The notes under the pieces: generated by a model | What the model was told of the DNA's origin: nothing | Databases searched by the model: none | The model's input: only the letters and a program-made list of their open reading frames with translations | Shown here: positions 1 through 64,000 of the stretch, one piece after another | Layout of the letters: every line of letters begins with the position of its first letter | How positions within the stretch are numbered: the first letter of the stretch is position 1 | IMG/VR virus record: IMGVR_UViG_3300020409_001194 | Coordinates: 1 to 64,000 of that record | Source of the DNA: a virus | Lineage: Duplodnaviria; Caudoviricetes | DNA length: 64,000 nucleotides | Reading direction: 5' to 3' (one strand) | Program-made: the position numbers and the translations under genes

Positions 1-873
1 TGTATCTTTACCCTTCGGACCGGCCTTGATCTGTTCGCGTTTCGCCTGTATTCGAAGCTGCAGGACGTCTTTCGGATGCATAAGATCGGGGTAGATGATA
101 TTCTCCTGACCCGCAAGCTGTCTCTCGATAGCGGCTCGTACATCATCCGGGTTATCCTGATAGGCGGTACCTCGGACCTCGGGAGTTATCTTCTTAATAT
201 CGACCAACTCCTTATCCTCATAGATATGTTCCATGAGATTATCCCATGTTATCTGATGAAAGTTATCAAAGCCAATCAATCTCGGAGGTGACTTACCATC
301 GAGCGGGTCGACGTGATAGAACTGTGTATCTGGGAACTGTTTAATAATCCACTGATATCTGCGCTGCCAGTTCCTGAATGTAGGAGCACCGTTCAGAACA
401 CCTTCCTTCTTCTTTGCATAGTGTTTCTTACCCTCATAGAGGTTATTCATCAGACCGTTGTTATCGGGATTATTGATATCGGCTTCTGACCCGATACCAA
501 AGAAGTCATTACCTATCAGAAAGATATGCTTGTGCTCATGTACCTTACATGCCACATAGGTTGCGGATGGTCCGGCTGCGAACTTCTCCGGTGTAGGTAT
601 CTTCTTTGCACCGGAGCCAGGCTTAGGAAACCACGTGTAGAACCAGTTGCTCATGGGCCAATTTGGTGAGGTCTTCAATATAGTTCTAGTCATCGGTTCA
701 TCCGAGGCCACTAGAACATGAGGTGCAAACTCCTCACGATAGAACCAATTACATGCGTAGAGGATACCATACTGCTTGAGCTGCATGATATCCTTGCCCT
801 TACGTGTGATACCATTACCGATTATCCACGCGTACTTGCCCTTGGGTAGGGTCTTCTTACCGGTTCCCTTCAT
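1..873 (-). CDS. MptE/DUF115/Maf-like (sialyltransferase-fold) protein, truncated by window edge
   Basis: Not in ORF track. Manual translation from ATG 873: MKGTGKKTLPKGKYAWIIGNGITRKG...LYACNWFY...HIFLIGNDFFG, open to base 1. IIGNG / YACN / LIGxD motifs typical of this fold. Confidence 0.55.
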   Translation of the reverse strand, partial: MKGTGKKTLPKGKYAWIIGNGITRKGKDIMQLKQYGILYACNWFYREEFAPHVLVASDEPMTRTILKTSPNWPMSNWFYTWFPKPGSGAKKIPTPEKFAAGPSATYVACKVHEHKHIFLIGNDFFGIGSEADINNPDNNGLMNNLYEGKKHYAKKKEGVLNGAPTFRNWQRRYQWIIKQFPDTQFYHVDPLDGKSPPRLIGFDNFHQITWDNLMEHIYEDKELVDIKKITPEVRGTAYQDNPDDVRAAIERQLAGQENIIYPDLMHPKDVLQLRIQAKREQIKAGPKGKDT

Positions 874-874
874 C

Positions 875-1942
875 TTAGGTAGTTTCTGCATCTATCCTCT
901 TTATAAATTTATTTAGACCAGGATCGATATGTAGTAGCCGCTCCTGATTATGTTTACGGTCCTTTATAGTATTATACCAAATTTCCTGCCATTGTTCATC
1001 ACTCATGTGATATAATCTACTAATCTCCTCGTTCAGCATTCTTAATCTCTTGCCAGGGTCACGTTCGAGATCATACGAGTGGTCAATATACTTGTCAAAG
1101 AACTTCCAACCCTTACGTTTCAGATTGGTTATATGATGTTGTTGAGCCCAGTATAATGAGAGATTACCTGATCTCAGAGCACGAAATGTCTTCTCACTTG
1201 CAAATGTAGAGAGTGGACCACCATTGATTCGTGTTTCTGATACGATCTCCAGTTGAAACTTTGCTCTTGCCTCATAGCTATCTACGAGTGCACCGTTCTG
1301 ACCCTCGACAAGGTCCTGACCCTCACTGATGATTCTTTGTTTTACCTTACCCCAGTTATCAAAGTGTTTCTTTAGCGGTTCATTTATCTCAGGTCTCTCG
1401 AGTTCCGTCAGTATATGTGGACATCTGATCTCCATCTCCATATTACTATTTACTAGTCTCTTTAAGAGTTCGACACGATATGGATAGTGTCTTCTCATCC
1501 AGAAGAACATACGTTGTTTTCTATTTACAACCTGTTTGGATCTTTGATCCACGGGTACGGGTGGATATTTAGATATCTGTATGTCTACGAACTTCTTCCA
1601 GTATGGTACATATATCCAGTTCTTATCACATGACTGTGTAAGTGGTCCACTATTACAATGCCAGATATACATGTTCTCATAGTTCTTAAACTCATGCTTG
1701 ACATCAAACCACTCCTTAAACATATACTCCATTCCTACATTCAGTATGTATAGAGCCTTATTACCATAGGAATCATACATTCTATTCATATAGTCACGTG
1801 CCTCGGTGTATCTTTCAAATCCACCAAGGTGTTCAAAGTATATGACCTGTATATTTTCTGCGAGTGTCTTTAGTTGTGGACTAAATGCTGAATCTGCTCT
1901 CAGAGCGGGTACTTCTGTATTGTTTATGTCTAGTGGAAACAT
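875..1942 (-). CDS. Hypothetical protein, possibly glycosyltransferase-like
   Basis: 355 aa; C-terminal IVSET...SEKTFRAL...G(W)KFF...IDHSYD pattern seen in phage GT10/exostosin-like proteins; next to nucleotide-sugar dehydrogenase. Confidence 0.45.
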   Translation of the reverse strand: MFPLDINNTEVPALRADSAFSPQLKTLAENIQVIYFEHLGGFERYTEARDYMNRMYDSYGNKALYILNVGMEYMFKEWFDVKHEFKNYENMYIWHCNSGPLTQSCDKNWIYVPYWKKFVDIQISKYPPVPVDQRSKQVVNRKQRMFFWMRRHYPYRVELLKRLVNSNMEMEIRCPHILTELERPEINEPLKKHFDNWGKVKQRIISEGQDLVEGQNGALVDSYEARAKFQLEIVSETRINGGPLSTFASEKTFRALRSGNLSLYWAQQHHITNLKRKGWKFFDKYIDHSYDLERDPGKRLRMLNEEISRLYHMSDEQWQEIWYNTIKDRKHNQERLLHIDPGLNKFIKRIDAETT

Positions 1943-3102
1943 TCTGTGGTACCATACTTTATAATCTTCTTGGTTCGAGGAACATCAATGTCATATTCCT
2001 TATCTCCCCAAGGATCGATGAGTATAGAACCATCAGCAACATTATCTATTATGAACTGTGTAGGTCCTCTACTACAGAGATACACAGCGGGTTCTTCTAG
2101 ATATTTCTCATAATGAATCTCTTGTTTATTAAACATATCCATTTGTTCCTCTATATCTTCTAACCATGCGGCTACGAGAAGAGATGGAGAACCATCGAGT
2201 AAATCAGATTCTTTCTTGAATCCATTCTCTAGGAATACAATAGGTAATTCAAATGTAGTCAGAAAGTCTGACATCTTCTGTGCCTGGAAGTCCCTCGCCT
2301 CCATCACGGCTGCAAATAAATCATACTTTAATTTAATATCAGCTGATAATTTTCTAAGGGCTATGTTGTCTCTAGGGTGACATGGACCACCATCTCCTAG
2401 ACCTGGTCTCATGTACTTATCACTTGTAATTCTTTTATTAGATTTGGCTAGTGCATTAGCCACTTTCGAAGCATCCATGTGGCCAATCTCCATGGCCATA
2501 TCCTGTATCATATTAACAAATGAGATCTTCATTGATATGAATGTATTGTAGAATACCTTTATGCATTCGGCTTCTTCATATGTACCAGTTTCCCATCTTA
2601 CTGGTGCAGTAATTATATTCTGATAGAATGCTATCAGTTCTGCTCTATCTCCTGGCTCACCACCAGCAATCATCATTTCAGGATTTAAGAAGTCTTCTTT
2701 TACGGTACCCATTGCGATAAGATATGGGTTATAAACTAATCTGTAGTTCTTTGGTATGTCCATCAAATGTTTTCTAAATGTAGTTGGTAGTACAGTTGAT
2801 ATGACCACAACGAGAGCATCTGGTTCTGCATAGTCATTGAGATCATTTAACACATCTTTTAATGCTTCATAGTCAAAGTCTACGGGTTCTAGATTGTATG
2901 TAGGTTTATCACCACCATAATCATCTTGATGTGGTGTAGGTACCGCAATAAAAATAGTATCAGCACCTTCACATACTTCTTTCATATCAGTATTCATCTT
3001 TGTATCATGAATATGTACATCATAGTACTCATTCATAACTTCAGCAACTGGACCGCCGAGTTTACCAGCTCCGATGAATGCTACTTTCTTACCAGCCTCC
3101 AT
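1930..3102 (-). CDS. ugd: UDP-glucose/GDP-mannose 6-dehydrogenase family
   Basis: Rossmann IGAGKLG, IAVPTP, ISTVLP, YNP, KVFYNTF, catalytic GGPCHPRD. Confidence 0.9.
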   Translation of the reverse strand: MEAGKKVAFIGAGKLGGPVAEVMNEYYDVHIHDTKMNTDMKEVCEGADTIFIAVPTPHQDDYGGDKPTYNLEPVDFDYEALKDVLNDLNDYAEPDALVVVISTVLPTTFRKHLMDIPKNYRLVYNPYLIAMGTVKEDFLNPEMMIAGGEPGDRAELIAFYQNIITAPVRWETGTYEEAECIKVFYNTFISMKISFVNMIQDMAMEIGHMDASKVANALAKSNKRITSDKYMRPGLGDGGPCHPRDNIALRKLSADIKLKYDLFAAVMEARDFQAQKMSDFLTTFELPIVFLENGFKKESDLLDGSPSLLVAAWLEDIEEQMDMFNKQEIHYEKYLEEPAVYLCSRGPTQFIIDNVADGSILIDPWGDKEYDIDVPRTKKIIKYGTTECFH

Positions 3103-3238
3103 CGCCTTTACCTTTCTGTTTTCTCTTAAAGTGAAACTTACCAGATAAACCGGCTAGGACGAATAATGTACAACCAACAATAATTGCTGAACATATTAAT
3201 AACGCTTCAATCATAACGATTACATTCATATCATACAT

Positions 3239-3574
3239 TTACCATTTTTCGTTGTAGATAAATTCTCCTGTTTCATAGTCCCAGCCATTTGTTAAGTAGA
3301 AGTATTTGTTTCCTTTAGCATCTACTCCTAGTTTTTCTTCTGATGGTGGATGTGAGTGAGTCATAGGGTCATGGTCTTGACCAATATATCTAAAGGCTTT
3401 GCTACCTTCTGAATAACCGCCTTGTCCTTCAAGTTTACAAGGTGGTACGTGGTCAAACTCATGTTCGCATTCACAATTATGTTTTACACTATACTTTCCG
3501 ATATCTAAATTAGTACCATAGATGTACTCACCATTAGTCATCTTCATGTAAAGCATTTCATGTACTTGCGCCAT
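3239..3574 (-). CDS. Hypothetical protein (late-promoter motif upstream)
   Basis: 111 aa ORF; AATAAATA 4 nt upstream of ATG. Confidence 0.5.
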   Translation of the reverse strand: MAQVHEMLYMKMTNGEYIYGTNLDIGKYSVKHNCECEHEFDHVPPCKLEGQGGYSEGSKAFRYIGQDHDPMTHSHPPSEEKLGVDAKGNKYFYLTNGWDYETGEFIYNEKW

Positions 3575-3581
3575 AATATAT

Positions 3582-4310
3582 TTATTTTACTAAATTGAAA
3601 TGTCGTTCATAGACATGTAGGTTTTGAACTTGCCATACTATCTGGCCAGGCTTACATTGTATATCTTGGCATAAACGCGTAAGTACTGTTTTTTGCCATG
3701 CAAAATCATTGCGATAGCCGTATATGACATCGTTAGAACGCATTTGAACTACACAGTCAAGTAAGTCATTACGTTTGTAATATGTGACAGCATTGGTACA
3801 TATAAAATCTGACTTACCATTTTCATTGTATTCTTTCCATATAGATGGGCGAGTATAGATCATGGCTGCACGCCTTGAGTCTGGATTGTCAAGCAATTCT
3901 TCGACTACATGTTCGTATTGATTGTAGAATAAATCATCGTATATAAGCTTGCCATAATTAGAATTGATATTACCCCAAGGATCAGCAGCTAGTAGCCATG
4001 CTTGAGGTGGTGAATTGACACCATCTTTATCTTTACCTTCAGGACCATATATATCATATATGCTGGTTGACATAGAATCATACCAATCAATTTCATAGTC
4101 AATGTATTCTTTATTAGGAATACCAAAGATCGCTGGTTCGTCAGCTATAAAAGAAGCACCAATTAATTCTATAGTCTTAGAACCAGATCGATCCTTGGTA
4201 AACTTTTCTTGATTCAGTTCACTAATAAAGTGAGATCTGATATCAGAAACTTTTGGATGTAGTTTAGTCTTCGTTGAAGATTTTTTCGAGAATTCCAGTA
4301 TTTGTCCCAT
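3582..4310 (-). CDS. gp42: dCMP hydroxymethylase (T4 gp42-like, thymidylate synthase fold)
   Basis: KTIELIGASFIADEPAIFG, INSNYG, NPDSRRAAMIYTRPS, SDFICTN, MRSNDVIYGYRNDFAWQ, LHVYERHF closely follow T4 gp42 as recalled, including the dCMP-specifying Asp. Start uncertain. Confidence 0.9.
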   Translation of the reverse strand: MGQILEFSKKSSTKTKLHPKVSDIRSHFISELNQEKFTKDRSGSKTIELIGASFIADEPAIFGIPNKEYIDYEIDWYDSMSTSIYDIYGPEGKDKDGVNSPPQAWLLAADPWGNINSNYGKLIYDDLFYNQYEHVVEELLDNPDSRRAAMIYTRPSIWKEYNENGKSDFICTNAVTYYKRNDLLDCVVQMRSNDVIYGYRNDFAWQKTVLTRLCQDIQCKPGQIVWQVQNLHVYERHFNLVK

Positions 4311-4689
4311 GGTTTGGTGCCTCCCAGTCTTTAGGTTTAGTCAAATCAGGTAGTCCGTATGGATTAGGTCTACCTTCCTTCAAGCCAATTGTTTTATTTA
4401 GATTAGCTTTTAATACTTCTTGCCACGCTTTATTACCATCAACCTTCATAAGATCAAGGGTACCAGCTGCGAATACAATGAGATCAATAAGACCATCAAC
4501 TATTTCTTCAGGGTCTTGATTATCAAGTGCATTCTTAGTTTCATCAAGTTCTTCTTGACAACATTCAAGTCTGAATGCTAGGAACTTACCTAACATATCT
4601 TTATCCATTCTGTTTACTACTACAGGTACCATGTATTTCATATGCATACCTGCCATGTCTTTAAATATATCACTCATATCTTGCTCCAT
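4264..4689 (-). CDS. MazG-like/all-alpha NTP pyrophosphohydrolase (candidate dCTPase)
   Basis: EELDE...EIVDGLIDL...EVLKANLNK...DLTKPKDWEAP; adjacent to gp42-like gene. Confidence 0.75.
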   Translation of the reverse strand: MEQDMSDIFKDMAGMHMKYMVPVVVNRMDKDMLGKFLAFRLECCQEELDETKNALDNQDPEEIVDGLIDLIVFAAGTLDLMKVDGNKAWQEVLKANLNKTIGLKEGRPNPYGLPDLTKPKDWEAPNHGTNTGILEKIFNED

Positions 4690-4984
4690 TAAATATTGCT
4701 GAGAATATTAGAGGTTCTATATCTGTATTATACACTTTATGGAATTTATTTGCTGGTACTGGAATAGTGTCACCAGGTTTAACTGCAAATGTTTCATCTT
4801 CTATTTGCATAAGACCTGTACCTTTTGTAAATACATATACTTCCTCTTGTTGTGGGTCACTATGTGTATGACCATTGGTTTCTTTTCCTGGTTGTAGTAC
4901 AGTAATTGAAGGAACTAATATATTTAGTTCATCATTATCTAGTACGGCATAACGCTCGTCTTTCTTAGCTATTTTCCAAGTCAT
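4670..4984 (-). CDS. Cupin domain protein
   Basis: GHTH...QEEVYVF.KG.G and GDTIPVPANKFHKVYN motifs. Confidence 0.85.
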   Translation of the reverse strand: MTWKIAKKDERYAVLDNDELNILVPSITVLQPGKETNGHTHSDPQQEEVYVFTKGTGLMQIEDETFAVKPGDTIPVPANKFHKVYNTDIEPLIFSAIFNGARYE

Positions 4985-5240
4985 GATTATGTAATGCTAT
5001 AAGAGCGTAATGTAATATCTTCATGATGTCTGCTCTATTATATCCTTCTTTTTTACCATATCTTTGTGCATACTTTAGGACATTACCCAGAGCAAACCCC
5101 ATACCATGGCCACAATCAATAATAAACTCAGTAGACTGAAATTTATTTTTGCTATAGTGTCCATCGTAAGTTTTATCAATATAATTTTGTAAATCATCTA
5201 TAAGATTCTTTTCATTAAATTTGTAATTAATCTTGGCCAT
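4965..5240 (-). CDS. DUF3310-like conserved phage protein
   Basis: TYDGHYS...GFALGNVLKYAQRYGKKEG...DIMKILHYA; likely start MAKINY at 5240. Confidence 0.7.
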   Translation of the reverse strand: MAKINYKFNEKNLIDDLQNYIDKTYDGHYSKNKFQSTEFIIDCGHGMGFALGNVLKYAQRYGKKEGYNRADIMKILHYALIALHNHDLENS

Positions 5241-5514
5241 CCATCTTACCTCGTAAATAAGATACGGCAAAAGAACAATAATTAATCATGTCTTTATAGG
5301 TATCTTCAAGTGATTCGAACTTTACATCACCATCGGCTTCAAGTAAAGATTGGGCACGTAATAGTTTTTGATGTATCATATCATGAATAGTATCAACACC
5401 ACGTCTGTAATGCATGGCCTGTTTGATATTTGATTTTGGATTCTGATAATCTTTTGACTTAGCTAATTGTAAGTCAATACATTCTTCAAGTACTTTTACG
5501 GATTCTTTTTTCAT
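5227..5514 (-). CDS. Nucleotide-modification-associated alpha-helical protein (Nmad1/DUF1599-like)
   Basis: KSKDY...ESLEDTYKDMINY pattern; lies in base-modification cluster. Confidence 0.6.
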   Translation of the reverse strand: MKKESVKVLEECIDLQLAKSKDYQNPKSNIKQAMHYRRGVDTIHDMIHQKLLRAQSLLEADGDVKFESLEDTYKDMINYCSFAVSYLRGKMDGQD

Positions 5515-5974
5515 GGTGCTTTTTGTGTATTGTTAATAATCTATTAATATTATACTTCTTAAGTTGTATTTTTTTCTGTACCAGATGTTGTAGCCATTTC
5601 TTTTTACTTGTAAACTTATCACCAAAGAATAGCTTTAAGAGTGTATCATCTGTAATACCTTTTCTTTCGAATAATCTATCTATGTCAAACATAGTTGGTA
5701 GTACCTCATCAGCAGTCTCACGTTTGTATGTTTCATATTGTTGAGGATGATAGTCTTTTATATATGTTATAAAGTTTGCACTATAACCGCAGTTGAAGCA
5801 ATGACATACAAGACCTTGTTTCTTAGCATCTACCCAGAACCTTGCTTTACGAGGATTAGTAGCACTATCACCACATACCTGACATGACCAATTCCAAGAG
5901 TACTGACTCTTCTTCCTGAAGTTTCTAACTTCGTAGGTTAAAGAGTCAGCAATTGTAATTAGATTATGAAGCAC
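5486..5974 (-). CDS. Stand-alone primase-type zinc-binding domain protein
   Basis: CQVCGDS...KARFW...CHCFNCG resembles T4 gp61 N-terminus; only 162 aa, no TOPRIM domain. Confidence 0.65.
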   Translation of the reverse strand: MLHNLITIADSLTYEVRNFRKKSQYSWNWSCQVCGDSATNPRKARFWVDAKKQGLVCHCFNCGYSANFITYIKDYHPQQYETYKRETADEVLPTMFDIDRLFERKGITDDTLLKLFFGDKFTSKKKWLQHLVQKKIQLKKYNINRLLTIHKKHHEKRIRKST

Positions 5975-6449
5975 TAAGACCTTCCGTTAGGTGATGACCA
6001 AATTCTTTTTCAGCATCCCAAACGGTCATGCCTTTTTCGCCTTCACCAATGTTGATAGCAGTTTCCTCATATTCATCGAACTTGAATTGTTCTAACTCGC
6101 CTTGAGTATGAGTCCATCCAACTTCATCATTAAGTTTATCGACTATTGCATCAAGGTATTTAGCCGCCATAGAGTTACGATTTTCTCTGTAGTAAGAGTA
6201 GCTAAGAGTTTCGAGTTCAGTGATTTTTTCTTTCATCACTTCTCTAACTCTATCTCTTTCATAGTCTCCAATAACTCGTAGGTAATCATTACTACCTTTT
6301 TCGGCTACTGATAAGACTAGCTCATCATCACTAGACCAGGCTTCGTAAAGAACATATTCTTTGCCGTCTCTGACTCCTTGAACTCTGATTAATTTATCGT
6401 CATCTAAGAATGCATCTTCGATGACCGCTTGTAGATTTTTGAATAACAT
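5964..6449 (-). CDS. Hypothetical protein
   Basis: Start moved to MLFKNL (6449), which has GGAGG upstream. Confidence 0.55.
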   Translation of the reverse strand: MLFKNLQAVIEDAFLDDDKLIRVQGVRDGKEYVLYEAWSSDDELVLSVAEKGSNDYLRVIGDYERDRVREVMKEKITELETLSYSYYRENRNSMAAKYLDAIVDKLNDEVGWTHTQGELEQFKFDEYEETAINIGEGEKGMTVWDAEKEFGHHLTEGLSAS

Positions 6450-6474
6450 ATTTGGTGCCTCCGTTATAATATAG

Positions 6475-6654
6475 TTATACTGATTGTTCCATTCTTTTTT
6501 CGAGCATGTCTTCCATGATGACATCATTCCAATTTTCTCGATAAGCGGCTTGTAAGCCATTCTTAAAGAGATACATGTGTTTTTCATGGGCAGACATATC
6601 TGCGACTTTATCGATAATTTCATCCATTATCATGTCATTTACTGGGTGTGACAT
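6475..6654 (-). CDS. Small hypothetical protein (59 aa)
   Basis: Manual translation MSHPVNDMIMDEIIDKVADMS...MEQSV; GGAGG upstream; TAATG coupling to upstream ORF. Confidence 0.5.
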   Translation of the reverse strand: MSHPVNDMIMDEIIDKVADMSAHEKHMYLFKNGLQAAYRENWNDVIMEDMLEKRMEQSV

Positions 6655-6854
6655 TATAACACCTCCGCAATTATAGTTTTTGCGAAATCCTCAATAGCCA
6701 TGTGGTTTTCCCATTTTTGAAAACCTTTAACTATACAATAATCTCTAGGATCATTTTCCGGACCATCCAAAGTACCAAGTACTTTCACAGTTTTTTCAAC
6801 TGCACCTTTGCCAGGCTCCCAGCCTTTGCATATAAATGTTTTACCATCTAACAT
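6654..6854 (-). CDS. Small hypothetical protein
   Basis: MLDGKTFICKGWEPG...; GGAGG upstream; coupled stop/start. Confidence 0.5.
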   Translation of the reverse strand: MLDGKTFICKGWEPGKGAVEKTVKVLGTLDGPENDPRDYCIVKGFQKWENHMAIEDFAKTIIAEVL

Positions 6855-7198
6855 TACGACACCTCCTTCATGTCTTGAGCTGAGAAAACATTTTCCCAAA
6901 ACTCATCTGTTTCTTTTTCTTTCTTTTCACAAGTTCTGACTACCTGTCTCCAAGTAATAAGACCAGCTTCGTAGAAGTCTAATAACATATCACCAAAAGG
7001 TTCTCTGTCATTTGATTTCCATAATACTAAATCACCATCTGTGTAGAAGTCATTTTCATATTTTTCAACCGCATTATCAGTAGTTGAAAAACAAAAGTCA
7101 AAAAACTCAGATTGTCTTTTGTACTCTCTACCAGCAATTACAACTGATTGAGTTTCTAATTGCTCTTTTGTTTTTGGATATTTACATTTACCATTCAT
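6854..7198 (-). CDS. Hypothetical early protein
   Basis: 114 aa; AAGGAG RBS; downstream of early promoter. Confidence 0.55.
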   Translation of the reverse strand: MNGKCKYPKTKEQLETQSVVIAGREYKRQSEFFDFCFSTTDNAVEKYENDFYTDGDLVLWKSNDREPFGDMLLDFYEAGLITWRQVVRTCEKKEKETDEFWENVFSAQDMKEVS

Positions 7199-7231
7199 TA
7201 TTTAGTGCTCCTTTATTAATTTATAGGTATT

Positions 7232-7260
7232 ATTCTATACAGTTCCTCGTGAATGTAAAC
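7232..7260 (-). promoter_or_regulatory. Early (sigma70-type) promoter
   Basis: GTTTAC-17 bp-TAGAAT, matching T4 early -35 consensus; shares AACTGTATAGAATA with the 8230 site. Confidence 0.65.
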
Positions 7261-7302
7261 ACGTCAATGCATCTATATCTAAGCATATAACTTCTAGGAA
7301 TA

Positions 7303-7935
7303 TTAAAGTTTTGATCTCATAGCAGCCATTTTTTCTCTAGCTGCATGCCATCTTTCAAATGTATAAGGTGTGGGATGCTTACCTACTTTCAATCCAAGTT
7401 TCTTGAATTCTTTCTTTAGTATGTCATGACATTCTCTACCCATAAAGGCTGATACTAATTTTAAGAGTACATTTCTAAACTCACGACCATGATGCATCTG
7501 ACCCGCAGCATGTGATAGTTCATGTAGTAGTACATATAAGTTGTAGCCATTCACTTTATCAAGTGTAATCTCATAGATGTATGACCATCCATGACAACCA
7601 CGTCCTTGGTAATTGGCTTTATCTCGTATCTTAACTTTATGACCACCTTTAGCATCTACCTTTTTAAATGCTGCAGACTTACAGATTTGATTTGCTCGCT
7701 TCTGTATTTCTTCTAAAGTCTTGTAGGTTTTTTGTTTTGATTTAAAGGCATCAGTTTTGTATAAGGCTCTTTCTGCTTTATATACTTTGCCTGCTTCTGT
7801 ATCTCGTTTGTTCTCCATTCGAGACATGCTATGTTTTTTCTTGTGCTGATTTAGATATCTAATGTATGCTCTTTGCTCGCCAACCATGATATCTTCACGC
7901 TGATTGACTGCTTCCTTAAATGGAATGTAGTCCAT
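7303..7935 (-). CDS. HEXXH zinc-metallopeptidase-like protein
   Basis: VLLHELSH....HHGREF motif; AAGGAG RBS. Confidence 0.65.
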   Translation of the reverse strand: MDYIPFKEAVNQREDIMVGEQRAYIRYLNQHKKKHSMSRMENKRDTEAGKVYKAERALYKTDAFKSKQKTYKTLEEIQKRANQICKSAAFKKVDAKGGHKVKIRDKANYQGRGCHGWSYIYEITLDKVNGYNLYVLLHELSHAAGQMHHGREFRNVLLKLVSAFMGRECHDILKKEFKKLGLKVGKHPTPYTFERWHAAREKMAAMRSKL

Positions 7936-7953
7936 ATTTTCTCCTTGCTATAT

Positions 7954-8190
7954 TTATTTCATATCGTTCAAAGTTGGCTCGTCAGATTTTTTACGTTTTC
8001 TGGTAGACCAAACTTTGATGAGATTTTCGATATGTTTGATTTTGATGTTGAGACCCCTGAAGTTTTCAGGATGCTCACGTCTTTCCTGAAGTAATTCTTC
8101 TAGAAATTTGACCTTTCCCTTTTTAGTTCTAATTTTTTGGAATGGTTTATAAAGTAATTCTTCTTTATTAGTCTTTGTATACTTAGGCAT
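7954..8190 (-). CDS. Small basic hypothetical early protein
   Basis: 78 aa; AAGGAG RBS; follows early promoter. Confidence 0.5.
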   Translation of the reverse strand: MPKYTKTNKEELLYKPFQKIRTKKGKVKFLEELLQERREHPENFRGLNIKIKHIENLIKVWSTRKRKKSDEPTLNDMK

Positions 8191-8229
8191 ATTATTTGGT
8201 ACTCCTTCTTGATATATTAATTATACTCT

Positions 8230-8258
8230 ATTCTATACAGTTTTTCAAGGATGTACAC
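8230..8258 (-). promoter_or_regulatory. Early (sigma70-type) promoter
   Basis: GTGTAC-17 bp-TAGAAT; near copy of the 7232 promoter. Confidence 0.6.
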
Positions 8259-8294
8259 AACTTTGTTTCGTTTGAAATCAATAACTTAGGGGAT

Positions 8295-8371
8295 TGGCCT
8301 CCACGGTAGGACTCGAACCTACAACCCTCGGCTTAGAAGGCCGATGCTCTATCCAGTTGAGCTACGTGGAG
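8295..8371 (-). tRNA. tRNA-Arg (anticodon UCU)
   Basis: Reverse complement folds as cloverleaf: acceptor CTCCACG/CGTGGAG, D arm AGCTCAACTGGATAGAGC, anticodon arm TCGGC-CTTCTAA-GCCGA, GGTTCGAGTCC T arm, encoded CCA. Confidence 0.97.
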
Positions 8372-8830
8372 TTAGGCGAAATAGTGTAGGTTAATCCAGT
8401 CACAGGTCATGGCTGGTTTTTTCTGTCCTTCGATTTCAATGACAATATCAATAACTGTTCTAAATCTATTGCCAAGTTTCTTATATGATTTAAGAGTGAA
8501 GTGTGCTCTGATTCTTTCATCTGCTTTTACTGCCTGTCTAAACTTAAGGTTCTCTACTCCGACATTAGTGGCCATAACCTGACCAGCAAATGGTTTTATA
8601 ATCTCATAACTAAATTTAGGTAGGAAAGATAGTATCAGAAAACCATGAGATATGATACCACCGAATGGTGTAGCCTTAGCATAGTTCTCATCAGTATGAA
8701 TTGGTTGGTCATCACCAACTAAGGCACCATATAGTTGTATTAACTCTTTGTCAATAGTTTCCCATGACGATGTAAGTTTTACACCTATATGTTCTTTGTA
8801 TTTTTTATCGGCAGCATCAATGGTATTCAC
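8372..8830 (-). CDS. MaoC-family (R)-enoyl-CoA hydratase/dehydratase
   Basis: GDDQPIHTD...TPFGGIISHG hydratase-2 motif. Confidence 0.88.
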   Translation of the reverse strand: MNTIDAADKKYKEHIGVKLTSSWETIDKELIQLYGALVGDDQPIHTDENYAKATPFGGIISHGFLILSFLPKFSYEIIKPFAGQVMATNVGVENLKFRQAVKADERIRAHFTLKSYKKLGNRFRTVIDIVIEIEGQKKPAMTCDWINLHYFA

Positions 8831-9075
8831 AGAAGTTTTTGCTCATCTAGTTGTTGCTTAAACTGATCGTATCCACCGATATTTTTACCATCAATAAAGA
8901 TTTGTGGAAATGTTCTAGCATTTGGTTGTAGCTTCAATAATTCTTCCATAGTAAAATCTTCATTCAGCATTAACTTCTCGTATGTATGTTTACTTTCCTG
9001 TACAAATTGTTGTGCTGCTCTTTCAGCCATATCACAGTACGTACATGGTTCTTTAGAATAAATTTTTATATGCAT
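8827..9075 (-). CDS. grx: Glutaredoxin
   Basis: CTYC, RTFPQIFIDG, IGGYD. Confidence 0.92.
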   Translation of the reverse strand: MHIKIYSKEPCTYCDMAERAAQQFVQESKHTYEKLMLNEDFTMEELLKLQPNARTFPQIFIDGKNIGGYDQFKQQLDEQKLL

Positions 9076-9078
9076 AAC

Positions 9079-9516
9079 TTATCCTTGTAAATATGATAGC
9101 ATTGTCTTAGCATCAGATACTTCGAATGGGTCACCTTCGAAATTATCAGCTTTACCTTCTTCAGCAAACATCTTTACAATTTGTCCATCTTGAAGAACTG
9201 CTGAATAACGCCATGATCTTGAGCCAAAACCTAGATTTCTTTTACTGACTAACATATTAAGTTTATCTGTTAGATCACCATTACCATCTGCAATATACTT
9301 AACTTTAGAAACTCCTTGTTTCTCAAACCAAGCTTTCATTACAAATTCATCATTTACTGATATGCAATAAACTTCATCAACACCACAGTTTTTAATCTCA
9401 TCATATAGTTCTTCATAACCTGGTAAATGAGATGCAGAACATGTAGGTGTAAATGCACCTGGTAATCCGAAGACTACCACTTTCTTATCTAAAAATAGGT
9501 CTTTATATTGTGACAT
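9079..9516 (-). CDS. Peroxiredoxin (Prx5 type)
   Basis: LPGAFTPTCS, SVNDEFVMKAW, RSWRYS. Confidence 0.93.
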   Translation of the reverse strand: MSQYKDLFLDKKVVVFGLPGAFTPTCSASHLPGYEELYDEIKNCGVDEVYCISVNDEFVMKAWFEKQGVSKVKYIADGNGDLTDKLNMLVSKRNLGFGSRSWRYSAVLQDGQIVKMFAEEGKADNFEGDPFEVSDAKTMLSYLQG

Positions 9517-9557
9517 AATATTTCCTTTACTTTGATTGTATAGGTATTATACCTTGT

Positions 9558-10883
9558 TTAAGCAAAAAATTCTTCTAGTCCAGATGATTTTTTTACTATA
9601 AGAGTGTTTTTAGTTTTATTAATTATATCTGTATACACATCAATGGCATCACAATGTGATTTCCAAAACTCAAATGCTTTGTGTCTTTCTTCATCACGTT
9701 TAACATTATCTGTTGCATACTCTGAAAGTATATTTGCAACTGTATTGTAATCTGTACCTTCTTTATTTCTATGAGCCCATGTACCATAATCTCTTTGTTT
9801 AAAATCATCTGTCAGAAATATAGTACCACTATCTAAACAACTAATTACCGGATCACCTATCTTATTGTGAATTATATGAGCACCAAAATGTTCGTGAAAT
9901 ATAGGAACTGTACCAGCACCTAAACAATCTGAATGACAGTATTCTATATTAGCTCCGTACTGTTCAGGCTTGAGATGATATAGATCAGAACCAAACATAG
10001 ACTTTGCCATTCTTAACATCATGTCGTGGTGTTGATAACCTGGATATAGATAGGCACCTTTCATTTCTTCTTCAGCACCATATTCAAAGTCACCAGTTTC
10101 ACCATATTCTTTTTCAGGTCTAAACTTATTTACTACATTCCACCTTGTAGATGGATCGTTATCATCTTTATATAAGATACCTTTATATCCAATAGATGCT
10201 TCTAAACCTTCAAGTATTGTAATGAATCCTCTATGCATCATTTGTTCTTGATGAAAATCAATTAGTTGTTGTGGACCTTTCCAACCTGCAGATCTTCCAA
10301 CCCATCTTATAATCTTTTCTTGTTCTTCAATTGGCTGCCAATACTTTTCTTTATTCTCATCAAAATTATATCCTACACCCGCAGTTGTAATTGGAACTGT
10401 GATACCTTCTTTCTCACACCATTTAGCAAATGGGTTTGTAGTTGAATGAGTCATAATAACATCTAAACATTGTAATACTTCTTTCAGTTTAGCATTACGA
10501 TGAATTGATTGTATGTTATGGTCAACCTGAACAATGCTTTTATTAACATTAATTTTTTTTAATAACTCTATGAAGTTGTCGACACATTGTTCAGGGTGAC
10601 TTTTAGATGGAACAGAAAAGACAATCAAAGCTTCACACTTGTTAATCTCATCTATAACCTCAGTACAAGTCATTAGATCAGGAAACTTCTTAGTAGTTTT
10701 ACTAATCTCTGACCAATCTGCTCCTCTAAAATAGTTTACATCAAACTCCATGGAGTTTTGTCTTGGCCACACTTTATCCATAGTGGCATAGACTTTTACA
10801 CCCATAAGTTTTTGGAATTCTACAACATTCTTCGTGACACCGCAACCTTCAACACCACGACCCATAAGTACTGCTACAGTCAT
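9558..10883 (-). CDS. DNA alpha-glucosyltransferase-like glycosyltransferase (GT-B)
   Basis: N-terminal MGRGVEGCGVTK, SVPSKS, VDH, WVGR..GWKG, LEGLE, IEYCH, GTVPIF parallel T4 a-gt motifs. Confidence 0.8.
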   Translation of the reverse strand: MTVAVLMGRGVEGCGVTKNVVEFQKLMGVKVYATMDKVWPRQNSMEFDVNYFRGADWSEISKTTKKFPDLMTCTEVIDEINKCEALIVFSVPSKSHPEQCVDNFIELLKKINVNKSIVQVDHNIQSIHRNAKLKEVLQCLDVIMTHSTTNPFAKWCEKEGITVPITTAGVGYNFDENKEKYWQPIEEQEKIIRWVGRSAGWKGPQQLIDFHQEQMMHRGFITILEGLEASIGYKGILYKDDNDPSTRWNVVNKFRPEKEYGETGDFEYGAEEEMKGAYLYPGYQHHDMMLRMAKSMFGSDLYHLKPEQYGANIEYCHSDCLGAGTVPIFHEHFGAHIIHNKIGDPVISCLDSGTIFLTDDFKQRDYGTWAHRNKEGTDYNTVANILSEYATDNVKRDEERHKAFEFWKSHCDAIDVYTDIINKTKNTLIVKKSSGLEEFFA

Positions 10884-11785
10884 TTGTTTTTACCTCTTTC
10901 TAGATTATACTGATCTACACACATATCTTCTAAACTCTTTGTTAGTGTAATCTTATCTGATAGTTTATCTACAACAGAACATTCTGCATCACCATCACGT
11001 CTTTCAGTCTTTACAATATTTATGTTTTTACCTGTAGCTTTCTTAAAAGAATCAACAACTTCAAACACACTATAACCTGTGTTAGAACCAAGACATTCGT
11101 ATGGTGTATTTGTTGGACCATCTTTAACAGCATTACATATTGCATTTGCTAAGTCTACAACATGTACATAATCTCTAATACATGTACCATCGCGTGTATC
11201 ATAATCTGTACCGTATATTTCTAAATAATCTCTTTTACCACAAGCAACTTCAGCTGCAACTCTAATTAAATGTGTTGATGGACCTATTTGTTTGTGTACA
11301 CCATCTGAACCAGATACATTGAAGAATCTAAAGATTGTATAACCACTTGCTTTTTCTTTGATTATATCTTCAGCAGCAACTTTAGATTTAGCATAAGGTG
11401 ATGCCATTTCCCATGCGGCTGATGTAGATGCAAATATAATATGTGCTTGAGGAAATACTTCACATACTGCTAGTGTACCCATTACATTAGTCAGATAATA
11501 ATCTGCAGGTCTTTTCATACTTTCTGGTACTACAGACAGACCACCTAAATGTACAACTGCATCATAATCTGGCCATTGTTTTCCCATAGGAGTCTTTAAT
11601 GATTGACGTCTATATACTTCTAAAACACTGAAACCATGAAAATCATGTAAGTATTGACTTACATCATTCTTATCTTCGCCATGAACATCAACATCCAAGC
11701 CATCGATTTTTACACCTTGTTCATGTAGTATCTTACATACGTGTGAACCGATATAGCCATTACATCCTGTGACTAAGACGTGCAT
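10880..11785 (-). CDS. galE: UDP-glucose 4-epimerase
   Basis: TGCNGYIGSH, YAKSK, FRFFNVSG, GTDYDTRDGTCIRDYVHV. Confidence 0.9.
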   Translation of the reverse strand: MHVLVTGCNGYIGSHVCKILHEQGVKIDGLDVDVHGEDKNDVSQYLHDFHGFSVLEVYRRQSLKTPMGKQWPDYDAVVHLGGLSVVPESMKRPADYYLTNVMGTLAVCEVFPQAHIIFASTSAAWEMASPYAKSKVAAEDIIKEKASGYTIFRFFNVSGSDGVHKQIGPSTHLIRVAAEVACGKRDYLEIYGTDYDTRDGTCIRDYVHVVDLANAICNAVKDGPTNTPYECLGSNTGYSVFEVVDSFKKATGKNINIVKTERRDGDAECSVVDKLSDKITLTKSLEDMCVDQYNLERGKNK

Positions 11786-12180
11786 ACTCGTTTCCTTAAA
11801 TCTGAAGATGAGAATCTATGTTCTCTTTTATTAAAGTACAATGCTATACCTCGTTTCTTGCATATATCTTTTCCAGTAAAATCTTTTTCTTTATACTCTT
11901 CACCAAGAATTCTTACATCAATAGTATATAGTTCTAATATATCTTCTAAATCTTTTTCACTAGCATAGGGAATAATCTCATCCACATACTTAACTGCTTT
12001 TAGTTGTGTATATCTTTCTACAATAGTTTGTATTGGTGAGTTCTTTTCTTTTCTATCTAGTGATGGATCGACTTGTAAACCACAAATCAAATAGTCACAT
12101 TGATCTTTAGCATCTCTTAACATTTGTACATGACCAGCATGTAATAAGTCAAATGTAGAACAGGTGAAGCCGACTTTCAT
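11773..12180 (-). CDS. Cytidylyltransferase (TagD/glycerol-3-phosphate CT-like)
   Basis: TFDLLHAGH (HxGH), YVDEIIPY, FSSSDLR. Confidence 0.85.
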   Translation of the reverse strand: MKVGFTCSTFDLLHAGHVQMLRDAKDQCDYLICGLQVDPSLDRKEKNSPIQTIVERYTQLKAVKYVDEIIPYASEKDLEDILELYTIDVRILGEEYKEKDFTGKDICKKRGIALYFNKREHRFSSSDLRKRVCTS

Positions 12181-12247
12181 AATCTGATTATACCCCGAAT
12201 GGGAACATTATTTCTAATGCTCCCATTAATAACAAAAGACTTAGTTA

Positions 12248-12511
12248 TTATACTAAGCCTTGCGCAATTGCTTTGTAGCCTGCTGCTACTACGGCACGAG
12301 TTGGAGTACCCATACGGTATCTCAAAGCTCTTAGTCTGCTAGATTTAGCAGGTCTGTTTCCATAAATAGCAAAACCTTTATTTCTAAGGTTAGCAACTAC
12401 AGCAGTTGGGTTTGCCATGTTAAATCTGTCTCTCATTTGAGCAACAGTTAACTCAGCGCCATTTGAAAGAGCATCAATTACTTTCTGCTCTTGCGATTTT
12501 GTTTTAGCCAT
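12248..12511 (-). CDS. Small winged-helix-like conserved phage protein
   Basis: MAKTKSQ start with AAGGAG RBS; LT..Q...RF...NP.A.V..LR..GF.IY, YRMGTPTRAVVAAGY. Confidence 0.6.
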   Translation of the reverse strand: MAKTKSQEQKVIDALSNGAELTVAQMRDRFNMANPTAVVANLRNKGFAIYGNRPAKSSRLRALRYRMGTPTRAVVAAGYKAIAQGLV

Positions 12512-12658
12512 ATCAGTTTTCTCCTTACTTAGTGGTCTAAATAATATGTTAAATAATTTTAACATCACGAATAGATTATACTCTTTAATCGATTTTTTTT
12601 TATATTCTCTTAAAGTGGGTAAATATGTCCGCGGGTATACACGGGTAATAAATACTGT

Positions 12659-13972
12659 ATGATGAAATGGTTGCTACTTCCTGTAGCCTTAACAATATCC
12701 GCGATCGCAGCTTTCTATTCAATCTATGGATTAGTAGCAATCTTCGCAGCGGCAGTAATACCTATTATTATCATGGGTGTGGCCCTTGAGATAGGTAAAC
12801 TAGTATCTGTTGTATATCTACATCAATATTGGGAGGAAACTAAATTACTCTTAAAGAGCTATCTAATAGTGGCTGTCGCACTCTTAATGTTTATTACATC
12901 ATTAGGTATATTTGGATTTTTGTCAAAAGCACATGTAGAACAAGCATCTCTATCAGAAGAACAGATAGCTTTAATAGAACAGTTAGAAGATAAAGAGATT
13001 AGATCAGAATTAAAGATTGAGAGATGGGAGAAAGAACTTACAAAGCTTTTAAACAATGAAGATACACGTGTAGACACTCTCATAGGAAATGAGCAAGAGC
13101 AACTTAATAACATATATGATAGAATTGAAAGAGAAAAGAATTCTGCCAATGAAGCATACAACCAGAAAGTAAGAACTATAAATGAAACCATTACTGGTTT
13201 TGGTTCAAATGCTAGAAAGACTGAGCAGATTGAAATAGCTAATGCAGAATTAAAGAAAACAATAAATGATATTGATGCTAAATATAAAGATGAGATAAGT
13301 GAATTACAAGATGTAATTAAAGGTTATAGAAATCAAGTCACTGAAAAAACAGATGACATAGATATAAAGATAGAAGAACTAGAAACACGCATTGAGAGTG
13401 AACAGAAAATTATTGATGTTGTCATAGAAGAAAAAGCAGTTTATGAAAAACAATACAGAGCGCTTGAAGCAGAAGTCGGCCCGATTAAATATATTGCGGA
13501 ACTCATCTATGGTGAAACTGACAAGAGTTTACTTGAAGATGCTGTAAGATGGGTTATTATAATATTGGTTATTGTGTTTGACCCTCTAGCGGTTGCGTTA
13601 TTAATAGCATGGAATGATATTATAAAACGCGAATCTCCAAGGCCTAAGCCAAAACCAACAGAACCAGAACCTACTCTTAACGAGTTAGCAGAAAAAAAAA
13701 CTGAAGAACCCGAAGAAGTAGAACCTGAGATTGATAAGGATTATGAGAAAAATACTTATCACAATGTTTTAGGCGTCAAAGTAAAAGAGAATCCTAAAAC
13801 ATTAAAAGAATTTATGAAAGAAACACCCGATTTCTTTGCTCAATTGGCTGATGAAATGGGTGGAAGAATAGATTATGATAGTGAAGCGGCTCAGATAGAA
13901 GTTCCTGAAGATGTATTGGAACAACTACCTGATGGTACTTATAGAAAGAAAGTGAGCCGTACTAGAATATAA
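12659..13972 (+). CDS. Membrane-anchored coiled-coil protein
   Basis: Three N-terminal TM segments, long coiled coil, EAEVGPIKYIAE, TM with VFDPLAV, Pro/Glu-rich tail. Confidence 0.7.
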   Translation: MMKWLLLPVALTISAIAAFYSIYGLVAIFAAAVIPIIIMGVALEIGKLVSVVYLHQYWEETKLLLKSYLIVAVALLMFITSLGIFGFLSKAHVEQASLSEEQIALIEQLEDKEIRSELKIERWEKELTKLLNNEDTRVDTLIGNEQEQLNNIYDRIEREKNSANEAYNQKVRTINETITGFGSNARKTEQIEIANAELKKTINDIDAKYKDEISELQDVIKGYRNQVTEKTDDIDIKIEELETRIESEQKIIDVVIEEKAVYEKQYRALEAEVGPIKYIAELIYGETDKSLLEDAVRWVIIILVIVFDPLAVALLIAWNDIIKRESPRPKPKPTEPEPTLNELAEKKTEEPEEVEPEIDKDYEKNTYHNVLGVKVKENPKTLKEFMKETPDFFAQLADEMGGRIDYDSEAAQIEVPEDVLEQLPDGTYRKKVSRTRI

Positions 13973-13991
13973 GGAAATATAATGTTTTAAG

Positions 13992-14273
13992 ATGAAAGAG
14001 TTTATGCTATTACTATCCGAGTTTGGGCTGCCTGTAGCTGGTGCAGTGGTAATGGGCCTGTTCATTTACATTATATTAAGATATATTTTAGATTCTGTAG
14101 TTAGTCAAACTAAAACTTTAAAATCCATAATAATGCAACTAGATAATCGTGTTAAAAACATGAATAATGATATGATAAAACTCGATATGGAAATCACACA
14201 TGTTCTTGGATTGAAACCAGATGATGTAAGAATTTCTAGATCTAATGGTAAAGAAGATGCGAGAAGAGATTAA
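13992..14273 (+). CDS. Small membrane protein (curli-cassette associated, paralog 1)
   Basis: FGLPVAGA TM helix then LDNRVKNMNNDMIKLD. Confidence 0.65.
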   Translation: MKEFMLLLSEFGLPVAGAVVMGLFIYIILRYILDSVVSQTKTLKSIIMQLDNRVKNMNNDMIKLDMEITHVLGLKPDDVRISRSNGKEDARRD

Positions 14274-14542
14274 TGAAATTGTTTATCGAAATTTTAAGCG
14301 TATATGGTTTTCCAACTTTAGCCGCAGTTGCTATGGGTTGGTTTATCTGGTTTGTATATAACTTCACAACAAAAAATATTAAAAAGAATTTAAGTGAAAC
14401 TCACACTACACTTATCGCTCTCTTAGATAGAATCAGAATGTTAGACAATGACATAATCAGATTAAGAGCTAAATTAGATGCTGTTATTCAGATGAAAGAG
14501 AACGAAAAGGTTCCAACAGAAGCAGAAGAAACTAATAAATAA
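14273..14542 (+). CDS. Small membrane protein (curli-cassette associated, paralog 2)
   Basis: YGFPTLAA TM helix then LLDRIRMLDNDIIRL; similar to preceding ORF. Confidence 0.65.
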   Translation: MKLFIEILSVYGFPTLAAVAMGWFIWFVYNFTTKNIKKNLSETHTTLIALLDRIRMLDNDIIRLRAKLDAVIQMKENEKVPTEAEETNK

Positions 14543-14545
14543 TAT

Positions 14546-15061
14546 ATGATTAAAGCACATTTTATAACAGGTGTGCTGCGAACTTGGGTTGTTATGTTAT
14601 TTGCGGTGACGTTGGCAGCCCTATCTACAACTAATCTCAACGCCAGTGAGCTTCACTTTGAGTTTGGCAACCCTGCATTCTCAAAACACGGCTACTCATC
14701 CCATGTCTTATCTATAGAACAACTCAATTATTCACGTCAAAGAGATGTAGAGAAAGATAAGAAGTCAGCCGATGCCGCTGCTCAGAGAGAAATAGACAAT
14801 ACAACAATTAATAAGTTCATTAAGAATGTTGAATCTCGTATTTATGCTAACTTATCTAAGCAATTGGTTGATAATATGTTTGGTACTAACTGCGTAAACA
14901 CATCAGAAATAACTTGTGAAACTTCAGGTACAGCAGTAGTTGAAGGTGCTACAATTTACTGGGTAAGAGATGATACAACGGAGACTATTAGTTTAACAGT
15001 CACAGATGAGACCGGTAATGTCACAACGATCACCGTGCCCATTGGAGACTTTCTATTCTAA
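14546..15061 (+). CDS. csgF: Curli assembly protein CsgF-like
   Basis: Signal peptide then ASELHFEFGNPAFS; F...VESRIYANLS.QL; ends TTITVPIG. Confidence 0.8.
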   Translation: MIKAHFITGVLRTWVVMLFAVTLAALSTTNLNASELHFEFGNPAFSKHGYSSHVLSIEQLNYSRQRDVEKDKKSADAAAQREIDNTTINKFIKNVESRIYANLSKQLVDNMFGTNCVNTSEITCETSGTAVVEGATIYWVRDDTTETISLTVTDETGNVTTITVPIGDFLF

Positions 15062-15078
15062 TAGAAGAATGAACTTAT

Positions 15079-15891
15079 ATGAAGATACTTTTAGCTATAT
15101 TACTGTCAGCAATAATTACGGGTTGTGTAAGCACACCTGACAGGATAGACTATTATCAAGATCTTCCGCCTCAACAACATGCTACACCAACATCAGAATT
15201 ACTAGTTAAGCTTCCACCATTAGATGGTGATATTATAACCATTGCAGTATATTCATTTATGGATGAAACTGGTCAAAGAAAACCTAGTGAAAAGTTCTCA
15301 CAGCTGTCAACAGCCATTTCACAAGGTGTAGATGTATGGGTAATACAAGCTTTAAAAGAAGCGGGTAATGGTACATGGTTTAAAGTTGTAGAAAGAATGG
15401 GATTGGATAATGTAATAAAAGAAAGACAACTTATAAGAAGTACAAGAGAAGCTTATGATGGAGAACAAAAGAATTCACTTAAACCTTTAATATTTGCAGG
15501 CTTAATATTAGAAGGTGGAGTTGTTGCCTATGATACTAACGTAGAAACAGGCGGTAACGGTGCAAGATACTTTGGCATTGGTGTATCCGAAGAATATCGG
15601 GTAGATCAAGTCACTGTCGCTATGAGAGTAGTTGCTGTTCAGACTGGTGAAGTTTTACTTACCGTTTCAGGTACTAAAACAATTGCTAGTCATAGATCAG
15701 GAACTGATGTTTTTAGATTCTTAGATATGGGAACTAAGGCTTTAGAAATAGAAAGCGGAGTCGCTATGAATGAGCCAGTAAATTACGCGATACGATCCGC
15801 AATTGAGTATTGCGTAATTGAAGTAATTAAACAAGGTGCAGATCAAGGTCTGTGGAAAATAAAGGAGGAAAACAATGAAACAATTCATTAA
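15079..15891 (+). CDS. csgG: Curli secretion channel lipoprotein CsgG
   Basis: Lipobox ITGC; AVYSFMDETGQRK, STAISQG, WFKVVER, ERQLIR, GGNGARYFGIG, YRVDQVTV, NEPV. Confidence 0.93.
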   Translation: MKILLAILLSAIITGCVSTPDRIDYYQDLPPQQHATPTSELLVKLPPLDGDIITIAVYSFMDETGQRKPSEKFSQLSTAISQGVDVWVIQALKEAGNGTWFKVVERMGLDNVIKERQLIRSTREAYDGEQKNSLKPLIFAGLILEGGVVAYDTNVETGGNGARYFGIGVSEEYRVDQVTVAMRVVAVQTGEVLLTVSGTKTIASHRSGTDVFRFLDMGTKALEIESGVAMNEPVNYAIRSAIEYCVIEVIKQGADQGLWKIKEENNETIH

Positions 15892-16561
15892 CCTTATATT
15901 ATTATCAGTCTTGTTTACAGGTACATTATGGGCGAATGATATATATGTCACTCAAAGTGGTAATACACTTGACTTAGATATCACACAGGATGGACAAAAC
16001 AATACTGTTGGTAATTCTACCACATCATCATCGGTTGTAGGTGCTACATCTACTATTGATATTGATCAGGTAGGAAACTCTAACGTCCTTACATTTGATG
16101 TTAACGGTGATACATACACCGGAACATTCAATGTCACAGGTGATAGCAACAATATTGACTTTAACTGTGATAGCACAGGGAACAATTCCTCATGTGCAAC
16201 AGTTACGTCCAGTATAACATGGGTAGGTTCCAGTAACGATTTAGACATCGATATTGGAGAGACTGCTGATGCCGCAAACGGTGCAGTGACTATAACAGGA
16301 GCCAGTGGTTCTGATTCAAACGTTATAGCTGCGACTGTTGATGGTACATCTGCAATCTTAACACTAACTGTAAACGGTGATACAAATAACTGGTTGATAG
16401 ATATTGATGGTAATGGAGATATTAATGGCCATACATTAATCCATTCTCATACAGGCGGTATTGCCGATGTAGATATAGTTCAAAGTGGTGTTTATGACAA
16501 CATAATAAACTTAACTACAAGCGGTAATAATGCTGATATCGATATAAGTCAAACAGACTAA
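15875..16561 (+). CDS. Secreted curlin-like repeat protein 1
   Basis: Signal peptide; repeats of I.Q.G..N / V.G..N.I.I (TQDGQNN, DQVGNSN, TGDSNN, VQSGVYDN). Confidence 0.7.
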   Translation: MKQFINLILLSVLFTGTLWANDIYVTQSGNTLDLDITQDGQNNTVGNSTTSSSVVGATSTIDIDQVGNSNVLTFDVNGDTYTGTFNVTGDSNNIDFNCDSTGNNSSCATVTSSITWVGSSNDLDIDIGETADAANGAVTITGASGSDSNVIAATVDGTSAILTLTVNGDTNNWLIDIDGNGDINGHTLIHSHTGGIADVDIVQSGVYDNIINLTTSGNNADIDISQTD

Positions 16562-17688
16562 TGAGAACTCTATACAGAGTCATTGCCTTTTTGATAGGCG
16601 CTTGTGCTTTACTCTTATATGGTAAGGAGATTAATGCACAGACTATAGGAGATGTAATTCTTCAAGAAGGCAATGCTGTTATAGAACAAAGTGGTGAAGA
16701 GAATATATCTGTTGAAGGTTTAGATGTATTTTCCTATGATGTCGTTAAGACTGGAAATGGTAAGACTGCTATATCCTTTATTGACGACACTCGCGTGGAT
16801 GTCACTGAACATTCAAAACTTATAATAGATGAGTTTGTATATGACCCTGCAAATAACAAAGGGTCACTCTCAATAAAAGCGACTTTAGGTACCGTACGTT
16901 ATGCTTCTGGTCAAATAGCAAAGAAGTATGCACAGAACGTAAATATCGAAACACCAACTGCCACCATCGGTGTAAGAGGTACTGACTTTAGTATGACTGT
17001 AGATGAGATTGGTGGTTCAACAATAATCCTTTTGCCGTCATGCGATACACGGGGTTATTGTTATGTAGGTGAAATTGAAGTAGAGACAGATGCAGGTTTT
17101 GTTATTATGAATCAAGCATTTCAGGCAACTGTAGTCACGACTGGTGAATCAAAACCAATGAAGCCAGTAATTTTAGATTTAGATGAAAACATGATTGGTA
17201 ATTTATTAATAATACAAAAGCCTCAAGAGATTGTAGCTGAGCAACAAAGAGCTGAATATAACGAAGTTGCTAATGCATTAGATATAGACTTTTTAGAATT
17301 TAATGATTTAGAAGTAGATGAATTAGAAATAGATAACGATACATGGTCAACAGGTTTAGATATAGATTTTTTAGAACAGAATTTTTTAGTAGATGTATTA
17401 GCACAAATAAACAAAGAACTTGCTAAGGCAATGAGAAGTGAGTTTGTAAAACAAGAAGAAGCTGCAATTGATGGTGTACAATTAGGTAAGGACCCAGAAA
17501 CAGGTATCATAATATTAGATGAAGACCCTGAATGGGTATATGCAAGAGAAGGTGCAGCAACATATTTTGAATTAAGATTAGATAAAGAATATGGTTATGT
17601 AATTAGTTTTATACAAGAAGATTTTGAAGTATATGACTATGAATTAGGTGGACAAGGAAATGAAATCAGGATTTACCAAAGTAATTAG
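16561..17688 (+). CDS. Secreted FecR-domain protein
   Basis: Signal peptide; D.V.TG, F.DDT.V.V.EHS.L.IDEFVYDP, IETPTATIGVRGTDF. Confidence 0.85.
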   Translation: MRTLYRVIAFLIGACALLLYGKEINAQTIGDVILQEGNAVIEQSGEENISVEGLDVFSYDVVKTGNGKTAISFIDDTRVDVTEHSKLIIDEFVYDPANNKGSLSIKATLGTVRYASGQIAKKYAQNVNIETPTATIGVRGTDFSMTVDEIGGSTIILLPSCDTRGYCYVGEIEVETDAGFVIMNQAFQATVVTTGESKPMKPVILDLDENMIGNLLIIQKPQEIVAEQQRAEYNEVANALDIDFLEFNDLEVDELEIDNDTWSTGLDIDFLEQNFLVDVLAQINKELAKAMRSEFVKQEEAAIDGVQLGKDPETGIIILDEDPEWVYAREGAATYFELRLDKEYGYVISFIQEDFEVYDYELGGQGNEIRIYQSN

Positions 17689-18388
17689 TTTTTTAATAAT
17701 TATTATTATAGCCACTATATGGTCAGATCAGGCTAAGGGCAGTGACATATATGTATCACAATCAGGAGATAACTTCACTTTAAATATAGATCAAGATGGA
17801 GATAATCATCTTATTCGTGGTTATCATAATCAAACCGCTAGTATACAAGGTAGCAATAATGATCTCAGAATTAGACAACGTTCATCTATTACAACTGGTA
17901 CATTTTCCACAGCACATGTAGATATTAATGGTAGCAATAACGACATATACATGGGTATGGGTTGGGGTACTACAAACTTTAATAACTTTAATGCTACTGA
18001 TCATCAAGAGGCTGGTAATCATAATCAAAAATTATATCTACAAGGTTCTAATAATGATATTTACATGGGTCAAAGAAATGGTTCACCAAGTCAAGCATAC
18101 AGTCCACATAATATAGATTTAAAAATATACAGTGATAATAATAATGTTGGAATATTTCAAGGTCATGATGGTTCAAAAACAATGAACTTAACTATCAATA
18201 ATGATAATAATAATGTGACTGCTTATCAATTAGGTTATAACTCCACACACAGTGCTACAATAACATTAGATGGAAACTATGGTACTAACTTATATTTGAA
18301 TCAAAACAATGGATATTCCAGTCATTCATATACACTTAATCAAACATGTATGAATTCAAATGGATGTAGTGTGACTGTAAATGACTAA
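17648..18388 (+). CDS. Secreted curlin-like repeat protein 2
   Basis: Signal peptide; SDIYVSQSG start like ORF 15875; repeated GSNND(L/I), NNNV; Asn/Gln/Gly rich. Confidence 0.7.
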   Translation: MDKEMKSGFTKVISFLIIIIIATIWSDQAKGSDIYVSQSGDNFTLNIDQDGDNHLIRGYHNQTASIQGSNNDLRIRQRSSITTGTFSTAHVDINGSNNDIYMGMGWGTTNFNNFNATDHQEAGNHNQKLYLQGSNNDIYMGQRNGSPSQAYSPHNIDLKIYSDNNNVGIFQGHDGSKTMNLTINNDNNNVTAYQLGYNSTHSATITLDGNYGTNLYLNQNNGYSSHSYTLNQTCMNSNGCSVTVND

Positions 18389-20246
18389 ATTTTTTACACA
18401 TTGGACATTTGCATTTGTCACACTCTTTATTCTTACATATATAGGATTACAAGACCCTACAATAAAAGAAACACTACGTTTAAAATCGTTTGACTTTCTT
18501 ATTCAATCACAAGAAAAATCTTTATCTGATGACATTATAATTGTAGAGATTGATGAAAAGGCAATTGAAAAATATGGTCAATATCCATTTAACAGAAGTG
18601 TATATGCAGATCTTATTGTAAAGTTAAGAGATGCTGAAGCTGGTATCATTTTATTTCCAATATTATTTTCTGAAAAAGATAGAATGGGTGGTGATGAATA
18701 CTTTGGTGATGCATTACAATATGGTACTGTAATTGCACAAGTAGGTACAACACAAATAAACAAGAATGCGGTTCCAAGAGGTGTTGCAAAGATAGGCGAT
18801 CCATTACCATTTTTATTTGAATGGCCTGGAATGTTAGGACCTATACCTGAATTAAAATCAAATGGTGTTGGTGTTATTAATACTGCACCTGAAATTGATG
18901 GTGTTGTAAGAAGAGTACCATTACTTATGAGAATAGGTGAAGATGTATACCCATCAATGGCAATTGAAATGATAAGAGTTGCAACTGGCGATCCATCATA
19001 TCAAGTAAAAGCTGATGAGAATGGTATAGTAGCTATGCGTGTACCTGGATACGCGACCATACCCACAGACATGCACGCACGGGTATGGTTAAATTATAAT
19101 AAGACCTTTGACTCTATCTCATTAGTAGATGATGACATGCATTTTGAGCTTGTTAAAGGTAAAACTGTAATAGTTTCATTAACAGCTGAAGGTTTAAACA
19201 ATGTTATTGCTACACCCATAGGTGAACAATATGCTCATACAATAATAGCAAATAACATACAAACAATTATTGATGGTGATAATATTACAAGAAATGATTT
19301 ACATTTTCTAGAACTTATAGTTGCATTCTTGATATCTGCTTGCTTCATAGCACTAGCAAGAATTGCACCTTATTGGATTATTGGCATGAGTCTTATAGGT
19401 GCATATATAGTGAGTATATATGGCACATACTATATGTTTCATCAGACAAGAGAAATGTATGATGTAAGTTGGTTCCTTATCATGATTACATTTGTAAGTT
19501 TACATTCTATCTTCAATAGATTCATATTAGAGTTTAATTTAAAACAACAGATAAGAAAACAATTTGAAAAGTATTTAGACCCAAGACAAGTTGCCATATT
19601 ACAAAAGAATCCAGATAAGATTAAACTTGGTGGTGAAAGAAAAGAAATGAGTTTCTTATTTATGGATATTGTAGGTTTTACACCAATATCAGAACATTAC
19701 AAAAATAAGAATGACCCTGAAGGATTAGTAAAAGTTATTAATGATTATCTACATCGAATGAGTAAGATAGTTCTTGATAATGGTGGTACAATAGATAAGT
19801 ATATGGGTGATTGTATTATGGCTTTTTGGAATGCACCACTTGATTGTGACAACCATGCTGAGATGGCGGTGAAGTCTGCTATTGAATGTGCTGAAGAAAC
19901 AGAAAAGATTAAAGAAGAGTTTAAAGCAAAAGGATTACCAGAAATTAATATTGGTAGTGGTGTAAATACAGGAACTTGTATTGTAGGTAATATGGGTAGT
20001 GAAATGAGATTAGATTATAGTGTTATTGGAGATGCTGTAAACTTAGCAGCAAGATTAGAAGCACAAACTAGAAACTATAAAGATAAAGATGGTAATGTCA
20101 CACCATTATTATATTCACAACACACTAAGGATTTACTTAGTAATATAGACTCTATCGAAGTGGATAAGATTAAAGTTAAAGGTAAAGAAGAGTTAATTAC
20201 AATCTATTCGCCAGTATCTACCATCTCAGCTTCTAAACCAGGATAA
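18381..20246 (+). CDS. CHASE2-domain class III adenylate cyclase
   Basis: IVEIDE...GQYPFNR, DGVVRRVPL, 3 TM helices, FMDIVGFT, IDKYMGDCIMAFW, DYSVIGDAVNLAARLE (Lys/Asp adenine-specifying residues). Confidence 0.93.
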   Translation: MTKFFTHWTFAFVTLFILTYIGLQDPTIKETLRLKSFDFLIQSQEKSLSDDIIIVEIDEKAIEKYGQYPFNRSVYADLIVKLRDAEAGIILFPILFSEKDRMGGDEYFGDALQYGTVIAQVGTTQINKNAVPRGVAKIGDPLPFLFEWPGMLGPIPELKSNGVGVINTAPEIDGVVRRVPLLMRIGEDVYPSMAIEMIRVATGDPSYQVKADENGIVAMRVPGYATIPTDMHARVWLNYNKTFDSISLVDDDMHFELVKGKTVIVSLTAEGLNNVIATPIGEQYAHTIIANNIQTIIDGDNITRNDLHFLELIVAFLISACFIALARIAPYWIIGMSLIGAYIVSIYGTYYMFHQTREMYDVSWFLIMITFVSLHSIFNRFILEFNLKQQIRKQFEKYLDPRQVAILQKNPDKIKLGGERKEMSFLFMDIVGFTPISEHYKNKNDPEGLVKVINDYLHRMSKIVLDNGGTIDKYMGDCIMAFWNAPLDCDNHAEMAVKSAIECAEETEKIKEEFKAKGLPEINIGSGVNTGTCIVGNMGSEMRLDYSVIGDAVNLAARLEAQTRNYKDKDGNVTPLLYSQHTKDLLSNIDSIEVDKIKVKGKEELITIYSPVSTISASKPG

Positions 20247-21781
20247 TAGTTCTCACCATATATTTGTCTTTGTGTGTAGTTATATACAAATGCCGCAGTC
20301 TTTCTTTCCATCTTTTCCATGTTAAGATTCTTCTGATAAGTATGTTGTAAGAAATAGTGGTCTTCTTCAATTGCAGATAATTCCATAAGTCTAAATCCAG
20401 CAACTTTTACAAAATCATTTGAAGCATAATTTAATTCAACACATTTTCTATTTGCTGTTGATGAGTTAAAGTTCTTGTGTTTCCAATATAGACCATTACC
20501 TGGAATTGGAAACTTATATCCCCATTTCTGTGCATCCTTATCAAACTTACTCATTTGCAATTCACCTGGTTTTTCATGTTGATTTATATAGAGTGGTTGA
20601 AATATCCAGTATCCTGGTTGATGTTTTACCATCCAATCCCATGTTTCTTGTAGACTCTCATTTGTTTCTCCAGGTAAACCAACAATAAGTCCTAATTCAT
20701 ATGTGACCTTATCTCCCCAATATTCCATGAGTTCTTCTAAGAATTCTTTACCTTGTCTACCATTCCAACCTTTACCAATTGCTTTTGAAGCTTCAGGATG
20801 AAAAGATTCTATGCCAAAGAATGGTGATACTAATCCTATCTCTCTTAATAAATCTTTCTGTGCTTGTCTTGCCCAGATCAAATCCATTCTATGGTAGCCT
20901 ACATACTTTAAATCGAATGGCAAGTCACTTGATATTTTTGCAAGTTCTTCCATCTTTTCCATATCTTCATTGAATGTATCATCAGTAAATACATATTTTG
21001 TGGTACCAAATTCCTCATAGTTTGCAATAAACTCGTCTTTGATTCTAGAATAATCTCTTATATAAGTACCTTTCTTTTTTCCAATCAATGGATATGAACA
21101 GAATGCACATTCAAATTGGCAACCTCTACCCATTTCCATAAGCAGTGCTTCATTAGGACTAATAGACATGCTTTGTCCTAAGTATGCACGAGTTGCCTTT
21201 TGAATATCAAATTCATTTCTTTTTCCTGTAAAACCTGACATCTCATCAAGATATTTTAGGAAACTATCTTCAGCGAAACCATGAAACTTTCTCCATTCGA
21301 AATGCATATTACCGTAATGTGTTTGTGAACCACCCATTACCCAATCTAATTGTGGATGTCTTTTTTCTAAAACATCTCTTGCTTTCATTACCCAAAACGG
21401 TTCTTCAGTTTTATTTGGAGCAGCCATCATGTTAGTAAAGTTCTGATCGAATAGCTTTCTCTTTTTTACAGGGTCATCTGAATGACCAATCTGATCACCT
21501 ACTGATGTAGTATATGTGTTTGTTTTTTCTGAACCTTTTGCTTTCTTCATCCTTACACTTGGATGCCAGAAAGATGTGCTTACACCGATACCTATTGTTT
21601 CTGGACCGATATGTTTTTCATTAATTTCTAAAAATGCTTTTTCATGTATAAGATGACAAAAGTCTATTACCTTAACATCATAACCATGTTGAATACACCA
21701 TGACGCAAGTTGATGTGGACCTATAGGCCTAATTGGAGCGAAGTCCTCTGCCAAGCAGTTCCAAATTACAAAATGCGCCAT
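20204..21781 (-). CDS. B12-binding-type radical SAM protein
   Basis: GRGCQFECAFC (CxxxCxxC), DDTFN, FGIES, LIVGLPGET; N-terminal cobalamin-binding-like region. Confidence 0.85.
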   Translation of the reverse strand: MAHFVIWNCLAEDFAPIRPIGPHQLASWCIQHGYDVKVIDFCHLIHEKAFLEINEKHIGPETIGIGVSTSFWHPSVRMKKAKGSEKTNTYTTSVGDQIGHSDDPVKKRKLFDQNFTNMMAAPNKTEEPFWVMKARDVLEKRHPQLDWVMGGSQTHYGNMHFEWRKFHGFAEDSFLKYLDEMSGFTGKRNEFDIQKATRAYLGQSMSISPNEALLMEMGRGCQFECAFCSYPLIGKKKGTYIRDYSRIKDEFIANYEEFGTTKYVFTDDTFNEDMEKMEELAKISSDLPFDLKYVGYHRMDLIWARQAQKDLLREIGLVSPFFGIESFHPEASKAIGKGWNGRQGKEFLEELMEYWGDKVTYELGLIVGLPGETNESLQETWDWMVKHQPGYWIFQPLYINQHEKPGELQMSKFDKDAQKWGYKFPIPGNGLYWKHKNFNSSTANRKCVELNYASNDFVKVAGFRLMELSAIEEDHYFLQHTYQKNLNMEKMERKTAAFVYNYTQRQIYGENYYPGLEAEMVDTGE

Positions 21782-21796
21782 GTTATATTTAACTAA

Positions 21797-22699
21797 CTAA
21801 GCGTCAGATGCTAGTGACTTAAAGTAATCTTCCAGATCTTCATCATCTTCTTTTGTAGTGGTATCTTTGCTTTCAAATACTTGTGCAAAGTCATCACCTT
21901 TAGATTCAGATGTTTCAGCTGTTGGTACTTCTACAGTTTTTGTAGATACTGCAGGTGTTTCCATAGATTCACCAAGAACCATAGTAAGTTTTTCTTTTAG
22001 TTCATCATAAGACTTGAACTTGTCTTCTGCGACAAGATCATGTACATCATGTTGAGCATCAAAGATAGCTTTCATTTTCTCTTCTGACTCTGATAAAGCA
22101 GATGCTTTTTCAAATGTAGATGAGTCATAGTTCCAATATCCACCAACCATTTTGATTTTAATTCTAAAGTTTGCACCTTCTAATAAATCAAATGGGTTTA
22201 CCGGCTGATCATCATCAAATTCAGGTTGCATAGCAGACATAATTTTGTCAAATATTTTTTGACCAAATTTGTATATCTTAACTTTACCTTCATTTGTAGT
22301 ATCATTAGGATCGTTAAGAATAAGAGCATTCGCATAATAAGCAGTTCTTCTTTTCTGCTTTCTTGCAATTTCTTTATTCTCTTCAATACCTGAGTTCCAT
22401 AACTTTGAGTTATGTTCAGATACCGGATCTTGTTTACCGATAGTAGTAAGAGAGTTCTCTATATACCATTTACCAGTGGGACCTTGAAAACCATGATCGT
22501 ACATAGTCACCCAAGGTGTTTTGTTGGAATCTTTACCAGGTAAGAATCGAACTACAGCATAACCTGTACCATCTTTTCCCATACGTGGTTTCCAGATACG
22601 ATCATCATCGTAGCTTTTCTTCTCCGTATTTTTCTGTAAAGATTGTTGAAGTTGCTCAAATTGGCTTGAGCGGTTTTTTAGATAATCATCAAAAGACAT
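21797..22699 (-). CDS. gp32: Single-stranded DNA-binding protein
   Basis: DDRIWKP..GKDGTGYAVVRFLP, HGFQGPTGKWYIENSLTT, GANFRIK, acidic tail YFKSLA. Confidence 0.96.
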   Translation of the reverse strand: MSFDDYLKNRSSQFEQLQQSLQKNTEKKSYDDDRIWKPRMGKDGTGYAVVRFLPGKDSNKTPWVTMYDHGFQGPTGKWYIENSLTTIGKQDPVSEHNSKLWNSGIEENKEIARKQKRRTAYYANALILNDPNDTTNEGKVKIYKFGQKIFDKIMSAMQPEFDDDQPVNPFDLLEGANFRIKIKMVGGYWNYDSSTFEKASALSESEEKMKAIFDAQHDVHDLVAEDKFKSYDELKEKLTMVLGESMETPAVSTKTVEVPTAETSESKGDDFAQVFESKDTTTKEDDEDLEDYFKSLASDA

Positions 22700-22755
22700 A
22701 ATTTACCTCCGTTTCGTCGTTTCGATTTTTCGTTACAGATAAGTTTAACAAGATT

Positions 22756-23343
22756 CTAGCTTGATATAAGAATATCCCTTGCAATATCCTCATAATATTT
22801 ATACTCTAATTTGTTTAATAAAAATGGTTTGTAGTTCTTTACTTTCTTTATATAGTCTGGCCATACAAATGGTAAATCAACCATCTTTTCGTGCTTCTCC
22901 AAATATGGATGTATTCTATCTAATAATACCACGGATTCAAGATTTATTTCGTTTTTTAACACTTTATCATGAATTAATGGTATTGAATCGTGTGAAGCTG
23001 CCAACATCTTTGGTGGACCAACTTCTTTAATATGTTCTAAGTCTTCTCTAAATAATTGTGGCATTCTTCTTAGTTTATTAATCCACTCTTCGTAAGTGGA
23101 CTTATTCATGTTCTTTATCCAACATTTTGGGTCTGTAATAAAATGTGATACATAGAAGTCTTCAATATCTTCGGCATTTATAATCTTTGTAATCTTTTCA
23201 AATGAGAACATATCATTTCTTTTTTGATATGCATCTGTGGAAGCCTTTACTTTACCAGCAAACTTATGATAATCATAATTACTTGTAAAGTGTCTTTGTA
23301 ATGCTAAATATTTTAAATATGCGAGATAACCGCTTTTTGTCAT
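22756..23343 (-). CDS. gp59: Helicase loader
   Basis: YLALQRHFT.NYDYHKF.GKV...KRND.F.FEK; position next to gp32. Confidence 0.85.
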   Translation of the reverse strand: MTKSGYLAYLKYLALQRHFTSNYDYHKFAGKVKASTDAYQKRNDMFSFEKITKIINAEDIEDFYVSHFITDPKCWIKNMNKSTYEEWINKLRRMPQLFREDLEHIKEVGPPKMLAASHDSIPLIHDKVLKNEINLESVVLLDRIHPYLEKHEKMVDLPFVWPDYIKKVKNYKPFLLNKLEYKYYEDIARDILISS

Positions 23344-23903
23344 GTACTATACCTATAATTTACTTCTGCATGTTTTTCTTCATCAGCTCTTATCTTTACG
23401 ATAATATCTCTGAGTGTTGCATCATCTTTTAAATTATAGTACTGTTTTGCGAGTTTTGTTGCTGGAATATTTTCAGTTTGTCCAGAATCTACCATGTGTA
23501 AGTAGTGAGTGTATGATACAACAGCTTCTCTCTCAAAGTAATGTATCATACGGTGTGCTGTCTTTGGAAAGAATACAAATAAGAAAAAGTAAAATACAAG
23601 AAAGATACCTTGTGCAAATAGTACTAACCATCTTTCAAACCAAGTTGGTTTTGCTATATCAATAAAAATCATGAGATGCATTCTTTCATTCTCAGCTTCA
23701 GCCATCATCTCTCTAATCTTAGGACCAAGACCAGCTTCCATTTTTCTTAATGATTTCATATGTAGCCAAACACCTGCTACAATTCCTGGAACACCTGCAA
23801 TAGTCTCTAATACGACGGCTCTATGACCATATCTTTTAGCAAAAAAAGTATCTGCTATAAATCTAAAGAAAGCGGTCATTGACCTTGCAAACTTATCAGA
23901 CAA
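23340..23903 (-). CDS. aox: Alternative oxidase (ubiquinol oxidase)
   Basis: LETIAGVPG, EAENERMHL, FEREAV.SYT, RADEEKH diiron motifs. Confidence 0.93.
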   Translation of the reverse strand: MSDKFARSMTAFFRFIADTFFAKRYGHRAVVLETIAGVPGIVAGVWLHMKSLRKMEAGLGPKIREMMAEAENERMHLMIFIDIAKPTWFERWLVLFAQGIFLVFYFFLFVFFPKTAHRMIHYFEREAVVSYTHYLHMVDSGQTENIPATKLAKQYYNLKDDATLRDIIVKIRADEEKHAEVNYRYST

Positions 23904-24186
23904 GACTATTCACCTTATATTTCAACATGTTTAAATCAGAAGCATCCTTCTCAATCTTTTCTTTTATATTCTTTGGCAACATTAACTTCATACCTTCTAC
24001 TTCCAAACCATACTTCTCACAGACATATACTACTGCGTCAATATAATTACCACCACCATTAGCAACAACTTCTTCTATTTCTTTTGGTAGGTTTTTAACT
24101 TTAGCCTGAAAATCACTATCTGTAATTTGTTTTTTCTTAGACGATAATTTAGGTAATGTATCTTTTTCTTCTAAACCAATCTGCAT
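23896..24186 (-). CDS. gp33: Late promoter transcription co-activator
   Basis: IE..V...NYIDAVVYVCE...EVE...KEKIE.DA..LNML; synteny with gp59/gp32. Confidence 0.8.
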   Translation of the reverse strand: MQIGLEEKDTLPKLSSKKKQITDSDFQAKVKNLPKEIEEVVANGGGNYIDAVVYVCEKYGLEVEGMKLMLPKNIKEKIEKDASDLNMLKYKVNSLV

Positions 24187-24413
24187 TACTCTATCACCGG
24201 ATTATCTTTTACATCATAGTCTTTTTCAAGAACTGATTTAATTAAGTTTGATAGAACAACATCTAAGTCATTCATGTTTCTCATTCTATAATAATCCTCA
24301 AGCAATTGCAGAATTCTAATTTGTTCTTTCTCTGGTACAGTTGAATTCTTCTTAAATGATATAATGTCTTGCATTACTTTCTGTACTTCGGATGGTCCAA
24401 TAAAACTATCCAT
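24186..24413 (-). CDS. Small hypothetical protein
   Basis: Likely start MDSFIG at 24413 with AGGAG RBS. Confidence 0.5.
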   Translation of the reverse strand: MDSFIGPSEVQKVMQDIISFKKNSTVPEKEQIRILQLLEDYYRMRNMNDLDVVLSNLIKSVLEKDYDVKDNPVIE

Positions 24414-25071
24414 ATTCACTCTCCTGTTGTTTTGATTTATATAAGCTAATTCTTGTTTTAAGCCGCTCAGTCCAATATTTATTGTCTCGTGCTGACTTTG
24501 TAAATTCCTGTATCTGGCCATTCTGACAGCAGATAATAATTTTAGTATTCTTAGGTAAAATTTTTGTATGTTCATAAAATGCATTAAAATAAAAAGCCGC
24601 TTGAATAAAGTAATCAGAAATCCAATCTTCATTTTTAGGTTTCTTTGAAGTCTTGAAATCAATAACAGATATTTCACCATCCATTTCTGCAATGCAATCT
24701 ACAGTTCCAGCAACTCCTAATCTGTCGCTATATACTGCTTGTTCTAAACACTTAACAGTAGAAATCCTGTCAAGGGTAGGACGTATGGCTCTAAATAATA
24801 AAGACTGTTTGAAATCTTCGTTAAGAAGGTATTGCTCACACTCTTTATGAAAGTTAGTACCATGTCTTGTGGCTGCATTGCTGATTCTGTTTGCTTCTTT
24901 CTCACCAACTCTTTTCTTCCACTCCATTAACTTAGTCATATCCTTAGTACGACCAAGTACTGTTGTTATAGATGGATATTTATTACCATCCGGTGTATTG
25001 TAATATCGTCTATCAGGTTCCGTAACTTGCTCGAGTTTTGGAACATCAATAAAATCATGTTTGAACTTCAT
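24406..25071 (-). CDS. PD-(D/E)XK exonuclease (Cas4-like, common in T4-like phages)
   Basis: YPSITTVL, GT.FH, AGTVDCIAE...VIDFKTS, YFIQ..FY. Confidence 0.88.
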   Translation of the reverse strand: MKFKHDFIDVPKLEQVTEPDRRYYNTPDGNKYPSITTVLGRTKDMTKLMEWKKRVGEKEANRISNAATRHGTNFHKECEQYLLNEDFKQSLLFRAIRPTLDRISTVKCLEQAVYSDRLGVAGTVDCIAEMDGEISVIDFKTSKKPKNEDWISDYFIQAAFYFNAFYEHTKILPKNTKIIICCQNGQIQEFTKSARDNKYWTERLKTRISLYKSKQQESEYG

Positions 25072-26185
25072 CTATAATCTTTTTAACATCTTTCTCATCG
25101 AGCACAGCCGATTCTAAATTAAACATATAGTCTAATAATACCATTTCAATTAGAGATTTTAATCCTCTAGCTCCTACCTTTCTTTCAATTGCCTTCTCAG
25201 CAATATATTCTAGACCTTTCTTAGATATCTTTAACTCTAAATCAGAGTATGCAAATAATCTACCGTATTGGTCCATGAGATTATTCTTTACTTTAGTTAA
25301 TATGTCTATAAGATTTTCTTTAGTTAGTTCTTGTAATGGTGCAATAGTTGGTATACGACCGAGAATCTCAGGTATAAAGCCATATTCTTCTAAATCTTCT
25401 GGTTGTACCTTATTGAATATATTTACTAATGATTCAGCTTCTTTAAAATTAGCACCGAATCCAATACTTCTTTTATCTTCACCAAGTCTTTTTTGAATTA
25501 TTTCATCTAAACCAGTAAATGCACCACCTACAATAAACAATATGTTAGATGTATCTACAACAAATCTAATTTTAGAAAGACCTTGCATTCTTTCCATTTC
25601 TATTTCAGTTCCTTCAATTAGCTTTAAGAGTGCTTGTTGTACCGCTTCTCCACCAACATCTTTTCTTTTATTTCCACCACCATCAGTCTTACTACATATC
25701 TTATCAAACTCATCTATGAATACTATACCAGTTGCAGCTGCATCAAAGTTTCCTCTAGCATTTTGAAATAGACCATCAACAACAGACTCTACATCTTTAC
25801 CTACATAACCAGATGCTGTCATATTATTAGCATCAGCAATATAATATGGTACCTTCATCATCTCAGCAAGCTTCTTTACAAGATAAGTTTTACCAGAACC
25901 TGTAGGTCCTAATAACATAAGATTAGTCTTCTCGATTTTATTCTTATCATCATAACCCTCATCTTTAAATATCATTAGTCTTTTATAATGGTTATGCGCA
26001 CCAACAGAAAGTATTTTCTTTGCTCTATCTTGACTTATAACATAATCATCAAGATAGTCATATATTTCTTTTGGTGTTGGTAATGTAAAATCGAGTTGTG
26101 CTTTGACAGTATAGAGACTTAATTTTTCTCTGGTCTGTCTAATATTATTAAGTAAGAATTCCTTATCACTCGCACTTATCGTCAT
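25055..26185 (-). CDS. clpX: ClpX-like AAA+ unfoldase lacking N-terminal zinc domain
   Basis: GPTGSGKT, GYVG, FIDEFDKI, VQQALLKLIEG, IGF loop, PEILGRIP, GARGL. Confidence 0.93.
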   Translation of the reverse strand: MTISASDKEFLLNNIRQTREKLSLYTVKAQLDFTLPTPKEIYDYLDDYVISQDRAKKILSVGAHNHYKRLMIFKDEGYDDKNKIEKTNLMLLGPTGSGKTYLVKKLAEMMKVPYYIADANNMTASGYVGKDVESVVDGLFQNARGNFDAAATGIVFIDEFDKICSKTDGGGNKRKDVGGEAVQQALLKLIEGTEIEMERMQGLSKIRFVVDTSNILFIVGGAFTGLDEIIQKRLGEDKRSIGFGANFKEAESLVNIFNKVQPEDLEEYGFIPEILGRIPTIAPLQELTKENLIDILTKVKNNLMDQYGRLFAYSDLELKISKKGLEYIAEKAIERKVGARGLKSLIEMVLLDYMFNLESAVLDEKDVKKIIDEVQT

Positions 26186-26600
26186 ATTGGTTATGCTTTC
26201 TATGGGATTGTTTTTCTTCCCAGTCCTCTATTGCTTTTTTAATACCACTCTCTGCAAGAACAGAACAGTGGAGTTTAATTGGTGGTAGTTGTAATGCCTC
26301 AGCAATCTCTTTATCTTTAATTTGTTTTGCTTCTTCAATTGTTTTACCCGTTAACATTTCTACGAACATAGTAGATGATGCTATTGCACTACCACATCCA
26401 TAGGTTTTAAACTTTACATCTATTATTATACCATTTTCATCGAGTTTTAATTGGAGTTTCATTACATCTCCGCATGCGGGTGCACCTACCATACCAGTAG
26501 CTACATTAGGATCGTTAGGATTAAACCTTCCGACCGAGTGTTTTTCTGGGTTCTTTAGAACAGATTCAAATCTGTCTACAACCTTCTGTGAATATGCCAT
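26166..26600 (-). CDS. iscU: Fe-S cluster scaffold IscU
   Basis: GAPACGDVM, FKTYGCGSAIASS, LPPIKLHCS. Confidence 0.95.
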   Translation of the reverse strand: MAYSQKVVDRFESVLKNPEKHSVGRFNPNDPNVATGMVGAPACGDVMKLQLKLDENGIIIDVKFKTYGCGSAIASSTMFVEMLTGKTIEEAKQIKDKEIAEALQLPPIKLHCSVLAESGIKKAIEDWEEKQSHRKHNQYDDKCE

Positions 26601-26834
26601 TTATATTAAGTGATCTAAACCTTTTGAGAGTGGGTGTAGCTTCTTAGCTTCTCTCATTTTATCCTTGAAACCGTCAGGTAAATTTCTATCAGATCTTTGT
26701 GATATGATACCTGGCGAACCTATAATAAAGTGCCAACCTGGATTATCTTTTAACCATTGCTCTTTCTCAGAGTAAGGCATGATAACCTCTTTTTCTTTTT
26801 TTGTCTTCTTATTTTCTACAGTATATATGGGCAT
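26601..26834 (-). CDS. FmdB-like small conserved phage protein
   Basis: MPIYTV.NKKT...; PDGFKD...K.HP. Confidence 0.55.
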   Translation of the reverse strand: MPIYTVENKKTKKEKEVIMPYSEKEQWLKDNPGWHFIIGSPGIISQRSDRNLPDGFKDKMREAKKLHPLSKGLDHLI

Positions 26835-26998
26835 TAGTTCTTTAATTTTTCTTTTTCGTTTAATCTTGCAAGCAATTCAGTGTAGAACTTTTTAAATTGT
26901 CTATCACTTTTAAATATAGTTGGCTTATCCTCAGCTGCGTGATTAATACGCTCCCAAGCTTTCTTGGCTGCAATTTCTGCTTCTTTTGAATATTCCAT
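26834..26998 (-). CDS. Small hypothetical protein (54 aa)
   Basis: Manual translation MEYSKEAEIAAKKAWERIN...; AGGAG RBS; TAATG coupling. Confidence 0.45.
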   Translation of the reverse strand: MEYSKEAEIAAKKAWERINHAAEDKPTIFKSDRQFKKFYTELLARLNEKEKLKN

Positions 26999-27035
26999 AT
27001 CTGCTCTCCTGTATGTATATTATACCAAAATAAGG

Positions 27036-27043
27036 TATAAATA
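27036..27043 (+). promoter_or_regulatory. T4-type late promoter TATAAATA
   Basis: Exact consensus 4 nt before gp2 ATG at 27048. Confidence 0.75.
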
Positions 27044-27047
27044 TATC

Positions 27048-27590
27048 ATGCCATCTAATACTATTTATCAAAAGTATGCAGACCTTGCTGATAAAGCAGG
27101 AGTAAAAAGAAACTCTAAAGCGGCTATTGATTGGTTTCGAAAGAGAATCCGTAAGGATAGACCGATCATGTTAGATAAAGCAACTGAAGGTTTGAAGACT
27201 AAAGGTATAGAACCGGGTAATCTTTATATTTATGGATATAATCCTAAGTATGCAAAAACCCTTAAGTATTACGATAACTTTCCTTGTTGTCTAGTTTTAG
27301 AAACAACAAAGGACGGTTGGTATGGATTGAACTTACATTATTTACCACCTGCTATGAGAGCAAAACTACTAGCAGAAAATAATGTAAAGTCAAATCGTGG
27401 TCTTAAAATTGCTCAGGCAATGGGAAGAAGTAGATTTGGTAAGCATGCATTACATAGATATATTGCTAATCAATTAACTTCAAGACCGAAAGTAGTTCCT
27501 CAAAGGGATTGGGAAATAGCAATACAATTACCATTTGAAGGATTTGCTAAAATTAGTAGTACACAAATATGGAGGAAAGCGCGTGGCTAG
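27048..27590 (+). CDS. gp2: DNA end protector protein
   Basis: PG.LY.Y.YNPK...L.YYD.FP, GLNLHYLPP.MR, W.IA.QLP.E.F; start moved to MPSNT. Confidence 0.85.
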   Translation: MPSNTIYQKYADLADKAGVKRNSKAAIDWFRKRIRKDRPIMLDKATEGLKTKGIEPGNLYIYGYNPKYAKTLKYYDNFPCCLVLETTKDGWYGLNLHYLPPAMRAKLLAENNVKSNRGLKIAQAMGRSRFGKHALHRYIANQLTSRPKVVPQRDWEIAIQLPFEGFAKISSTQIWRKARG

Positions 27591-27744
27591 AACATTTAGA
27601 AACTTTGTGGCTCATGAGCCAACAAAAAAATCCACTTCTCAAGGGAAAGGTGGTCGTGGCAGATCAACAAAGATTGGCATGTCTACGATGAATAAAAACA
27701 AACGTAGATCTTATAAGAAATATAGAGGTCAAGGAAAAAGGTAA
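27583..27744 (+). CDS. Small highly basic protein ending KKYRGQG
   Basis: GTG start after GGAGG; KKSTSQGKGG...RRSYKKYRGQGKR. Confidence 0.6.
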   Translation: MARTFRNFVAHEPTKKSTSQGKGGRGRSTKIGMSTMNKNKRRSYKKYRGQGKR

Positions 27745-28436
27745 TGGCATTACAAGAGTTCAGAGCAAATCTTGGAAGACGTGGATTAGCCAGAAGTAGT
27801 AAGTGGTTAGTTCGTGTATTCCCACCTAGAGGTGTGACTGCATCTGGCGGAGCTCTTGGTAGATTACTTGGTGGTTCATTTGATATTAACTTACCTATAT
27901 TAGATGCTTTAGATGAGACTGTTGGTGTTCTCAATGATATTGATATAGGCCTTGGAGGATTAAATGTAAATTATAATCCTAATATACCAACATTAGGTTT
28001 TGCTTTATCTGGTGAGAATGAAGCATTAAGAACTATAAACTTATTTACTTCAGATGTTGAATTACCTGGTAGAGATGTAAACGAGATTGAAAGAAGAACT
28101 GAAGGTGAAATAAGATCTGTGGGTTATCTACATACTCACCAAAATTTGAATATAAGTTATTACTGTACAGAAAGTCTGGCAGAAAAAGAATTTTTTGAAA
28201 CGTGGCAAGATGTTGTCTATAATAAAGAGCGTGTTGCCAGCGGTTATTATGATGACTATACAAGTCGTATAGAAGTGATTAAATATAATGCAAGTTTCAA
28301 GAAAGACGTTGCTAAATATCAATTTAATGAATGTTATCCAACAAACATTGGTGCAATATCATTAGATAGTATTGGTGACGGAGTTGTGAAACTGCAAATG
28401 CAGTTTAAATTTAGAAACTATGATAGGATAAAATAA
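27744..28436 (+). CDS. gp54: Baseplate tail-tube initiator
   Basis: GLAR.SKW.V, VELPGR, FFETWQD, GYYDDY, ECYP.NIG, L.MQF.FR. Confidence 0.7.
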   Translation: MALQEFRANLGRRGLARSSKWLVRVFPPRGVTASGGALGRLLGGSFDINLPILDALDETVGVLNDIDIGLGGLNVNYNPNIPTLGFALSGENEALRTINLFTSDVELPGRDVNEIERRTEGEIRSVGYLHTHQNLNISYYCTESLAEKEFFETWQDVVYNKERVASGYYDDYTSRIEVIKYNASFKKDVAKYQFNECYPTNIGAISLDSIGDGVVKLQMQFKFRNYDRIK

Positions 28437-29143
28437 TGAGCGAAATTAGTCGTATAAAAATATCGACTCCTGAATATGATGAAATTTTACCTTCTACACA
28501 AGAAGCGATAAAAATCAAACCATTCAGAGTAGCCGATGAAAAAACTCTATTGATCGCATCAGAGAGTAAAAACAATAAACAAATGGTTAATGCCATGAAA
28601 AAGATTGTTAGTAATTCTGTCGTCGATGATATTGATGTTGAGAAGTTCGCCCCACATGATTTTGAGTATCTGTTCTTAAAGATCAGAGCAAAGTCTGTAG
28701 GTGAAGTTTCAAAATTAAAGATACCTTGTTCACAGTGTGAAACAAAGAATGAAGTTGATTTTGATTTAGAATCAGTTGAAGTACATCAAGACGAGAAGTT
28801 CTCAAACGTCTTAACAATAAATGATAGGCTTTCATTCCAAATGAAATACCTTAATTTAGAAGACGTCATGGCAATGGACCCAGATATAAAACAATCTGAA
28901 ATGTTTAATGTTATTGCACAAGCAATTGATGTTATTGTTTATGAAGATGAAACAATTAATGTTGGCAAAGCTGAGAGAAAAGAAGCTCAAGACTTAATTG
29001 AGAGTCTTACATCAAAAGACTTTGAGAAGTTTGTTAAATACTTTGAATTGATGCCACATGTAAGAGGTATAGCAAACTTTACATGTTCTAATTGTGGTCA
29101 TGTTAATGACCATGAGATAAGAGGAATGCAAAATTTTTTTTAA
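28436..29143 (+). CDS. gp26: Baseplate hub/assembly protein
   Basis: TPEY...LPST, KPFRV..EK.LLIA.ES, DFEYLFLKIRAKSVGE, CSQC and CSNC, ends GMQNFF. Confidence 0.85.
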   Translation: MSEISRIKISTPEYDEILPSTQEAIKIKPFRVADEKTLLIASESKNNKQMVNAMKKIVSNSVVDDIDVEKFAPHDFEYLFLKIRAKSVGEVSKLKIPCSQCETKNEVDFDLESVEVHQDEKFSNVLTINDRLSFQMKYLNLEDVMAMDPDIKQSEMFNVIAQAIDVIVYEDETINVGKAERKEAQDLIESLTSKDFEKFVKYFELMPHVRGIANFTCSNCGHVNDHEIRGMQNFF

Positions 29144-29340
29144 TAACCCTTTCTCACATTACGTTAGAACATTACTATAAGCTAAACTTCGCGATGAAAC
29201 AACATCACAAGTGGAGCATTGATGAGATCGAAATGATGATACCTTGGGAAAGGGAAATATATGCTGGATTACTTCAACGACATTTAGAAGAAGAGCGTGA
29301 AAGAAATAAAGCGTACGAAGCTAAAATGAAAAGGAAATAA
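29143..29340 (+). CDS. gp51: Baseplate hub assembly catalyst gp51-like (-1 frame relative to gp26)
   Basis: Not in ORF track: ITLSHITLEHYYKLNFAMKQHHKWSIDEIEMMIPWEREIYAGLLQRHLEEERERNK...; first ATG (29194) lies inside the conserved region. Confidence 0.8.
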   Translation: MTLSHITLEHYYKLNFAMKQHHKWSIDEIEMMIPWEREIYAGLLQRHLEEERERNKAYEAKMKRK

Positions 29341-29342
29341 TT

Positions 29343-30143
29343 TTGAAAAATGAATTTAAACATAACATACTTAAAGTCATGGGGATTTTCCAAATCGCTT
29401 TGCCTGTCTTTACTATTGCATGGTTTATTCTTTTTGGTATTGACCCTGTCTTACTAATTGGTGGTATTGCTTTAGGTTATATTTTCTTTATACTCACAAT
29501 GGCTGGGTATCACAGAATTCTAGCTCATAAGATAGTACAGACGCCTCAATGGTTTAAAGCTTTATATAGTTTTGTTGGCTGTTTATCTTTCTCATCACCA
29601 CCAATATCATGGGCTTCTACTCATATTCTACACCACATGTTCTCAGACACTGAAAAGGACCCACATTCTCCTATCTATTTGGGTCCTATCAAAAGTTCTT
29701 TATTTTACTTTCAAACACCATTCGGTGAGATTATGAATAAGCTTACTTTAAGAGAAAAGAAAAGATTTCTTGTAGCAATAAAACATTTAGTAAAAGACCC
29801 AATGCTTATATTCTTTGAAAAGAATTATTTAGTATTGACACTTATGTATGTAATACTTTTAGCTATTATTAGTCCAGCACTAGTGATATATGCTTATTGT
29901 ATTCCAGTAATTTATAGCCACTTTGGTGCTCTGTTAGTGGTGACTAATCATAATGGTGTATTTGGTGGAGAGAGTAGTAGCGATAAACATAGAGCATTCA
30001 ATAAATTTATATTATGGCCACTTGTATATGGTGAACACAATCATTCTGATCATCATGATGCCCCTGGACGCGCGGATGGATTAAATAATCTATTAAGAAG
30101 ATTGTTTGGGAAACAAGGTAAATGGCAGACGAAAGAACTATAG
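29343..30143 (+). CDS. Membrane fatty-acid desaturase (delta-9-like)
   Basis: Three His boxes HRILAH, HILHH, HNHSDHH; DTEKDPHSP; TM segments. Confidence 0.88.
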   Translation: MKNEFKHNILKVMGIFQIALPVFTIAWFILFGIDPVLLIGGIALGYIFFILTMAGYHRILAHKIVQTPQWFKALYSFVGCLSFSSPPISWASTHILHHMFSDTEKDPHSPIYLGPIKSSLFYFQTPFGEIMNKLTLREKKRFLVAIKHLVKDPMLIFFEKNYLVLTLMYVILLAIISPALVIYAYCIPVIYSHFGALLVVTNHNGVFGGESSSDKHRAFNKFILWPLVYGEHNHSDHHDAPGRADGLNNLLRRLFGKQGKWQTKEL

Positions 30144-31837
30144 GTCAAAGAAGAATAGATCAAATAAAAGCTAAAAATCAGGCTGACGAAATAGCTGCGA
30201 TCAAGGGCATTCCTAAACTTTTAAATCAAGTCAATAAAAGATTTGCCGAAGATATACTCGGTAAATTTATCAAAGAAACAAAATCAGGAAATCTTACTTT
30301 AGATAAAGCCGCAATAGAAGCAGACGCGGCAGGTGCTGGAAAAGCAATAAAAGAATTTCAAAAAGAAGGAGCTATAAAAGCTGAGCTAGAGGATTTATCA
30401 GATGATGTAAAAGCAGGTTTCAAAAAATTAGGTGAGGATTCAAAACAATTACAAAAAAGAGATGCTGAAGGTAATAAGAAGTTCTTACAAAAATTATTTG
30501 GAACACCAGGAGATAGAAAACAAGCACAAGCAGAAATGGTAGAATTATTTAAAAGCCTACCAGGAAAAATTACTAATAAACTTGGTGATGTTCTAAAAGG
30601 TGCATTTGCTTCTCTTAAAGATGGTATAGGAACTTTCTTTGATATTATAAAAACTGGTCTATTACTAATTGGTGGTATTGCAGCTTTAGAAAAATTTTCT
30701 GAAGGTTGGGAAAAAGCTACACAATGGATGGGTGCAAACGCAGGTTTTGGTGATAAACTTGCTGCAGGTTTTGCAAATATAGTTGGTTCATTTACGAACA
30801 TGACCGAAGCTGAGACACAAGAACTTGCATTAAAAATGGCTGCTCTTTTTGAAAAAATAGGAAATGTATTCGGGAGAATTATCACGGCATTTACTAATAT
30901 TCTTGGATTTGGTGTTGATGAAGATTCAAGAACTCTTGGTGATAAGATTAAAGATTGGAGTATAGCTATTGGAACATCATTATTATTGTTCACAAATATA
31001 GCTTCTACAATGGCAACAAAAGTTTTAGTTGCATTAGGTAGTTTATTCAAGCAAGTAGTTGTATTTCTTTTTGGAATAATATTTGGAAAGAATAGTTTAT
31101 TGAGAACAAACGCTATACTTGGTGGTAGTAAAATGATGGCTGCACTAAAAGCTCTAAGAGTTGCATCACTTGCATTTTTAACTGTGACAATCCCAGCCAT
31201 GGCAGCTACAGTCGGTGGTTTAGTGATGGCAGTAGGTACATTCTTACTTACAAATCCTATTGGTTGGATAATATTAGCATTGATCGCGGTTGGAACCGCA
31301 CTCTATGTTTTCTGGGACGATATCAAGGCTATGTTCACGGCAGTACAAGATGCTGGTGGTATTTTCATCTATATGAGATTAGCATGGGCAAAAGTGACAG
31401 ATGGATTTGGAAGGTTTGTAAATGGGTTAATTGATTTTTATAATTACATGGTAGATAAAGTAAACTATGTTCTACCTGGACCATTTGAACTAAGTAAAAT
31501 ATCTAGCTCTAAAAGATTTACTACAGATAATGCTAGCAGAATAAGAGCTGAAATGCAAGCAAATCGTGAAGAAGCAGAACAGACAAGAAATTTAGAAGCT
31601 GCAACTCAGGAAAGACAAAACAATGTACCTGGTGGTGGTATGGAAGATTTAACTGCACAAATGGCAGACTTTGAGGCACAAATGCAGGGATTCAATTTGG
31701 AGAATATGGGTACTGGTAATATGGAATTAGCAATGCCAGTAATTAATAATCAGAGTCAGACAACTAACATAACACAGAGTGTGTTAAAAACAAGACCTGG
31801 TTATACATTAGATTTTAATGGTGCTTATAGCTACTAA
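30122..31837 (+). CDS. Tape-measure-like / gp29-like hub protein
   Basis: 571 aa, helical, Ala/Gly rich, hydrophobic stretch, LTNPIGWIILALIA; follows gp26/gp51. Confidence 0.6.
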   Translation: MADERTIGQRRIDQIKAKNQADEIAAIKGIPKLLNQVNKRFAEDILGKFIKETKSGNLTLDKAAIEADAAGAGKAIKEFQKEGAIKAELEDLSDDVKAGFKKLGEDSKQLQKRDAEGNKKFLQKLFGTPGDRKQAQAEMVELFKSLPGKITNKLGDVLKGAFASLKDGIGTFFDIIKTGLLLIGGIAALEKFSEGWEKATQWMGANAGFGDKLAAGFANIVGSFTNMTEAETQELALKMAALFEKIGNVFGRIITAFTNILGFGVDEDSRTLGDKIKDWSIAIGTSLLLFTNIASTMATKVLVALGSLFKQVVVFLFGIIFGKNSLLRTNAILGGSKMMAALKALRVASLAFLTVTIPAMAATVGGLVMAVGTFLLTNPIGWIILALIAVGTALYVFWDDIKAMFTAVQDAGGIFIYMRLAWAKVTDGFGRFVNGLIDFYNYMVDKVNYVLPGPFELSKISSSKRFTTDNASRIRAEMQANREEAEQTRNLEAATQERQNNVPGGGMEDLTAQMADFEAQMQGFNLENMGTGNMELAMPVINNQSQTTNITQSVLKTRPGYTLDFNGAYSY

Positions 31838-32376
31838 GATCTTCTCTTTGGTCGAGTATATTTTCGTACAGTCTTATTACCAGCAGATTTAGATAATCTT
31901 TTCTCAGCAAGTAAAACACTCTTAGGAACTTCCCAAGATAGTATTCCCATTTTTTGTAATTCTACTTCAGTCCAAATTTCAAACTTTAAACCATTCTTCA
32001 TGCAAGCATTGTTGGCGTTCTTCCATTTTTCTGAGTTGATTGCAAACCTAGCGGTCTCTTCAATCCACTTTTTAGACTTTCTCTTAGGTGATACGGGTGC
32101 TACAGTTTCTTTTTTTGGCTTTACTTCAATTACCTTTGTAGTACCATCTCTGAATTTTATATAGAAATCTGGATAATATCTAGCTCTTTTACCTGTGACA
32201 GGGTGTTGATATGGTATAGCTATCTCTTCACTAGCCCATTCAAGAACATCAATATTCTCATCACACCACTTCATAACGTTTCTTTCCCATAAAGATCTAT
32301 ATAAAATCTTCTTAGGATCACCGGCATATTTGTCTGGATTATCTAGTGATGTAAATTTTCCTCTGTACGTTGCCAT
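31834..32376 (-). CDS. gp4: Head completion nuclease
   Basis: YRGKF...NPDKY.GD, YRSLWER..MKWCD, WASEE..IPY, YYPDF, IEVKP, N.EKW. Confidence 0.92.
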   Translation of the reverse strand: MATYRGKFTSLDNPDKYAGDPKKILYRSLWERNVMKWCDENIDVLEWASEEIAIPYQHPVTGKRARYYPDFYIKFRDGTTKVIEVKPKKETVAPVSPKRKSKKWIEETARFAINSEKWKNANNACMKNGLKFEIWTEVELQKMGILSWEVPKSVLLAEKRLSKSAGNKTVRKYTRPKRRS

Positions 32377-32416
32377 AATAAATATCTATATTAGTAATTA
32401 CTAGGATATTTATTAC

Positions 32417-33517
32417 ATGCCAAAAGATTTTTACAGCCTAAGATACCCAGAAGATCTTGGAACGGATGCTTCACCTAATTATGTGACATTCTCGCCAATG
32501 GATATGAAATATGCACCAACTGAATATGGTAATCCAGTCGATCGCGGCAGTGGTGGTCTATTTGGTGGTGGAGGCGGTGGTGGTCTTGACATAGACTTAG
32601 GTGCTGGTAATCCATTTTCACAACTAGCAAATGCCGTTGGTGGTCAACTAACTAGTCTTGCAGATGCAGCGCTAGATTCAATTGATGCTATCGGTAGTAT
32701 ATTTGAATCTGGTTCCTTATCAAGTGCAGCAACAGCATTTGGTAAGATAGTAAATGGTAAGGTACGTATTGGAGATTTTATAGTTTCATCTGGAATTAAG
32801 ACAGATGCACCACAACTAAATACATTAGGTTCTATATCTTTATATCTACCACAACAACTTACATCTAATACAAGTGCTAACTATGAGAATAAAGAATTAG
32901 GTGCCGTAGGTCAAGTTGCACTTGAAGGTTCTATATCAGATCAATCAGGTGTTGGTAATTTTGCAAAAGCACTTATTGGTGAAACAGTAAAAAGAAGCGG
33001 TCAGTTAGGAGATATATTAGCTATACAACAAGGTGCAATTGTAAATCCATATTCATATCAGGTATTTGGTGGAATGCAACACAGACAATTCTCATATACA
33101 TTTGACTTTGTACCTAAAAATAAAAAAGAAGCACAAGAAGTTGCTAATATATGTGATATGTTTTTATTTCATATGCTTCCAGCAAGAGGTATGCCTGGAA
33201 AAGAACAAGATGATAAGGTTGCAACTGCTGAATCTTTCCAAGAAGTTGAAGGTGAAGATAATCTTTCAGCAACAGGAGAACTTTTAGAGAGCAAACATTT
33301 CTTAAAAATGCCATGTCAGTGGGATATTACATATTACAGAAATGGTAATAGATTATCAAACTACATACAAGAACCTAATAGATGTTTTTTAGATTCATGT
33401 AATATTACTTATGGTGGAGATTCACAAAATCTTTTACATACTGATGGTGCACCAGTAAAAACTACTATGGAACTAAGTTTTACTGAGATAGAACCATTAG
33501 TTCAGGGTGCAACATAA
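32417..33517 (+). CDS. gp48: Baseplate tail-tube cap
   Basis: LRYPED, ISLYLP, NPY...F.G...R.F.Y.FDF.PKN..EA, G.PV...MELSFTEIE. Confidence 0.8.
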   Translation: MPKDFYSLRYPEDLGTDASPNYVTFSPMDMKYAPTEYGNPVDRGSGGLFGGGGGGGLDIDLGAGNPFSQLANAVGGQLTSLADAALDSIDAIGSIFESGSLSSAATAFGKIVNGKVRIGDFIVSSGIKTDAPQLNTLGSISLYLPQQLTSNTSANYENKELGAVGQVALEGSISDQSGVGNFAKALIGETVKRSGQLGDILAIQQGAIVNPYSYQVFGGMQHRQFSYTFDFVPKNKKEAQEVANICDMFLFHMLPARGMPGKEQDDKVATAESFQEVEGEDNLSATGELLESKHFLKMPCQWDITYYRNGNRLSNYIQEPNRCFLDSCNITYGGDSQNLLHTDGAPVKTTMELSFTEIEPLVQGAT

Positions 33518-34173
33518 TGTCATACTTTCAAAACTTTCAAAGATTAGTATATCAATTTCCTGATGATATAAAAAGAGTTATTACTGATCTATCAATCAGA
33601 CCTAAATTCAGGGATAATGTTTTAGAGAATGCTAATAATTTTGAATTCTATAATTGTAATGATGGAGATACACCAGAGATTATTGCTTATGAACAATATG
33701 GTGATTCTAATATGCATTGGGCAATATTAATTGCAAACAATGTTATGAGTATCTATAATGATTGGGTGAAAGATCAGGCTCAATTTAAAGAATTTTTATT
33801 TCAAAAATATAAAACACAAACTGATAGTGATGGAGCTACAGTCACTTTAACAAGAACTGGAGTCACAGAGTTTACACAATTTGTTGGTACATCTTCAAAT
33901 GATTTTTCTAGCTATGTGACTGGTACAACTGTAAGAACTAGACCATCTCATTTTGAGGATACAAATAAAGTTTATTACTCTTATGATAGTATTGTAAATA
34001 ATGGTTCTGGTAAAGATGCATTTGGAAATGGAATATCCTATCCAACTGTATCTCCAGTATCGATAGAAACTGTAGAAGATAGATTGAATGAAGAAAAAAG
34101 AACTATCATTATTCCTACAGAAGAAGTAGTCGAGAAAATGCGTAAAGAAATCAAAGAGTATGTAAATGGATAA
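33517..34173 (+). CDS. gp53: Baseplate wedge protein
   Basis: MSYFQNF, DGDTPEIIA..QYGDS..HW.IL.AN, E.RLNEEKR.I. Confidence 0.88.
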   Translation: MSYFQNFQRLVYQFPDDIKRVITDLSIRPKFRDNVLENANNFEFYNCNDGDTPEIIAYEQYGDSNMHWAILIANNVMSIYNDWVKDQAQFKEFLFQKYKTQTDSDGATVTLTRTGVTEFTQFVGTSSNDFSSYVTGTTVRTRPSHFEDTNKVYYSYDSIVNNGSGKDAFGNGISYPTVSPVSIETVEDRLNEEKRTIIIPTEEVVEKMRKEIKEYVNG

Positions 34174-35353
34174 TCACTCAGGAAAGTCAGGAAATTTTCC
34201 AGGAAAATGGGAACTTAAAAAAGCTGAAGTAATCAGAGGCGCAGATAGTCTAGAGATTACAAAACTTGTCTCAGAGTTCAATGTATATGCATCAATAATA
34301 GACCCAACAATAGTTGGTGAATTATTAGTTATTGATGGTAGAAATGTATTATCTGGTCTACCTGTTCAAGGTGGAGATCTTGTAAAACTATCAATAGACA
34401 TTACTGGTGAAATCAGAGAATATACTTTGAGAATTGCACAGATTAAAAATATTAGTGATTTAGAAACTCAGAGAATGTATATTATACAGTGTGTATCAAA
34501 TCTATTCTTTGAAAGCTTTCATCATAAATTATCGCAATCTTTTGAAGGTCCACTAAATGATATAGCATTTAAGATATATGAAAAATATACAGATGAACCA
34601 TTTGGAATTTTTGAAGCTTCTAAGGGTAGTGAAACAATAATAATACCAAATTGGAATCCAATTAAAGCATTAACCTGGTTAGCCGCTAGAGCTGAATCGC
34701 TCGAACAACAAGTAAGATTTAGATTCTTTCAAGATACAAAAGGTTTTTATAACTTTATGCCTATAGAAAAAGCACTTACTAATTATAAAGATAATCCACC
34801 ATTTGAATTTGTTTATCGTGGAAATGCAAGCGGTGATAAAGATTTTTTTGCTATAAAGAATCTTGTTTTTAATCCAGCATCTTATGATTTAGGTAAAGCT
34901 TTGAGAGAGGGATATTTAAAAGGCAGAGCATTTGATATTAATATCTCGAAAAAAACTTTAGGTATCGTTGATTATGATTACTTTAAAGAATTTGATAAGA
35001 AAGATTACCTTAACGACTATCCAAGTTATTATAAACAAGATTTTGGTGTTGGTAAAATTAAAATGGATTTAAGTACCGCTGGTAGTAAGAAAACAAACGT
35101 ATCAGATTTAAAAAGAACTTCAGTCACAGATTATAATCAGATGGTACAAATTACTATATTTGGAAACTCAGAAATTGATGTTGGTCAAGTTGTAGAACTA
35201 GATATTCCAAATCCAGACCCAGGTAATAATAAAGAACAAGATAAACTGTGGGCTGGTAAATATTATGTAATAGGCAAAAGAGATCTTTATACAGGTGACA
35301 ACTGTTCAATGGTTCTTGATTGTGCAAAAGAAAGTATGGGTATAGAGTTATGA
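34166..35353 (+). CDS. Baseplate hub protein (gp27-like)
   Basis: IIIPNWNP..A..WL, F.FFQ...G.YNF, GKYYV; between gp53 and gp5. Confidence 0.6.
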   Translation: MDNHSGKSGNFPGKWELKKAEVIRGADSLEITKLVSEFNVYASIIDPTIVGELLVIDGRNVLSGLPVQGGDLVKLSIDITGEIREYTLRIAQIKNISDLETQRMYIIQCVSNLFFESFHHKLSQSFEGPLNDIAFKIYEKYTDEPFGIFEASKGSETIIIPNWNPIKALTWLAARAESLEQQVRFRFFQDTKGFYNFMPIEKALTNYKDNPPFEFVYRGNASGDKDFFAIKNLVFNPASYDLGKALREGYLKGRAFDINISKKTLGIVDYDYFKEFDKKDYLNDYPSYYKQDFGVGKIKMDLSTAGSKKTNVSDLKRTSVTDYNQMVQITIFGNSEIDVGQVVELDIPNPDPGNNKEQDKLWAGKYYVIGKRDLYTGDNCSMVLDCAKESMGIEL

Positions 35354-36627
35354 TGTTAGATGGAAAAATGTATTGGTTTACTGGTGTCGTTGAAGATAGA
35401 AATGACCCGATGTCTATGGGTAGAGTAAAAGTAAGAGTACATGGTATACACACAGATGATAAAGCCTTAATTCCTACAGAAGATCTACCATGGTCTCATG
35501 TAATGACACCTATAACATCTTCTTCTCTTGGTGGTATAGGTACATCAGCAACTGGTATACAAGAAGGTTCTTGGGTCATAGGTTATTTTTATGATGGTGC
35601 AGATATGCAAGAGAATATTATTCTTGGTACACTACCATCCAGACCATATAAACCTAATCCTGAACTTGGATTTTACGATCCTACAGGTATCAATCCAATA
35701 AGAAATACTGGTGTAGACACACCATTCTCTGCTACGGATGAATTTGATAATCATGTTTCATATATAACGAAGGTTGATTTAAGACAAGATAAAGTAGAGA
35801 CGGCTATTCCACCATTTTTAAAAACAGTAAGTATAGATGAAGAAGACGATCCTAAATTTGAAAGAAAAACATGGAATAGTCCAAAAGTACAAAGAGATAA
35901 GGAGCCAATATATCCATTTAATAAAGTGACTGAAACAGAACGAGGTCACGTATTTGAAGTAGATGATACACCAACAAATGAAAGAATATCCATGTTTCAT
36001 AGAACTGGTACAAACTTTGAAATTCAAGATAATGGTGATATGACATCCACAGTGGTGGGTGATAACTATACGGTGATATTTGGTAGTGATAGAATATATG
36101 TAAAAGGTAATGTAGATATTACAATTGATGGAGATGTAAGAGAACTAATTAAAGGTAATTATCATTTAGAAGTAGAGAAAGATTATACAGTAAATGTAAA
36201 AGGTTCTCGTAATACTGCAATAGGTAATAATGAATTAATTGAAATTGGTCAGGCATACTCAGCTAATATCACAAATGACTATACAACAAGAATTGGTGGT
36301 CATGAAATAAGAATTGTAGACAAATCAAGAAACACAACAATCGGTGATTCAGAAGATTTAACAGTCACAACAAATATGAATGAGATAGTTTCTGGTAAGA
36401 GAGATATGTTTACTAAACTAGGTCATACTCATATAGTCACCGATAAATTAAATATATCAGCATTGGATGATATTACGATTGGTACAAAAGCCAATCATAT
36501 TGAAACAATTAAAGGTAATAGAACAGAAAACATAACAGGCGACGTAAGCGAAACAGTAGGTGGAAATGTCACCGAAGCTATTACCGGAAACTTGGATATT
36601 GATGCCGCCAGAATTGATTTGAACTAA
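35350..36627 (+). CDS. gp5: Baseplate central spike gp5 without lysozyme domain
   Basis: WFTGVVEDRNDP..MGRVKVRV.G.H, YPFNKV.ETE.GH.FE.DDTP, HRTGT, VxG beta-helix repeats, ends RIDLN. Confidence 0.92.
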   Translation: MMLDGKMYWFTGVVEDRNDPMSMGRVKVRVHGIHTDDKALIPTEDLPWSHVMTPITSSSLGGIGTSATGIQEGSWVIGYFYDGADMQENIILGTLPSRPYKPNPELGFYDPTGINPIRNTGVDTPFSATDEFDNHVSYITKVDLRQDKVETAIPPFLKTVSIDEEDDPKFERKTWNSPKVQRDKEPIYPFNKVTETERGHVFEVDDTPTNERISMFHRTGTNFEIQDNGDMTSTVVGDNYTVIFGSDRIYVKGNVDITIDGDVRELIKGNYHLEVEKDYTVNVKGSRNTAIGNNELIEIGQAYSANITNDYTTRIGGHEIRIVDKSRNTTIGDSEDLTVTTNMNEIVSGKRDMFTKLGHTHIVTDKLNISALDDITIGTKANHIETIKGNRTENITGDVSETVGGNVTEAITGNLDIDAARIDLN

Positions 36628-37013
36628 TGAATGAACTTTTAAACTCAGAGTTATTAAGTGTTTGGAACTTGCTCGGTCCATGGGCTGCTATTATAGGTTC
36701 TATAATTGTTGGTATGTGGATAAGAGATTGGTCTACAGGATTTGCAAAAGGTGCTCGATTCAGAATGAGTAAATCTTTTAATGAAGGTGATAAGGTAATA
36801 TTAGATGGTTGTCCAGCACTTATCATTAAGATTGGATTTACTGAATCGGTATTTGGTGTATACAATAAAGATGGATATACATGGAGATATGTACAGAACG
36901 AGAGAATACCATTTCTTAAATTAGAAAAGATAGTAGATAAAGATTTACTTCACAAGAAAAATGGTATAAGATTAGCAGAACTTGAGGCTGGAAAAAGTGG
37001 CAAAGAAAAATAA
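36627..37013 (+). CDS. Small membrane protein, MscS beta-domain-like
   Basis: One TM then FNEGDKVILDG...I.KIG...T.F...YV.N. Confidence 0.5.
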   Translation: MNELLNSELLSVWNLLGPWAAIIGSIIVGMWIRDWSTGFAKGARFRMSKSFNEGDKVILDGCPALIIKIGFTESVFGVYNKDGYTWRYVQNERIPFLKLEKIVDKDLLHKKNGIRLAELEAGKSGKEK

Positions 37014-37557
37014 GATTCTACCAAAATTAGCTGTAGCATATATTGATATGCCTGAACCAGAAAAAATTACTGAGGATAGTGTATTATATGTTATGGATGA
37101 GATTGAAACCAGAACACCTTTTTGGGAAGCATCTGTAGCGGCACATGATGAGAATCCATCTTATGCAGTAGAACAATTTTGTGAAGAACATGGTTTGAAG
37201 TTTCCATCTGAAAAGGTAAAACTTCTAGAAGATGAATCAATAGATACTATTAAGTTCTTTAAGAGAAAGTTTTCAAAGGATAGACCTTATGAAGCCGCTA
37301 GAAAAATGGGATTACCAGAACTAGATAGATTACCTAGTAAGACAAATAAAACAAGGTCATATCCTAGCGGTCATTCAACTCAAGGATATCTATCAGGTTT
37401 ATATGTTGCTGGTCTATATCCAGATTATGCAGATGGTTTAATAACCGCAGGTTTAGAATGTGGTATTGGTAGAATTAAGGCTGGCTTTCATTATTTGAAT
37501 GACCATCATGGTGGTATACATTTAGCAGAACAGTTGTATAGGTTAATAAAGAAATGA
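36982..37557 (+). CDS. PAP2/acid phosphatase superfamily protein
   Basis: K......RP, SYPSGH, R...GFHY..D. Confidence 0.85.
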   Translation: MRLEKVAKKNKILPKLAVAYIDMPEPEKITEDSVLYVMDEIETRTPFWEASVAAHDENPSYAVEQFCEEHGLKFPSEKVKLLEDESIDTIKFFKRKFSKDRPYEAARKMGLPELDRLPSKTNKTRSYPSGHSTQGYLSGLYVAGLYPDYADGLITAGLECGIGRIKAGFHYLNDHHGGIHLAEQLYRLIKK

Positions 37558-38159
37558 AGAGTTTTACTGAAGTACTAGAAGAAGCAGCTGGTAAAGGTTT
37601 AACTGTATTTGATATAGATGATACATTATTTAGAACTGCTGCAAAAGTAAAAGTTAGAAATAAAAAAACAGGTGATGTAAAAGAGCTACCACCAGTTCAA
37701 TTTAATAAGTACAAACTGAAGAAAGATGAAGAGTGGGATTTTGGTGAGTTTAAATCTGCAAAGATATTTCAACAGACGGCAATGCCTATTGGAAGAATGG
37801 TAAAGAAGGCTAAAGCTATTATTAGAAATGCTACTAAGCGTGGTTCTAAAGTAATTATTATTACAGCTCGTTCTGACATGGACGATAGAGACTTATTCTT
37901 AGATACTTTCCGCGCGCATGGAATAGACATTGATAAGGTACATGTAGAAAGAGCTGGTAATCTTGGTGGTAGTGCAGCTGCAGCTAAGAAAAAAATATTT
38001 CAAAAGTATCTTAATTCAGGAGACTTTGAAAGAGTAAGATTCTTTGATGATGATAAAAATAATTTAAAGAGCTTTCTATCTCTTAAAAAAGAATTTGATA
38101 AGGTAGATTTTTCTGCCTTTCAGGTACAAAATAACGGTACAGTTAGGAGTGTAAAATGA
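37554..38159 (+). CDS. HAD-superfamily hydrolase
   Basis: FDIDDTL, ITAR, K, FFDDD..N. Confidence 0.8.
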   Translation: MKSFTEVLEEAAGKGLTVFDIDDTLFRTAAKVKVRNKKTGDVKELPPVQFNKYKLKKDEEWDFGEFKSAKIFQQTAMPIGRMVKKAKAIIRNATKRGSKVIIITARSDMDDRDLFLDTFRAHGIDIDKVHVERAGNLGGSAAAAKKKIFQKYLNSGDFERVRFFDDDKNNLKSFLSLKKEFDKVDFSAFQVQNNGTVRSVK

Positions 38160-38226
38160 CATTTGCAATTATGATAGGAATTACTATTATTATGTTATGG
38201 ATTATTAGTTCAGTGGCGGGTATATA

Positions 38227-38523
38227 ATGCCAGAAGTCACTCGTCTAGATGATAAACATGTAGGTCACGCAAGTCCTACACCAAATCCATTTCATCAAAC
38301 TGCTTATGTAGGTGGTTCAGATAATGTGTTTGCTAATGGTAAGAATGTAATGAGAGCTAATCAAGATTCTACATCTTGTGGTGATCCTGCAACTGGTGGT
38401 TCTGGAACTGTGTTTGTAAATAATAAACCTGTGCATAGAAAAGGAGATGCAACTGGTGGTCATGGTAGTTGGGTACCAAACTCTTCTGCTGAAGGTTCAC
38501 CTGACGTTTTTGCTGGAGATTAA
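38227..38523 (+). CDS. PAAR spike-tip protein (gp5.4-like)
   Basis: R.DD.H.GH, GS.NVF.NG, CGD...GS.TVFVN.KP.HR.GD, GSPDVFAG. Confidence 0.88.
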   Translation: MPEVTRLDDKHVGHASPTPNPFHQTAYVGGSDNVFANGKNVMRANQDSTSCGDPATGGSGTVFVNNKPVHRKGDATGGHGSWVPNSSAEGSPDVFAGD

Positions 38524-38524
38524 T

Positions 38525-39706
38525 ATGGTTAAACAATGTGGTGCTAATGAAGCTTTAAAAGGTCTACAAGATAAGACTAAAGAAATGGCTGATACACTTA
38601 CTGATGCTGTTGATTTAGAAAAGTTAGAGGAATTCAAAGCAAAGGCTGAGGGTATAGCAGACGAAGTCAAAGGTAAATTAGTTTCTCAAATACCAAAACC
38701 AAAGAACCTGCAAGTTGAACTCGGTAAATTAGCTGAGGTCAAAGATGCCATTGGTGTAGGACTTGCTGTGGCTGCAATTGAAAAAGATTTTGCAAAAGGT
38801 TTAGCTGCTGGAGTTTTAACTGGTGCACTTAAGAATATTGTACCACCACTTTTACAGGGTGCAGCAGGTGTTGTTCAAGATGCGAAAGATGCTATATCAG
38901 ATGCGTTAGGCGGTAAAGAGTTTGATATATGTAAGAATATACCTAACCTTGAATTAGATGAAGATGGTGAGCCGGTTGAGAAAGCAAAAGTAGAGGCTAA
39001 GCCAAATGAGAAGGCAGACACACAAGAAAAAGTAGAACCTACTGTAGAAGATAATTCAAAGAAACCAAGCTCAGGTGGTGGAACGTTAACACTCGATGAA
39101 TTTAAAGCATTGAATAAAGAAATAAGTGAGGGTGCTGCTGCTATCATGGATGAGTATAATAAAGTCGGTAGTAAAGAGCCATACGGAAAAGCATTTACTA
39201 AGCAAGCAAACTTAGAGAGTCGAGAAAAAAATAAAGCAAACTTAAGAAACCTACAATTTACAATGAATGAACAAGGTTGGATGGATCCAGTAGATATGTT
39301 TATTAATAATGCTATGGATGAAGAAATTATAGATTGGTATTTCCCACATTATCAAACTATCGCAGATAAGTCTTATGCAAATGCTTTAGTATTTCAAATT
39401 AATGAAAATCTAAACTCAATAGAAGGTGGTTTAGAATATGCTGGAAAAGGTCTATATAAAATGTTTGATCAGGATGATTGGCACGACCATACCAAATATC
39501 CAAATATGTTCATTTACCAGTTTTTCAAGAATTCAAGGGATATTAAAATAAGAGATGCTCTTGGTTATGGTTTTAGAAAAGGAAATGAAAATATTGCTGA
39601 AGTACACGAAGCTTTATTTAAAAAAATATTAGATTATTATAAGTCTGATGAGGTGAAAGAGAAACTTGCAAAAAAACTAGAGTATCAGAAAGAGTTATTT
39701 AGTTAA
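38525..39706 (+). CDS. Hypothetical protein following PAAR
   Basis: Start MVKQCG with GGAG RBS; helical N-half with CG and DICKNIPN, variable C-half. Confidence 0.55.
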   Translation: MVKQCGANEALKGLQDKTKEMADTLTDAVDLEKLEEFKAKAEGIADEVKGKLVSQIPKPKNLQVELGKLAEVKDAIGVGLAVAAIEKDFAKGLAAGVLTGALKNIVPPLLQGAAGVVQDAKDAISDALGGKEFDICKNIPNLELDEDGEPVEKAKVEAKPNEKADTQEKVEPTVEDNSKKPSSGGGTLTLDEFKALNKEISEGAAAIMDEYNKVGSKEPYGKAFTKQANLESREKNKANLRNLQFTMNEQGWMDPVDMFINNAMDEEIIDWYFPHYQTIADKSYANALVFQINENLNSIEGGLEYAGKGLYKMFDQDDWHDHTKYPNMFIYQFFKNSRDIKIRDALGYGFRKGNENIAEVHEALFKKILDYYKSDEVKEKLAKKLEYQKELFS

Positions 39707-39726
39707 TGCTCTTGCAAGAGCACTTT
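39707..39726 (+). terminator. Possible hairpin/terminator
   Basis: Palindrome TGCTCTTGCAAGAGCA followed by CTTT, right after stop codon. Confidence 0.35.
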
Positions 39727-39730
39727 CCTA

Positions 39731-39738
39731 TATAAATA
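39731..39738 (+). promoter_or_regulatory. T4-type late promoter TATAAATA (lysis operon)
   Basis: Exact consensus, followed by GAGG RBS and ATG. Confidence 0.75.
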
Positions 39739-39752
39739 GATAGAGGTAAATT

Positions 39753-39929
39753 ATGAATATATTTCAAAAAATTTGGAGGGTAATTGTTCCTCCTAAAGTA
39801 AAGCCAGTTTCAGAACTTAAAGAGATGACGAAACTTGAGCTTGAAGAATATGGTCGTATGTTTGGTTATGAAGTAGACAGGCGTTTAACTAAAGATAAAA
39901 TCATAAAACAAGTAAGCAAACTCAAATAG
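39753..39929 (+). CDS. Small protein with Rho-N/HeH-like motif
   Basis: Manual translation MNIFQKIW...MTKLELEEYGRMFGYEVDRRLTKDKIIKQV. Confidence 0.5.
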   Translation: MNIFQKIWRVIVPPKVKPVSELKEMTKLELEEYGRMFGYEVDRRLTKDKIIKQVSKLK

Positions 39930-39940
39930 AGAGGTAAACT

Positions 39941-40390
39941 ATGTTGACATTATTGTCCACGCTGTTAGGATTCGGAACTTCATTTGTTCCTAAGATTTTG
40001 GATTTCATGCAAGATCGAAAGGATAAGTCACACGAACTAGCTGTCATGGAAATGCAAATGGAAAGAGAAGCTAATCTTGCTACTTACAAAGCAGAAGCTA
40101 TGATGCAAGCTGCAGAAGTACAAAGAGATTCTCAATTACTAGTGCATGACACAGAGACAGGTAAAGGTGCTTCACAATGGATTACGAATTTAAGATCTTC
40201 TGTCAGACCAATAATTACATACTTATTCTTTGCAATTTTCTTCTTTGTAGAAGGTGTTGCTGCGTATGTAGTATTGACACAAGGCGGAGATATTGAAGCA
40301 ATCACACAAGCATTATGGTCAGAAGAAACACGTTCAATCTTCGCTGCTATAGTAGCTTTTTGGTTTGGTTCAAGAGCAATTAAAAAATAG
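39941..40390 (+). CDS. Putative holin (3TM/GTA type)
   Basis: LRSSVRPIITY, TM helices, FWFGSR; upstream of lysozyme. Confidence 0.7.
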   Translation: MLTLLSTLLGFGTSFVPKILDFMQDRKDKSHELAVMEMQMEREANLATYKAEAMMQAAEVQRDSQLLVHDTETGKGASQWITNLRSSVRPIITYLFFAIFFFVEGVAAYVVLTQGGDIEAITQALWSEETRSIFAAIVAFWFGSRAIKK

Positions 40391-40399
40391 GAGTATATT

Positions 40400-40597
40400 A
40401 TGAAAGCGGAATTAAACATTCGTGACGTAGCGGATTGTATTAAAATTATAGATATATGTGCTAAACGAGGAGCATTCGATGGCATGGAAATGGAAGCTGT
40501 GGGCAAAGTCAGAAACAGACTCGAAGCCTTCACACAAGCGTACACAGAAGCAAACCCACCAAAAGAATCAGATGAGCAACCCGACGAAGGTAAGTGA
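40400..40597 (+). CDS. Small conserved phage protein
   Basis: IIDIC.KRGAF.G.E...VG; AGGAG RBS. Confidence 0.6.
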   Translation: MKAELNIRDVADCIKIIDICAKRGAFDGMEMEAVGKVRNRLEAFTQAYTEANPPKESDEQPDEGK

Positions 40598-41054
40598 TAA
40601 CTGTATAAGAATGATTAAACACCATGAAGGTGTGAGACAACAGCCATATCAAGACCCAATAGGTTTATGGACTGTAGGTGTTGGTCATCTTATAGGTGAT
40701 GGTAAAAAACTTCCTAAGGAATGGAACAAGACATTTACTATGGAAGAAGTAGATAATATTTTAAAAGCTGATTTAGCTCGATTTGAAAGAGGTGTTAATA
40801 CACTTATTCCAATTACAAGACTTACACAAAATCAATTTGATGCTTTAGTATCTTTTTCATTTAATGTTGGATTAGGTAATCTACAAGCATCTACACTCAG
40901 ACAGAAGCTTAATCGTGGAGATTATGAAGGAGCTGGCAATGAGTTTCCAAAATGGAGAAAAGCTGGCGGTAAAGTTTTACCTGGATTAGTAAGACGAAGA
41001 GCTGATGAGAAGAATTTATTTATGTCTGATGTTATCCACGCAATAGGATATTAA
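40572..41054 (+). CDS. GH24 lysozyme (endolysin)
   Basis: HEG....YQD..G.WTVGVGH (E-8-D-5-T), QNQFDALVSFSFNVG, GLVRRR..E. Confidence 0.93.
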   Translation: MSNPTKVSDNCIRMIKHHEGVRQQPYQDPIGLWTVGVGHLIGDGKKLPKEWNKTFTMEEVDNILKADLARFERGVNTLIPITRLTQNQFDALVSFSFNVGLGNLQASTLRQKLNRGDYEGAGNEFPKWRKAGGKVLPGLVRRRADEKNLFMSDVIHAIGY

Positions 41055-41356
41055 ACACCAAAACTTTCACCACAACCACATGCGGCTGTAGCATTAGGAT
41101 TGTTTATTACTAATTGTGAACCAGCAAACTGTTCAACATAATCTATTTCAGAACCATAGATATACATCTCAGCAATCTTATCTACAACAATAGTATCTTC
41201 AATTAGTACACCATCATCTGTTGAATCTGTAAATGTCCATGAATATTCAAAGCCAGCACAACCACCACCTTTCATAGATAGATGCGCGTACTTTTTATCC
41301 TGATTACTAATTTTTTCAGTAATGTATTGTTTAGCTTGTGGAGTTATACTAAGCAT
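41051..41356 (-). CDS. iscA: A-type Fe-S carrier IscA/HesB
   Basis: GGGCAGFEY, NPNA..ACGCGESF. Confidence 0.93.
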   Translation of the reverse strand: MLSITPQAKQYITEKISNQDKKYAHLSMKGGGCAGFEYSWTFTDSTDDGVLIEDTIVVDKIAEMYIYGSEIDYVEQFAGSQLVINNPNATAACGCGESFGV

Positions 41357-41928
41357 TAATTAAAGGTCTTTCCTGTAAATTGAGCTGAACCGCCAGTGTC
41401 TTCAATTGTAAATGTATCAAATGAAGATACTGTTGTTCCACCTAATGTTAAAGAAGAACCTGTTATACTTGAAAATGTAGCTCTTGTAGCTGTCAGTGTA
41501 CTATTAGTATCAAATGTAAGATTAGGTAAATTGACATCTGTCATGAATGTAATAGTGCCAGAAGATTTTACATTCAGAGAACCTTCAATATCTACACTAC
41601 CTCTAAGATATGTTTTTCCTACTTGGTTTGTTGTACCGTAGTTAGTCCAGACATCATCAGAATCTGTACCATAGAATATTGCAGTACCATTAAAACTATC
41701 TGAATCAGAACCAAGATAAACACCACCCTGTTTAATATCAATGGTTGAACCTGTAAAGATGGTAGTACCTCTAATACCGACATTACCATTAAAGATAGAT
41801 TGGCCCGTCACTTCTAATCCAGGAAGTGTGACACTCTCTGGATTTTCAAAACCAGTTAAATTACCATCTTCATCAAATGATAATGAGCTGATTATATCTG
41901 CATGTTTTCTTGTTTTACTCTTAGCCAT
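41356..41928 (-). CDS. Putative fibre/virion structural protein
   Basis: MAKSKTR N-terminus, Thr/Gly/Ser beta-rich, DSD motifs, late promoter. Confidence 0.5.
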   Translation of the reverse strand: MAKSKTRKHADIISSLSFDEDGNLTGFENPESVTLPGLEVTGQSIFNGNVGIRGTTIFTGSTIDIKQGGVYLGSDSDSFNGTAIFYGTDSDDVWTNYGTTNQVGKTYLRGSVDIEGSLNVKSSGTITFMTDVNLPNLTFDTNSTLTATRATFSSITGSSLTLGGTTVSSFDTFTIEDTGGSAQFTGKTFN

Positions 41929-41941
41929 ATATTATTTAATC

Positions 41942-43186
41942 TTAACTAGGGTCCATAAACTGAAATGTAGCAACTGTTGAACCAGTTGCGTTTATAATAG
42001 TAAGGTTATACTTACTTGGTATTGATACTTTTTGACCAGCAAGTGTAAACCCATCACTATCAAAGTTTGCACGGCCTTCATTACCTTGTAATGATAGAGT
42101 ACCATCAGAGTCTGCAATATTACCAGTGACGGTCATATTAGTTCTTCTTGACCTATTTCCAAAACTGCCATCACCATCTGAATCATATAATGGTGCAATT
42201 TTAAATGTTCCAGTACCTGTAAGTGGACTTGAAGTAGAGTTTAAAAATCTTACATATGATTTACCAACTACTTGCTTTGGTTGAATAAATGAACTCATTG
42301 CTTGTTCATTTTGAGCATTCATATTTTGTCTGTTTTGACCACCTTTCTGTGTATCATAAGAGCCATCATCTTGTCTTTCAAGATAAAATCCCGAGTCTGA
42401 ATCTGAATCATCTCCTAAGAATCCGAATGTGACATCAGTTGCTTTAAAAATTACTTTACCTTGTAAGTCTAATGTACCAAAACTTACGAATACAGTATTC
42501 TCAGAGTCATGCACGTTTGCTGCACTTTTTGGATAACCAAATTGTAATGGTGTAGTTTCACCAGAAACTCTTGCAATATTGATAGTTTGACCACCTTGCT
42601 TTCTTCCAAAAATTACATTAGAACGCTCGACATATCTACCAATCTTCTTTTTTATTAGAAAATCATTTGCAATGCTCGTGCCATTTGCATAGAGTGAATC
42701 AGAATCCAGTGGAAACTTTCTATGCGCGTTTATCATATTATAAACTCTATCAGTAGTTGGGAAAATATTATCATCTCCCTTAAATAAGTATTGTCCTTTG
42801 AATGTTGTAGTTGTATCTGAATCTGAACCTAAAATAGCATCACGAAAACCTGACCTATAAAACTGCGTGATTTCTGCTGCATTAGGGAACATTTCACCAA
42901 CAATAGGGTTATTAGTAGAAGAAAATCTATTGTATAAGTCTGAATCTGGTTGATTTTGTAAACCCTGTAGAATTCCTCTCGATGTCCTGTAAAAATCGTC
43001 TGTCTCATTTGAATTGTGTGCTATCTGGAAACGACCTACGTTAAGCTTTCCAAATTTTATTGATGTATTATTACTGTTTCCAAAAATTACGGCATCAGAA
43101 TCATCAGACAAATAGAACTTACCACCAGGACCAGTGGGATTTGAGATATTTGCTACTCTTCTTGTTTTAGATATTTTTCGTGCCAT
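41942..43186 (-). CDS. Putative fibre/virion structural protein, DSD-rich
   Basis: ISKTRR N-terminus, about 10 DS[DE]. Confidence 0.5.
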   Translation of the reverse strand: MARKISKTRRVANISNPTGPGGKFYLSDDSDAVIFGNSNNTSIKFGKLNVGRFQIAHNSNETDDFYRTSRGILQGLQNQPDSDLYNRFSSTNNPIVGEMFPNAAEITQFYRSGFRDAILGSDSDTTTTFKGQYLFKGDDNIFPTTDRVYNMINAHRKFPLDSDSLYANGTSIANDFLIKKKIGRYVERSNVIFGRKQGGQTINIARVSGETTPLQFGYPKSAANVHDSENTVFVSFGTLDLQGKVIFKATDVTFGFLGDDSDSDSGFYLERQDDGSYDTQKGGQNRQNMNAQNEQAMSSFIQPKQVVGKSYVRFLNSTSSPLTGTGTFKIAPLYDSDGDGSFGNRSRRTNMTVTGNIADSDGTLSLQGNEGRANFDSDGFTLAGQKVSIPSKYNLTIINATGSTVATFQFMDPS

Positions 43187-43192
43187 AACATT

Positions 43193-43594
43193 CTAAAAAT
43201 TAAAAATTCTTGGTATATCTTTTGTGTTGTCATTTATATCAGATGGTCCTTGCAATGCATCTCTTATGGCACCAGTTGTAGCACCACCACCTCTCACAAG
43301 ACCAGATCCTGAAACTTTTAGATCTGCATTGGAGGCATTGTTTACTATACCGCCACCTGAACCAAAGCCACCAGAACCTAAAATATTTCCATCTACTATG
43401 ACTTTAATATAAGTTGCCTTTGAAAAATGTGGTATTGTGAGTGCTGATATTCCAGGTAATGATGTAAGATTTACACCTTCTGGAATTTCTATAATTACTG
43501 ATGAAACGGATGTTCTTTCAACTTCAGATGGTTCTACAATATAACCAACTTGATCTGATGTGATTTTTTTATAGTATTGAGAATGTACATGCAT
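43193..43594 (-). CDS. Gly-rich protein, gp38-adhesin-like
   Basis: Likely start MHVHSQ; VIIEIPEGV, GNILGSGG.G.GGG, G.VRGGG resemble gp38-type fibre-tip segments. Confidence 0.4.
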   Translation of the reverse strand: MHVHSQYYKKITSDQVGYIVEPSEVERTSVSSVIIEIPEGVNLTSLPGISALTIPHFSKATYIKVIVDGNILGSGGFGSGGGIVNNASNADLKVSGSGLVRGGGATTGAIRDALQGPSDINDNTKDIPRIFNF

Positions 43595-43595
43595 T

Positions 43596-44036
43596 TTAGC
43601 CTGCCGATGCTTCAGTGAAGAACCATTTACTACCGTCAAATGTTCCTGAAGCCATCTTAGCAGAATCGCCTAATGTTGTTCCTTTAGCTCCGGTTCCCCA
43701 ATCAATTGTTAATGTACCATTTGAAACGATGGATAATTGTGAACCTGTAATCCAACCAGAAGTAGGAACTGTGACTGTACCAACACCAGTATGAATTACT
43801 GTTGTCACAAAACTTCCAGCAATGACATTATCATTCGCTGTTAAATTCTGTACGCTTCCTAGAGACCCAGACATTGCAATACTGTTAGCAGCAATATCAC
43901 CAGAACTTACATTACCACTCACATTGAGAGTGCTAGATGTAATACCTTGAGTAATGATATTAGTTATATCAGCATTCGCATCTTGTTGTATAAGATTTGG
44001 TAATTCTGCGAATCTTCTAGTTTTTGATTTTGCCAT
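43596..44036 (-). CDS. Putative short fibre protein
   Basis: MAKSKTR N-terminus, AGGAG RBS, ends FDGSKWF. Confidence 0.5.
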   Translation of the reverse strand: MAKSKTRRFAELPNLIQQDANADITNIITQGITSSTLNVSGNVSSGDIAANSIAMSGSLGSVQNLTANDNVIAGSFVTTVIHTGVGTVTVPTSGWITGSQLSIVSNGTLTIDWGTGAKGTTLGDSAKMASGTFDGSKWFFTEASAG

Positions 44037-44056
44037 AATTTCTCCTACTATATTTA

Positions 44057-46168
44057 TTATCCACTTTCACGTTTGAACCAAACCTGTACATTCATTTGTA
44101 TTGGGTCAATTGGGTTTGAACTTGCATCCCAGGTTCTTACTCTGATTGCTCTATTATTTGGATTTGCTATAAGTGGTTTACCACCAAATACATCAATTGT
44201 TAAACCTGTATCTGAATCTGCTCCAGGACCAGGTGCTACTGCATTTGTTCCTTGAGCATCAATTGATGAGAATATAGGCTGACCTTGAGGTGCACATGTT
44301 GATACTGCCATTGACATATAGAATCCATTTGTATCATTTACTGGTACAACCTCAGAATCTAATAAGAAGTAATATACACCTTCAGCGTGTCTTGAATATT
44401 TTAATTGATCTGAGTCAAAACCAAATGTTGCTCTATCAATAATTTTATTTGGATTAGGACCATTATCTGAGTCAAATGATACTCTCAACCATGCTGCTGT
44501 TAGTGGAGTTTCTCTAATTGCATCTGCAAATTGGTGTGTCCATTGACCACCTGAATATACTAATGCTTCACCAATTCCAGGTTGTTGACCATCGACTGCT
44601 TCATCTACATTTGATAGCTGACCAAGAGAACTTACACCAGCAGTTGGACCACTAAATGAGTATACTGCAACAAAGTCATTTACATTTAGTTTTGTTGGGA
44701 ATAATATGTCATTTCCATTTACCTGATACTCAAGCACTGGTACTTGTGATAATAGTAATCCATTCAGGAATACCAATACGTTTTGTGGGTCATTTGAAGT
44801 TTGTAATACTGGTGAACAATCTACTAATCCAGTTGTAAATCCTGGATGATCAGAATCATTTACTGTAAATGTATGTTCTAATGTTTGGAATGCTTCTGAT
44901 GGTAATCTGTTTCCACCTAATTGGTTTGATACGTTTCTTATCCATACAGCGGATAATTCATCTGAATCTTTAACATAGTTATCTGAATCAAATGCAATCA
45001 TTCTAGATGCTGCATATTCTGCTATTTGATCTGAGTCAGAATCATAAAAATAGAAATCTCCTTGTGCTTGTGATAGATTAATACCATTTAAGAATATAAG
45101 TGGATTACCACCAACACGAGCAACAATAAAGTCAGAATCATTATAGATATCTGAATCTATCATTCTAAATGTTTGGTGAGTACCATTTGCACTTTGTGTT
45201 AAATTACGTGATTTTCTGTAGACAACAAAATCTGAATCTGCAAATCTAAAGTTCTTGTAGAAGTGAGCTACAGTTTCATCAATAGGTGATATAATAGAAA
45301 CTTCATCATTTGCTTTTAAACTACCATAAAATTTTATTGCATCTGATGGACCAGAAACTACCTGATCAACATCTTTAGTTGTGACATTCGCAAGTATCTT
45401 ATAATCAATGAATGCATACTTATCTGAATCTGAATCTCTTGTTGTGGTACCCGCACCAGTGGGAGAACGACCATCTCCAAATGCATCTGAATCAACTGGT
45501 TGTAGGTGACCATTTACAAATACAACGGCATTTGCATTTGAAATTACTTTTGAGAAACCAATCTTTGTATCTGAATCTGTAATTGATTGTGGTGATACTG
45601 CCGCTGATTGAAAGTCAATTGTGAAATTACCAGTCGCATCCGGATCTTGTGGTTCATACTTATTACCAGTCCATCTTAAATATTGTCCAACAGTTGGACC
45701 TTTGTCAGCATTCATATCACTCATTAATCGAGTGGCCATTTCAGCTTGTAATTCTTTTAGTTTAGGGTTATAGTTTATATTTGTTGTTGCTAAATCACTT
45801 CTACTCTTTGCTACCACTGCATTTACAAGAGCATCCATAAAATCACTATCAAAGTGTTGACCAGATCTTATATTTACTGTTGCTGCTGTGTCAATAGCTA
45901 CTTTTCTGTTAGCATCTTTCTGTACTTTTTCAAATACAATTTTATCTTTAATTTTTGTTGAATGTCTTGTTTCAATTGTGGGATTAGCCTGATCAGGTTT
46001 TACTACAAAGATATCACTATCTTTTCCTGAATCATAACTTGCATTATCTCTTTTAACGGATAACGTAGTAAATGTTTCAATTGTATTATCACTATCAATA
46101 CGTGATTTAGTTCCGTCTACAACAAATCCAGCACCTAATTTTGATAAATCTCTTGTCTTTGTACCCAT
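44057..46168 (-). CDS. Putative tail fibre/appendage protein, DSD-rich
   Basis: GQYLRWTGNKYEP and LGQLSNVD...GEALVYSGGQW fibre repeats, three V/IFxNG domains, about 19 DS[DE]. Confidence 0.6.
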   Translation of the reverse strand: MGTKTRDLSKLGAGFVVDGTKSRIDSDNTIETFTTLSVKRDNASYDSGKDSDIFVVKPDQANPTIETRHSTKIKDKIVFEKVQKDANRKVAIDTAATVNIRSGQHFDSDFMDALVNAVVAKSRSDLATTNINYNPKLKELQAEMATRLMSDMNADKGPTVGQYLRWTGNKYEPQDPDATGNFTIDFQSAAVSPQSITDSDTKIGFSKVISNANAVVFVNGHLQPVDSDAFGDGRSPTGAGTTTRDSDSDKYAFIDYKILANVTTKDVDQVVSGPSDAIKFYGSLKANDEVSIISPIDETVAHFYKNFRFADSDFVVYRKSRNLTQSANGTHQTFRMIDSDIYNDSDFIVARVGGNPLIFLNGINLSQAQGDFYFYDSDSDQIAEYAASRMIAFDSDNYVKDSDELSAVWIRNVSNQLGGNRLPSEAFQTLEHTFTVNDSDHPGFTTGLVDCSPVLQTSNDPQNVLVFLNGLLLSQVPVLEYQVNGNDILFPTKLNVNDFVAVYSFSGPTAGVSSLGQLSNVDEAVDGQQPGIGEALVYSGGQWTHQFADAIRETPLTAAWLRVSFDSDNGPNPNKIIDRATFGFDSDQLKYSRHAEGVYYFLLDSEVVPVNDTNGFYMSMAVSTCAPQGQPIFSSIDAQGTNAVAPGPGADSDTGLTIDVFGGKPLIANPNNRAIRVRTWDASSNPIDPIQMNVQVWFKRESG

Positions 46169-46181
46169 AGTCTATTTAATC

Positions 46182-48533
46182 CTAGTTGACCATTGTGTGA
46201 TACTCAATTGTAATCACATCATCTATAGCGGTGTTTACCGCAAAGTTAATTGTAATGTTAGAACCTGATACCGCAGATGAACTAATATCTACGGTGTGAT
46301 TCACTAAAGCAGTACCTAATCTATTAAAAGATTTTGAATTTAATTGTCTTACACCATTATGAAATACTTTCACATTATCTGCAATCGGTGGTGTGACTGT
46401 ACTTGGTACTACAAATGTAAATGATGAATATGAACCTTCCGAATCATTTACTATATGTTCTTGTGTTATCATTCTAAATGATTCAGCAATATGTTTTGAG
46501 AATATTTGGTCTATATCACTATCATCTCTTATTGCTTGAACAACTCCTCTTGCTGTTCTTTTTTGCAAGTCTGAATCTGAATCAAATGTTTGAATGTAAT
46601 TTTTCTTTAATGTTGCTTTTAAATTTGTACCAGTGACAAGATCATCTGAGTCTAATCTTTGTACTCTATCTAAAATAAGGTTATCAAATCTCACACGTAG
46701 ATCTGAATCTCTACCCATTGAATCAGAATCTGCTGGTACTGAACTCTCAGATATTCTGTTTAGTAGTGAGGTAAATGTTCTTGAAACTAGTTCAGAATCA
46801 GAATCTAGTTTTAGTATTTCTTTTCTTGCTACACTTTGTAGTAGACTGTTCTCAGAATCTTGATTTATTAACTGATTTATAACTATATCAGATAGTCTGT
46901 TTTTAATTAATAGACCATCATCAGAATCTGAGTCTATCACTCTCATTACTATATCATTAGCAATCTTAAGTCTATCTGAGTCTGTGACTGAATTAATTAA
47001 TGCTGTTCTTATGATTCCTAGTTCTGAATCATTACCTTGTAGATATGCGAGTTCAGAATCACCAGTACCATATACAAATTCTCTTAATGGTTTATTAACT
47101 TTTTGTCTATGATTCTTTTCATCACTATCACCGATGTTAACACCATTTCCACCAAGATATCTTACTACTGTTCTTTCTACAAATCTTTTATTAATAGCTT
47201 TGAATTTTCTTGCAAATGATGGATGATACAAGTAATAGTTTGTATGTGTTCTCTTACCACCGCTTGTTGCTCTAGTTCTATAATCGGAATCTTTTAATTC
47301 CATCATAGTGTCTGAATCGACAGCACCAAGTCTGAGTCCCATGAAACCCCAGAAGTTAACATTTCTAGCTATTACATCTGCAATAAAATCTGAATCTTTT
47401 CTTGTAGCTGCAAATACACCAGGTGTGACTTTCTTATCATAACCTAATGAATATCCTTCTGAGTCTGAATCTGTAAGAACTCCTTTACCTTGCAATGAAT
47501 CAATTGTTCCTGCAACACCAGCAAAGCCTTGAAACTCTGAGTCACGTGCAAGGTGACCATAATCCAGATAATCATAGAATAAGTTGAAATGACCTTGATG
47601 TAATGGTTGCGATCTTCTTACAACGGTTTGATATGTTGCACCTAATCTACTAGCAAGTAAGTTTGAACCATAAGTTCTTGTATGACCGGCATTCGTAAAG
47701 TCTGAATCTAGTATAACACCTTCAACAACCGCAGATGCTAGTTTTCTTCTCAAATAATATAGTCTATTTCTAGTTGTATCTGAATCAATTAAATTGTTTG
47801 TGTCTGAGTCGTGTCTTAGTGAACCATAAGAGATGTCTCTGTTAAATGGTAATAGATTTCTTTCAGTAGAACTTGCTGCTCTTCTTAAACCAATGGCATT
47901 TTCTTCAAAGTAATCTAGGAATACTTCAAGAAAATCTGTTGCCGCGGGTAAATCAGAATCATAGTGTGCAGGTAAATTTTTAGCAATAGTTTTATATCCA
48001 TCACTGTCGTTCTTTACAACATTTAATTCACCTTGTAGCCTTCTTAATTCTACCTGATCGTATCTTAAGAAGTTTATAAAGTATGCTTTTAGTAATGTTT
48101 TAAAACTAACAAATTTAGATGATGAGTCAGAGTCTGCCGCAAGTAAAACATGTGGTGCTCCTCTGTAAGTGTTTCCAGCACCATCATCATAGGAAATTGG
48201 TATGCTGTCTATAAATGTTCTGAGTTTTGACCAGTCGGCTTGATTTGGACCGGTACCATTATCAATTGCAGAAGTCTTACTCCAGCCAGATGGCTTTCCA
48301 TAATATTCTACGAGGTGATCGCTGTCTATATTTTGATATATAGTATTAATGACATCTGAATCCATGGTGCGTGCGATAGCGCGAACATAGTGTCTGAGGT
48401 CATCAGATACACGTTTCGAGTCGTGTGCCGTTACGCCACGAGAGTCATATATTTTTGAGATTTTAGCCCATTCAGAACGTAAACCCGTTACGTCGGTTTG
48501 AAATGGTCGTATCTCGGAATCATTTAATGCCAT
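46182..48533 (-). CDS. Large DSD-rich putative virion protein
   Basis: 783 aa, about 30 DS[DE], C-terminal VFHNG domain like those in 44057 ORF. Confidence 0.55.
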   Translation of the reverse strand: MALNDSEIRPFQTDVTGLRSEWAKISKIYDSRGVTAHDSKRVSDDLRHYVRAIARTMDSDVINTIYQNIDSDHLVEYYGKPSGWSKTSAIDNGTGPNQADWSKLRTFIDSIPISYDDGAGNTYRGAPHVLLAADSDSSSKFVSFKTLLKAYFINFLRYDQVELRRLQGELNVVKNDSDGYKTIAKNLPAHYDSDLPAATDFLEVFLDYFEENAIGLRRAASSTERNLLPFNRDISYGSLRHDSDTNNLIDSDTTRNRLYYLRRKLASAVVEGVILDSDFTNAGHTRTYGSNLLASRLGATYQTVVRRSQPLHQGHFNLFYDYLDYGHLARDSEFQGFAGVAGTIDSLQGKGVLTDSDSEGYSLGYDKKVTPGVFAATRKDSDFIADVIARNVNFWGFMGLRLGAVDSDTMMELKDSDYRTRATSGGKRTHTNYYLYHPSFARKFKAINKRFVERTVVRYLGGNGVNIGDSDEKNHRQKVNKPLREFVYGTGDSELAYLQGNDSELGIIRTALINSVTDSDRLKIANDIVMRVIDSDSDDGLLIKNRLSDIVINQLINQDSENSLLQSVARKEILKLDSDSELVSRTFTSLLNRISESSVPADSDSMGRDSDLRVRFDNLILDRVQRLDSDDLVTGTNLKATLKKNYIQTFDSDSDLQKRTARGVVQAIRDDSDIDQIFSKHIAESFRMITQEHIVNDSEGSYSSFTFVVPSTVTPPIADNVKVFHNGVRQLNSKSFNRLGTALVNHTVDISSSAVSGSNITINFAVNTAIDDVITIEYHTMVN

Positions 48534-48589
48534 TGGTCACCAATTATAAAGTATACTTGTTTTATTTATTCTTAGTGAATAAATAATTC

Positions 48590-48997
48590 ATGGCAATACA
48601 ACAGACATTTCAAAGAAAAAGCAAATATAAGGATTTTGATCTGAACTTTACAAAACACCCTCTTACTAATGATCTTGCGGTCAAAAAAGGTGTTGCAGCA
48701 GTAAATCAATCTGTGAAGAATTTAATTCAAACTGCGTTCTATGAGAGACCGTTTCAACCGACACTTGGTTCTCAAGCAAGAAGTCTTTTATTTGAGACTG
48801 CTGATGCTATTACTATATCGAACATGAGAAGAGTTATCAAAGAGGTAATTCAAAATCATGAACCACGAGTACGTATAAAAAATATTGTCATAAGAGATAT
48901 GACAGATTCTAATGCTTATGGCATTGAGTTAAGATATGAAATGAAAGATATAAAAACAGATGAGAACCTAAGCATAGTTCTCGAAAGATTGAGGTAA
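48590..48997 (+). CDS. gp25: Baseplate wedge subunit
   Basis: YKDFDL.F..HP.T.D, AV.QSVKNL..T...ERPF.P..GS, NHEPRV. Confidence 0.92.
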   Translation: MAIQQTFQRKSKYKDFDLNFTKHPLTNDLAVKKGVAAVNQSVKNLIQTAFYERPFQPTLGSQARSLLFETADAITISNMRRVIKEVIQNHEPRVRIKNIVIRDMTDSNAYGIELRYEMKDIKTDENLSIVLERLR

Positions 48998-48999
48998 TA

Positions 49000-50814
49000 A
49001 TGCCAGACGAAAGACCAGTTGTAGCAAATCCTGATTTTGAAGATATAAAACAGGATATAATTTCACATTTTAAAGCAGACGCAACATTTGCAGACTATGA
49101 TTTTAAAGGTTCAGCAATGAACACCATCGTAGATATTCTTGCATATAATACTCATTATAATAATCTAGCGGCAAATTATCTTATAAATGAATCATTCTTA
49201 GACACAGCACTTATGAGAAATAATATTATTTCTATATCTAAGATGTTAAACTACACACCTCGTTCTAAACAAGCCGCAAAAGCAAAGATTACTCTCAGAA
49301 TTCCAAAGATAAACGATACAAATGTTTATACGATTCCATCAGGTAGTTTATTTACCGCTACTGATGGTACAACCACATTTAATTTTTATACACTGAAAAA
49401 CTTTAGTGTTCAATATGATGCTTCAGATGCGAATGGTACTACAAGAGATGTTGAAGTAGAAATATGTGAAGGTGATAAGATCACACAAAGATTTTCTGCA
49501 ACTGCAGATCATACTAGCTTTCCTAGATTTGAATTAGGTAATAAGAATATTGACACTACATCTATAAATGTTTCTGTAAATGGAAGTTTATGGACACCAG
49601 TCACAAATGAAACTCAAGGAACAACTGATGTTTCAAATCTAAGTACAATATATTTTATAGAAGAATCAAGAAACCTATCACATAATATTATGTTTGGTAA
49701 TGGTGTTCTTGGAAAAAAACTAGAAGTTGGAGATGAAATATTAGCTACATACCTCGTCACTAACGGATCAGATGCAAATGGTATCAATTCATTCTCAGTT
49801 GGAATAGCTGGTAGATCTGACATTACAGTAGTCACTACAAAATCTGCCACTGGTGGTGGAGATATGGAAACAATTCAAGAGATAAAAGATAATGCACCAA
49901 ATTGGTTTCAAGCACAGTTTAGAGCTGTGACAGAGAATGATTATAAAGCCATATTAAAAAAGGAGTATGCAGATATTCAAGCCTTAAATGTATATGGTGG
50001 AGAAACTGTAGGTAAACCTGGTAAAGTATTCTTTTCAATCAAGCCAAAATCTGGTGATAAACTAACTGAACAAGCAAAGCTAACAATAACAAGAGATATA
50101 CTTTCTAAATTTAACTTAGTGACTGTCACACCTCAAGTTGTAGACCCACTTATTACAAGAATCATTGCAAAGACAGTTATACAATATGATAATGCTAAAC
50201 TTGCAACAAGCCCAGAAGTATTAGAAGCTAAAGTATTATCATTATACAATATCCTAAACACATCATATATTGGTGATTTCATGGAATCATTCTCAGTATC
50301 AAGATTAATGCAAGAGATTTTAAAACTAGATAAAGCTATTACTGCTGTAAATCCGAGAGTAAATTTAAGATTCAATCTAAATGCAAAAGATGGTTTATTA
50401 GATAATTCATCATTTACATTTAATAATAGACTACACACTGAACCATTTGCTGGTGAAGCATCTGTTGGTGGTGTAATCACATCAAACTTATTTAGAAGAT
50501 CTGGTAGAACAAACTTTTCTAGATTTGTAGATGATGGTAAAGGAGTTATAAGACTTGTAGATGTTATTGAAGGAGAAAATGTAATTGTAAACACCGCCGG
50601 CGGTACAGTAAATTATGAAACAGGTGAGGTAAATATTAGTGACTTTGACCCAGAAGATGGACAGATAGGTATCATAGCGGTACCAGAATCTTTTGATGTT
50701 AATGTTGCTGGTAATTATCTTTTACAAATATCTACAGGAGATTCTACAGTGAGAGCGATAGATAAAGACGACACAGCTTCACTGAACTTATTTAATGTAT
50801 CGAGAGCAAGTTAA
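49000..50814 (+). CDS. gp6: Baseplate wedge subunit
   Basis: DFEDIK, F.DYDF.GS, DILAYNTHY, NESFLD.A..R, YTPRS, FGNGVLGK, Q.RAVT..DY, GKVF.SIKP. Confidence 0.93.
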   Translation: MPDERPVVANPDFEDIKQDIISHFKADATFADYDFKGSAMNTIVDILAYNTHYNNLAANYLINESFLDTALMRNNIISISKMLNYTPRSKQAAKAKITLRIPKINDTNVYTIPSGSLFTATDGTTTFNFYTLKNFSVQYDASDANGTTRDVEVEICEGDKITQRFSATADHTSFPRFELGNKNIDTTSINVSVNGSLWTPVTNETQGTTDVSNLSTIYFIEESRNLSHNIMFGNGVLGKKLEVGDEILATYLVTNGSDANGINSFSVGIAGRSDITVVTTKSATGGGDMETIQEIKDNAPNWFQAQFRAVTENDYKAILKKEYADIQALNVYGGETVGKPGKVFFSIKPKSGDKLTEQAKLTITRDILSKFNLVTVTPQVVDPLITRIIAKTVIQYDNAKLATSPEVLEAKVLSLYNILNTSYIGDFMESFSVSRLMQEILKLDKAITAVNPRVNLRFNLNAKDGLLDNSSFTFNNRLHTEPFAGEASVGGVITSNLFRRSGRTNFSRFVDDGKGVIRLVDVIEGENVIVNTAGGTVNYETGEVNISDFDPEDGQIGIIAVPESFDVNVAGNYLLQISTGDSTVRAIDKDDTASLNLFNVSRAS

Positions 50815-53800
50815 TGGCCAAACACATACTGCCAATAGTCAAGTCGCAGTTGCCGGAGTTCATAAGATCGGAACATCCGCAGTTTCAGCTATTTGTAGAT
50901 GCATACTATGAGTATCTAGAAAAACAATCAGATAGTGATTCCACTTCAGCACTAAATCTTTTTAAGTCAGTACCTAATGCTGGTGATCTTATAAACAATG
51001 CTGAACAATATCGTGATGTACACACAACACTAGATGAATTCAAAGAGTACTTTCAAAGACAACTAACACCATTCGTAATCACTGGTAATAAAGTCACAGA
51101 CGGTATTATCCTTCAAAAAGCAAGAGATGTATACCTATCAAAAGGTTCGCCAAATTCATTTGCACTCTTATTCAGAATGTTATATGGTGAGGAGATTGAT
51201 CTCTTTGAACCAAAGAATCAGATTCTTATTTCTTCTGAATCACTATATACATCTTTTGTACAAATAAAAGCTGAAGTAGTTCAGAACGAATCTAATCTAG
51301 GTGATTTCAATTATGAGTTATCTACAATACGTTTAGATAGTGATACGGTCGATAGTGATGCTTCTACAAATATACTTACTGTATTAGATGGAACATTTAC
51401 TGGTGTCACAAAAAATAATAAGACAGTTCTTACTTTATATCTAACTAAAAATCCTGATTCTGATTTTGGTGGTTTACTTGTACCAAGAAGAGAGGTACTG
51501 TTAAGAGATTCACAAGATCAAACAAAAGAAGTCAGAGTAAGATTATTAAATCACTTGGGAGATGTAAGTCTTACATCTGGTGGTTCTGGATTTAGAGTTG
51601 GTGATAAGTTCTTTGTAAGAGATTCTACTACCACTATACCAGTTCAGGTGACTAAGGTCGGTGCTGGTGAGATTGATAGAGTGATGATAAGAAATAGAGG
51701 AACTAACTATCGTATTGGAGATACTATAGAATTTTTAGATCCTTCATCGGGTGCTGGTGCATTAGCTTTCATCACAGGTGTAGATGAACAAGGATCTGTG
51801 ACACAGATTGATGGTTCAAATGTAAGATTAGGTGTAAACAATACAGGTTATCTTTCAGAAGACTTTGAACCAGTCATTGTACCTATCATTCAAAAAGGAC
51901 AGTATACACATATACCAAAACCATTCATAAGAACAAATACTGGTACTGGTTTGATTGTAAGTGGTTTATCCTCAGAAGTAGGAAGGATATTAGAAGTATC
52001 AACACCACAAACTGGATTCTTTGATTCAGATAGCTTTGGTGTACCAACGCTTGAAAGTCCGATGGGTATTAGAATTACAAATGAAGAAGCAATTGATGTT
52101 GGTAATGTTATTGAGTTTCAGCATTTCACACCAGATTCAGAAGCAGGTTCATTGAGACATGATAGTGAAGTTATAACAATTGACCTGCGTATATTTGACT
52201 CTGACGGTATTACAAATGATAGTGATACTTTATATTGGGCAGGTATGGAAGAATTCGGTTCTAATATTCTATACAGTACTGATAGAAGTCCAAGAGACCA
52301 TTATGCTCCTGGAAGTAGGTCAGATTCTGAAAGTCAGAATAATAATGGTATTTCAAAAGGCGGCCTTAGCTTTGATTCAAATTTTGATGACCTTAAATTT
52401 GAGGGTAGAAGAAATGGTCTGATGAGTACTCAATATGTGAAAGGTGAAGTTCGAGTAGATGGTGATTTATTATTTGGTGATACATATTATGATTATCACT
52501 TTGTAAACTATTCATCAAACAGAAAGTATTTCTTTAAAAGTGGATTAAAATTTAAACCAATTAGAATGCCTATAGCATGGGATTCAGAAAATTACAGATG
52601 GAAAATACGAACTATTAAGTACTATGATTCAGATGGTGATAGTGACTTTATTGAAAGATGGAAAGCTGATTCTGAATTTGATATTCAAGGTATTACACCA
52701 ACATATTATTCATGGGAAAAAGGTCAACCAGGTCCAAATAAATGGGCAAGATGGGTAAGTGCCTGGGCTGCTGTTGATGGACAACAATTACAACAAAGAG
52801 ATTCAGATGGTAGATTTACAACTACAATGGTAGCCTCTTCTGGTGCTGATGATACTTTTACTAACGCAATTACACATACAACAAGAGTTGCTGGTAAACC
52901 TGGACAAAGATATGGATATCCAATAAACAGATTAGATTCTGATGTATATGATTTAGGTCAGTTCTCTAATCAATATAGCACTACATACAATTGGTATGAC
53001 TTACCATTGACACAATATAAAACTGCTGGTATGCACCCATCGGACCCTGAGAGAACGACTCTTCAAGTTGATTCTGATGGTGGTGGACCAAATGGTGTGA
53101 ACTTCTGGTATGACTTCAATCAAAAATTTATGTTGAGTCCATCCAGAGAGATAAAATTTCAAACACAACCAGCATCAAGACATGCGGTACAGGCTTTCCC
53201 AATAACTATCAATGACCCTAGACTTTATAGATTAGATAAGTTTCACATAGATCTACTAAAACAATCTGCAGTAAATGATTCAGAAAATACATTGACATTT
53301 TCATCAGAAGTATTTGTTTCTGCAGATGAAGCAGATTCTGATGGTGCTGGTAAAGGTACATCGAAATCAATTGGTCAATTTGTAAGTACTGGTTATGGTG
53401 GTGTGGTTGCAACTAAATCTGCTGATGGTACGAGCTTTACAATTTCAAAAGCAGATAGTGAGCAGGTTCTTTCGACTAAGAATCTTCCTATGAATTTCCC
53501 ATCTGACAGTGAGATCAGAGAATTTGATAGATTACCACATGCATTATTAAGGATTATAAAAGTAAACCCAGCGGATGGTACAAAGATATCTACTGAAACA
53601 TTTCCAGTTTCAAATGCTGTAGTTCAATATGAAACTCCAGTTTTAAAAACAGGTTTCCCACTTACATCACAAACAGAGAAAACATTCCTTAACGAATCTG
53701 GTTTCTTAAGTTCAATTTCTGGTGGTATATTAAGAGATAACTATACTGTTTCTGAATTCTCATATATTATACAATCAGAACTTGCAATGAATAACTGGAG

Positions 53801-55112
53801 AGGTGCAATTAAAGAAACATTACACCCTGCAGGTTTGTATCTATTTGGTGAGTTAAATGTAGATACAACATCACAAGTAAATGTTTCGGGTCAAGCTTTA
53901 CCACACACAGATATTGGTGCTGAAACATCTGTTTTAACATTTGATGCGGATGATGATTACTTTAATGATAAGTCTACTGAAGGTGTTGCTGTATTTGCTG
54001 ATAGTGTTTCATTTGCATCTAACCCATTCAATGTTGTATCATTAACTAACGATGCTTCTGGAACTTTCCTTACAGCTGACTATACACAAAGAAATATTGA
54101 ATCATCAATACAATCACAAAGAGGAAATGCATTCTTTGATTATGAACCCGTTGGTTTAGTACATAAAGTTTGGACGGTATTCGATTCAGAAGGTCATTAC
54201 AATTATGTAAGAGGTGCAATCGATTCTGATTCAGATCTTAGAGTAAAATTTGGTATGTACTTTACACCACGTAAAGGTGATGGTAAACTCATAATTAAAA
54301 ATAACTTTGATTCAGATTTCTTCAAGAGACCTATCACAACACAAGTTTTTGATAGTGAAATTAAGAGAAGTTCAAGGGTAAATAATAACAAGACACATTA
54401 TGTACCTAGTGAATTTCATTCAGCAAAGAGATATAATAATATAGAGACAATTGGATTATCACAAGTTAAGTATGAAGACTTTGAGTTATTTAGAGTTTAT
54501 GATTCTGAAATACCTAAAGATATTTTCCAAAGATTTGATGCAGCAACAGCCGCAACATTTGAAAAGATAGACTATTCCAGAATAAAGGATAGTGATAATG
54601 ATGTTGATACATTTACGCAAGCACTAGATAGAACTAGAGAAATAAGGATTGATAAGGCAAATGATTTCAATACTGCATTAAAACTCAATCAAGAATTAGT
54701 GTTTGTAGATAATGGTAAAACTTATTATGATTTAGAAGCATTTGAGCAGAAATACAATCAATTCAATAATAGAAGAGACTCTGAATATAATGAAGGTTGG
54801 AGTATACCTGGAAAATTCACAGCATTAGGAAATATAAGACACACTGCACCAGATTCAGAATATGATTCAGATTTAATTGTAAGAGATGAACAAATAAGAC
54901 AAAGATTTGGTATAGAAAAACAAAGAGGATATTCAGATACTAAATCTCCGAGAACCGCTAGAGCTTTTGGTAATTATCTTGGTGGAGAGAACACAATAAT
55001 TGTAAAACCAACTTATCCTGCGGGAGCTGGAATAAATAATACAGCACAACTTTTGGGTACAATATCGGACTCAGATTATAAAGAGAACCTTGAATTTAAG
55101 AGAAAAAATTAA
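50814..55112 (+). CDS. gp7: Baseplate wedge initiator, enlarged and DSD-rich
   Basis: QLPEFI..EHP.F..F..AYYE.LE, Y.SKG..NS..LLFR.LY, FSY.I.S, W...IK..LHPAG..LFGE; about 32 DS[DE]. Confidence 0.75.
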   Translation: MAKHILPIVKSQLPEFIRSEHPQFQLFVDAYYEYLEKQSDSDSTSALNLFKSVPNAGDLINNAEQYRDVHTTLDEFKEYFQRQLTPFVITGNKVTDGIILQKARDVYLSKGSPNSFALLFRMLYGEEIDLFEPKNQILISSESLYTSFVQIKAEVVQNESNLGDFNYELSTIRLDSDTVDSDASTNILTVLDGTFTGVTKNNKTVLTLYLTKNPDSDFGGLLVPRREVLLRDSQDQTKEVRVRLLNHLGDVSLTSGGSGFRVGDKFFVRDSTTTIPVQVTKVGAGEIDRVMIRNRGTNYRIGDTIEFLDPSSGAGALAFITGVDEQGSVTQIDGSNVRLGVNNTGYLSEDFEPVIVPIIQKGQYTHIPKPFIRTNTGTGLIVSGLSSEVGRILEVSTPQTGFFDSDSFGVPTLESPMGIRITNEEAIDVGNVIEFQHFTPDSEAGSLRHDSEVITIDLRIFDSDGITNDSDTLYWAGMEEFGSNILYSTDRSPRDHYAPGSRSDSESQNNNGISKGGLSFDSNFDDLKFEGRRNGLMSTQYVKGEVRVDGDLLFGDTYYDYHFVNYSSNRKYFFKSGLKFKPIRMPIAWDSENYRWKIRTIKYYDSDGDSDFIERWKADSEFDIQGITPTYYSWEKGQPGPNKWARWVSAWAAVDGQQLQQRDSDGRFTTTMVASSGADDTFTNAITHTTRVAGKPGQRYGYPINRLDSDVYDLGQFSNQYSTTYNWYDLPLTQYKTAGMHPSDPERTTLQVDSDGGGPNGVNFWYDFNQKFMLSPSREIKFQTQPASRHAVQAFPITINDPRLYRLDKFHIDLLKQSAVNDSENTLTFSSEVFVSADEADSDGAGKGTSKSIGQFVSTGYGGVVATKSADGTSFTISKADSEQVLSTKNLPMNFPSDSEIREFDRLPHALLRIIKVNPADGTKISTETFPVSNAVVQYETPVLKTGFPLTSQTEKTFLNESGFLSSISGGILRDNYTVSEFSYIIQSELAMNNWRGAIKETLHPAGLYLFGELNVDTTSQVNVSGQALPHTDIGAETSVLTFDADDDYFNDKSTEGVAVFADSVSFASNPFNVVSLTNDASGTFLTADYTQRNIESSIQSQRGNAFFDYEPVGLVHKVWTVFDSEGHYNYVRGAIDSDSDLRVKFGMYFTPRKGDGKLIIKNNFDSDFFKRPITTQVFDSEIKRSSRVNNNKTHYVPSEFHSAKRYNNIETIGLSQVKYEDFELFRVYDSEIPKDIFQRFDAATAATFEKIDYSRIKDSDNDVDTFTQALDRTREIRIDKANDFNTALKLNQELVFVDNGKTYYDLEAFEQKYNQFNNRRDSEYNEGWSIPGKFTALGNIRHTAPDSEYDSDLIVRDEQIRQRFGIEKQRGYSDTKSPRTARAFGNYLGGENTIIVKPTYPAGAGINNTAQLLGTISDSDYKENLEFKRKN

Positions 55113-56524
55113 TGGCAACTGTAGGTAAAGTCACCAACGAATTAAAAACACTTTTATCAAAGTCAACACGTGATGAGATAAGAGATACTTCAAATGATGA
55201 TTCATTCTATGCGTTTATAGCCTATACAGATTCTGAAGACTATCCCTTCAGTGACTCAGACGCTTCTGAGGCTGTAACGGATTCAGATCTAATAGGAGTA
55301 TATAAGAATATGGTCACGATGCACCGAGTGCTGCCTGGTGGTGTTTCTCGAGTGATTAAAAGAAAGAACTGGGTAAGTAATAGAAAATATGTCGGTTGGA
55401 ATACAGATACTTCTAATGATAGTGACTATTATGTTATGTCAACTGAGATTGTACAAGGTGTACCGAGACAAAATGTATATAAGTGTTTGAATGCACCATC
55501 GGCAGTATCATCTACAGTCGCTCCTACAGGTTCATCATCATTACCATTTAAAACATCTGATAATTATTGGTGGCAATATATGTACACGATTACAAATTCA
55601 GATGCTATTTTATTTATGACAAGTGCATTTATGCCTATACCTGAAAGAGTTGATGCTGCGGAAGCAGAGAACGTAACGTCAGGTACAGCGAGATATGATT
55701 TGCTACAAGTTCAAAACAATGCTATTAAGGGTTCTGTATTCAATGTGCGTATTAAACATGGTCCTAATGAAAGACCAGACTCAGATAAACTGAGAGGTTT
55801 TACAAGTAAACTAGTTGTAAATATTAAAGGTAAAGATGGTACTGGTGGTACACCTACACAAGAGTTTAAAGCTACTGCAACAAGAGATAGTGAACAATCC
55901 GCAGTATGGAAATTTGAAGTTCAACAATATGGTATTGGTTATACTGCACTGCCTTATGCAACTGACTCTGAGAATGATTCTGAAATAGGATGTTTCAGAT
56001 TAGATATGGCTCCAGGTCTTGGACATGGTGCTGATCCGGGTGATGAACTACAAGCAAGAGATGTTATGATGACATCACGTGTAATTCCATTAGATAATGG
56101 ATTTAGAGAATTAGCAAAAGGTGAGTTTAGTATGATAGGTCTAATAAAGAATCCTATAGATACAGCCACAAACAGAGTTGCTACACAGAATTATTATACA
56201 GTAGCGAAAAAAATAACATGTGATAACACAGCATTGTTTAAGATAAATGATAACTTCTTTAAACAGGGTGATTCAGATTTTGCTGGTAAAGTTGTAGCAG
56301 TAAGTGGTAAAGATGTTTACTATATCAATACAGGAAAACTAAGAAACAATTTCTCAGATAGTGATAATATTATTTCAACTAACCATAACAATGTAATTAA
56401 GAAGGCGAAGAGTTCTGAAGTTAACTTCAACAGTGGTAAAATGTTAGCTGTTGACTACTTACCGACAGCACTAGAAAGATCTGAAGATCAGATAGAATCA
56501 TTGAACATTATCTTGAAATTGTAA
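55112..56524 (+). CDS. gp8: Baseplate wedge subunit
   Basis: SRVI.R.NW, NVYKCL, S...PTG, D.YWW.YMYTI, F....FMP, GHG.DP..EL, IGLIKNP, R..DQ.E...II; about 10 DS[DE]. Confidence 0.85.
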   Translation: MATVGKVTNELKTLLSKSTRDEIRDTSNDDSFYAFIAYTDSEDYPFSDSDASEAVTDSDLIGVYKNMVTMHRVLPGGVSRVIKRKNWVSNRKYVGWNTDTSNDSDYYVMSTEIVQGVPRQNVYKCLNAPSAVSSTVAPTGSSSLPFKTSDNYWWQYMYTITNSDAILFMTSAFMPIPERVDAAEAENVTSGTARYDLLQVQNNAIKGSVFNVRIKHGPNERPDSDKLRGFTSKLVVNIKGKDGTGGTPTQEFKATATRDSEQSAVWKFEVQQYGIGYTALPYATDSENDSEIGCFRLDMAPGLGHGADPGDELQARDVMMTSRVIPLDNGFRELAKGEFSMIGLIKNPIDTATNRVATQNYYTVAKKITCDNTALFKINDNFFKQGDSDFAGKVVAVSGKDVYYINTGKLRNNFSDSDNIISTNHNNVIKKAKSSEVNFNSGKMLAVDYLPTALERSEDQIESLNIILKL

Positions 56525-56552
56525 TAAATAAAAAGAGAGAGATTTTTAATAT

Positions 56553-59500
56553 ATGTCAACAATTAACTTAAACGTATCGCCATACTTTGACGATTTTGAT
56601 GAGTCTAAGGATTACCTTAGAGTCCTATTTCGACCTGGTTTTGCGGTTCAAGCAAGAGAGTTAACACAACTTCAAACAATATCACAAAAACAAACCTCAA
56701 GATTAGGTAATCATATATTTAAAGATGGTTCTCGAGTAAATGAAGGTAATATAAACATTAACTTTAATGTTCATACCATGAATTTAATCTCTGGTTCGGG
56801 TAATGTTAATTTCCCACTATCAGGAGCACTTTCTGGTTCTATTGAGGGAACAATAGGTAATTTCTCAGAAACAATTATATCGAACCAAGACAATACTATT
56901 CAAGCAAGAGTTTTAAGAACACCTACTGGTTCTATTGAAACCAATAAGACTGGTAATATTTACTTCACTTATATTACATCAAAACAATTTAGTGATTCAG
57001 ATGAAGGTTATATCTATGCAAGAAGTGAAGATAATCCTGAAAACACAGTCACTTATGCAAACGTATACACGAGTGTTAGTCCAGCAACGACAGCAACTGT
57101 TCTCTCAGGTGTGTACTATGTGGATGGATTTTTCTCAAGAATTACAGAACAAAATGTAGTTGTATCATCTACAACAAATAAACCCACAGCAGCAATAGGT
57201 TTTTCAATAACATCTAAGGCCATATCTGCAAATGATGATGCAACATTATTTGATAATGCACGAGGTTCTACGAACGAAGGTGCACCAGGTGCGAATAGAT
57301 TACAGAACGCAATTAGTATTCTTATTAAGAGTACATTAGATCAAGGTTCTGATCCGACATTTTATAAACAAATAGAGATTAAAGATGGTGTAATTTTAGG
57401 AGATACAGAACCTACACCACAGGGATTAAGAGTTTCATCAAACCCACAGTACAATGGTATTGGAGATGAATTAGCTCGAAGAAGGAAAGATGAATCAGGT
57501 TCTTATGCTGTCAAAAAATTCATTGCAAAAATTCAAGAACAAACATACGATGATTCAGATAAATTTGCAGTTTCATTTAGTAAAGGTTTAGCATACGTTA
57601 ATGGTTATAGATATGAATCATTTGCTGATGAACTAATATACCTAAATAGAAATGCAACAGCTAAAAAACAAACAAATCAAAAAGTAGCTATCAAAGGAGC
57701 ACCATACGTTGAAGTTAAAAACGTATCTAGTGGTACTCTATCTGGTATGTTAACTACAGATGCTAATGGTGTTGGTGCATACGCTAATAAAGTTTCATTA
57801 AAAGATTCTGATGGTCACACAATTGGTTTTGCAAGATCTTATGGATATCAAGCAACTAACGGTGAAACAAACGGTAGAGTATATCTGCATGATATAAAAA
57901 TGTTTCAGCATATAAGATTTGGAGCATCATCTTCTTTTGATTCAGATGCTTCTGCTTATTGGAGAGATGCTTTAATTGCAGGTGAACAAGTCACTGCGAA
58001 CCTTAATGGTAAAGTACAAACAGCAGATGTTGTAAAATTAGACGGATCAAATGTAGCTGATTCAGATTGGACAGATATTAATATCACCACAAATGGTGAA
58101 GCAAGACTTGGTGGTACCGCTAGTTATAAAACAACTGGTGTACTACTCACAAATTCAAATGCACAATTTCAAAAAGGTGCTAAGATTGGATATGATATTA
58201 CAAGAACTCCAACAGTCTCACCTAGAATTGAAAATGCAAGACAGTTTAAGTTTTCTGAAGTAAGAAGAATTAAAGGTTCAACAAATGATTCCGAAGGTGT
58301 TTCATTTGATGCTACTACTGAATGGACTCCAGGTACAGGTGCAACATTAAAGAATGTTTCAGGTAAACTATTCGGAGAAAGTCAAAAAACATATAAAACA
58401 TTACGTTCTGGAACAGTACCATTTGATAATGACTTTGAAGTACTTTATAAATCACCACCTACAATTTCCTCAACAGATGGAAGTTTAGCTGTCACACCAG
58501 ACTTTTCTAATACTCAATGGTCATCGCACTTTAGAAATGGTGACTATAAGAAAACTAGAGTTGATGATGCTGTAGAGATTACTAAAGAGTTAAAATATGG
58601 TGTTCTTAAAATTAGAAATACATCAGATATTACACGTACGTCATCAGTTAACTCATCATGGTCAGCACAAGATAGAAAGATAAACTTATTCTATCCAGAT
58701 ATTTACAAAGTTTATAAGATAGTACAAGGTTCCACTAATAATACTTTTGGTACATCAACAACTGATCCTAATGCATCATTTACTTCTATTGTAGTAAACA
58801 TTTCTGGTGGTGCTACAATACCTCAAGGTTCAGTGATTGTAGGTCAATCATCGAAGACACGTGCAAGAGTTGCACTATCAAATACTATCGCAACTGGTGA
58901 ATCAACTAAATCAGGTTCTACTGGTTATCATGTTATGAGATCAGGTACTGGTGCAAGTGATAAGCTTGAAGTTTGCTTTGAAAAAGGTTCAGCATTCACA
59001 GCAGGTGAATCATTAAGAGTAGATGTTCCAGAAAGAGAAACTCCTATCACAGCAAACATTACATTTACATCTGTTGATACTAAAGTTGAAGGTGCAGATA
59101 TTACTGCAAACTATCTTTTAGATAATGGTCAAAGAGTTGATTACTATGGTATAGGTTCTATTATAAGAAAAACTGGAGTACCAGCACCAAGCAATGGTGA
59201 TATATTAGTATTCTACTCATACTTTGATGCTAATCCATTTGAATCATTCTATTACAGTGTCGATTCATATTCAGGTGATGGTTTCTATAAAGTTGACCCA
59301 AGATATTATGGTAGACCTATAGAAATAAAAGATTATGATGCTACAACTGGTACTAACCTAAGAAATGTAATTGACTTTAGATTCAGACAAAGATTAATAG
59401 ATGGTTATGCAACAACTAATAACCCACTCTCATTTAGATATAGAGAACTTGAAAATACTGGTGTAAGTATAATTCCAGATGGAAGTTTCTTTACAGATGC

Positions 59501-62500
59501 AGAATACTTTACAGCACAAAATATTTCATTTGTTCTAAATAATAAAGGAAGAATTAAAACATTCTTTGGTGTAGAAGATGTCACTAATCCAAAAGACCCA
59601 GATATTCAAGTAGATGGTATGCTTCTCGCCACAATACAAGTTCCACCTGCAGTAAGATATCCAGCAAGAGAGATATCTTTATTTAGTGATCAGCAGCGTG
59701 GATACACAATGAGAGATATTGGAAAACTCGAAAAACGTATTAAAAATTTAGAAACATCTGTTAGCCTATCTCTCTTAGAGAGCAAAGCATTACAAGATAA
59801 TATTGGAACGAGAGTAAAATCAGGATTTATTGTAGATGACTTTTCATCAACTACACAAACACCTGCAGAATTAACAAATAAAAACTTTAGAGCTTCAATA
59901 GATACTCAAAAAAATGTGTTAAGACCACCATCTGTAGAATCTAATGTACAACTTGAGAGAGTGAATGATGGTACGAATATAGACCCATTCTTCTTATCAC
60001 AGAATACACCATTCATAGTGAAGTCATACACTGAAGATCAGATGTTAGAACAAACATTTGCTTCTAGTCTTATAAGAATTAATCCTTATGCAACATGGAC
60101 TTATTCAGGTAATATTGAACTAAATCCAACACAAGATTTCTGGAGAGATCCGTCATGGAATGTTGTTGAAAACTTCTTTATTGATAGAACATCTTTTGGT
60201 GGTGGTATTACAAGTGTATCTCAGACAGTGTTTGATAACCTTACACCAGTCACAAGAGATATACCTAATTCTGAGTTCAATACAACAGAAACAAACTGGA
60301 CTGGTACAGTCACATCCACTGCAACAACCACAACAGATAACTTCTTATGGTGGTTGGGAGGTACAACAACAACTACTACAACTACAACAGTTCCTATTGG
60401 TACTGAAACAACAAGTAATTTCATTGCACAGGAAGAAGAGTTTACAAGTTCATCAGACTTTAATGTAAGAGAAGTAAGAGAAAGAGATGATGCTTGGATA
60501 AGATCGCAGACTATAGAATTTGAAGGTCAAGGATTTAGACCTAATACTGATTTAAAAGCTATATTTGACGGTGTCACTGTCACAAATAACTGTGCACAAA
60601 CAGATTTCTTACCACTAACTACCACATCAGCTAGAACATTTGCTGCTAACGGTAGTTTAAGAACAGATGGTAAGGGACAAATACGTGGTAGATTTGTAGT
60701 TCCATCACAAACATTTAAAACAGGAACTAAAGGATTTATACTTACAGACTTAGATGGATCAGCCACAACTGAAGGTACAGTATTCTTTACATCTCGTGGA
60801 TTCTTTGAAGTAGGTGATTTAACAAGCTTCAGAGCTACAAGAGATGCAGGTGCAAGATTACTTTCATCATCATCAACAGCTGTTGCTGGTGAAGCAACTT
60901 CTACAACTACTACTACCACAACACCATTTATATGGCCAATTGGAAATGTTTGGTTTGGTGATCCGATAGCACAACTATTTACATTACCACTTGACCCTGG
61001 TTCAGATCCGAATAATTTCAATCCAGTAAATAATGAAGCAAGAGTGACAGGTTCATTTATAACTTCAGTAGATATATTCTTAGGATTTGTAGATACAAGA
61101 GCTAATAACGATCATGTAATTTGTGAAATTAGAAGTACTGAAAATGGATATCCAGGAGGTACAATTCTTGGTAGAGCAAGAGTAGATGTCACTAAGGCAA
61201 ATCAAAACTTAACAAAACCAGAAATTGCAACAAACTTTAGATTTACAAATCCAGTATTCTTACAAGAAGCAACTGAATATGCAATTGTTTTACTTTCTCC
61301 ATCAGATACTACATCAGCATGGACAGCATTACAAGGTGAAGAAGATGTGATTACTGGTGGTAAGATTGATGCACAACCGAATGTCGGTGGATACTTTGGT
61401 TCATTCTTTAAATCACAAAACGGTTCTTCATGGACAGCTGAACAAAATAGAGACTTAACATTTAAAGCTTATCGAGCTAAATTTACAACAGCTGAATCTA
61501 CAATTACATTAAGAGATAAAGCTAACTTCTATGGTCAGCCGATTGGACAAGCAGCAAGCGGATTAGCAGTAGAGACATTTGATAGTTCTTACTATATAAA
61601 AATACATCACCCTAACCATGGAATGTATGGTCCAGATGACACACATACAGTTAGAATTCTTGGAGTTGCTGGTAATGGTAATATATCTGCATCTGCTGAT
61701 TCTGACTTAGTAAGATTTAGAGGTGAATCAGCATTAAACGGATTACCTGTATCACTTATTAATAATGTATCTTCATTGGCAAATCTTACAAGTTCAACTA
61801 CAACTGCAAAACACAAAGTAAAATTTGCAACACAAGATTCTTACATTATTGATTTAAGAGAACAAGATTCAGATGGTGCTCAAATTAATACAAATCCAGT
61901 CACTGGTGGTTGGCATAAAAATGTTAAAGCAGGTAGAGGTGGTGGAGAGTTAGTAGTTGCTACTTCTAACGTTCAGTTTGATTCTATAAGAACTAATACT
62001 CAACCAGTTAACTTTGATGAAACATCAGTATCACAAGAAGTAAAAACAACTACTGGTGCAAACCTAATATTGAGATCAGCATCTAACTTATTTGGTTATA
62101 ACACTGATTCAATATATTATAAATCACCGCTAGTTAAAGATACGAGTGCAGTTAATCTTCCAATGGATAAACTTACAGACTTTGAACATCCGCAGGTTGT
62201 GCTTGGTTCAATGAACAAAACAGCATCAGCAGACTTTGAACAAATTCTTAAATTGAACACAGCAAATGAATTCTTAACACCAGTAATAAGATTAGATGCT
62301 GCAAGTCAAATGTTTGTATATAAAAATAATTTTGGTCAATTCATTGATGATTCAGAATTAGCTGGATTTATTGACTCAGATCTCTCAGCATCATCATCAG
62401 AAGCACAACAAAGACAATATGCATCTTTCAAAGCTGGTCTTTCAAGTATTGATGAAACAGCAGGTTATATTACAAAGGATATTATATTAGAAGTTCCCGC

Positions 62501-62810
62501 AACTCAGATAAGAGTATTCTTAGATGCTGACATGGATCCAGCCGCAGAAGTTATATTAAAGTATAAAGCTAGAGCTGTAGGTGATAACACAGAATTTGAA
62601 GAACTAGAGTGGAAAACATTCCCACGAAATCAAATTATAAATGAAACAAACTTCGGTAAATTTACATCAGACGTGAGTTTCGATCAATACTCACTAACAC
62701 AAGATGTTGGTTTTGAGTTTGAAGCTTTCAAAATAAAAATTGAATTTGTTTCTCAAAACTCTTCATTCATTAGTATGATAAGAGACTTGAGGATTATAGC
62801 AGTAGTATAA
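56553..62810 (+). CDS. Large VrlC-like (DUF4815) virion structural protein
   Basis: NLNVSPYFDDFD...Y.RVLFRPG.AVQARELTQLQ, APGA.R, ARR..DESG.Y, YTMRDIGKLE.RI.NLE, KSGF.VDDF, DPIAQ.F, FKSQN.S.W. Confidence 0.88.
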   Translation: MSTINLNVSPYFDDFDESKDYLRVLFRPGFAVQARELTQLQTISQKQTSRLGNHIFKDGSRVNEGNININFNVHTMNLISGSGNVNFPLSGALSGSIEGTIGNFSETIISNQDNTIQARVLRTPTGSIETNKTGNIYFTYITSKQFSDSDEGYIYARSEDNPENTVTYANVYTSVSPATTATVLSGVYYVDGFFSRITEQNVVVSSTTNKPTAAIGFSITSKAISANDDATLFDNARGSTNEGAPGANRLQNAISILIKSTLDQGSDPTFYKQIEIKDGVILGDTEPTPQGLRVSSNPQYNGIGDELARRRKDESGSYAVKKFIAKIQEQTYDDSDKFAVSFSKGLAYVNGYRYESFADELIYLNRNATAKKQTNQKVAIKGAPYVEVKNVSSGTLSGMLTTDANGVGAYANKVSLKDSDGHTIGFARSYGYQATNGETNGRVYLHDIKMFQHIRFGASSSFDSDASAYWRDALIAGEQVTANLNGKVQTADVVKLDGSNVADSDWTDINITTNGEARLGGTASYKTTGVLLTNSNAQFQKGAKIGYDITRTPTVSPRIENARQFKFSEVRRIKGSTNDSEGVSFDATTEWTPGTGATLKNVSGKLFGESQKTYKTLRSGTVPFDNDFEVLYKSPPTISSTDGSLAVTPDFSNTQWSSHFRNGDYKKTRVDDAVEITKELKYGVLKIRNTSDITRTSSVNSSWSAQDRKINLFYPDIYKVYKIVQGSTNNTFGTSTTDPNASFTSIVVNISGGATIPQGSVIVGQSSKTRARVALSNTIATGESTKSGSTGYHVMRSGTGASDKLEVCFEKGSAFTAGESLRVDVPERETPITANITFTSVDTKVEGADITANYLLDNGQRVDYYGIGSIIRKTGVPAPSNGDILVFYSYFDANPFESFYYSVDSYSGDGFYKVDPRYYGRPIEIKDYDATTGTNLRNVIDFRFRQRLIDGYATTNNPLSFRYRELENTGVSIIPDGSFFTDAEYFTAQNISFVLNNKGRIKTFFGVEDVTNPKDPDIQVDGMLLATIQVPPAVRYPAREISLFSDQQRGYTMRDIGKLEKRIKNLETSVSLSLLESKALQDNIGTRVKSGFIVDDFSSTTQTPAELTNKNFRASIDTQKNVLRPPSVESNVQLERVNDGTNIDPFFLSQNTPFIVKSYTEDQMLEQTFASSLIRINPYATWTYSGNIELNPTQDFWRDPSWNVVENFFIDRTSFGGGITSVSQTVFDNLTPVTRDIPNSEFNTTETNWTGTVTSTATTTTDNFLWWLGGTTTTTTTTTVPIGTETTSNFIAQEEEFTSSSDFNVREVRERDDAWIRSQTIEFEGQGFRPNTDLKAIFDGVTVTNNCAQTDFLPLTTTSARTFAANGSLRTDGKGQIRGRFVVPSQTFKTGTKGFILTDLDGSATTEGTVFFTSRGFFEVGDLTSFRATRDAGARLLSSSSTAVAGEATSTTTTTTTPFIWPIGNVWFGDPIAQLFTLPLDPGSDPNNFNPVNNEARVTGSFITSVDIFLGFVDTRANNDHVICEIRSTENGYPGGTILGRARVDVTKANQNLTKPEIATNFRFTNPVFLQEATEYAIVLLSPSDTTSAWTALQGEEDVITGGKIDAQPNVGGYFGSFFKSQNGSSWTAEQNRDLTFKAYRAKFTTAESTITLRDKANFYGQPIGQAASGLAVETFDSSYYIKIHHPNHGMYGPDDTHTVRILGVAGNGNISASADSDLVRFRGESALNGLPVSLINNVSSLANLTSSTTTAKHKVKFATQDSYIIDLREQDSDGAQINTNPVTGGWHKNVKAGRGGGELVVATSNVQFDSIRTNTQPVNFDETSVSQEVKTTTGANLILRSASNLFGYNTDSIYYKSPLVKDTSAVNLPMDKLTDFEHPQVVLGSMNKTASADFEQILKLNTANEFLTPVIRLDAASQMFVYKNNFGQFIDDSELAGFIDSDLSASSSEAQQRQYASFKAGLSSIDETAGYITKDIILEVPATQIRVFLDADMDPAAEVILKYKARAVGDNTEFEELEWKTFPRNQIINETNFGKFTSDVSFDQYSLTQDVGFEFEAFKIKIEFVSQNSSFISMIRDLRIIAVV

Positions 62811-62992
62811 TGGATAAACGCTATTTAAAAAGAGATCCGAAGAGTGGTGCTCTATTAAATACTAATAGAGAAGAAGTTATAGAATATAAGAAAAGAATAG
62901 AAAAAGAAGCTCAAACTGAGAGAAGATTAACAACATTAGAAACAAAAATGGATAAGATATTAGAAGTAATGGAGAAGATAGCAAATGGCTAA
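62810..62992 (+). CDS. Small conserved protein downstream of VrlC-like gene
   Basis: L.RD..SGA.LNT followed by coiled coil. Confidence 0.65.
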   Translation: MDKRYLKRDPKSGALLNTNREEVIEYKKRIEKEAQTERRLTTLETKMDKILEVMEKIANG

Positions 62993-63827
62993 CTTAAGAG
63001 ATATATTAGTACCTAATTTTGGATTTGCAGATTCAGATGCACAAGTAGGTATTGCTCCAGTTAATACACAATCTGGTACTATAGCATTTAATGATGCTAA
63101 TAGAATTGTTAAAAATAATGTAAGAATTAATGTTGGTTCATCTCCAAACTCAAACACAGGTGACCCATTAAGAACTGCTTTTATTAAAGTAGGAAACTTT
63201 ATGGAAGCCGTTTACAGAGCGGACTCTGATAAAGATTTACGTATAAAAAGATTTGAAACTCCAGTAGGTGATTCAGATTTTAGAATTCTTGGTGTTAAAG
63301 AAGCAAACGATTTAAGATGGGATTCAGATGCAATACACACAAATTTAGGAAATGCTAATACAGGTTTTGATAGTGATACATTTGCAGGTTTAAAACCTGG
63401 AGATACACTTGTCCTTACAAATAGAATTGACCCATCTAGCAGACAAGTTTTTGTAGATAAATTCTCTCGTTCTAATCCACACGGTCGTATTGATATTAAT
63501 ACTGTAAGACTTAAAAACAATGAGTATAGTATAAATGCTCCAGCTTTCTTAAAAGTTGGTGATGATGGATTACTAAAAGTTCAAACTGAATTTGCATTAG
63601 ATCAAGTTGGTTTAGACTTCGATGGTGCACTAGAAAGATTAAGTGCAGGTACACAGAAAAGTAAATTATCTGCAGCTGATCAGAAACAGCTCTATCAAGA
63701 TTTCAACGATGTGCAAGGTTTAACATCATCATCATTCAGATTAAGTGCTAGCAACGTAGAAGATGCCTTTGCAGAACTAATGGCAAGACAAGTAAGAGTC
63801 GGATATGATGCAGGGTTCTATGGATAA
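62985..63827 (+). CDS. Baseplate/fibre connector with gp9/gp10-like N-terminal motif
   Basis: INVGSSPN..TGDPLR.AF.K; ASNVEDAF.EL; 5 DSD. Confidence 0.6.
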   Translation: MANLRDILVPNFGFADSDAQVGIAPVNTQSGTIAFNDANRIVKNNVRINVGSSPNSNTGDPLRTAFIKVGNFMEAVYRADSDKDLRIKRFETPVGDSDFRILGVKEANDLRWDSDAIHTNLGNANTGFDSDTFAGLKPGDTLVLTNRIDPSSRQVFVDKFSRSNPHGRIDINTVRLKNNEYSINAPAFLKVGDDGLLKVQTEFALDQVGLDFDGALERLSAGTQKSKLSAADQKQLYQDFNDVQGLTSSSFRLSASNVEDAFAELMARQVRVGYDAGFYG

Positions 63828-64000
63828 TGAGTACAAATGTCGACAGTAAAGAACAATTTTTCTGGATTCACAATAGCACCAACCGGATTTGGTGGCGATT
63901 CTGATAATGACTCAGATTTCGGCGAAAATCTAAACCGTTCAATTCAAGCAATCAATAAATCATATTCCATCAAGGCTGGAATTCAAAACACTTTCATAGA
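63827..64000 (+). CDS. Start of next structural protein (truncated)
   Basis: MSTNVDSKEQFFWIHNSTNRIWWR in one frame; adjacent frame reads ...FGGDSDNDSDFGENL; TAATG coupling. Exact start/frame uncertain. Confidence 0.35.

Follow-up and report, generated by a model that had tools for sequence, protein, structure and literature searches.

An intact curli-FecR-cyclase region in an uncultured marine T4-like phage related to HTVC008M

The combination of a curli-type secretion system (T8SS) with a FecR-domain protein and a cyclase in one viral block is known from myo- and podo-pelagiphages (Wittmers et al. 2022, PMC9599517). The same study reports that not all viral curli regions include FecR and the cyclase. 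Pelagiphage curli genes were also covered by Zaragoza-Solas 2020 (PMC7029224) and by Buchholz et al. 2022 (PMC9004378), who saw no clumping of Melnitz-infected cells. In the published accounts, the small genes of the region are called histidine kinases and FecR is read as an iron regulator; the term “CHASE2” occurs 0 times in PMC9599517, and PMC9004378 contains neither “cyclase” nor “FecR”.

In bacteria, a cluster of FecR and CHASE2-cyclase genes was reported in Campylobacterota (PMC9239204), Burkholderia pairs a LysM-FecR protein with a CHASE2 kinase (PMC5192318), and the S. meliloti FecR gene smc02177 adjoins cyaD1 (PMC5498481). The original prediction for the locus studied here had invoked rhizobial signalling as a precedent for FecR acting with CHASE2 cyclases. 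While the pairing does recur in bacteria, the S. meliloti FecR protein SMc02177 was reported not to be required for signal perception (PMC5498481), so that the rhizobial precedent carries less weight than had been stated.

The curli region of a T4-like marine phage

The analysed window (the whole stretch of 64,000 nucleotides from an IMG/VR viral record) derives from an uncultured T4-like phage of marine origin that is related to the SAR11 phage HTVC008M, and carries an intact copy of the curli block. The cassette is not new, but represents one more copy of the published viral curli (T8SS + FecR + cyclase) region. T4-like core genes are found in the window, and among GenBank phages, Pelagibacter phage HTVC008M and Methylophilales phage Melnitz come closest. 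Between positions 13992 and 20246, we confirmed eight tightly packed plus-strand genes encoding, in this order, two paralogous small membrane proteins (sm1 and sm2), CsgF, CsgG, a first curlin-like protein (cur1), a FecR-domain protein, a second curlin-like protein (cur2) and a CHASE2 class III cyclase (Table 1). The flanking genes (gp32 SSB, gp59, gp5 and gp6) are of T4-like phage type and lie on the minus strand. The gene identities first assigned proved right. The cassette proteins have hydrophobic N-termini or TM segments.

Table 1. Features of the curli block and its upstream region (window coordinates)
Feature	Position	Strand	Evidence or remark
ATAAATA motif, T4-type late-promoter-like	12648..12654	+	11 nt before start of 437-aa gene
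Accessory membrane protein, 437 aa, 4 TM segments and long coiled coil	12659..13972	+	ORF, TM scan
Small membrane protein 1 (sm1), 93 aa, N-terminal TM and coiled coil	13992..14273	+	phrog_18771, E 3.4e-31
Small membrane protein 2 (sm2), 89 aa, sm1 paralogue	14273..14542	+	phrog_18771, E 2.2e-28
ATAAATA motif	14535..14541	+	11 nt before csgF start
CsgF homologue, 171 aa, signal peptide and N-terminal HFEFGNPAF motif	14546..15061	+	PF10614
CsgG lipoprotein, outer-membrane channel, 270 aa	15079..15891	+	PF03783
Curlin-like protein 1 (cur1), 228 aa, conserved, predicted secreted beta-solenoid	15875..16561	+	AF2 model, PDB match
Exported FecR-domain protein, 375 aa	16561..17688	+	PF04773 E 3.9e-9; phrog_37870 E 1e-138
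Curlin-like protein 2 (cur2), variable member, C-terminal Cys-x5-Cys loop	17648..18388	+	cur1 homology
CHASE2 class III adenylate cyclase, 621 aa	18381..20246	+	PF05226 E 1.2e-41; PF00211 Guanylate_cyc E 3.3e-18

Neighbouring genes overlap by 1 nt (sm1/sm2 and cur1/FecR), 8 nt (cur2/cyclase) or 17 nt (csgG/cur1), or are separated by 3 nt (sm2/csgF) and 17 nt (csgF/csgG). The overlap between FecR and cur2 depends on the start codon of the latter: it amounts to 41 nt for the GTG at 17648 (246 aa) and to 29 nt for the ATG at 17660 (242 aa), which is preceded by AAGGA and is probably the start used.

The identical gene order is annotated in HTVC008M (KC465899, 6900-13807) and Melnitz (MZ577097, 50118-56876). 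At least 590 viral contigs in IMG/VR carry a relative of the cyclase, and the order csgF-csgG-cur1-FecR-(slot)-cyclase is kept in all related IMG/VR loci with enough upstream DNA (22/22), showing that the cassette is conserved as a unit. Gene set, gene order and the one or two preceding small genes correspond to the description of the pelagiphage T8SS-FecR-AC region, and the carrier, by its T4-like core genes and nearest phages, likewise falls among the marine myo-/podophages of the SAR11/OM43 phage group. The initial view that phage csgF and csgG occur without recognised substrates has been superseded by the CsgA/B-like, FecR and cyclase genes reported by Wittmers et al. 2022 (PMC9599517).

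Compared to HTVC008M, every protein is 60-75% identical (68% for the cyclase) except cur2 with 32%, which is short and PA14-less in the window (246 aa vs 441 aa). As in the published regions, the block occupies the variable stretch that separates the replication module of a T4-like phage from its structural module; however, it is inverted relative to gp32 when compared to HTVC008M, and an extra membrane protein of 437 aa precedes it, which distinguishes it from the published regions.

The gene for this protein, a ninth plus-strand gene directly upstream of the cassette, was absent from the initial gene list. Its product matched no Pfam or NCBIfam family, and with a same-strand upstream counterpart in 7/22 related loci it is accessory rather than an obligate part of the cassette. 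Phage Mosig contains a stretch homologous to this gene, but no other match to the 7.6-kb cassette query. An ATAAATA motif stands at the same 11-nt distance ahead of the 437-aa gene, csgF and two further genes; given how short the resulting leader would be, the significance of the motif is uncertain.

The two small membrane proteins match each other in tblastn (24% identity in the alignment), with the TM segment of sm1 placed at residues 11-29 by TM scan. Homologues of sm1 in the Atlas fall into viral hypothetical clusters only. We found the published “histidine kinase” label of both to be unsupported: each consists of one TM segment and a coiled coil, and neither HisKA nor HATPase_c was detected in sm1 or sm2 by Pfam (even at E up to 10), NCBIfam or PHROGs annotation.

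Curli and FecR-CHASE2 modules in cellular genomes

Like bacterial curli systems (E. coli csgBAC-csgDEFG; alphaproteobacterial csgF-csgG-curlin loci), the phage block encodes a CsgG lipoprotein together with CsgF, both covering the full profiles. CsgF matches PF10614 above threshold (E 4.9e-12, 46.6 bits; profile positions 3-132 of 132). CsgG matches PF03783, also above threshold (E 2.9e-55, 187 bits), as well as the NCBIfam CsgG model (E 2.4e-54); it carries the lipobox ITGC and is 40-48% identical to alphaproteobacterial and Pseudomonas CsgG. In contrast to bacterial curli, no match to CsgE, CsgC or CsgD was obtained for any of the nine cassette proteins using Pfam and NCBIfam, and their absence was likewise reported by Wittmers et al. 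2022 (PMC9599517).

Both curlin-like proteins match curlin genes adjoining Pseudomonas csgG and resemble bacterial curlins as predicted secreted Q-x-G-x-x-N repeat proteins, whereas their repeats remain under the Pfam threshold (Curlin_rpt, PF07012: 14.9 and 13.7 bits vs a cut-off of 20.7; E 0.026 with four stretches in cur1, E 0.062 in cur2). The AF2 model of cur1 is all-beta (pLDDT 77.6), and of 48,161 PDB chains compared with it, Pontibacter CsgA scores best (8c50_A; Z 18.2, 23% identity). This model supports the anticipated beta-solenoid, CsgA-like fold of the curlin-like proteins. With a mean identity of 73% across 34 phage homologues, cur1 is the probable major fibre subunit. Homology of cur2 to cur1 is indicated by hhalign (probability 99.2%, E 1.5e-19). 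The slot between FecR and the cyclase is hypervariable, harbouring proteins of 111 to 507 aa in relatives. The curlin-like slot members examined share a common head and a Cys-loop tail, and in the cur2 homologue of HTVC008M, PA14 at 27.7 bits and Curlin_rpt at 33.1 bits each exceed the threshold.

The FecR-domain protein is composed of a signal peptide, the FecR domain (60-154), a helical region with the acidic sequence LDIDFLE, and a C-terminus rich in beta structure whose end carries the conserved motif NxIxIxQ (N367, I369, I371 and Q373 in the alignment). Its AF2 model is poor (pLDDT 42.6), and the likeness of its C-terminus to a curlin strand is confined to a 10-column motif (hhalign probability 0.5%). 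Cellular FecR relatives align only up to residue ~235. They offer no equivalent of the C-terminal third of the phage protein, which suggests adaptation to a new partner.

We compared this arrangement to bacterial CHASE2/FecR/TPR clusters, sampled from Alphaproteobacteria in this analysis and taken from the literature for other groups. There too, the genes for an exported FecR-domain protein and for a CHASE2 sensor enzyme are neighbours, and the bacterial CHASE2 cyclases are 27-35% identical to the phage cyclase over the full length. A full-length CHASE2 cyclase was found near FecR in 10/16 FecR-selected cellular loci (at ~2 kb or less in all but one), while 6/20 CHASE2-selected loci had a FecR-like gene within 7 kb; for the three cellular cyclases closest to the phage enzyme (L134, L136 and L138, within these 20 loci), no FecR neighbour was detectable. 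Bacterial FecR/CHASE2 pairs are often accompanied by a TPR protein. The phage, in contrast, has no such (weakly Slam-like) gene but CsgG/CsgF and curlins instead. Two cellular loci encode, next to the cyclase, giant adhesins of cadherin/RTX type headed by the FecR domain, an arrangement that parallels FecR plus fibre in the phage.

The phage block embeds FecR and the CHASE2 cyclase among curli genes, whereas the 10 kb around csgG contained neither of them in the 25 cellular loci examined (0/7 alphaproteobacterial and 0/18 other csgG loci, mostly Pseudomonas). Conversely, csgG was found in 0/16 FecR-selected loci. As FecR-CHASE2 was never beside csgG in the sampled cellular loci, the phage block joins two cellular modules.

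That CsgG/CsgF, curlins, FecR and cyclase constitute one system, a trans-envelope sensor leading from fibre to cAMP, appears to us a serious possibility, if somewhat short of an even chance. The location of FecR between both curlins and of cur2 between FecR and the cyclase, with overlapping start and stop codons, argues for one system. Counting against the sensor are the lack of clumping in Melnitz-infected cells (Buchholz et al. 2022, PMC9004378), the missing FecR neighbour of the three sampled cellular cyclases closest to the phage enzyme, the faint likeness of the FecR C-terminus to a curlin strand and the rarity of cNMP-binding domains described below. Alternatively, two independent modules could be merely adjacent, the curli serving as adhesive fibres (“sibling capture” or superinfection shielding) and the FecR-CHASE2 cyclase sensing an unrelated envelope or environmental cue. 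Both the separation of the modules in every cellular locus sampled and the viral curli regions that have no FecR and cyclase (Wittmers et al. 2022, PMC9599517) are in line with this; nevertheless, the interleaved order cur1-FecR-cur2-cyclase, its retention across the 22 loci and the phage-specific part of FecR make mere adjacency rather doubtful.

The CHASE2 cyclase and its product

The cyclase comprises a CHASE2 domain (17-314), a TM cluster (307-383) and a catalytic domain (421-607). Alignment to CyaB (3r5g) and Cya2 (2w01/6fht) revealed that the catalytic residues D429, K473, D477, S547, N554 and R558 are all kept, i.e. both metal-binding Asp, the ATP-specifying Lys, a Ser at the Thr/Asp position, Asn and Arg. 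Judged by its sequence, the protein is a CHASE2 class III adenylate cyclase. PycC models of the Pycsar system likewise recognise its cyclase domain (E 1.2e-25), but membership in Pycsar was rejected, since the record holds no PF00027 effector and the specificity Lys is that of adenylate cyclases.

Searches for the cNMP-binding domain PF00027 were negative for this record, for HTVC008M and Melnitz, and for another two related viral records of 152 kb and 83 kb. Among 61 genomes of the Pelagibacter family, only three contain PF00027 and only two a class III cyclase. Because of this scarcity of cNMP-binding domains in phages and host family, the “CRP reprogramming” included in the original prediction is unsupported. 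The same scarcity favours the idea that the cyclase product does not serve a CRP-type regulator, but disturbs host defence or metabolism (for example by imitating or overwhelming cyclic-nucleotide immune signalling, or through ATP drain) or acts on an unrecognised phage receptor. We regard this as unlikely. The PycC match, which would fit, reflects the class III fold common to both; the adenylate cyclases CyaB and a Cya2-derived AC rank highest among its matches, the ATP-specifying position is occupied by Lys, a Pycsar effector is missing, and an input domain (CHASE2) in the periplasm implies that signalling is regulated rather than ATP constitutively drained.

Possible roles during infection

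A different role was considered for the CsgG/CsgF pore as a gated channel timing lysis, which cyclase and FecR would regulate and the curlin-like proteins would plug or gate. A pinholin-like idea was proposed for Melnitz from structural modelling (Buchholz et al. 2022, PMC9004378), the usual periplasmic gate CsgE is unmatched in the cassette proteins, and ATAAATA late-type motifs precede the block and csgF. However, an outer-membrane pore is unable to depolarise the inner membrane, and PMC9004378 assumed csgA/B to be absent, yet two curlin homologues are present. Since a surface structure also accounts better than a gate for beta-solenoids that are conserved and secreted, and for the fusions to PA14 seen in relatives, we hold a lysis channel to be improbable. 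Iron or cofactor uptake, in which the pore would import siderophores or cofactors and FecR act as a ferric-citrate-type regulator (one reading discussed in Wittmers et al. 2022, PMC9599517, and suggested by the FecR Pfam domain), is most improbable: Pfam and NCBIfam detected only PF04773 behind the signal peptide, with neither anti-sigma N-domain nor FecR_C, no sigma factor or TonB-dependent transducer was matched in the other cassette ORFs, and the cellular relatives of FecR adjoin CHASE2 cyclases and TPR proteins. We therefore rejected a FecIRA-type anti-sigma function and conclude that the phage FecR-domain protein is not an iron regulator.

Based on full-length CsgF and CsgG, the lipobox, the modelled beta-solenoid of cur1 and the complete set of catalytic residues, the parts of the cassette look functional. 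A trans-envelope fibre-to-cAMP sensor built from them is plausible but unproven. During infection, Sec would export CsgG (as a lipoprotein), CsgF, both curlin-like proteins and the FecR-domain protein, and CsgG and CsgF would form an outer-membrane channel in a host without one. Secreted cur1 may then stack into a beta-solenoid fibre, to which the fast-evolving cur2, fused to a PA14 lectin-type domain in relatives, could contribute a minor, tip or nucleator subunit. The FecR-domain protein would be the periplasmic partner of CHASE2, as in the bacterial FecR/TPR/CHASE2-cyclase clusters from which it presumably derives. We infer a physical coupling of fibre, FecR and cyclase, through which the FecR-domain protein may relay the state of fibre, pore or surface to the cyclase, and the cyclase would in turn produce cAMP in the cytoplasm.

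Gene content, setting and conservation of the cassette

The eight plus-strand open reading frames of the cassette abut or overlap one another and are flanked on both sides by minus-strand genes. Four of the eight could be named by Pfam with curated cut-offs, and the cassette outlined in the original prediction is borne out. The two small genes at its head (sm1 and sm2) match the same PHROG as well as each other, and in each product a coiled coil comes after a single membrane segment at the N-terminus; at about 90 aa and with no HisKA or HATPase_c domain, the published label of histidine kinases was rejected for them. CsgG carries a lipobox, and the N-termini of CsgF, the FecR protein and the two curlin-like proteins (cur1 and cur2) are hydrophobic and signal-like. 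The window belongs to a T4-like phage encoding gp32, gp59, gp5 and gp6, and its source IMG/VR record comprises 108,915 bp with an estimated completeness of 61%. Family searches with the product of a ninth plus-strand gene, located immediately upstream, gave no match. This gene also directly precedes the cassette in 7 of 22 related loci, and phage Mosig contains a stretch homologous to it, where the cassette query found no other match.

Features of the window and of related viral and cellular loci
Feature	Coordinates	Strand	Length (aa)	Description
Winged-helix gene	12248-12568	-		Small protein (HTH_39); divergent from the plus-strand block
Ninth plus-strand gene	12659-13972	+	437	Four TM segments and long coiled coil; 19 nt upstream of cassette
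Cassette	13992-20246	+		Eight open reading frames
sm1		+	93	Small membrane protein
sm2		+	89	Small membrane protein
CsgF		+	171	Pfam E 4.9e-12, above curated cut-off
CsgG		+	270	Pfam E 2.9e-55, above curated cut-off
cur1	15875-16561	+	228	Curlin-like protein 1
FecR		+	375	Pfam E 3.9e-9, above curated cut-off
cur2	17648-18388	+	246	Curlin-like protein 2, in the slot
Cyclase		+	621	Pfam CHASE2 E 1.2e-41 and class III cyclase domain E 3.3e-18, above curated cut-offs
Radical SAM gene	20204-21781	-	525	PF04055 and PADLOC PDC-M51A match; convergent with cyclase gene, 3' ends overlap by 43 nt
L117 (viral locus)	6516-7259			Unrelated slot cargo
L120 (viral locus)	6605-7033			Unrelated slot cargo
L108 (viral locus)	4277-8617			Unrelated slot cargo
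L140 (cellular locus)	327-6038	-		Giant protein headed by FecR domain
L141 (cellular locus)	2624-6718	-		Giant protein headed by FecR domain
L147 (cellular locus)	9250-10917	+		NDH2-type oxidoreductase with C-terminal cNMP-binding domain

Among GenBank phages, a search recovered this block from Pelagibacter phage HTVC008M and from four records of the Methylophilales phage Melnitz, whose annotations show an identical gene set and order. Identity to the HTVC008M proteins is 60-75% for all cassette genes except cur2 (32%). In IMG/VR, at least 590 contigs carry a relative of the cyclase, and the order csgF-csgG-cur1-FecR-(slot)-cyclase, where the slot is a variable gene position held by cur2 in the window, is kept in 22/22 related loci with at least 6.6 kb of upstream DNA. 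Small genes of the sm1/sm2 type are found in 20 of these 22.

The genes csgF and csgG have been reported in pelagimyophages (Zaragoza-Solas et al. 2020, PMC7029224) and considered as a possible pore for lysis timing (Buchholz et al. 2022, PMC9004378). The whole region was described in podo- and myo-pelagiphages by Wittmers et al. 2022 (PMC9599517), who list one or two small genes ("histidine kinases"), CsgF, CsgG, CsgA/B, FecR, a second CsgA/B and an adenylate cyclase. The same study inferred an alphaproteobacterial origin for the viral curli region, detected its transcripts in metatranscriptomes and described bacterial curli operons as free of FecR and cyclase. The cassette is real, but it is another case of an already published block and not a new one.

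The motif ATAAATA occurs at window positions 3585, 12648, 14535 and 48579, each time exactly 11 nt before a start codon with a 4-nt gap, and several other genes of the window have it 21-39 nt upstream. The copies before the 437-aa gene (12648) and csgF (14535) resemble a T4-type late promoter in sequence, a reading on which we do not rely because almost no leader would remain. Scans for sigma-70 promoters and terminators gave counts not above those of shuffled sequence, and TATAAATA showed no enrichment.

Curlin-like proteins and the variable slot

Both cur1 and cur2 of the window fall under the Pfam Curlin_rpt threshold. The AF2 model of cur1 (34 phage homologues, pLDDT 77.6) shows an all-beta solenoid, for which Foldseek found nothing significant in the PDB. 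An exhaustive VIA comparison with 48,161 PDB chains placed the Pontibacter curli subunit CsgA (8c50_A) at the top, with Z 18.2 over 190 aligned residues, 23% identity and an rmsd of 8.7, a score to which generic beta-helices of the SufD type come close (Z 17). The two phage proteins are homologous to each other (hhalign probability 99.2%, E 1.5e-19), and in most Pseudomonas loci examined, both match genes that csgG precedes by 0.7-2 kb.

While cur1 is strongly conserved, with a mean column identity of 73%, the slot gene is poorly conserved in comparison, its products in relatives measuring 111-127, about 245-266, 309-346 or 434-507 aa. An N-terminal QDGxxN repeat is common to the curlin-like slot proteins examined, as is a C-terminal loop of the form Cys-x(4-5)-Cys with its TVxQ tail; the long forms include a PA14 domain. 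In the cur2 homologue of HTVC008M, PA14 (27.7 bits) and Curlin_rpt (33.1 bits) both pass; PA14 is not mentioned in PMC9599517. A conserved subunit together with a fast-changing, sometimes lectin-tipped one would fit a fibre at the surface whose minor subunit varies. The slot in relatives sometimes also holds unrelated cargo, namely a fusion of SoxY with SoxZ, a protein resembling IscU and an open reading frame of 1,446 aa with no Pfam match.

FecR and CHASE2 in phages and bacteria

The phage FecR protein consists of a signal peptide and PF04773 only, and searches with Pfam and NCBIfam found no features of a FecIRA anti-sigma factor. Among 16 cellular loci with similarity to this protein, mostly from Alphaproteobacteria, ten contain a full-length CHASE2 cyclase that is 27-31% identical to the phage enzyme and, in all but one case, no more than about 2 kb away; two of these pairs were confirmed by a Pfam check. 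Conversely, among 20 alphaproteobacterial loci with a CHASE2 cyclase, six carry a FecR-like gene no more than 7 kb away, and in four of these the distance is at most about 1.5 kb. Comparable associations are known from Campylobacterota, where a CHASE2 cyclase occurs with an outer-membrane protein bearing a FecR domain and with a TPR protein (PMC9239204), and from Burkholderia, where LysM-FecR occurs with a CHASE2 kinase (PMC5192318), and from S. meliloti, whose associated FecR-domain gene, smc02177, was reported to be unnecessary for plant-signal perception (PMC5498481). For the phage FecR, the role of partner to the CHASE2 sensor is preferred over that of an iron regulator.

The cellular FecR-CHASE2 clusters also include a TPR protein of 465-506 aa that has no match in the PDB; its assignment as Slam-like was dropped, the hints being sub-threshold (TPR_Slam in 3/6, SlipAM in 2/6). 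In two alphaproteobacterial loci, the FecR domain beside the CHASE2 cyclase forms the N-terminus of giant proteins of 1,364 and 1,903 aa with cadherin-like, Ig-like, RTX, BNR or laminin-G repeats. In another bacterium (L147), an NDH2-type oxidoreductase gene directly follows the TPR-FecR-CHASE2 cyclase cluster and may serve there to read the signal locally.

None of the 16 FecR-similar cellular loci contains csgG, csgF or curlins, and five genomes bearing a FecR-CHASE2 pair gave no CsgG match. Likewise, neither FecR nor CHASE2 genes turned up within 10 kb of csgG when 7 alphaproteobacterial and 18 other loci (mostly Pseudomonas) were inspected, and our search for a complete cassette in cells found none. 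The phage block thus brings two cellular modules together.

The phage FecR protein aligns with its cellular relatives only as far as around residue 235. Its C-terminal third, which contains acidic LDIDFLE repeats and ends in a conserved NxIxIxQ, is confined to the phage family. A curlin repeat in this region was rejected, as profile-profile comparison with both curlin families was not significant; a 10-column motif resemblance to the mature N-terminal strand of the curlins has no statistical support. The AF2 model of the protein (36 close homologues, pLDDT 42.6) is too poor to give the fold of the C-terminal half.

Cyclase output and a possible envelope sensor

The catalytic domain of the cyclase was aligned with P. 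aeruginosa CyaB (3r5g), Synechocystis Cya2 (2w01) and the adenylate cyclase derived from Cya2 (6fht). The metal-binding aspartates (D429, D477) and the Asn/Arg pair (N554, R558) are present, K473 corresponds to a Lys in 6fht and a Glu in 2w01, and S547 occupies the position of the CyaB Thr. Judged from this alignment, the residue set matches that of class III enzymes using ATP. PADLOC returned only fold-level PycC matches on the cassette, and this candidate was rejected.

The cAMP that the cyclase would produce had been suggested to reprogramme CRP, an idea that finds no visible receptor. The cNMP-binding domain PF00027 was not found in the window's record, HTVC008M (100% complete), Melnitz, a 152-kb relative and an 83-kb relative. 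In the family to which a Pelagibacter MAG (G406) belongs, and which we assume to be the likely host family, this domain is rare (3/61 genomes), as is a class III cyclase domain (2/61), in a count that covered these two domains alone and included many incomplete genomes.

The broader proposal of a trans-envelope sensor is supported in part: it is a sensible one, to which the pairing of FecR with CHASE2 in cells lends weight, and we infer its every functional step. In a speculative version, to which we assign a low probability, the phage would have exchanged the outer-membrane partner in a bacterial FecR/CHASE2 envelope sensor for a curli secretion pore, yielding a fibre-coupled trans-envelope receptor. 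Its variable, sometimes PA14-tipped subunit would sense contact with neighbouring cells, other phages or glycans, and cAMP would act on a non-CRP receptor in a host lineage mostly devoid of cAMP signalling.

Through the cassette, infected cells acquire an envelope machine and a second-messenger enzyme, which are missing from most genomes sampled in the likely host family. Should fibre export be coupled to cAMP synthesis, the cassette would represent a phage-built surface sensor, with a bearing on aggregation, superinfection and ocean carbon flux.

Follow-up and report, generated by a model that had tools for sequence, protein, structure and literature searches.

The tripeptide D-S-[D/E] is enriched ~20-fold over chance in the outer tail, baseplate, neck, and fibre proteins of a marine T4-like phage, and sequence comparisons indicate that it marks a single uncultured clade of such phages. 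The motif is strict at every position, is selected and conserved as a peptide, sits in loops or peripheral extensions, and is shifted at its third position in sister clades. We infer, with a confidence slightly short of even, that it is a sequon at which the serine would be modified. Within the 108.9-kb contig, 16 tail, baseplate, neck, and fibre proteins hold 178 copies of DS[DE], compared with ~9.6 expected from composition, and the rest of the proteome (26 kaa) holds just 6. Over the whole contig, DSD accounts for 135 copies (6.4 expected) and DSE for 43 (3.2 expected). The carriers in the window, which is the entire 64,000-nucleotide stretch of DNA analyzed, and the contrast proteins that lie among them are as follows.

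41356..41928, minus strand: 190-aa ORF with 2 DS[DE] (0.18 expected), both kept in the relative L007
41942..43186, minus strand: 414-aa fibre-region ORF with 10 DS[DE] (0.36 expected)
44057..46168, minus strand: 703-aa fibre-like ORF with 19 DS[DE] (0.84 expected), 18 of 19 kept in L007
46182..48533, minus strand: 783-aa orphan ORF with 31 DS[DE] (1.14 expected), 30 of 31 kept in L007
48590..50814, plus strand: gp25-like and gp6-like inner baseplate wedge proteins, the contrast set, with 0 DS[DE]
50814..55112, plus strand: gp7-like baseplate wedge protein, 1432 aa, with 32 DS[DE] (1.57 expected), 29 of 32 kept in L007
55112..56524, plus strand: gp8-like baseplate wedge protein, 470 aa, with 10 DS[DE]
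56553..62810, plus strand: DUF4815/VrlC-like giant structural protein, 2085 aa, with 10 DS[DE] (1.49 expected)
62985..63827, plus strand: 280-aa structural ORF with 5 DS[DE] (0.30 expected)
63837..64000 (to 64931 in the contig), plus strand: start of a gp13/14-like neck protein with 8 DS[DE], 2 of them within the window

Composition predicts 0.2–1.6 copies per protein in the window. In the comparison with shuffled controls that an earlier note on this DNA had proposed, the observed count was reached in 0 of 500 shuffles for each carrier with at least 5 motifs, and in 4 of 500 for the 190-aa ORF with its 2. Our recount reproduced the figures from which that note had started (19 in the fibre, 32 in gp7, and 10 each in the 414-aa ORF, gp8, and the DUF4815/VrlC-like protein), gave 31 for its approximate 30 in the 783-aa ORF, and returned the same low values for ORF 62985 (5), ORF 41356 (2), and the partial last ORF (2). 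The proteins that it had named as a contrast also behaved as described, with no copy in gp6, gp25, or gp48 and one each in gp53 and gp5.

The gp8-like protein was identified by a Foldseek comparison of its AF2 model with T4 gp8 (1n7z; E 3.4e-10, probability 1.0), and it also gave a weak PF09215 match in an intact gp25-gp6-gp7-gp8 gene order. The densest carrier, the 783-aa ORF, matched no family and nothing among cultured phages; the 190-aa ORF had no Pfam or PHROG match, and homologues of the 280-aa ORF were found in the tagged clade alone. Past the window, the tag extends to the neck gp13/14-like proteins, gp15, a gp9/10-like protein, a 724-aa protein, the sheath, and the Ad2 adaptor. The tube, portal, and scaffold, like gp6 and gp25, have no motif, and the gp25-like and gp6-like proteins of the distant tagged relatives L008 and L029 likewise have none. 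One copy each, no more than chance would give, is present in the major capsid protein and in a few inner proteins; that the exposed major capsid protein carries only this one copy counts against the sequon reading. So does the behavior of the non-structural proteins, which show no avoidance of the motif under a general baseline. Non-virion proteins have 3 copies where 9.4 are expected in this contig and 16 where 17.6 are expected in G001, and untagged phages have a general observed/expected ratio of 0.57 for the motif, so we do not regard avoidance in non-virion proteins as robust.

Position 1 accepts only D and position 2 only S, and position 3 is either D or E. In the contig, ESD (0 copies), ESE (1), DTD (1 versus 5.4 expected), and DTE (1 versus 2.8 expected) are at background level or lower, and DAD, DGD, and DND occur 4, 3, and 5 times, respectively. 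A cause at the DNA level is ruled out, as the Ser codons of the motif match background usage (TCA 94, TCT 54, AGT 25) and, of the occurrences of the DNA pattern, 178 are in frame and 6 fall in the other five frames (3 in the remaining two sense frames, 3 on the antisense strand). These codon and frame counts support the earlier proposal that selection is on the peptide. At homologous motif columns of gp8, moreover, the Ser is encoded by TCN in some lineages and by AGY in others. Composition or charge as the cause is ruled out by the shuffles and by the untagged orthologues, which show no difference in D, S, net charge, or D/E content, and a shared repeat domain is ruled out by the carriers themselves, which are mutually unrelated and give no BLASTP match to one another. 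Selection thus targets the ordered peptide and not DNA, composition, or charge.

In L007, which is ~84% identical (background identity ~83%), 97 of 104 motifs are kept versus ~57% expected, indicating at the sequence level that the tripeptides are under purifying selection. The 414-aa ORF keeps 8 of its 10 motifs there despite a non-motif identity of 51%. Across the clade, the sites are partly conserved and partly moving within loops, with a steady number per protein in most members, and such turnover at constant number is behavior typical of sequons. When the motif positions of gp8 were compared with DSSP assignments on the AF2 model (pLDDT 83), each of the 10 fell either in coil or on the residue that opens a helix or strand; all 5 sheath motifs are within inserted outer domains, and all 5 motifs of gp15 are within its C-terminal extension. 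The motifs of these three proteins are therefore predicted to sit in loops or peripheral extensions, consistent with the suggestion in the earlier note that conserved folds had been entered in their loops.

Several of the gp8-model motifs open a helix or immediately precede a strand, and D and S are frequent capping residues. These placements would suit a structural turn or capping motif (an Asx-turn, ST-motif, or helix/strand N-cap) that the lineage favors without any ligand or modification. We consider this explanation unlikely. The 20-fold enrichment is limited to the outer tail proteins of one clade, and the homologous folds of its sisters lack the motif; the gp6, portal, major capsid protein, and enzymes of the same phage, which are rich in helices and strands, have no excess; and T and E, themselves good capping residues, are not tolerated in place of S and of the first D, respectively.

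Homologues of gp8 down to ~30% identity have 3–10 motifs, mostly 4–10, with one at 30% that has 2, and those below ~30% have 0–1. Among syntenic modules, that of L008 is tagged and those of L009, HTVC008M, Mosig, Syn9, and G029 are untagged; no cultured relative falls within the tagged clade, which includes contigs of 165–175 kb. The untagged syntenic sister phages and the gp8 homologue counts agree with the lineage specificity that had been suggested for the motif. In sister clades, DSD (104 copies versus 13.8 expected) and DSA (66 versus 14.2) are enriched and DSE is not, and D and A interchange at homologous third positions.

This DSD/DSA exchange is a better fit to a recognition tag than to a metal site. 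The earlier note had offered as its alternative a distributed Ca2+/Mg2+-binding or electrostatic surface, in which the carboxylates and hydroxyl would hold seawater cations and stabilize the tail or bridge host polysaccharide. The motif does supply two acidic side chains and a hydroxyl on exposed loops, and the clade is marine. The proposal is weakened by the interchangeability of DSA and DSD at homologous sites and by a net charge and D/E content that equal those of the untagged orthologues. In addition, the middle residue is strictly Ser (the Thr, Ala, Gly, and Asn counterparts of DSD given above are none of them above expectation), position 1 refuses E (ESD 0, ESE 1), and the motif lacks a DxDxDG-type context, its flanks having no conserved acidic residues or Gly of the Ca2+-binding DxDxDG/EF-hand-like kind. 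We regard cation binding as the least probable of the explanations considered here.

If the motif is a sequon, D-S-[D/E] would be a short recognition tag that the proteins of the outer tail, baseplate, neck, and fibres show on their solvent-exposed loops and peripheral extensions, and its central serine would be covalently modified inside the infected cell, so that one chemical group would recur hundreds of times on the assembled tail. O-glycosylation would be the likeliest chemistry, and the sugar may be methylated. The same sequence-specific and clade-specific behavior on exposed loops would be expected of a motif at which a non-enzymatic reader docks, whether a host factor or a phage protein (decoration, cement, or chaperone), during assembly or on the virion, and a third-position shift between clades suits any co-evolving reader. 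However, no clade-specific candidate reader gene was seen among the contigs compared, and hundreds of sites over many unrelated proteins are unusual for a binding partner, which makes docking a distinctly unlikely account.

For the sequon reading, the third-position shift is compatible with a changed acceptor specificity. We therefore entertain, more tentatively than the sequon itself, the wider possibility that marine T4-like phages possess clade-specific "virion sequon codes" (DS[D/E] here and DS[D/A] in the sisters), with an unrecognized serine writer that co-evolves with the sequon. Every outer tail protein of a clade would then show its tag on loops (D-S-[D/E] in this clade), the writer need not be a glycosyltransferase, and hundreds of identical groups would coat the tail and could affect adsorption, stability, or recognition. 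Our literature search turned up no account of this motif in phages; if the reading is right, this would, going by that search, be a proteome-wide sequon of a kind not previously described for any bacteriophage virion, and a readable tag that predicts which tail surfaces carry decoration. The tag is found throughout an uncultured clade of abundant ocean phages and would offer a direct way into the question of how marine phages adjust adsorption, stability, or escape from recognition, and a three-residue acceptor tag might be of use in protein engineering. Should the serines prove unmodified, so strict and strongly selected a tripeptide would still demand explanation. It separates clades sharply and could act as a marker.

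SdgB modifies Ser within DSD, and its O-GlcNAcylation, with SdgA, of staphylococcal Ser-Asp adhesins resembles the proposed modification in that the acceptor is Ser only, flanked by Asp and surface-exposed (PMC3794999). Those enzymes are GT-B (GT4) proteins that act on long tandem (SD)n repeats, whereas the phage has single dispersed tripeptides in many unrelated folds, its 135 DSD copies including few DSDSD doublets and no long repeats, and, unlike the SdgB/SdgA acceptor, it allows E at position 3. The general O-glycosylation sequon of the Bacteroidetes, D-(S/T)-(A/I/L/V/M/T), belongs to a periplasmic system, whereas the assembly of phage tails is cytoplasmic. It likewise has three residues, with Asp followed by a hydroxy-amino acid, and the D-S-A of the sister clades fits it. 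The phage motif differs in making no use of Thr (DT[DE] is at background) and in having D/E instead of an aliphatic residue at position 3; in this contig, DTD and DTE are below expectation and DSA (5 versus 4.75 expected), DSI, DSL, and DSV are at background.

Mycobacteriophage glycosyltransferases that adjoin structural genes reportedly decorate virion proteins, and the glycans, in the work of Freeman et al. 2023, are said to be on C-terminal extensions of capsid and tail-tube subunits and to follow no defined tripeptide sequon. The capsid and tube of the present phage, in contrast, are untagged. In a mycobacteriophage, methylation of a tail protein at an ELS motif depends on a host methyltransferase and is needed for host binding (PMC13445384). 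That motif is also short, acidic, and Ser-containing and lies in a tail protein, but it is a different motif at one site in one protein, whereas the tag described here is proteome-wide; the case shows that a writer can be host-encoded (PMC13445384).

Three groups of sugar-related genes are of note.

Contig 71139-73883, minus strand: operon of GT-A, methyltransferase-like, GT-A, and GT-A genes, converging on the fibre genes
1..3102, minus strand: NDP-sugar dehydrogenase (1930-3102) and two unannotated ORFs
9558..12180, minus strand: AGT-like GT-B, GalE-like epimerase, and small nucleotidyltransferase

The leading candidate for the writer is the phage operon at 71139-73883, with its methyltransferase-like gene and GT-A paralogues; a host enzyme or a different phage enzyme is equally possible. 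The operon adjoins the fibre genes in every tagged contig that shows the region. ORF 73200-73883 gave an AF2 model (pLDDT 86) that in Foldseek matched LgtC, alpha-1,3-GalT, LARGE1, UGGT, glycogenin, and GlyE (E ~1e-8, TM <=0.68), and its DLD is invariant in 13 homologues, so that the protein is predicted to have a retaining GT-A fold with a DxD metal/nucleotide-sugar motif (GT8/GT6-like). It has no Pfam or NCBIfam match, and hence is outside the curated GT8 sequence family, its sole family match being PHROG 1962 "glycosyltransferase" (E 8e-11).

The earlier note had supposed a phage-encoded decorating enzyme, but none was found to co-occur specifically with the tag; that no gene tracks the tag among the contigs compared is a further point against the sequon reading. 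Homologues of the GT-A gene are present in untagged Mosig, G029, and dozens of untagged IMG/VR loci, and the methyltransferase-like gene and the GT+MT pair are present in untagged phages too. Matches to the GT-A gene had at first seemed neatly tag-associated. An AspH-like hydroxylase (contig 74877-75644) is unspecific, untagged Mosig having three. A radical SAM gene (G001 47631-49148) has matches confined to tagged records, and was rejected as a writer because the association is not significant and the family is not clade-specific, the protein collection containing >4000 of its relatives, of which many are on large contigs. A Maf-like writer was rejected after PF01973 (MptE-like) gave no sequence match at E<=1 in this genome, G001, or four DS[D/A] records, and the candidate 415-aa (full-length form in G001) and 361-aa ORFs gave no Pfam or PDB match. 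The conserved clade-specific genes at 39941-40390 and 40458-41054 were set aside as a holin-like membrane protein and a lysozyme; the conservation of this pair suggests a single group of hosts. No SdgB-like enzyme was recognized in Pfam, NCBIfam, and PHROG scans of most of the larger ORFs. The genes at 1..3102 are a possible sugar-supply cluster, without a link to the tag. The only GT-B found in the same scans is the AGT-like protein (PF11440), which adjoins hmC genes, and the group at 9558..12180 is most simply read as serving sugar modification of hmC-DNA.

The window makes up the first 64 kb of a viral contig of 108.9 kb (G+C ~34%). Its tail and baseplate genes form a T4-like module, and further virion genes lie on the remainder of the contig:

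Window: gp25-like, gp6-like, gp7-like (1432 aa) and gp8-like proteins
Window: DUF4815/VrlC-like giant protein
Window, strand opposite to the baseplate genes: fibre-like ORFs
Contig past the window: gp13/14-like neck proteins, gp15, a gp9/10-like protein and a 724-aa protein
Contig past the window: sheath, tube, portal, Ad2 adaptor, prohead protease, scaffold and major capsid protein

A recount of the tripeptide D-S-[D/E] reproduced all of the per-protein counts reported in the earlier note. Across the whole contig, 16 carriers (9515 aa), all of them outer tail, baseplate, neck or fibre proteins, contain 135 copies of DSD and 43 of DSE, compared with 6.4 and 3.2 expected from the carriers' own amino acid composition, and the remaining 26 kaa of the proteome contains 6 copies. 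For each carrier with at least five motifs, the observed count was reached in none of 500 shuffles. The motif is strict, with D or E coming next in 178 of the 226 DS dipeptides of the carriers and few near-variants (ESD 0, ESE 1, DTD 1, DTE 1, DAD 4, DGD 3, DSN 2). A search of the flanking residues for a consensus yielded none beyond the tripeptide itself. BLASTP among the carriers gave no matches to one another, which excludes a shared repeat domain.

The motif is a property of the peptide. Codons within it mirror background usage (TCA 94, TCT 54, AGT 25), and the abundance of the most frequent motif 9-mer matches that predicted by the product of its codon frequencies. Of the occurrences of the degenerate DNA pattern, 178 are in frame, 3 in the two other sense frames and 3 antisense. 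At homologous motif columns of gp8, the serine codon is TCN or AGY depending on lineage. The aspartate and serine contents and net charge of gp6, gp7, gp8 and VrlC from tagged phages, the clades with a high observed/expected ratio of the motif, fall inside the range of their untagged orthologues, and composition and bulk charge are therefore not the selected targets.

In the predicted model of gp8 (pLDDT 83), which matches T4 gp8 (1n7z; E 3e-10), 10 of 10 motifs are in coil or coincide with the residue that opens a helix or strand; 3 are within or adjoining low-confidence loops. The tripeptide could be a capping motif that engages no ligand, although we consider this unlikely. By Pfam mapping, all five motifs of the sheath fall at residues 101–283, in outer domains inserted between the conserved inner domains, and all five of gp15 are in a C-terminal extension past the Pfam domain. 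No motif occurs in gp25, gp6, gp48, tube, portal, protease or scaffold, and a single copy is present in each of gp53, gp5 and the major capsid protein. The same partition of carriers and non-carriers is seen in L008, a locus whose gp8 is only 35% identical.

Comparison with a tagged relative (IMG/VR contig L007/G001, ~84% amino acid identity) revealed 97 of 104 tripeptides intact, against ~57% expected at that identity; the 414-aa ORF keeps 8 of its 10 motifs despite 51% identity elsewhere in the protein. Homologues of gp8 ranging from 94% to ~30% identity have 3–10 motifs each, mostly 4–10, with 2 in one homologue at 30%. Some motif columns are common to most members, and others move a few residues inside loops or indel regions. 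A broadly constant count with moving positions is the behaviour of short linear sites, unlike that of fold-determining residues. Such sites might serve as docking points for a non-enzymatic reader, a possibility to which we give little weight. In a part of the G001 genome that this contig lacks, two small function-unassigned proteins of 216 aa (36231-36881; L309:16231-16881) and 321 aa (41968-42933; L310:1968-2933) have five D-S-[D/E] motifs each.

Loci retrieved with a gp8 profile were placed in three groups by the observed/expected ratio over whole loci. The ratio is mostly ~9–19 in the strongly tagged clade (minimum near 7), ~2 to 11 in intermediate clades, and ~1 or less in untagged clades despite a syntenic baseplate module (L009; G015–G018; G029). 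Untagged cultured relatives include Pelagibacter phages HTVC008M and Mosig and Synechococcus phage Syn9; in phage C48C1 the excess is confined to the gp7-like protein and one fibre, and no cultured member of the strongly tagged clade was found. The residue preferred at the third position also depends on the clade. Intermediate clades are enriched in DSD (104 versus 13.8 expected) and DSA (66 versus 14.2) but not in DSE (5 versus 8.5). In the VrlC-like protein, DSD and DSA exchange at homologous sites. Additional loci, L230 and L233, have an excess of DSA, DSD and DSN. Because alanine can replace the second carboxylate, metal chelation is hard to reconcile with these data, and we regard a cation-binding surface as unlikely. 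Exchange of DSD and DSA is expected if a reader or writer (an enzyme modifying the motif serine) recognizes D-S followed by either a small or an acidic residue, the preference varying by lineage.

Sister T4-like clades (L073, L083, L085, L089, L054, L230, L233) are enriched in D-S-[D/A] instead of D-S-[D/E], often with a preceding hydrophobic residue. In the HTVC008M tail module (L091), a different set of tripeptides, SFE, FEG, VFE and FET, is 8–13-fold over-represented in large tail proteins; four paralogous 'wedge initiator' proteins may be the source.

Taken together, strictness, exposure, clade restriction, turnover at broadly constant number and the third-position shift lead us to favour, at somewhat below an even chance, a sequon (a short recognition tag) whose serine is covalently modified. 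We think it improbable that the explanation lies outside those considered here. The leading candidate for the writer is an operon beside the fibres:

Contig 71139-73883 (past the window; L001:11139-13883), immediately beyond the fibre operon, on the opposite (minus) strand and converging on the fibre genes: GT-A glycosyltransferase, methyltransferase-like protein and two additional GT-A paralogues, tightly packed

The GT-A protein has an invariant DLD motif, and its predicted model (pLDDT 86) has Foldseek matches that include LgtC, alpha-1,3-GalT, LARGE1, UGGT, glycogenin and GlyE. The methyltransferase-like protein (215 aa) is of class-I type with an INTSCEH motif; an AspH-like oxygenase and then an SDR follow the operon. 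This GT/MT pair adjoins the tail module in all tagged and intermediate contigs where the region is visible. We rejected it as a tag-specific correlate because the same families are present in untagged G029 and Mosig and in many IMG/VR loci with untagged neighbouring structural proteins; its role as writer is unproven and overall rather doubtful. Among marine phage contigs the pair is common whether or not they are tagged. A host-encoded writer is a real alternative, since a mycobacteriophage tail protein is methylated at an ELS motif by a host enzyme (PMC13445384).

No convincing candidate for the writer emerged when the presence or absence of all G001 proteins was compared across 7 tagged, 7 intermediate and 8 untagged records. 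The two strongly conserved clade-specific genes instead encode a 149-aa holin-like membrane protein and a T4-type lysozyme (window 39941-41054), with 65–72% identity across the tagged clade compared with only 30–47% for structural proteins, which suggests that the clade shares one host group. A radical-SAM family was detected in tagged records only, but it is very large (the protein collection contains more than 4000 relatives, many of them on large contigs), and its association with the tag is not significant. In the distant tagged phages G008 and G010 (L105:12577-19055, L106:5974-11305), 4–5 tandem ORFs of ~400–480 aa lie beside GT/MT genes and the tail module, at least three of them matching the radical-SAM query; such ORFs number two or three in the intermediate records G021 and G024. 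A proposed Maf-like enzyme found no counterpart, as neither this genome, G001 nor four intermediate records gave a PF01973 match.

The closest chemical analogy is SdgB/SdgA, which glycosylate the serine of D-S-D within SD repeats of staphylococci (PMC3794999), whereas the phage sites are dispersed; the ORFs scanned included no recognizable SdgB-like GT-B. The Bacteroidetes sequon D-(S/T)-(A/I/L/V/M/T) has the D-S start in common, and the DSA of sister clades conforms to it, but threonine is unused in the phage tag and the Bacteroidetes system is periplasmic. Mycobacteriophage virion glycosylation reportedly targets capsid and tube without a tripeptide sequon; phage-encoded transferases adjoin structural genes there as here, although capsid and tube are untagged in this phage. 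We found no published description of the motif in phages in the literature searched.

The window also encodes an alternative-oxidase/PTOX-like protein (23340-23903), a B12-binding radical-SAM methyltransferase-like protein (20204-21781) and, among the baseplate genes, a PAP2 phosphatase adjoining a HAD acid phosphatase (36982-38159). A fatty-acid-desaturase-family protein at contig 80390-81190 has a paralogue in the ORF at 29343-30143 (27.5% identity, E 2e-19). A tape-measure-like gene had previously been placed immediately after the gp26/gp51 frameshift region (29126-29340), and this similarity makes that assignment questionable.
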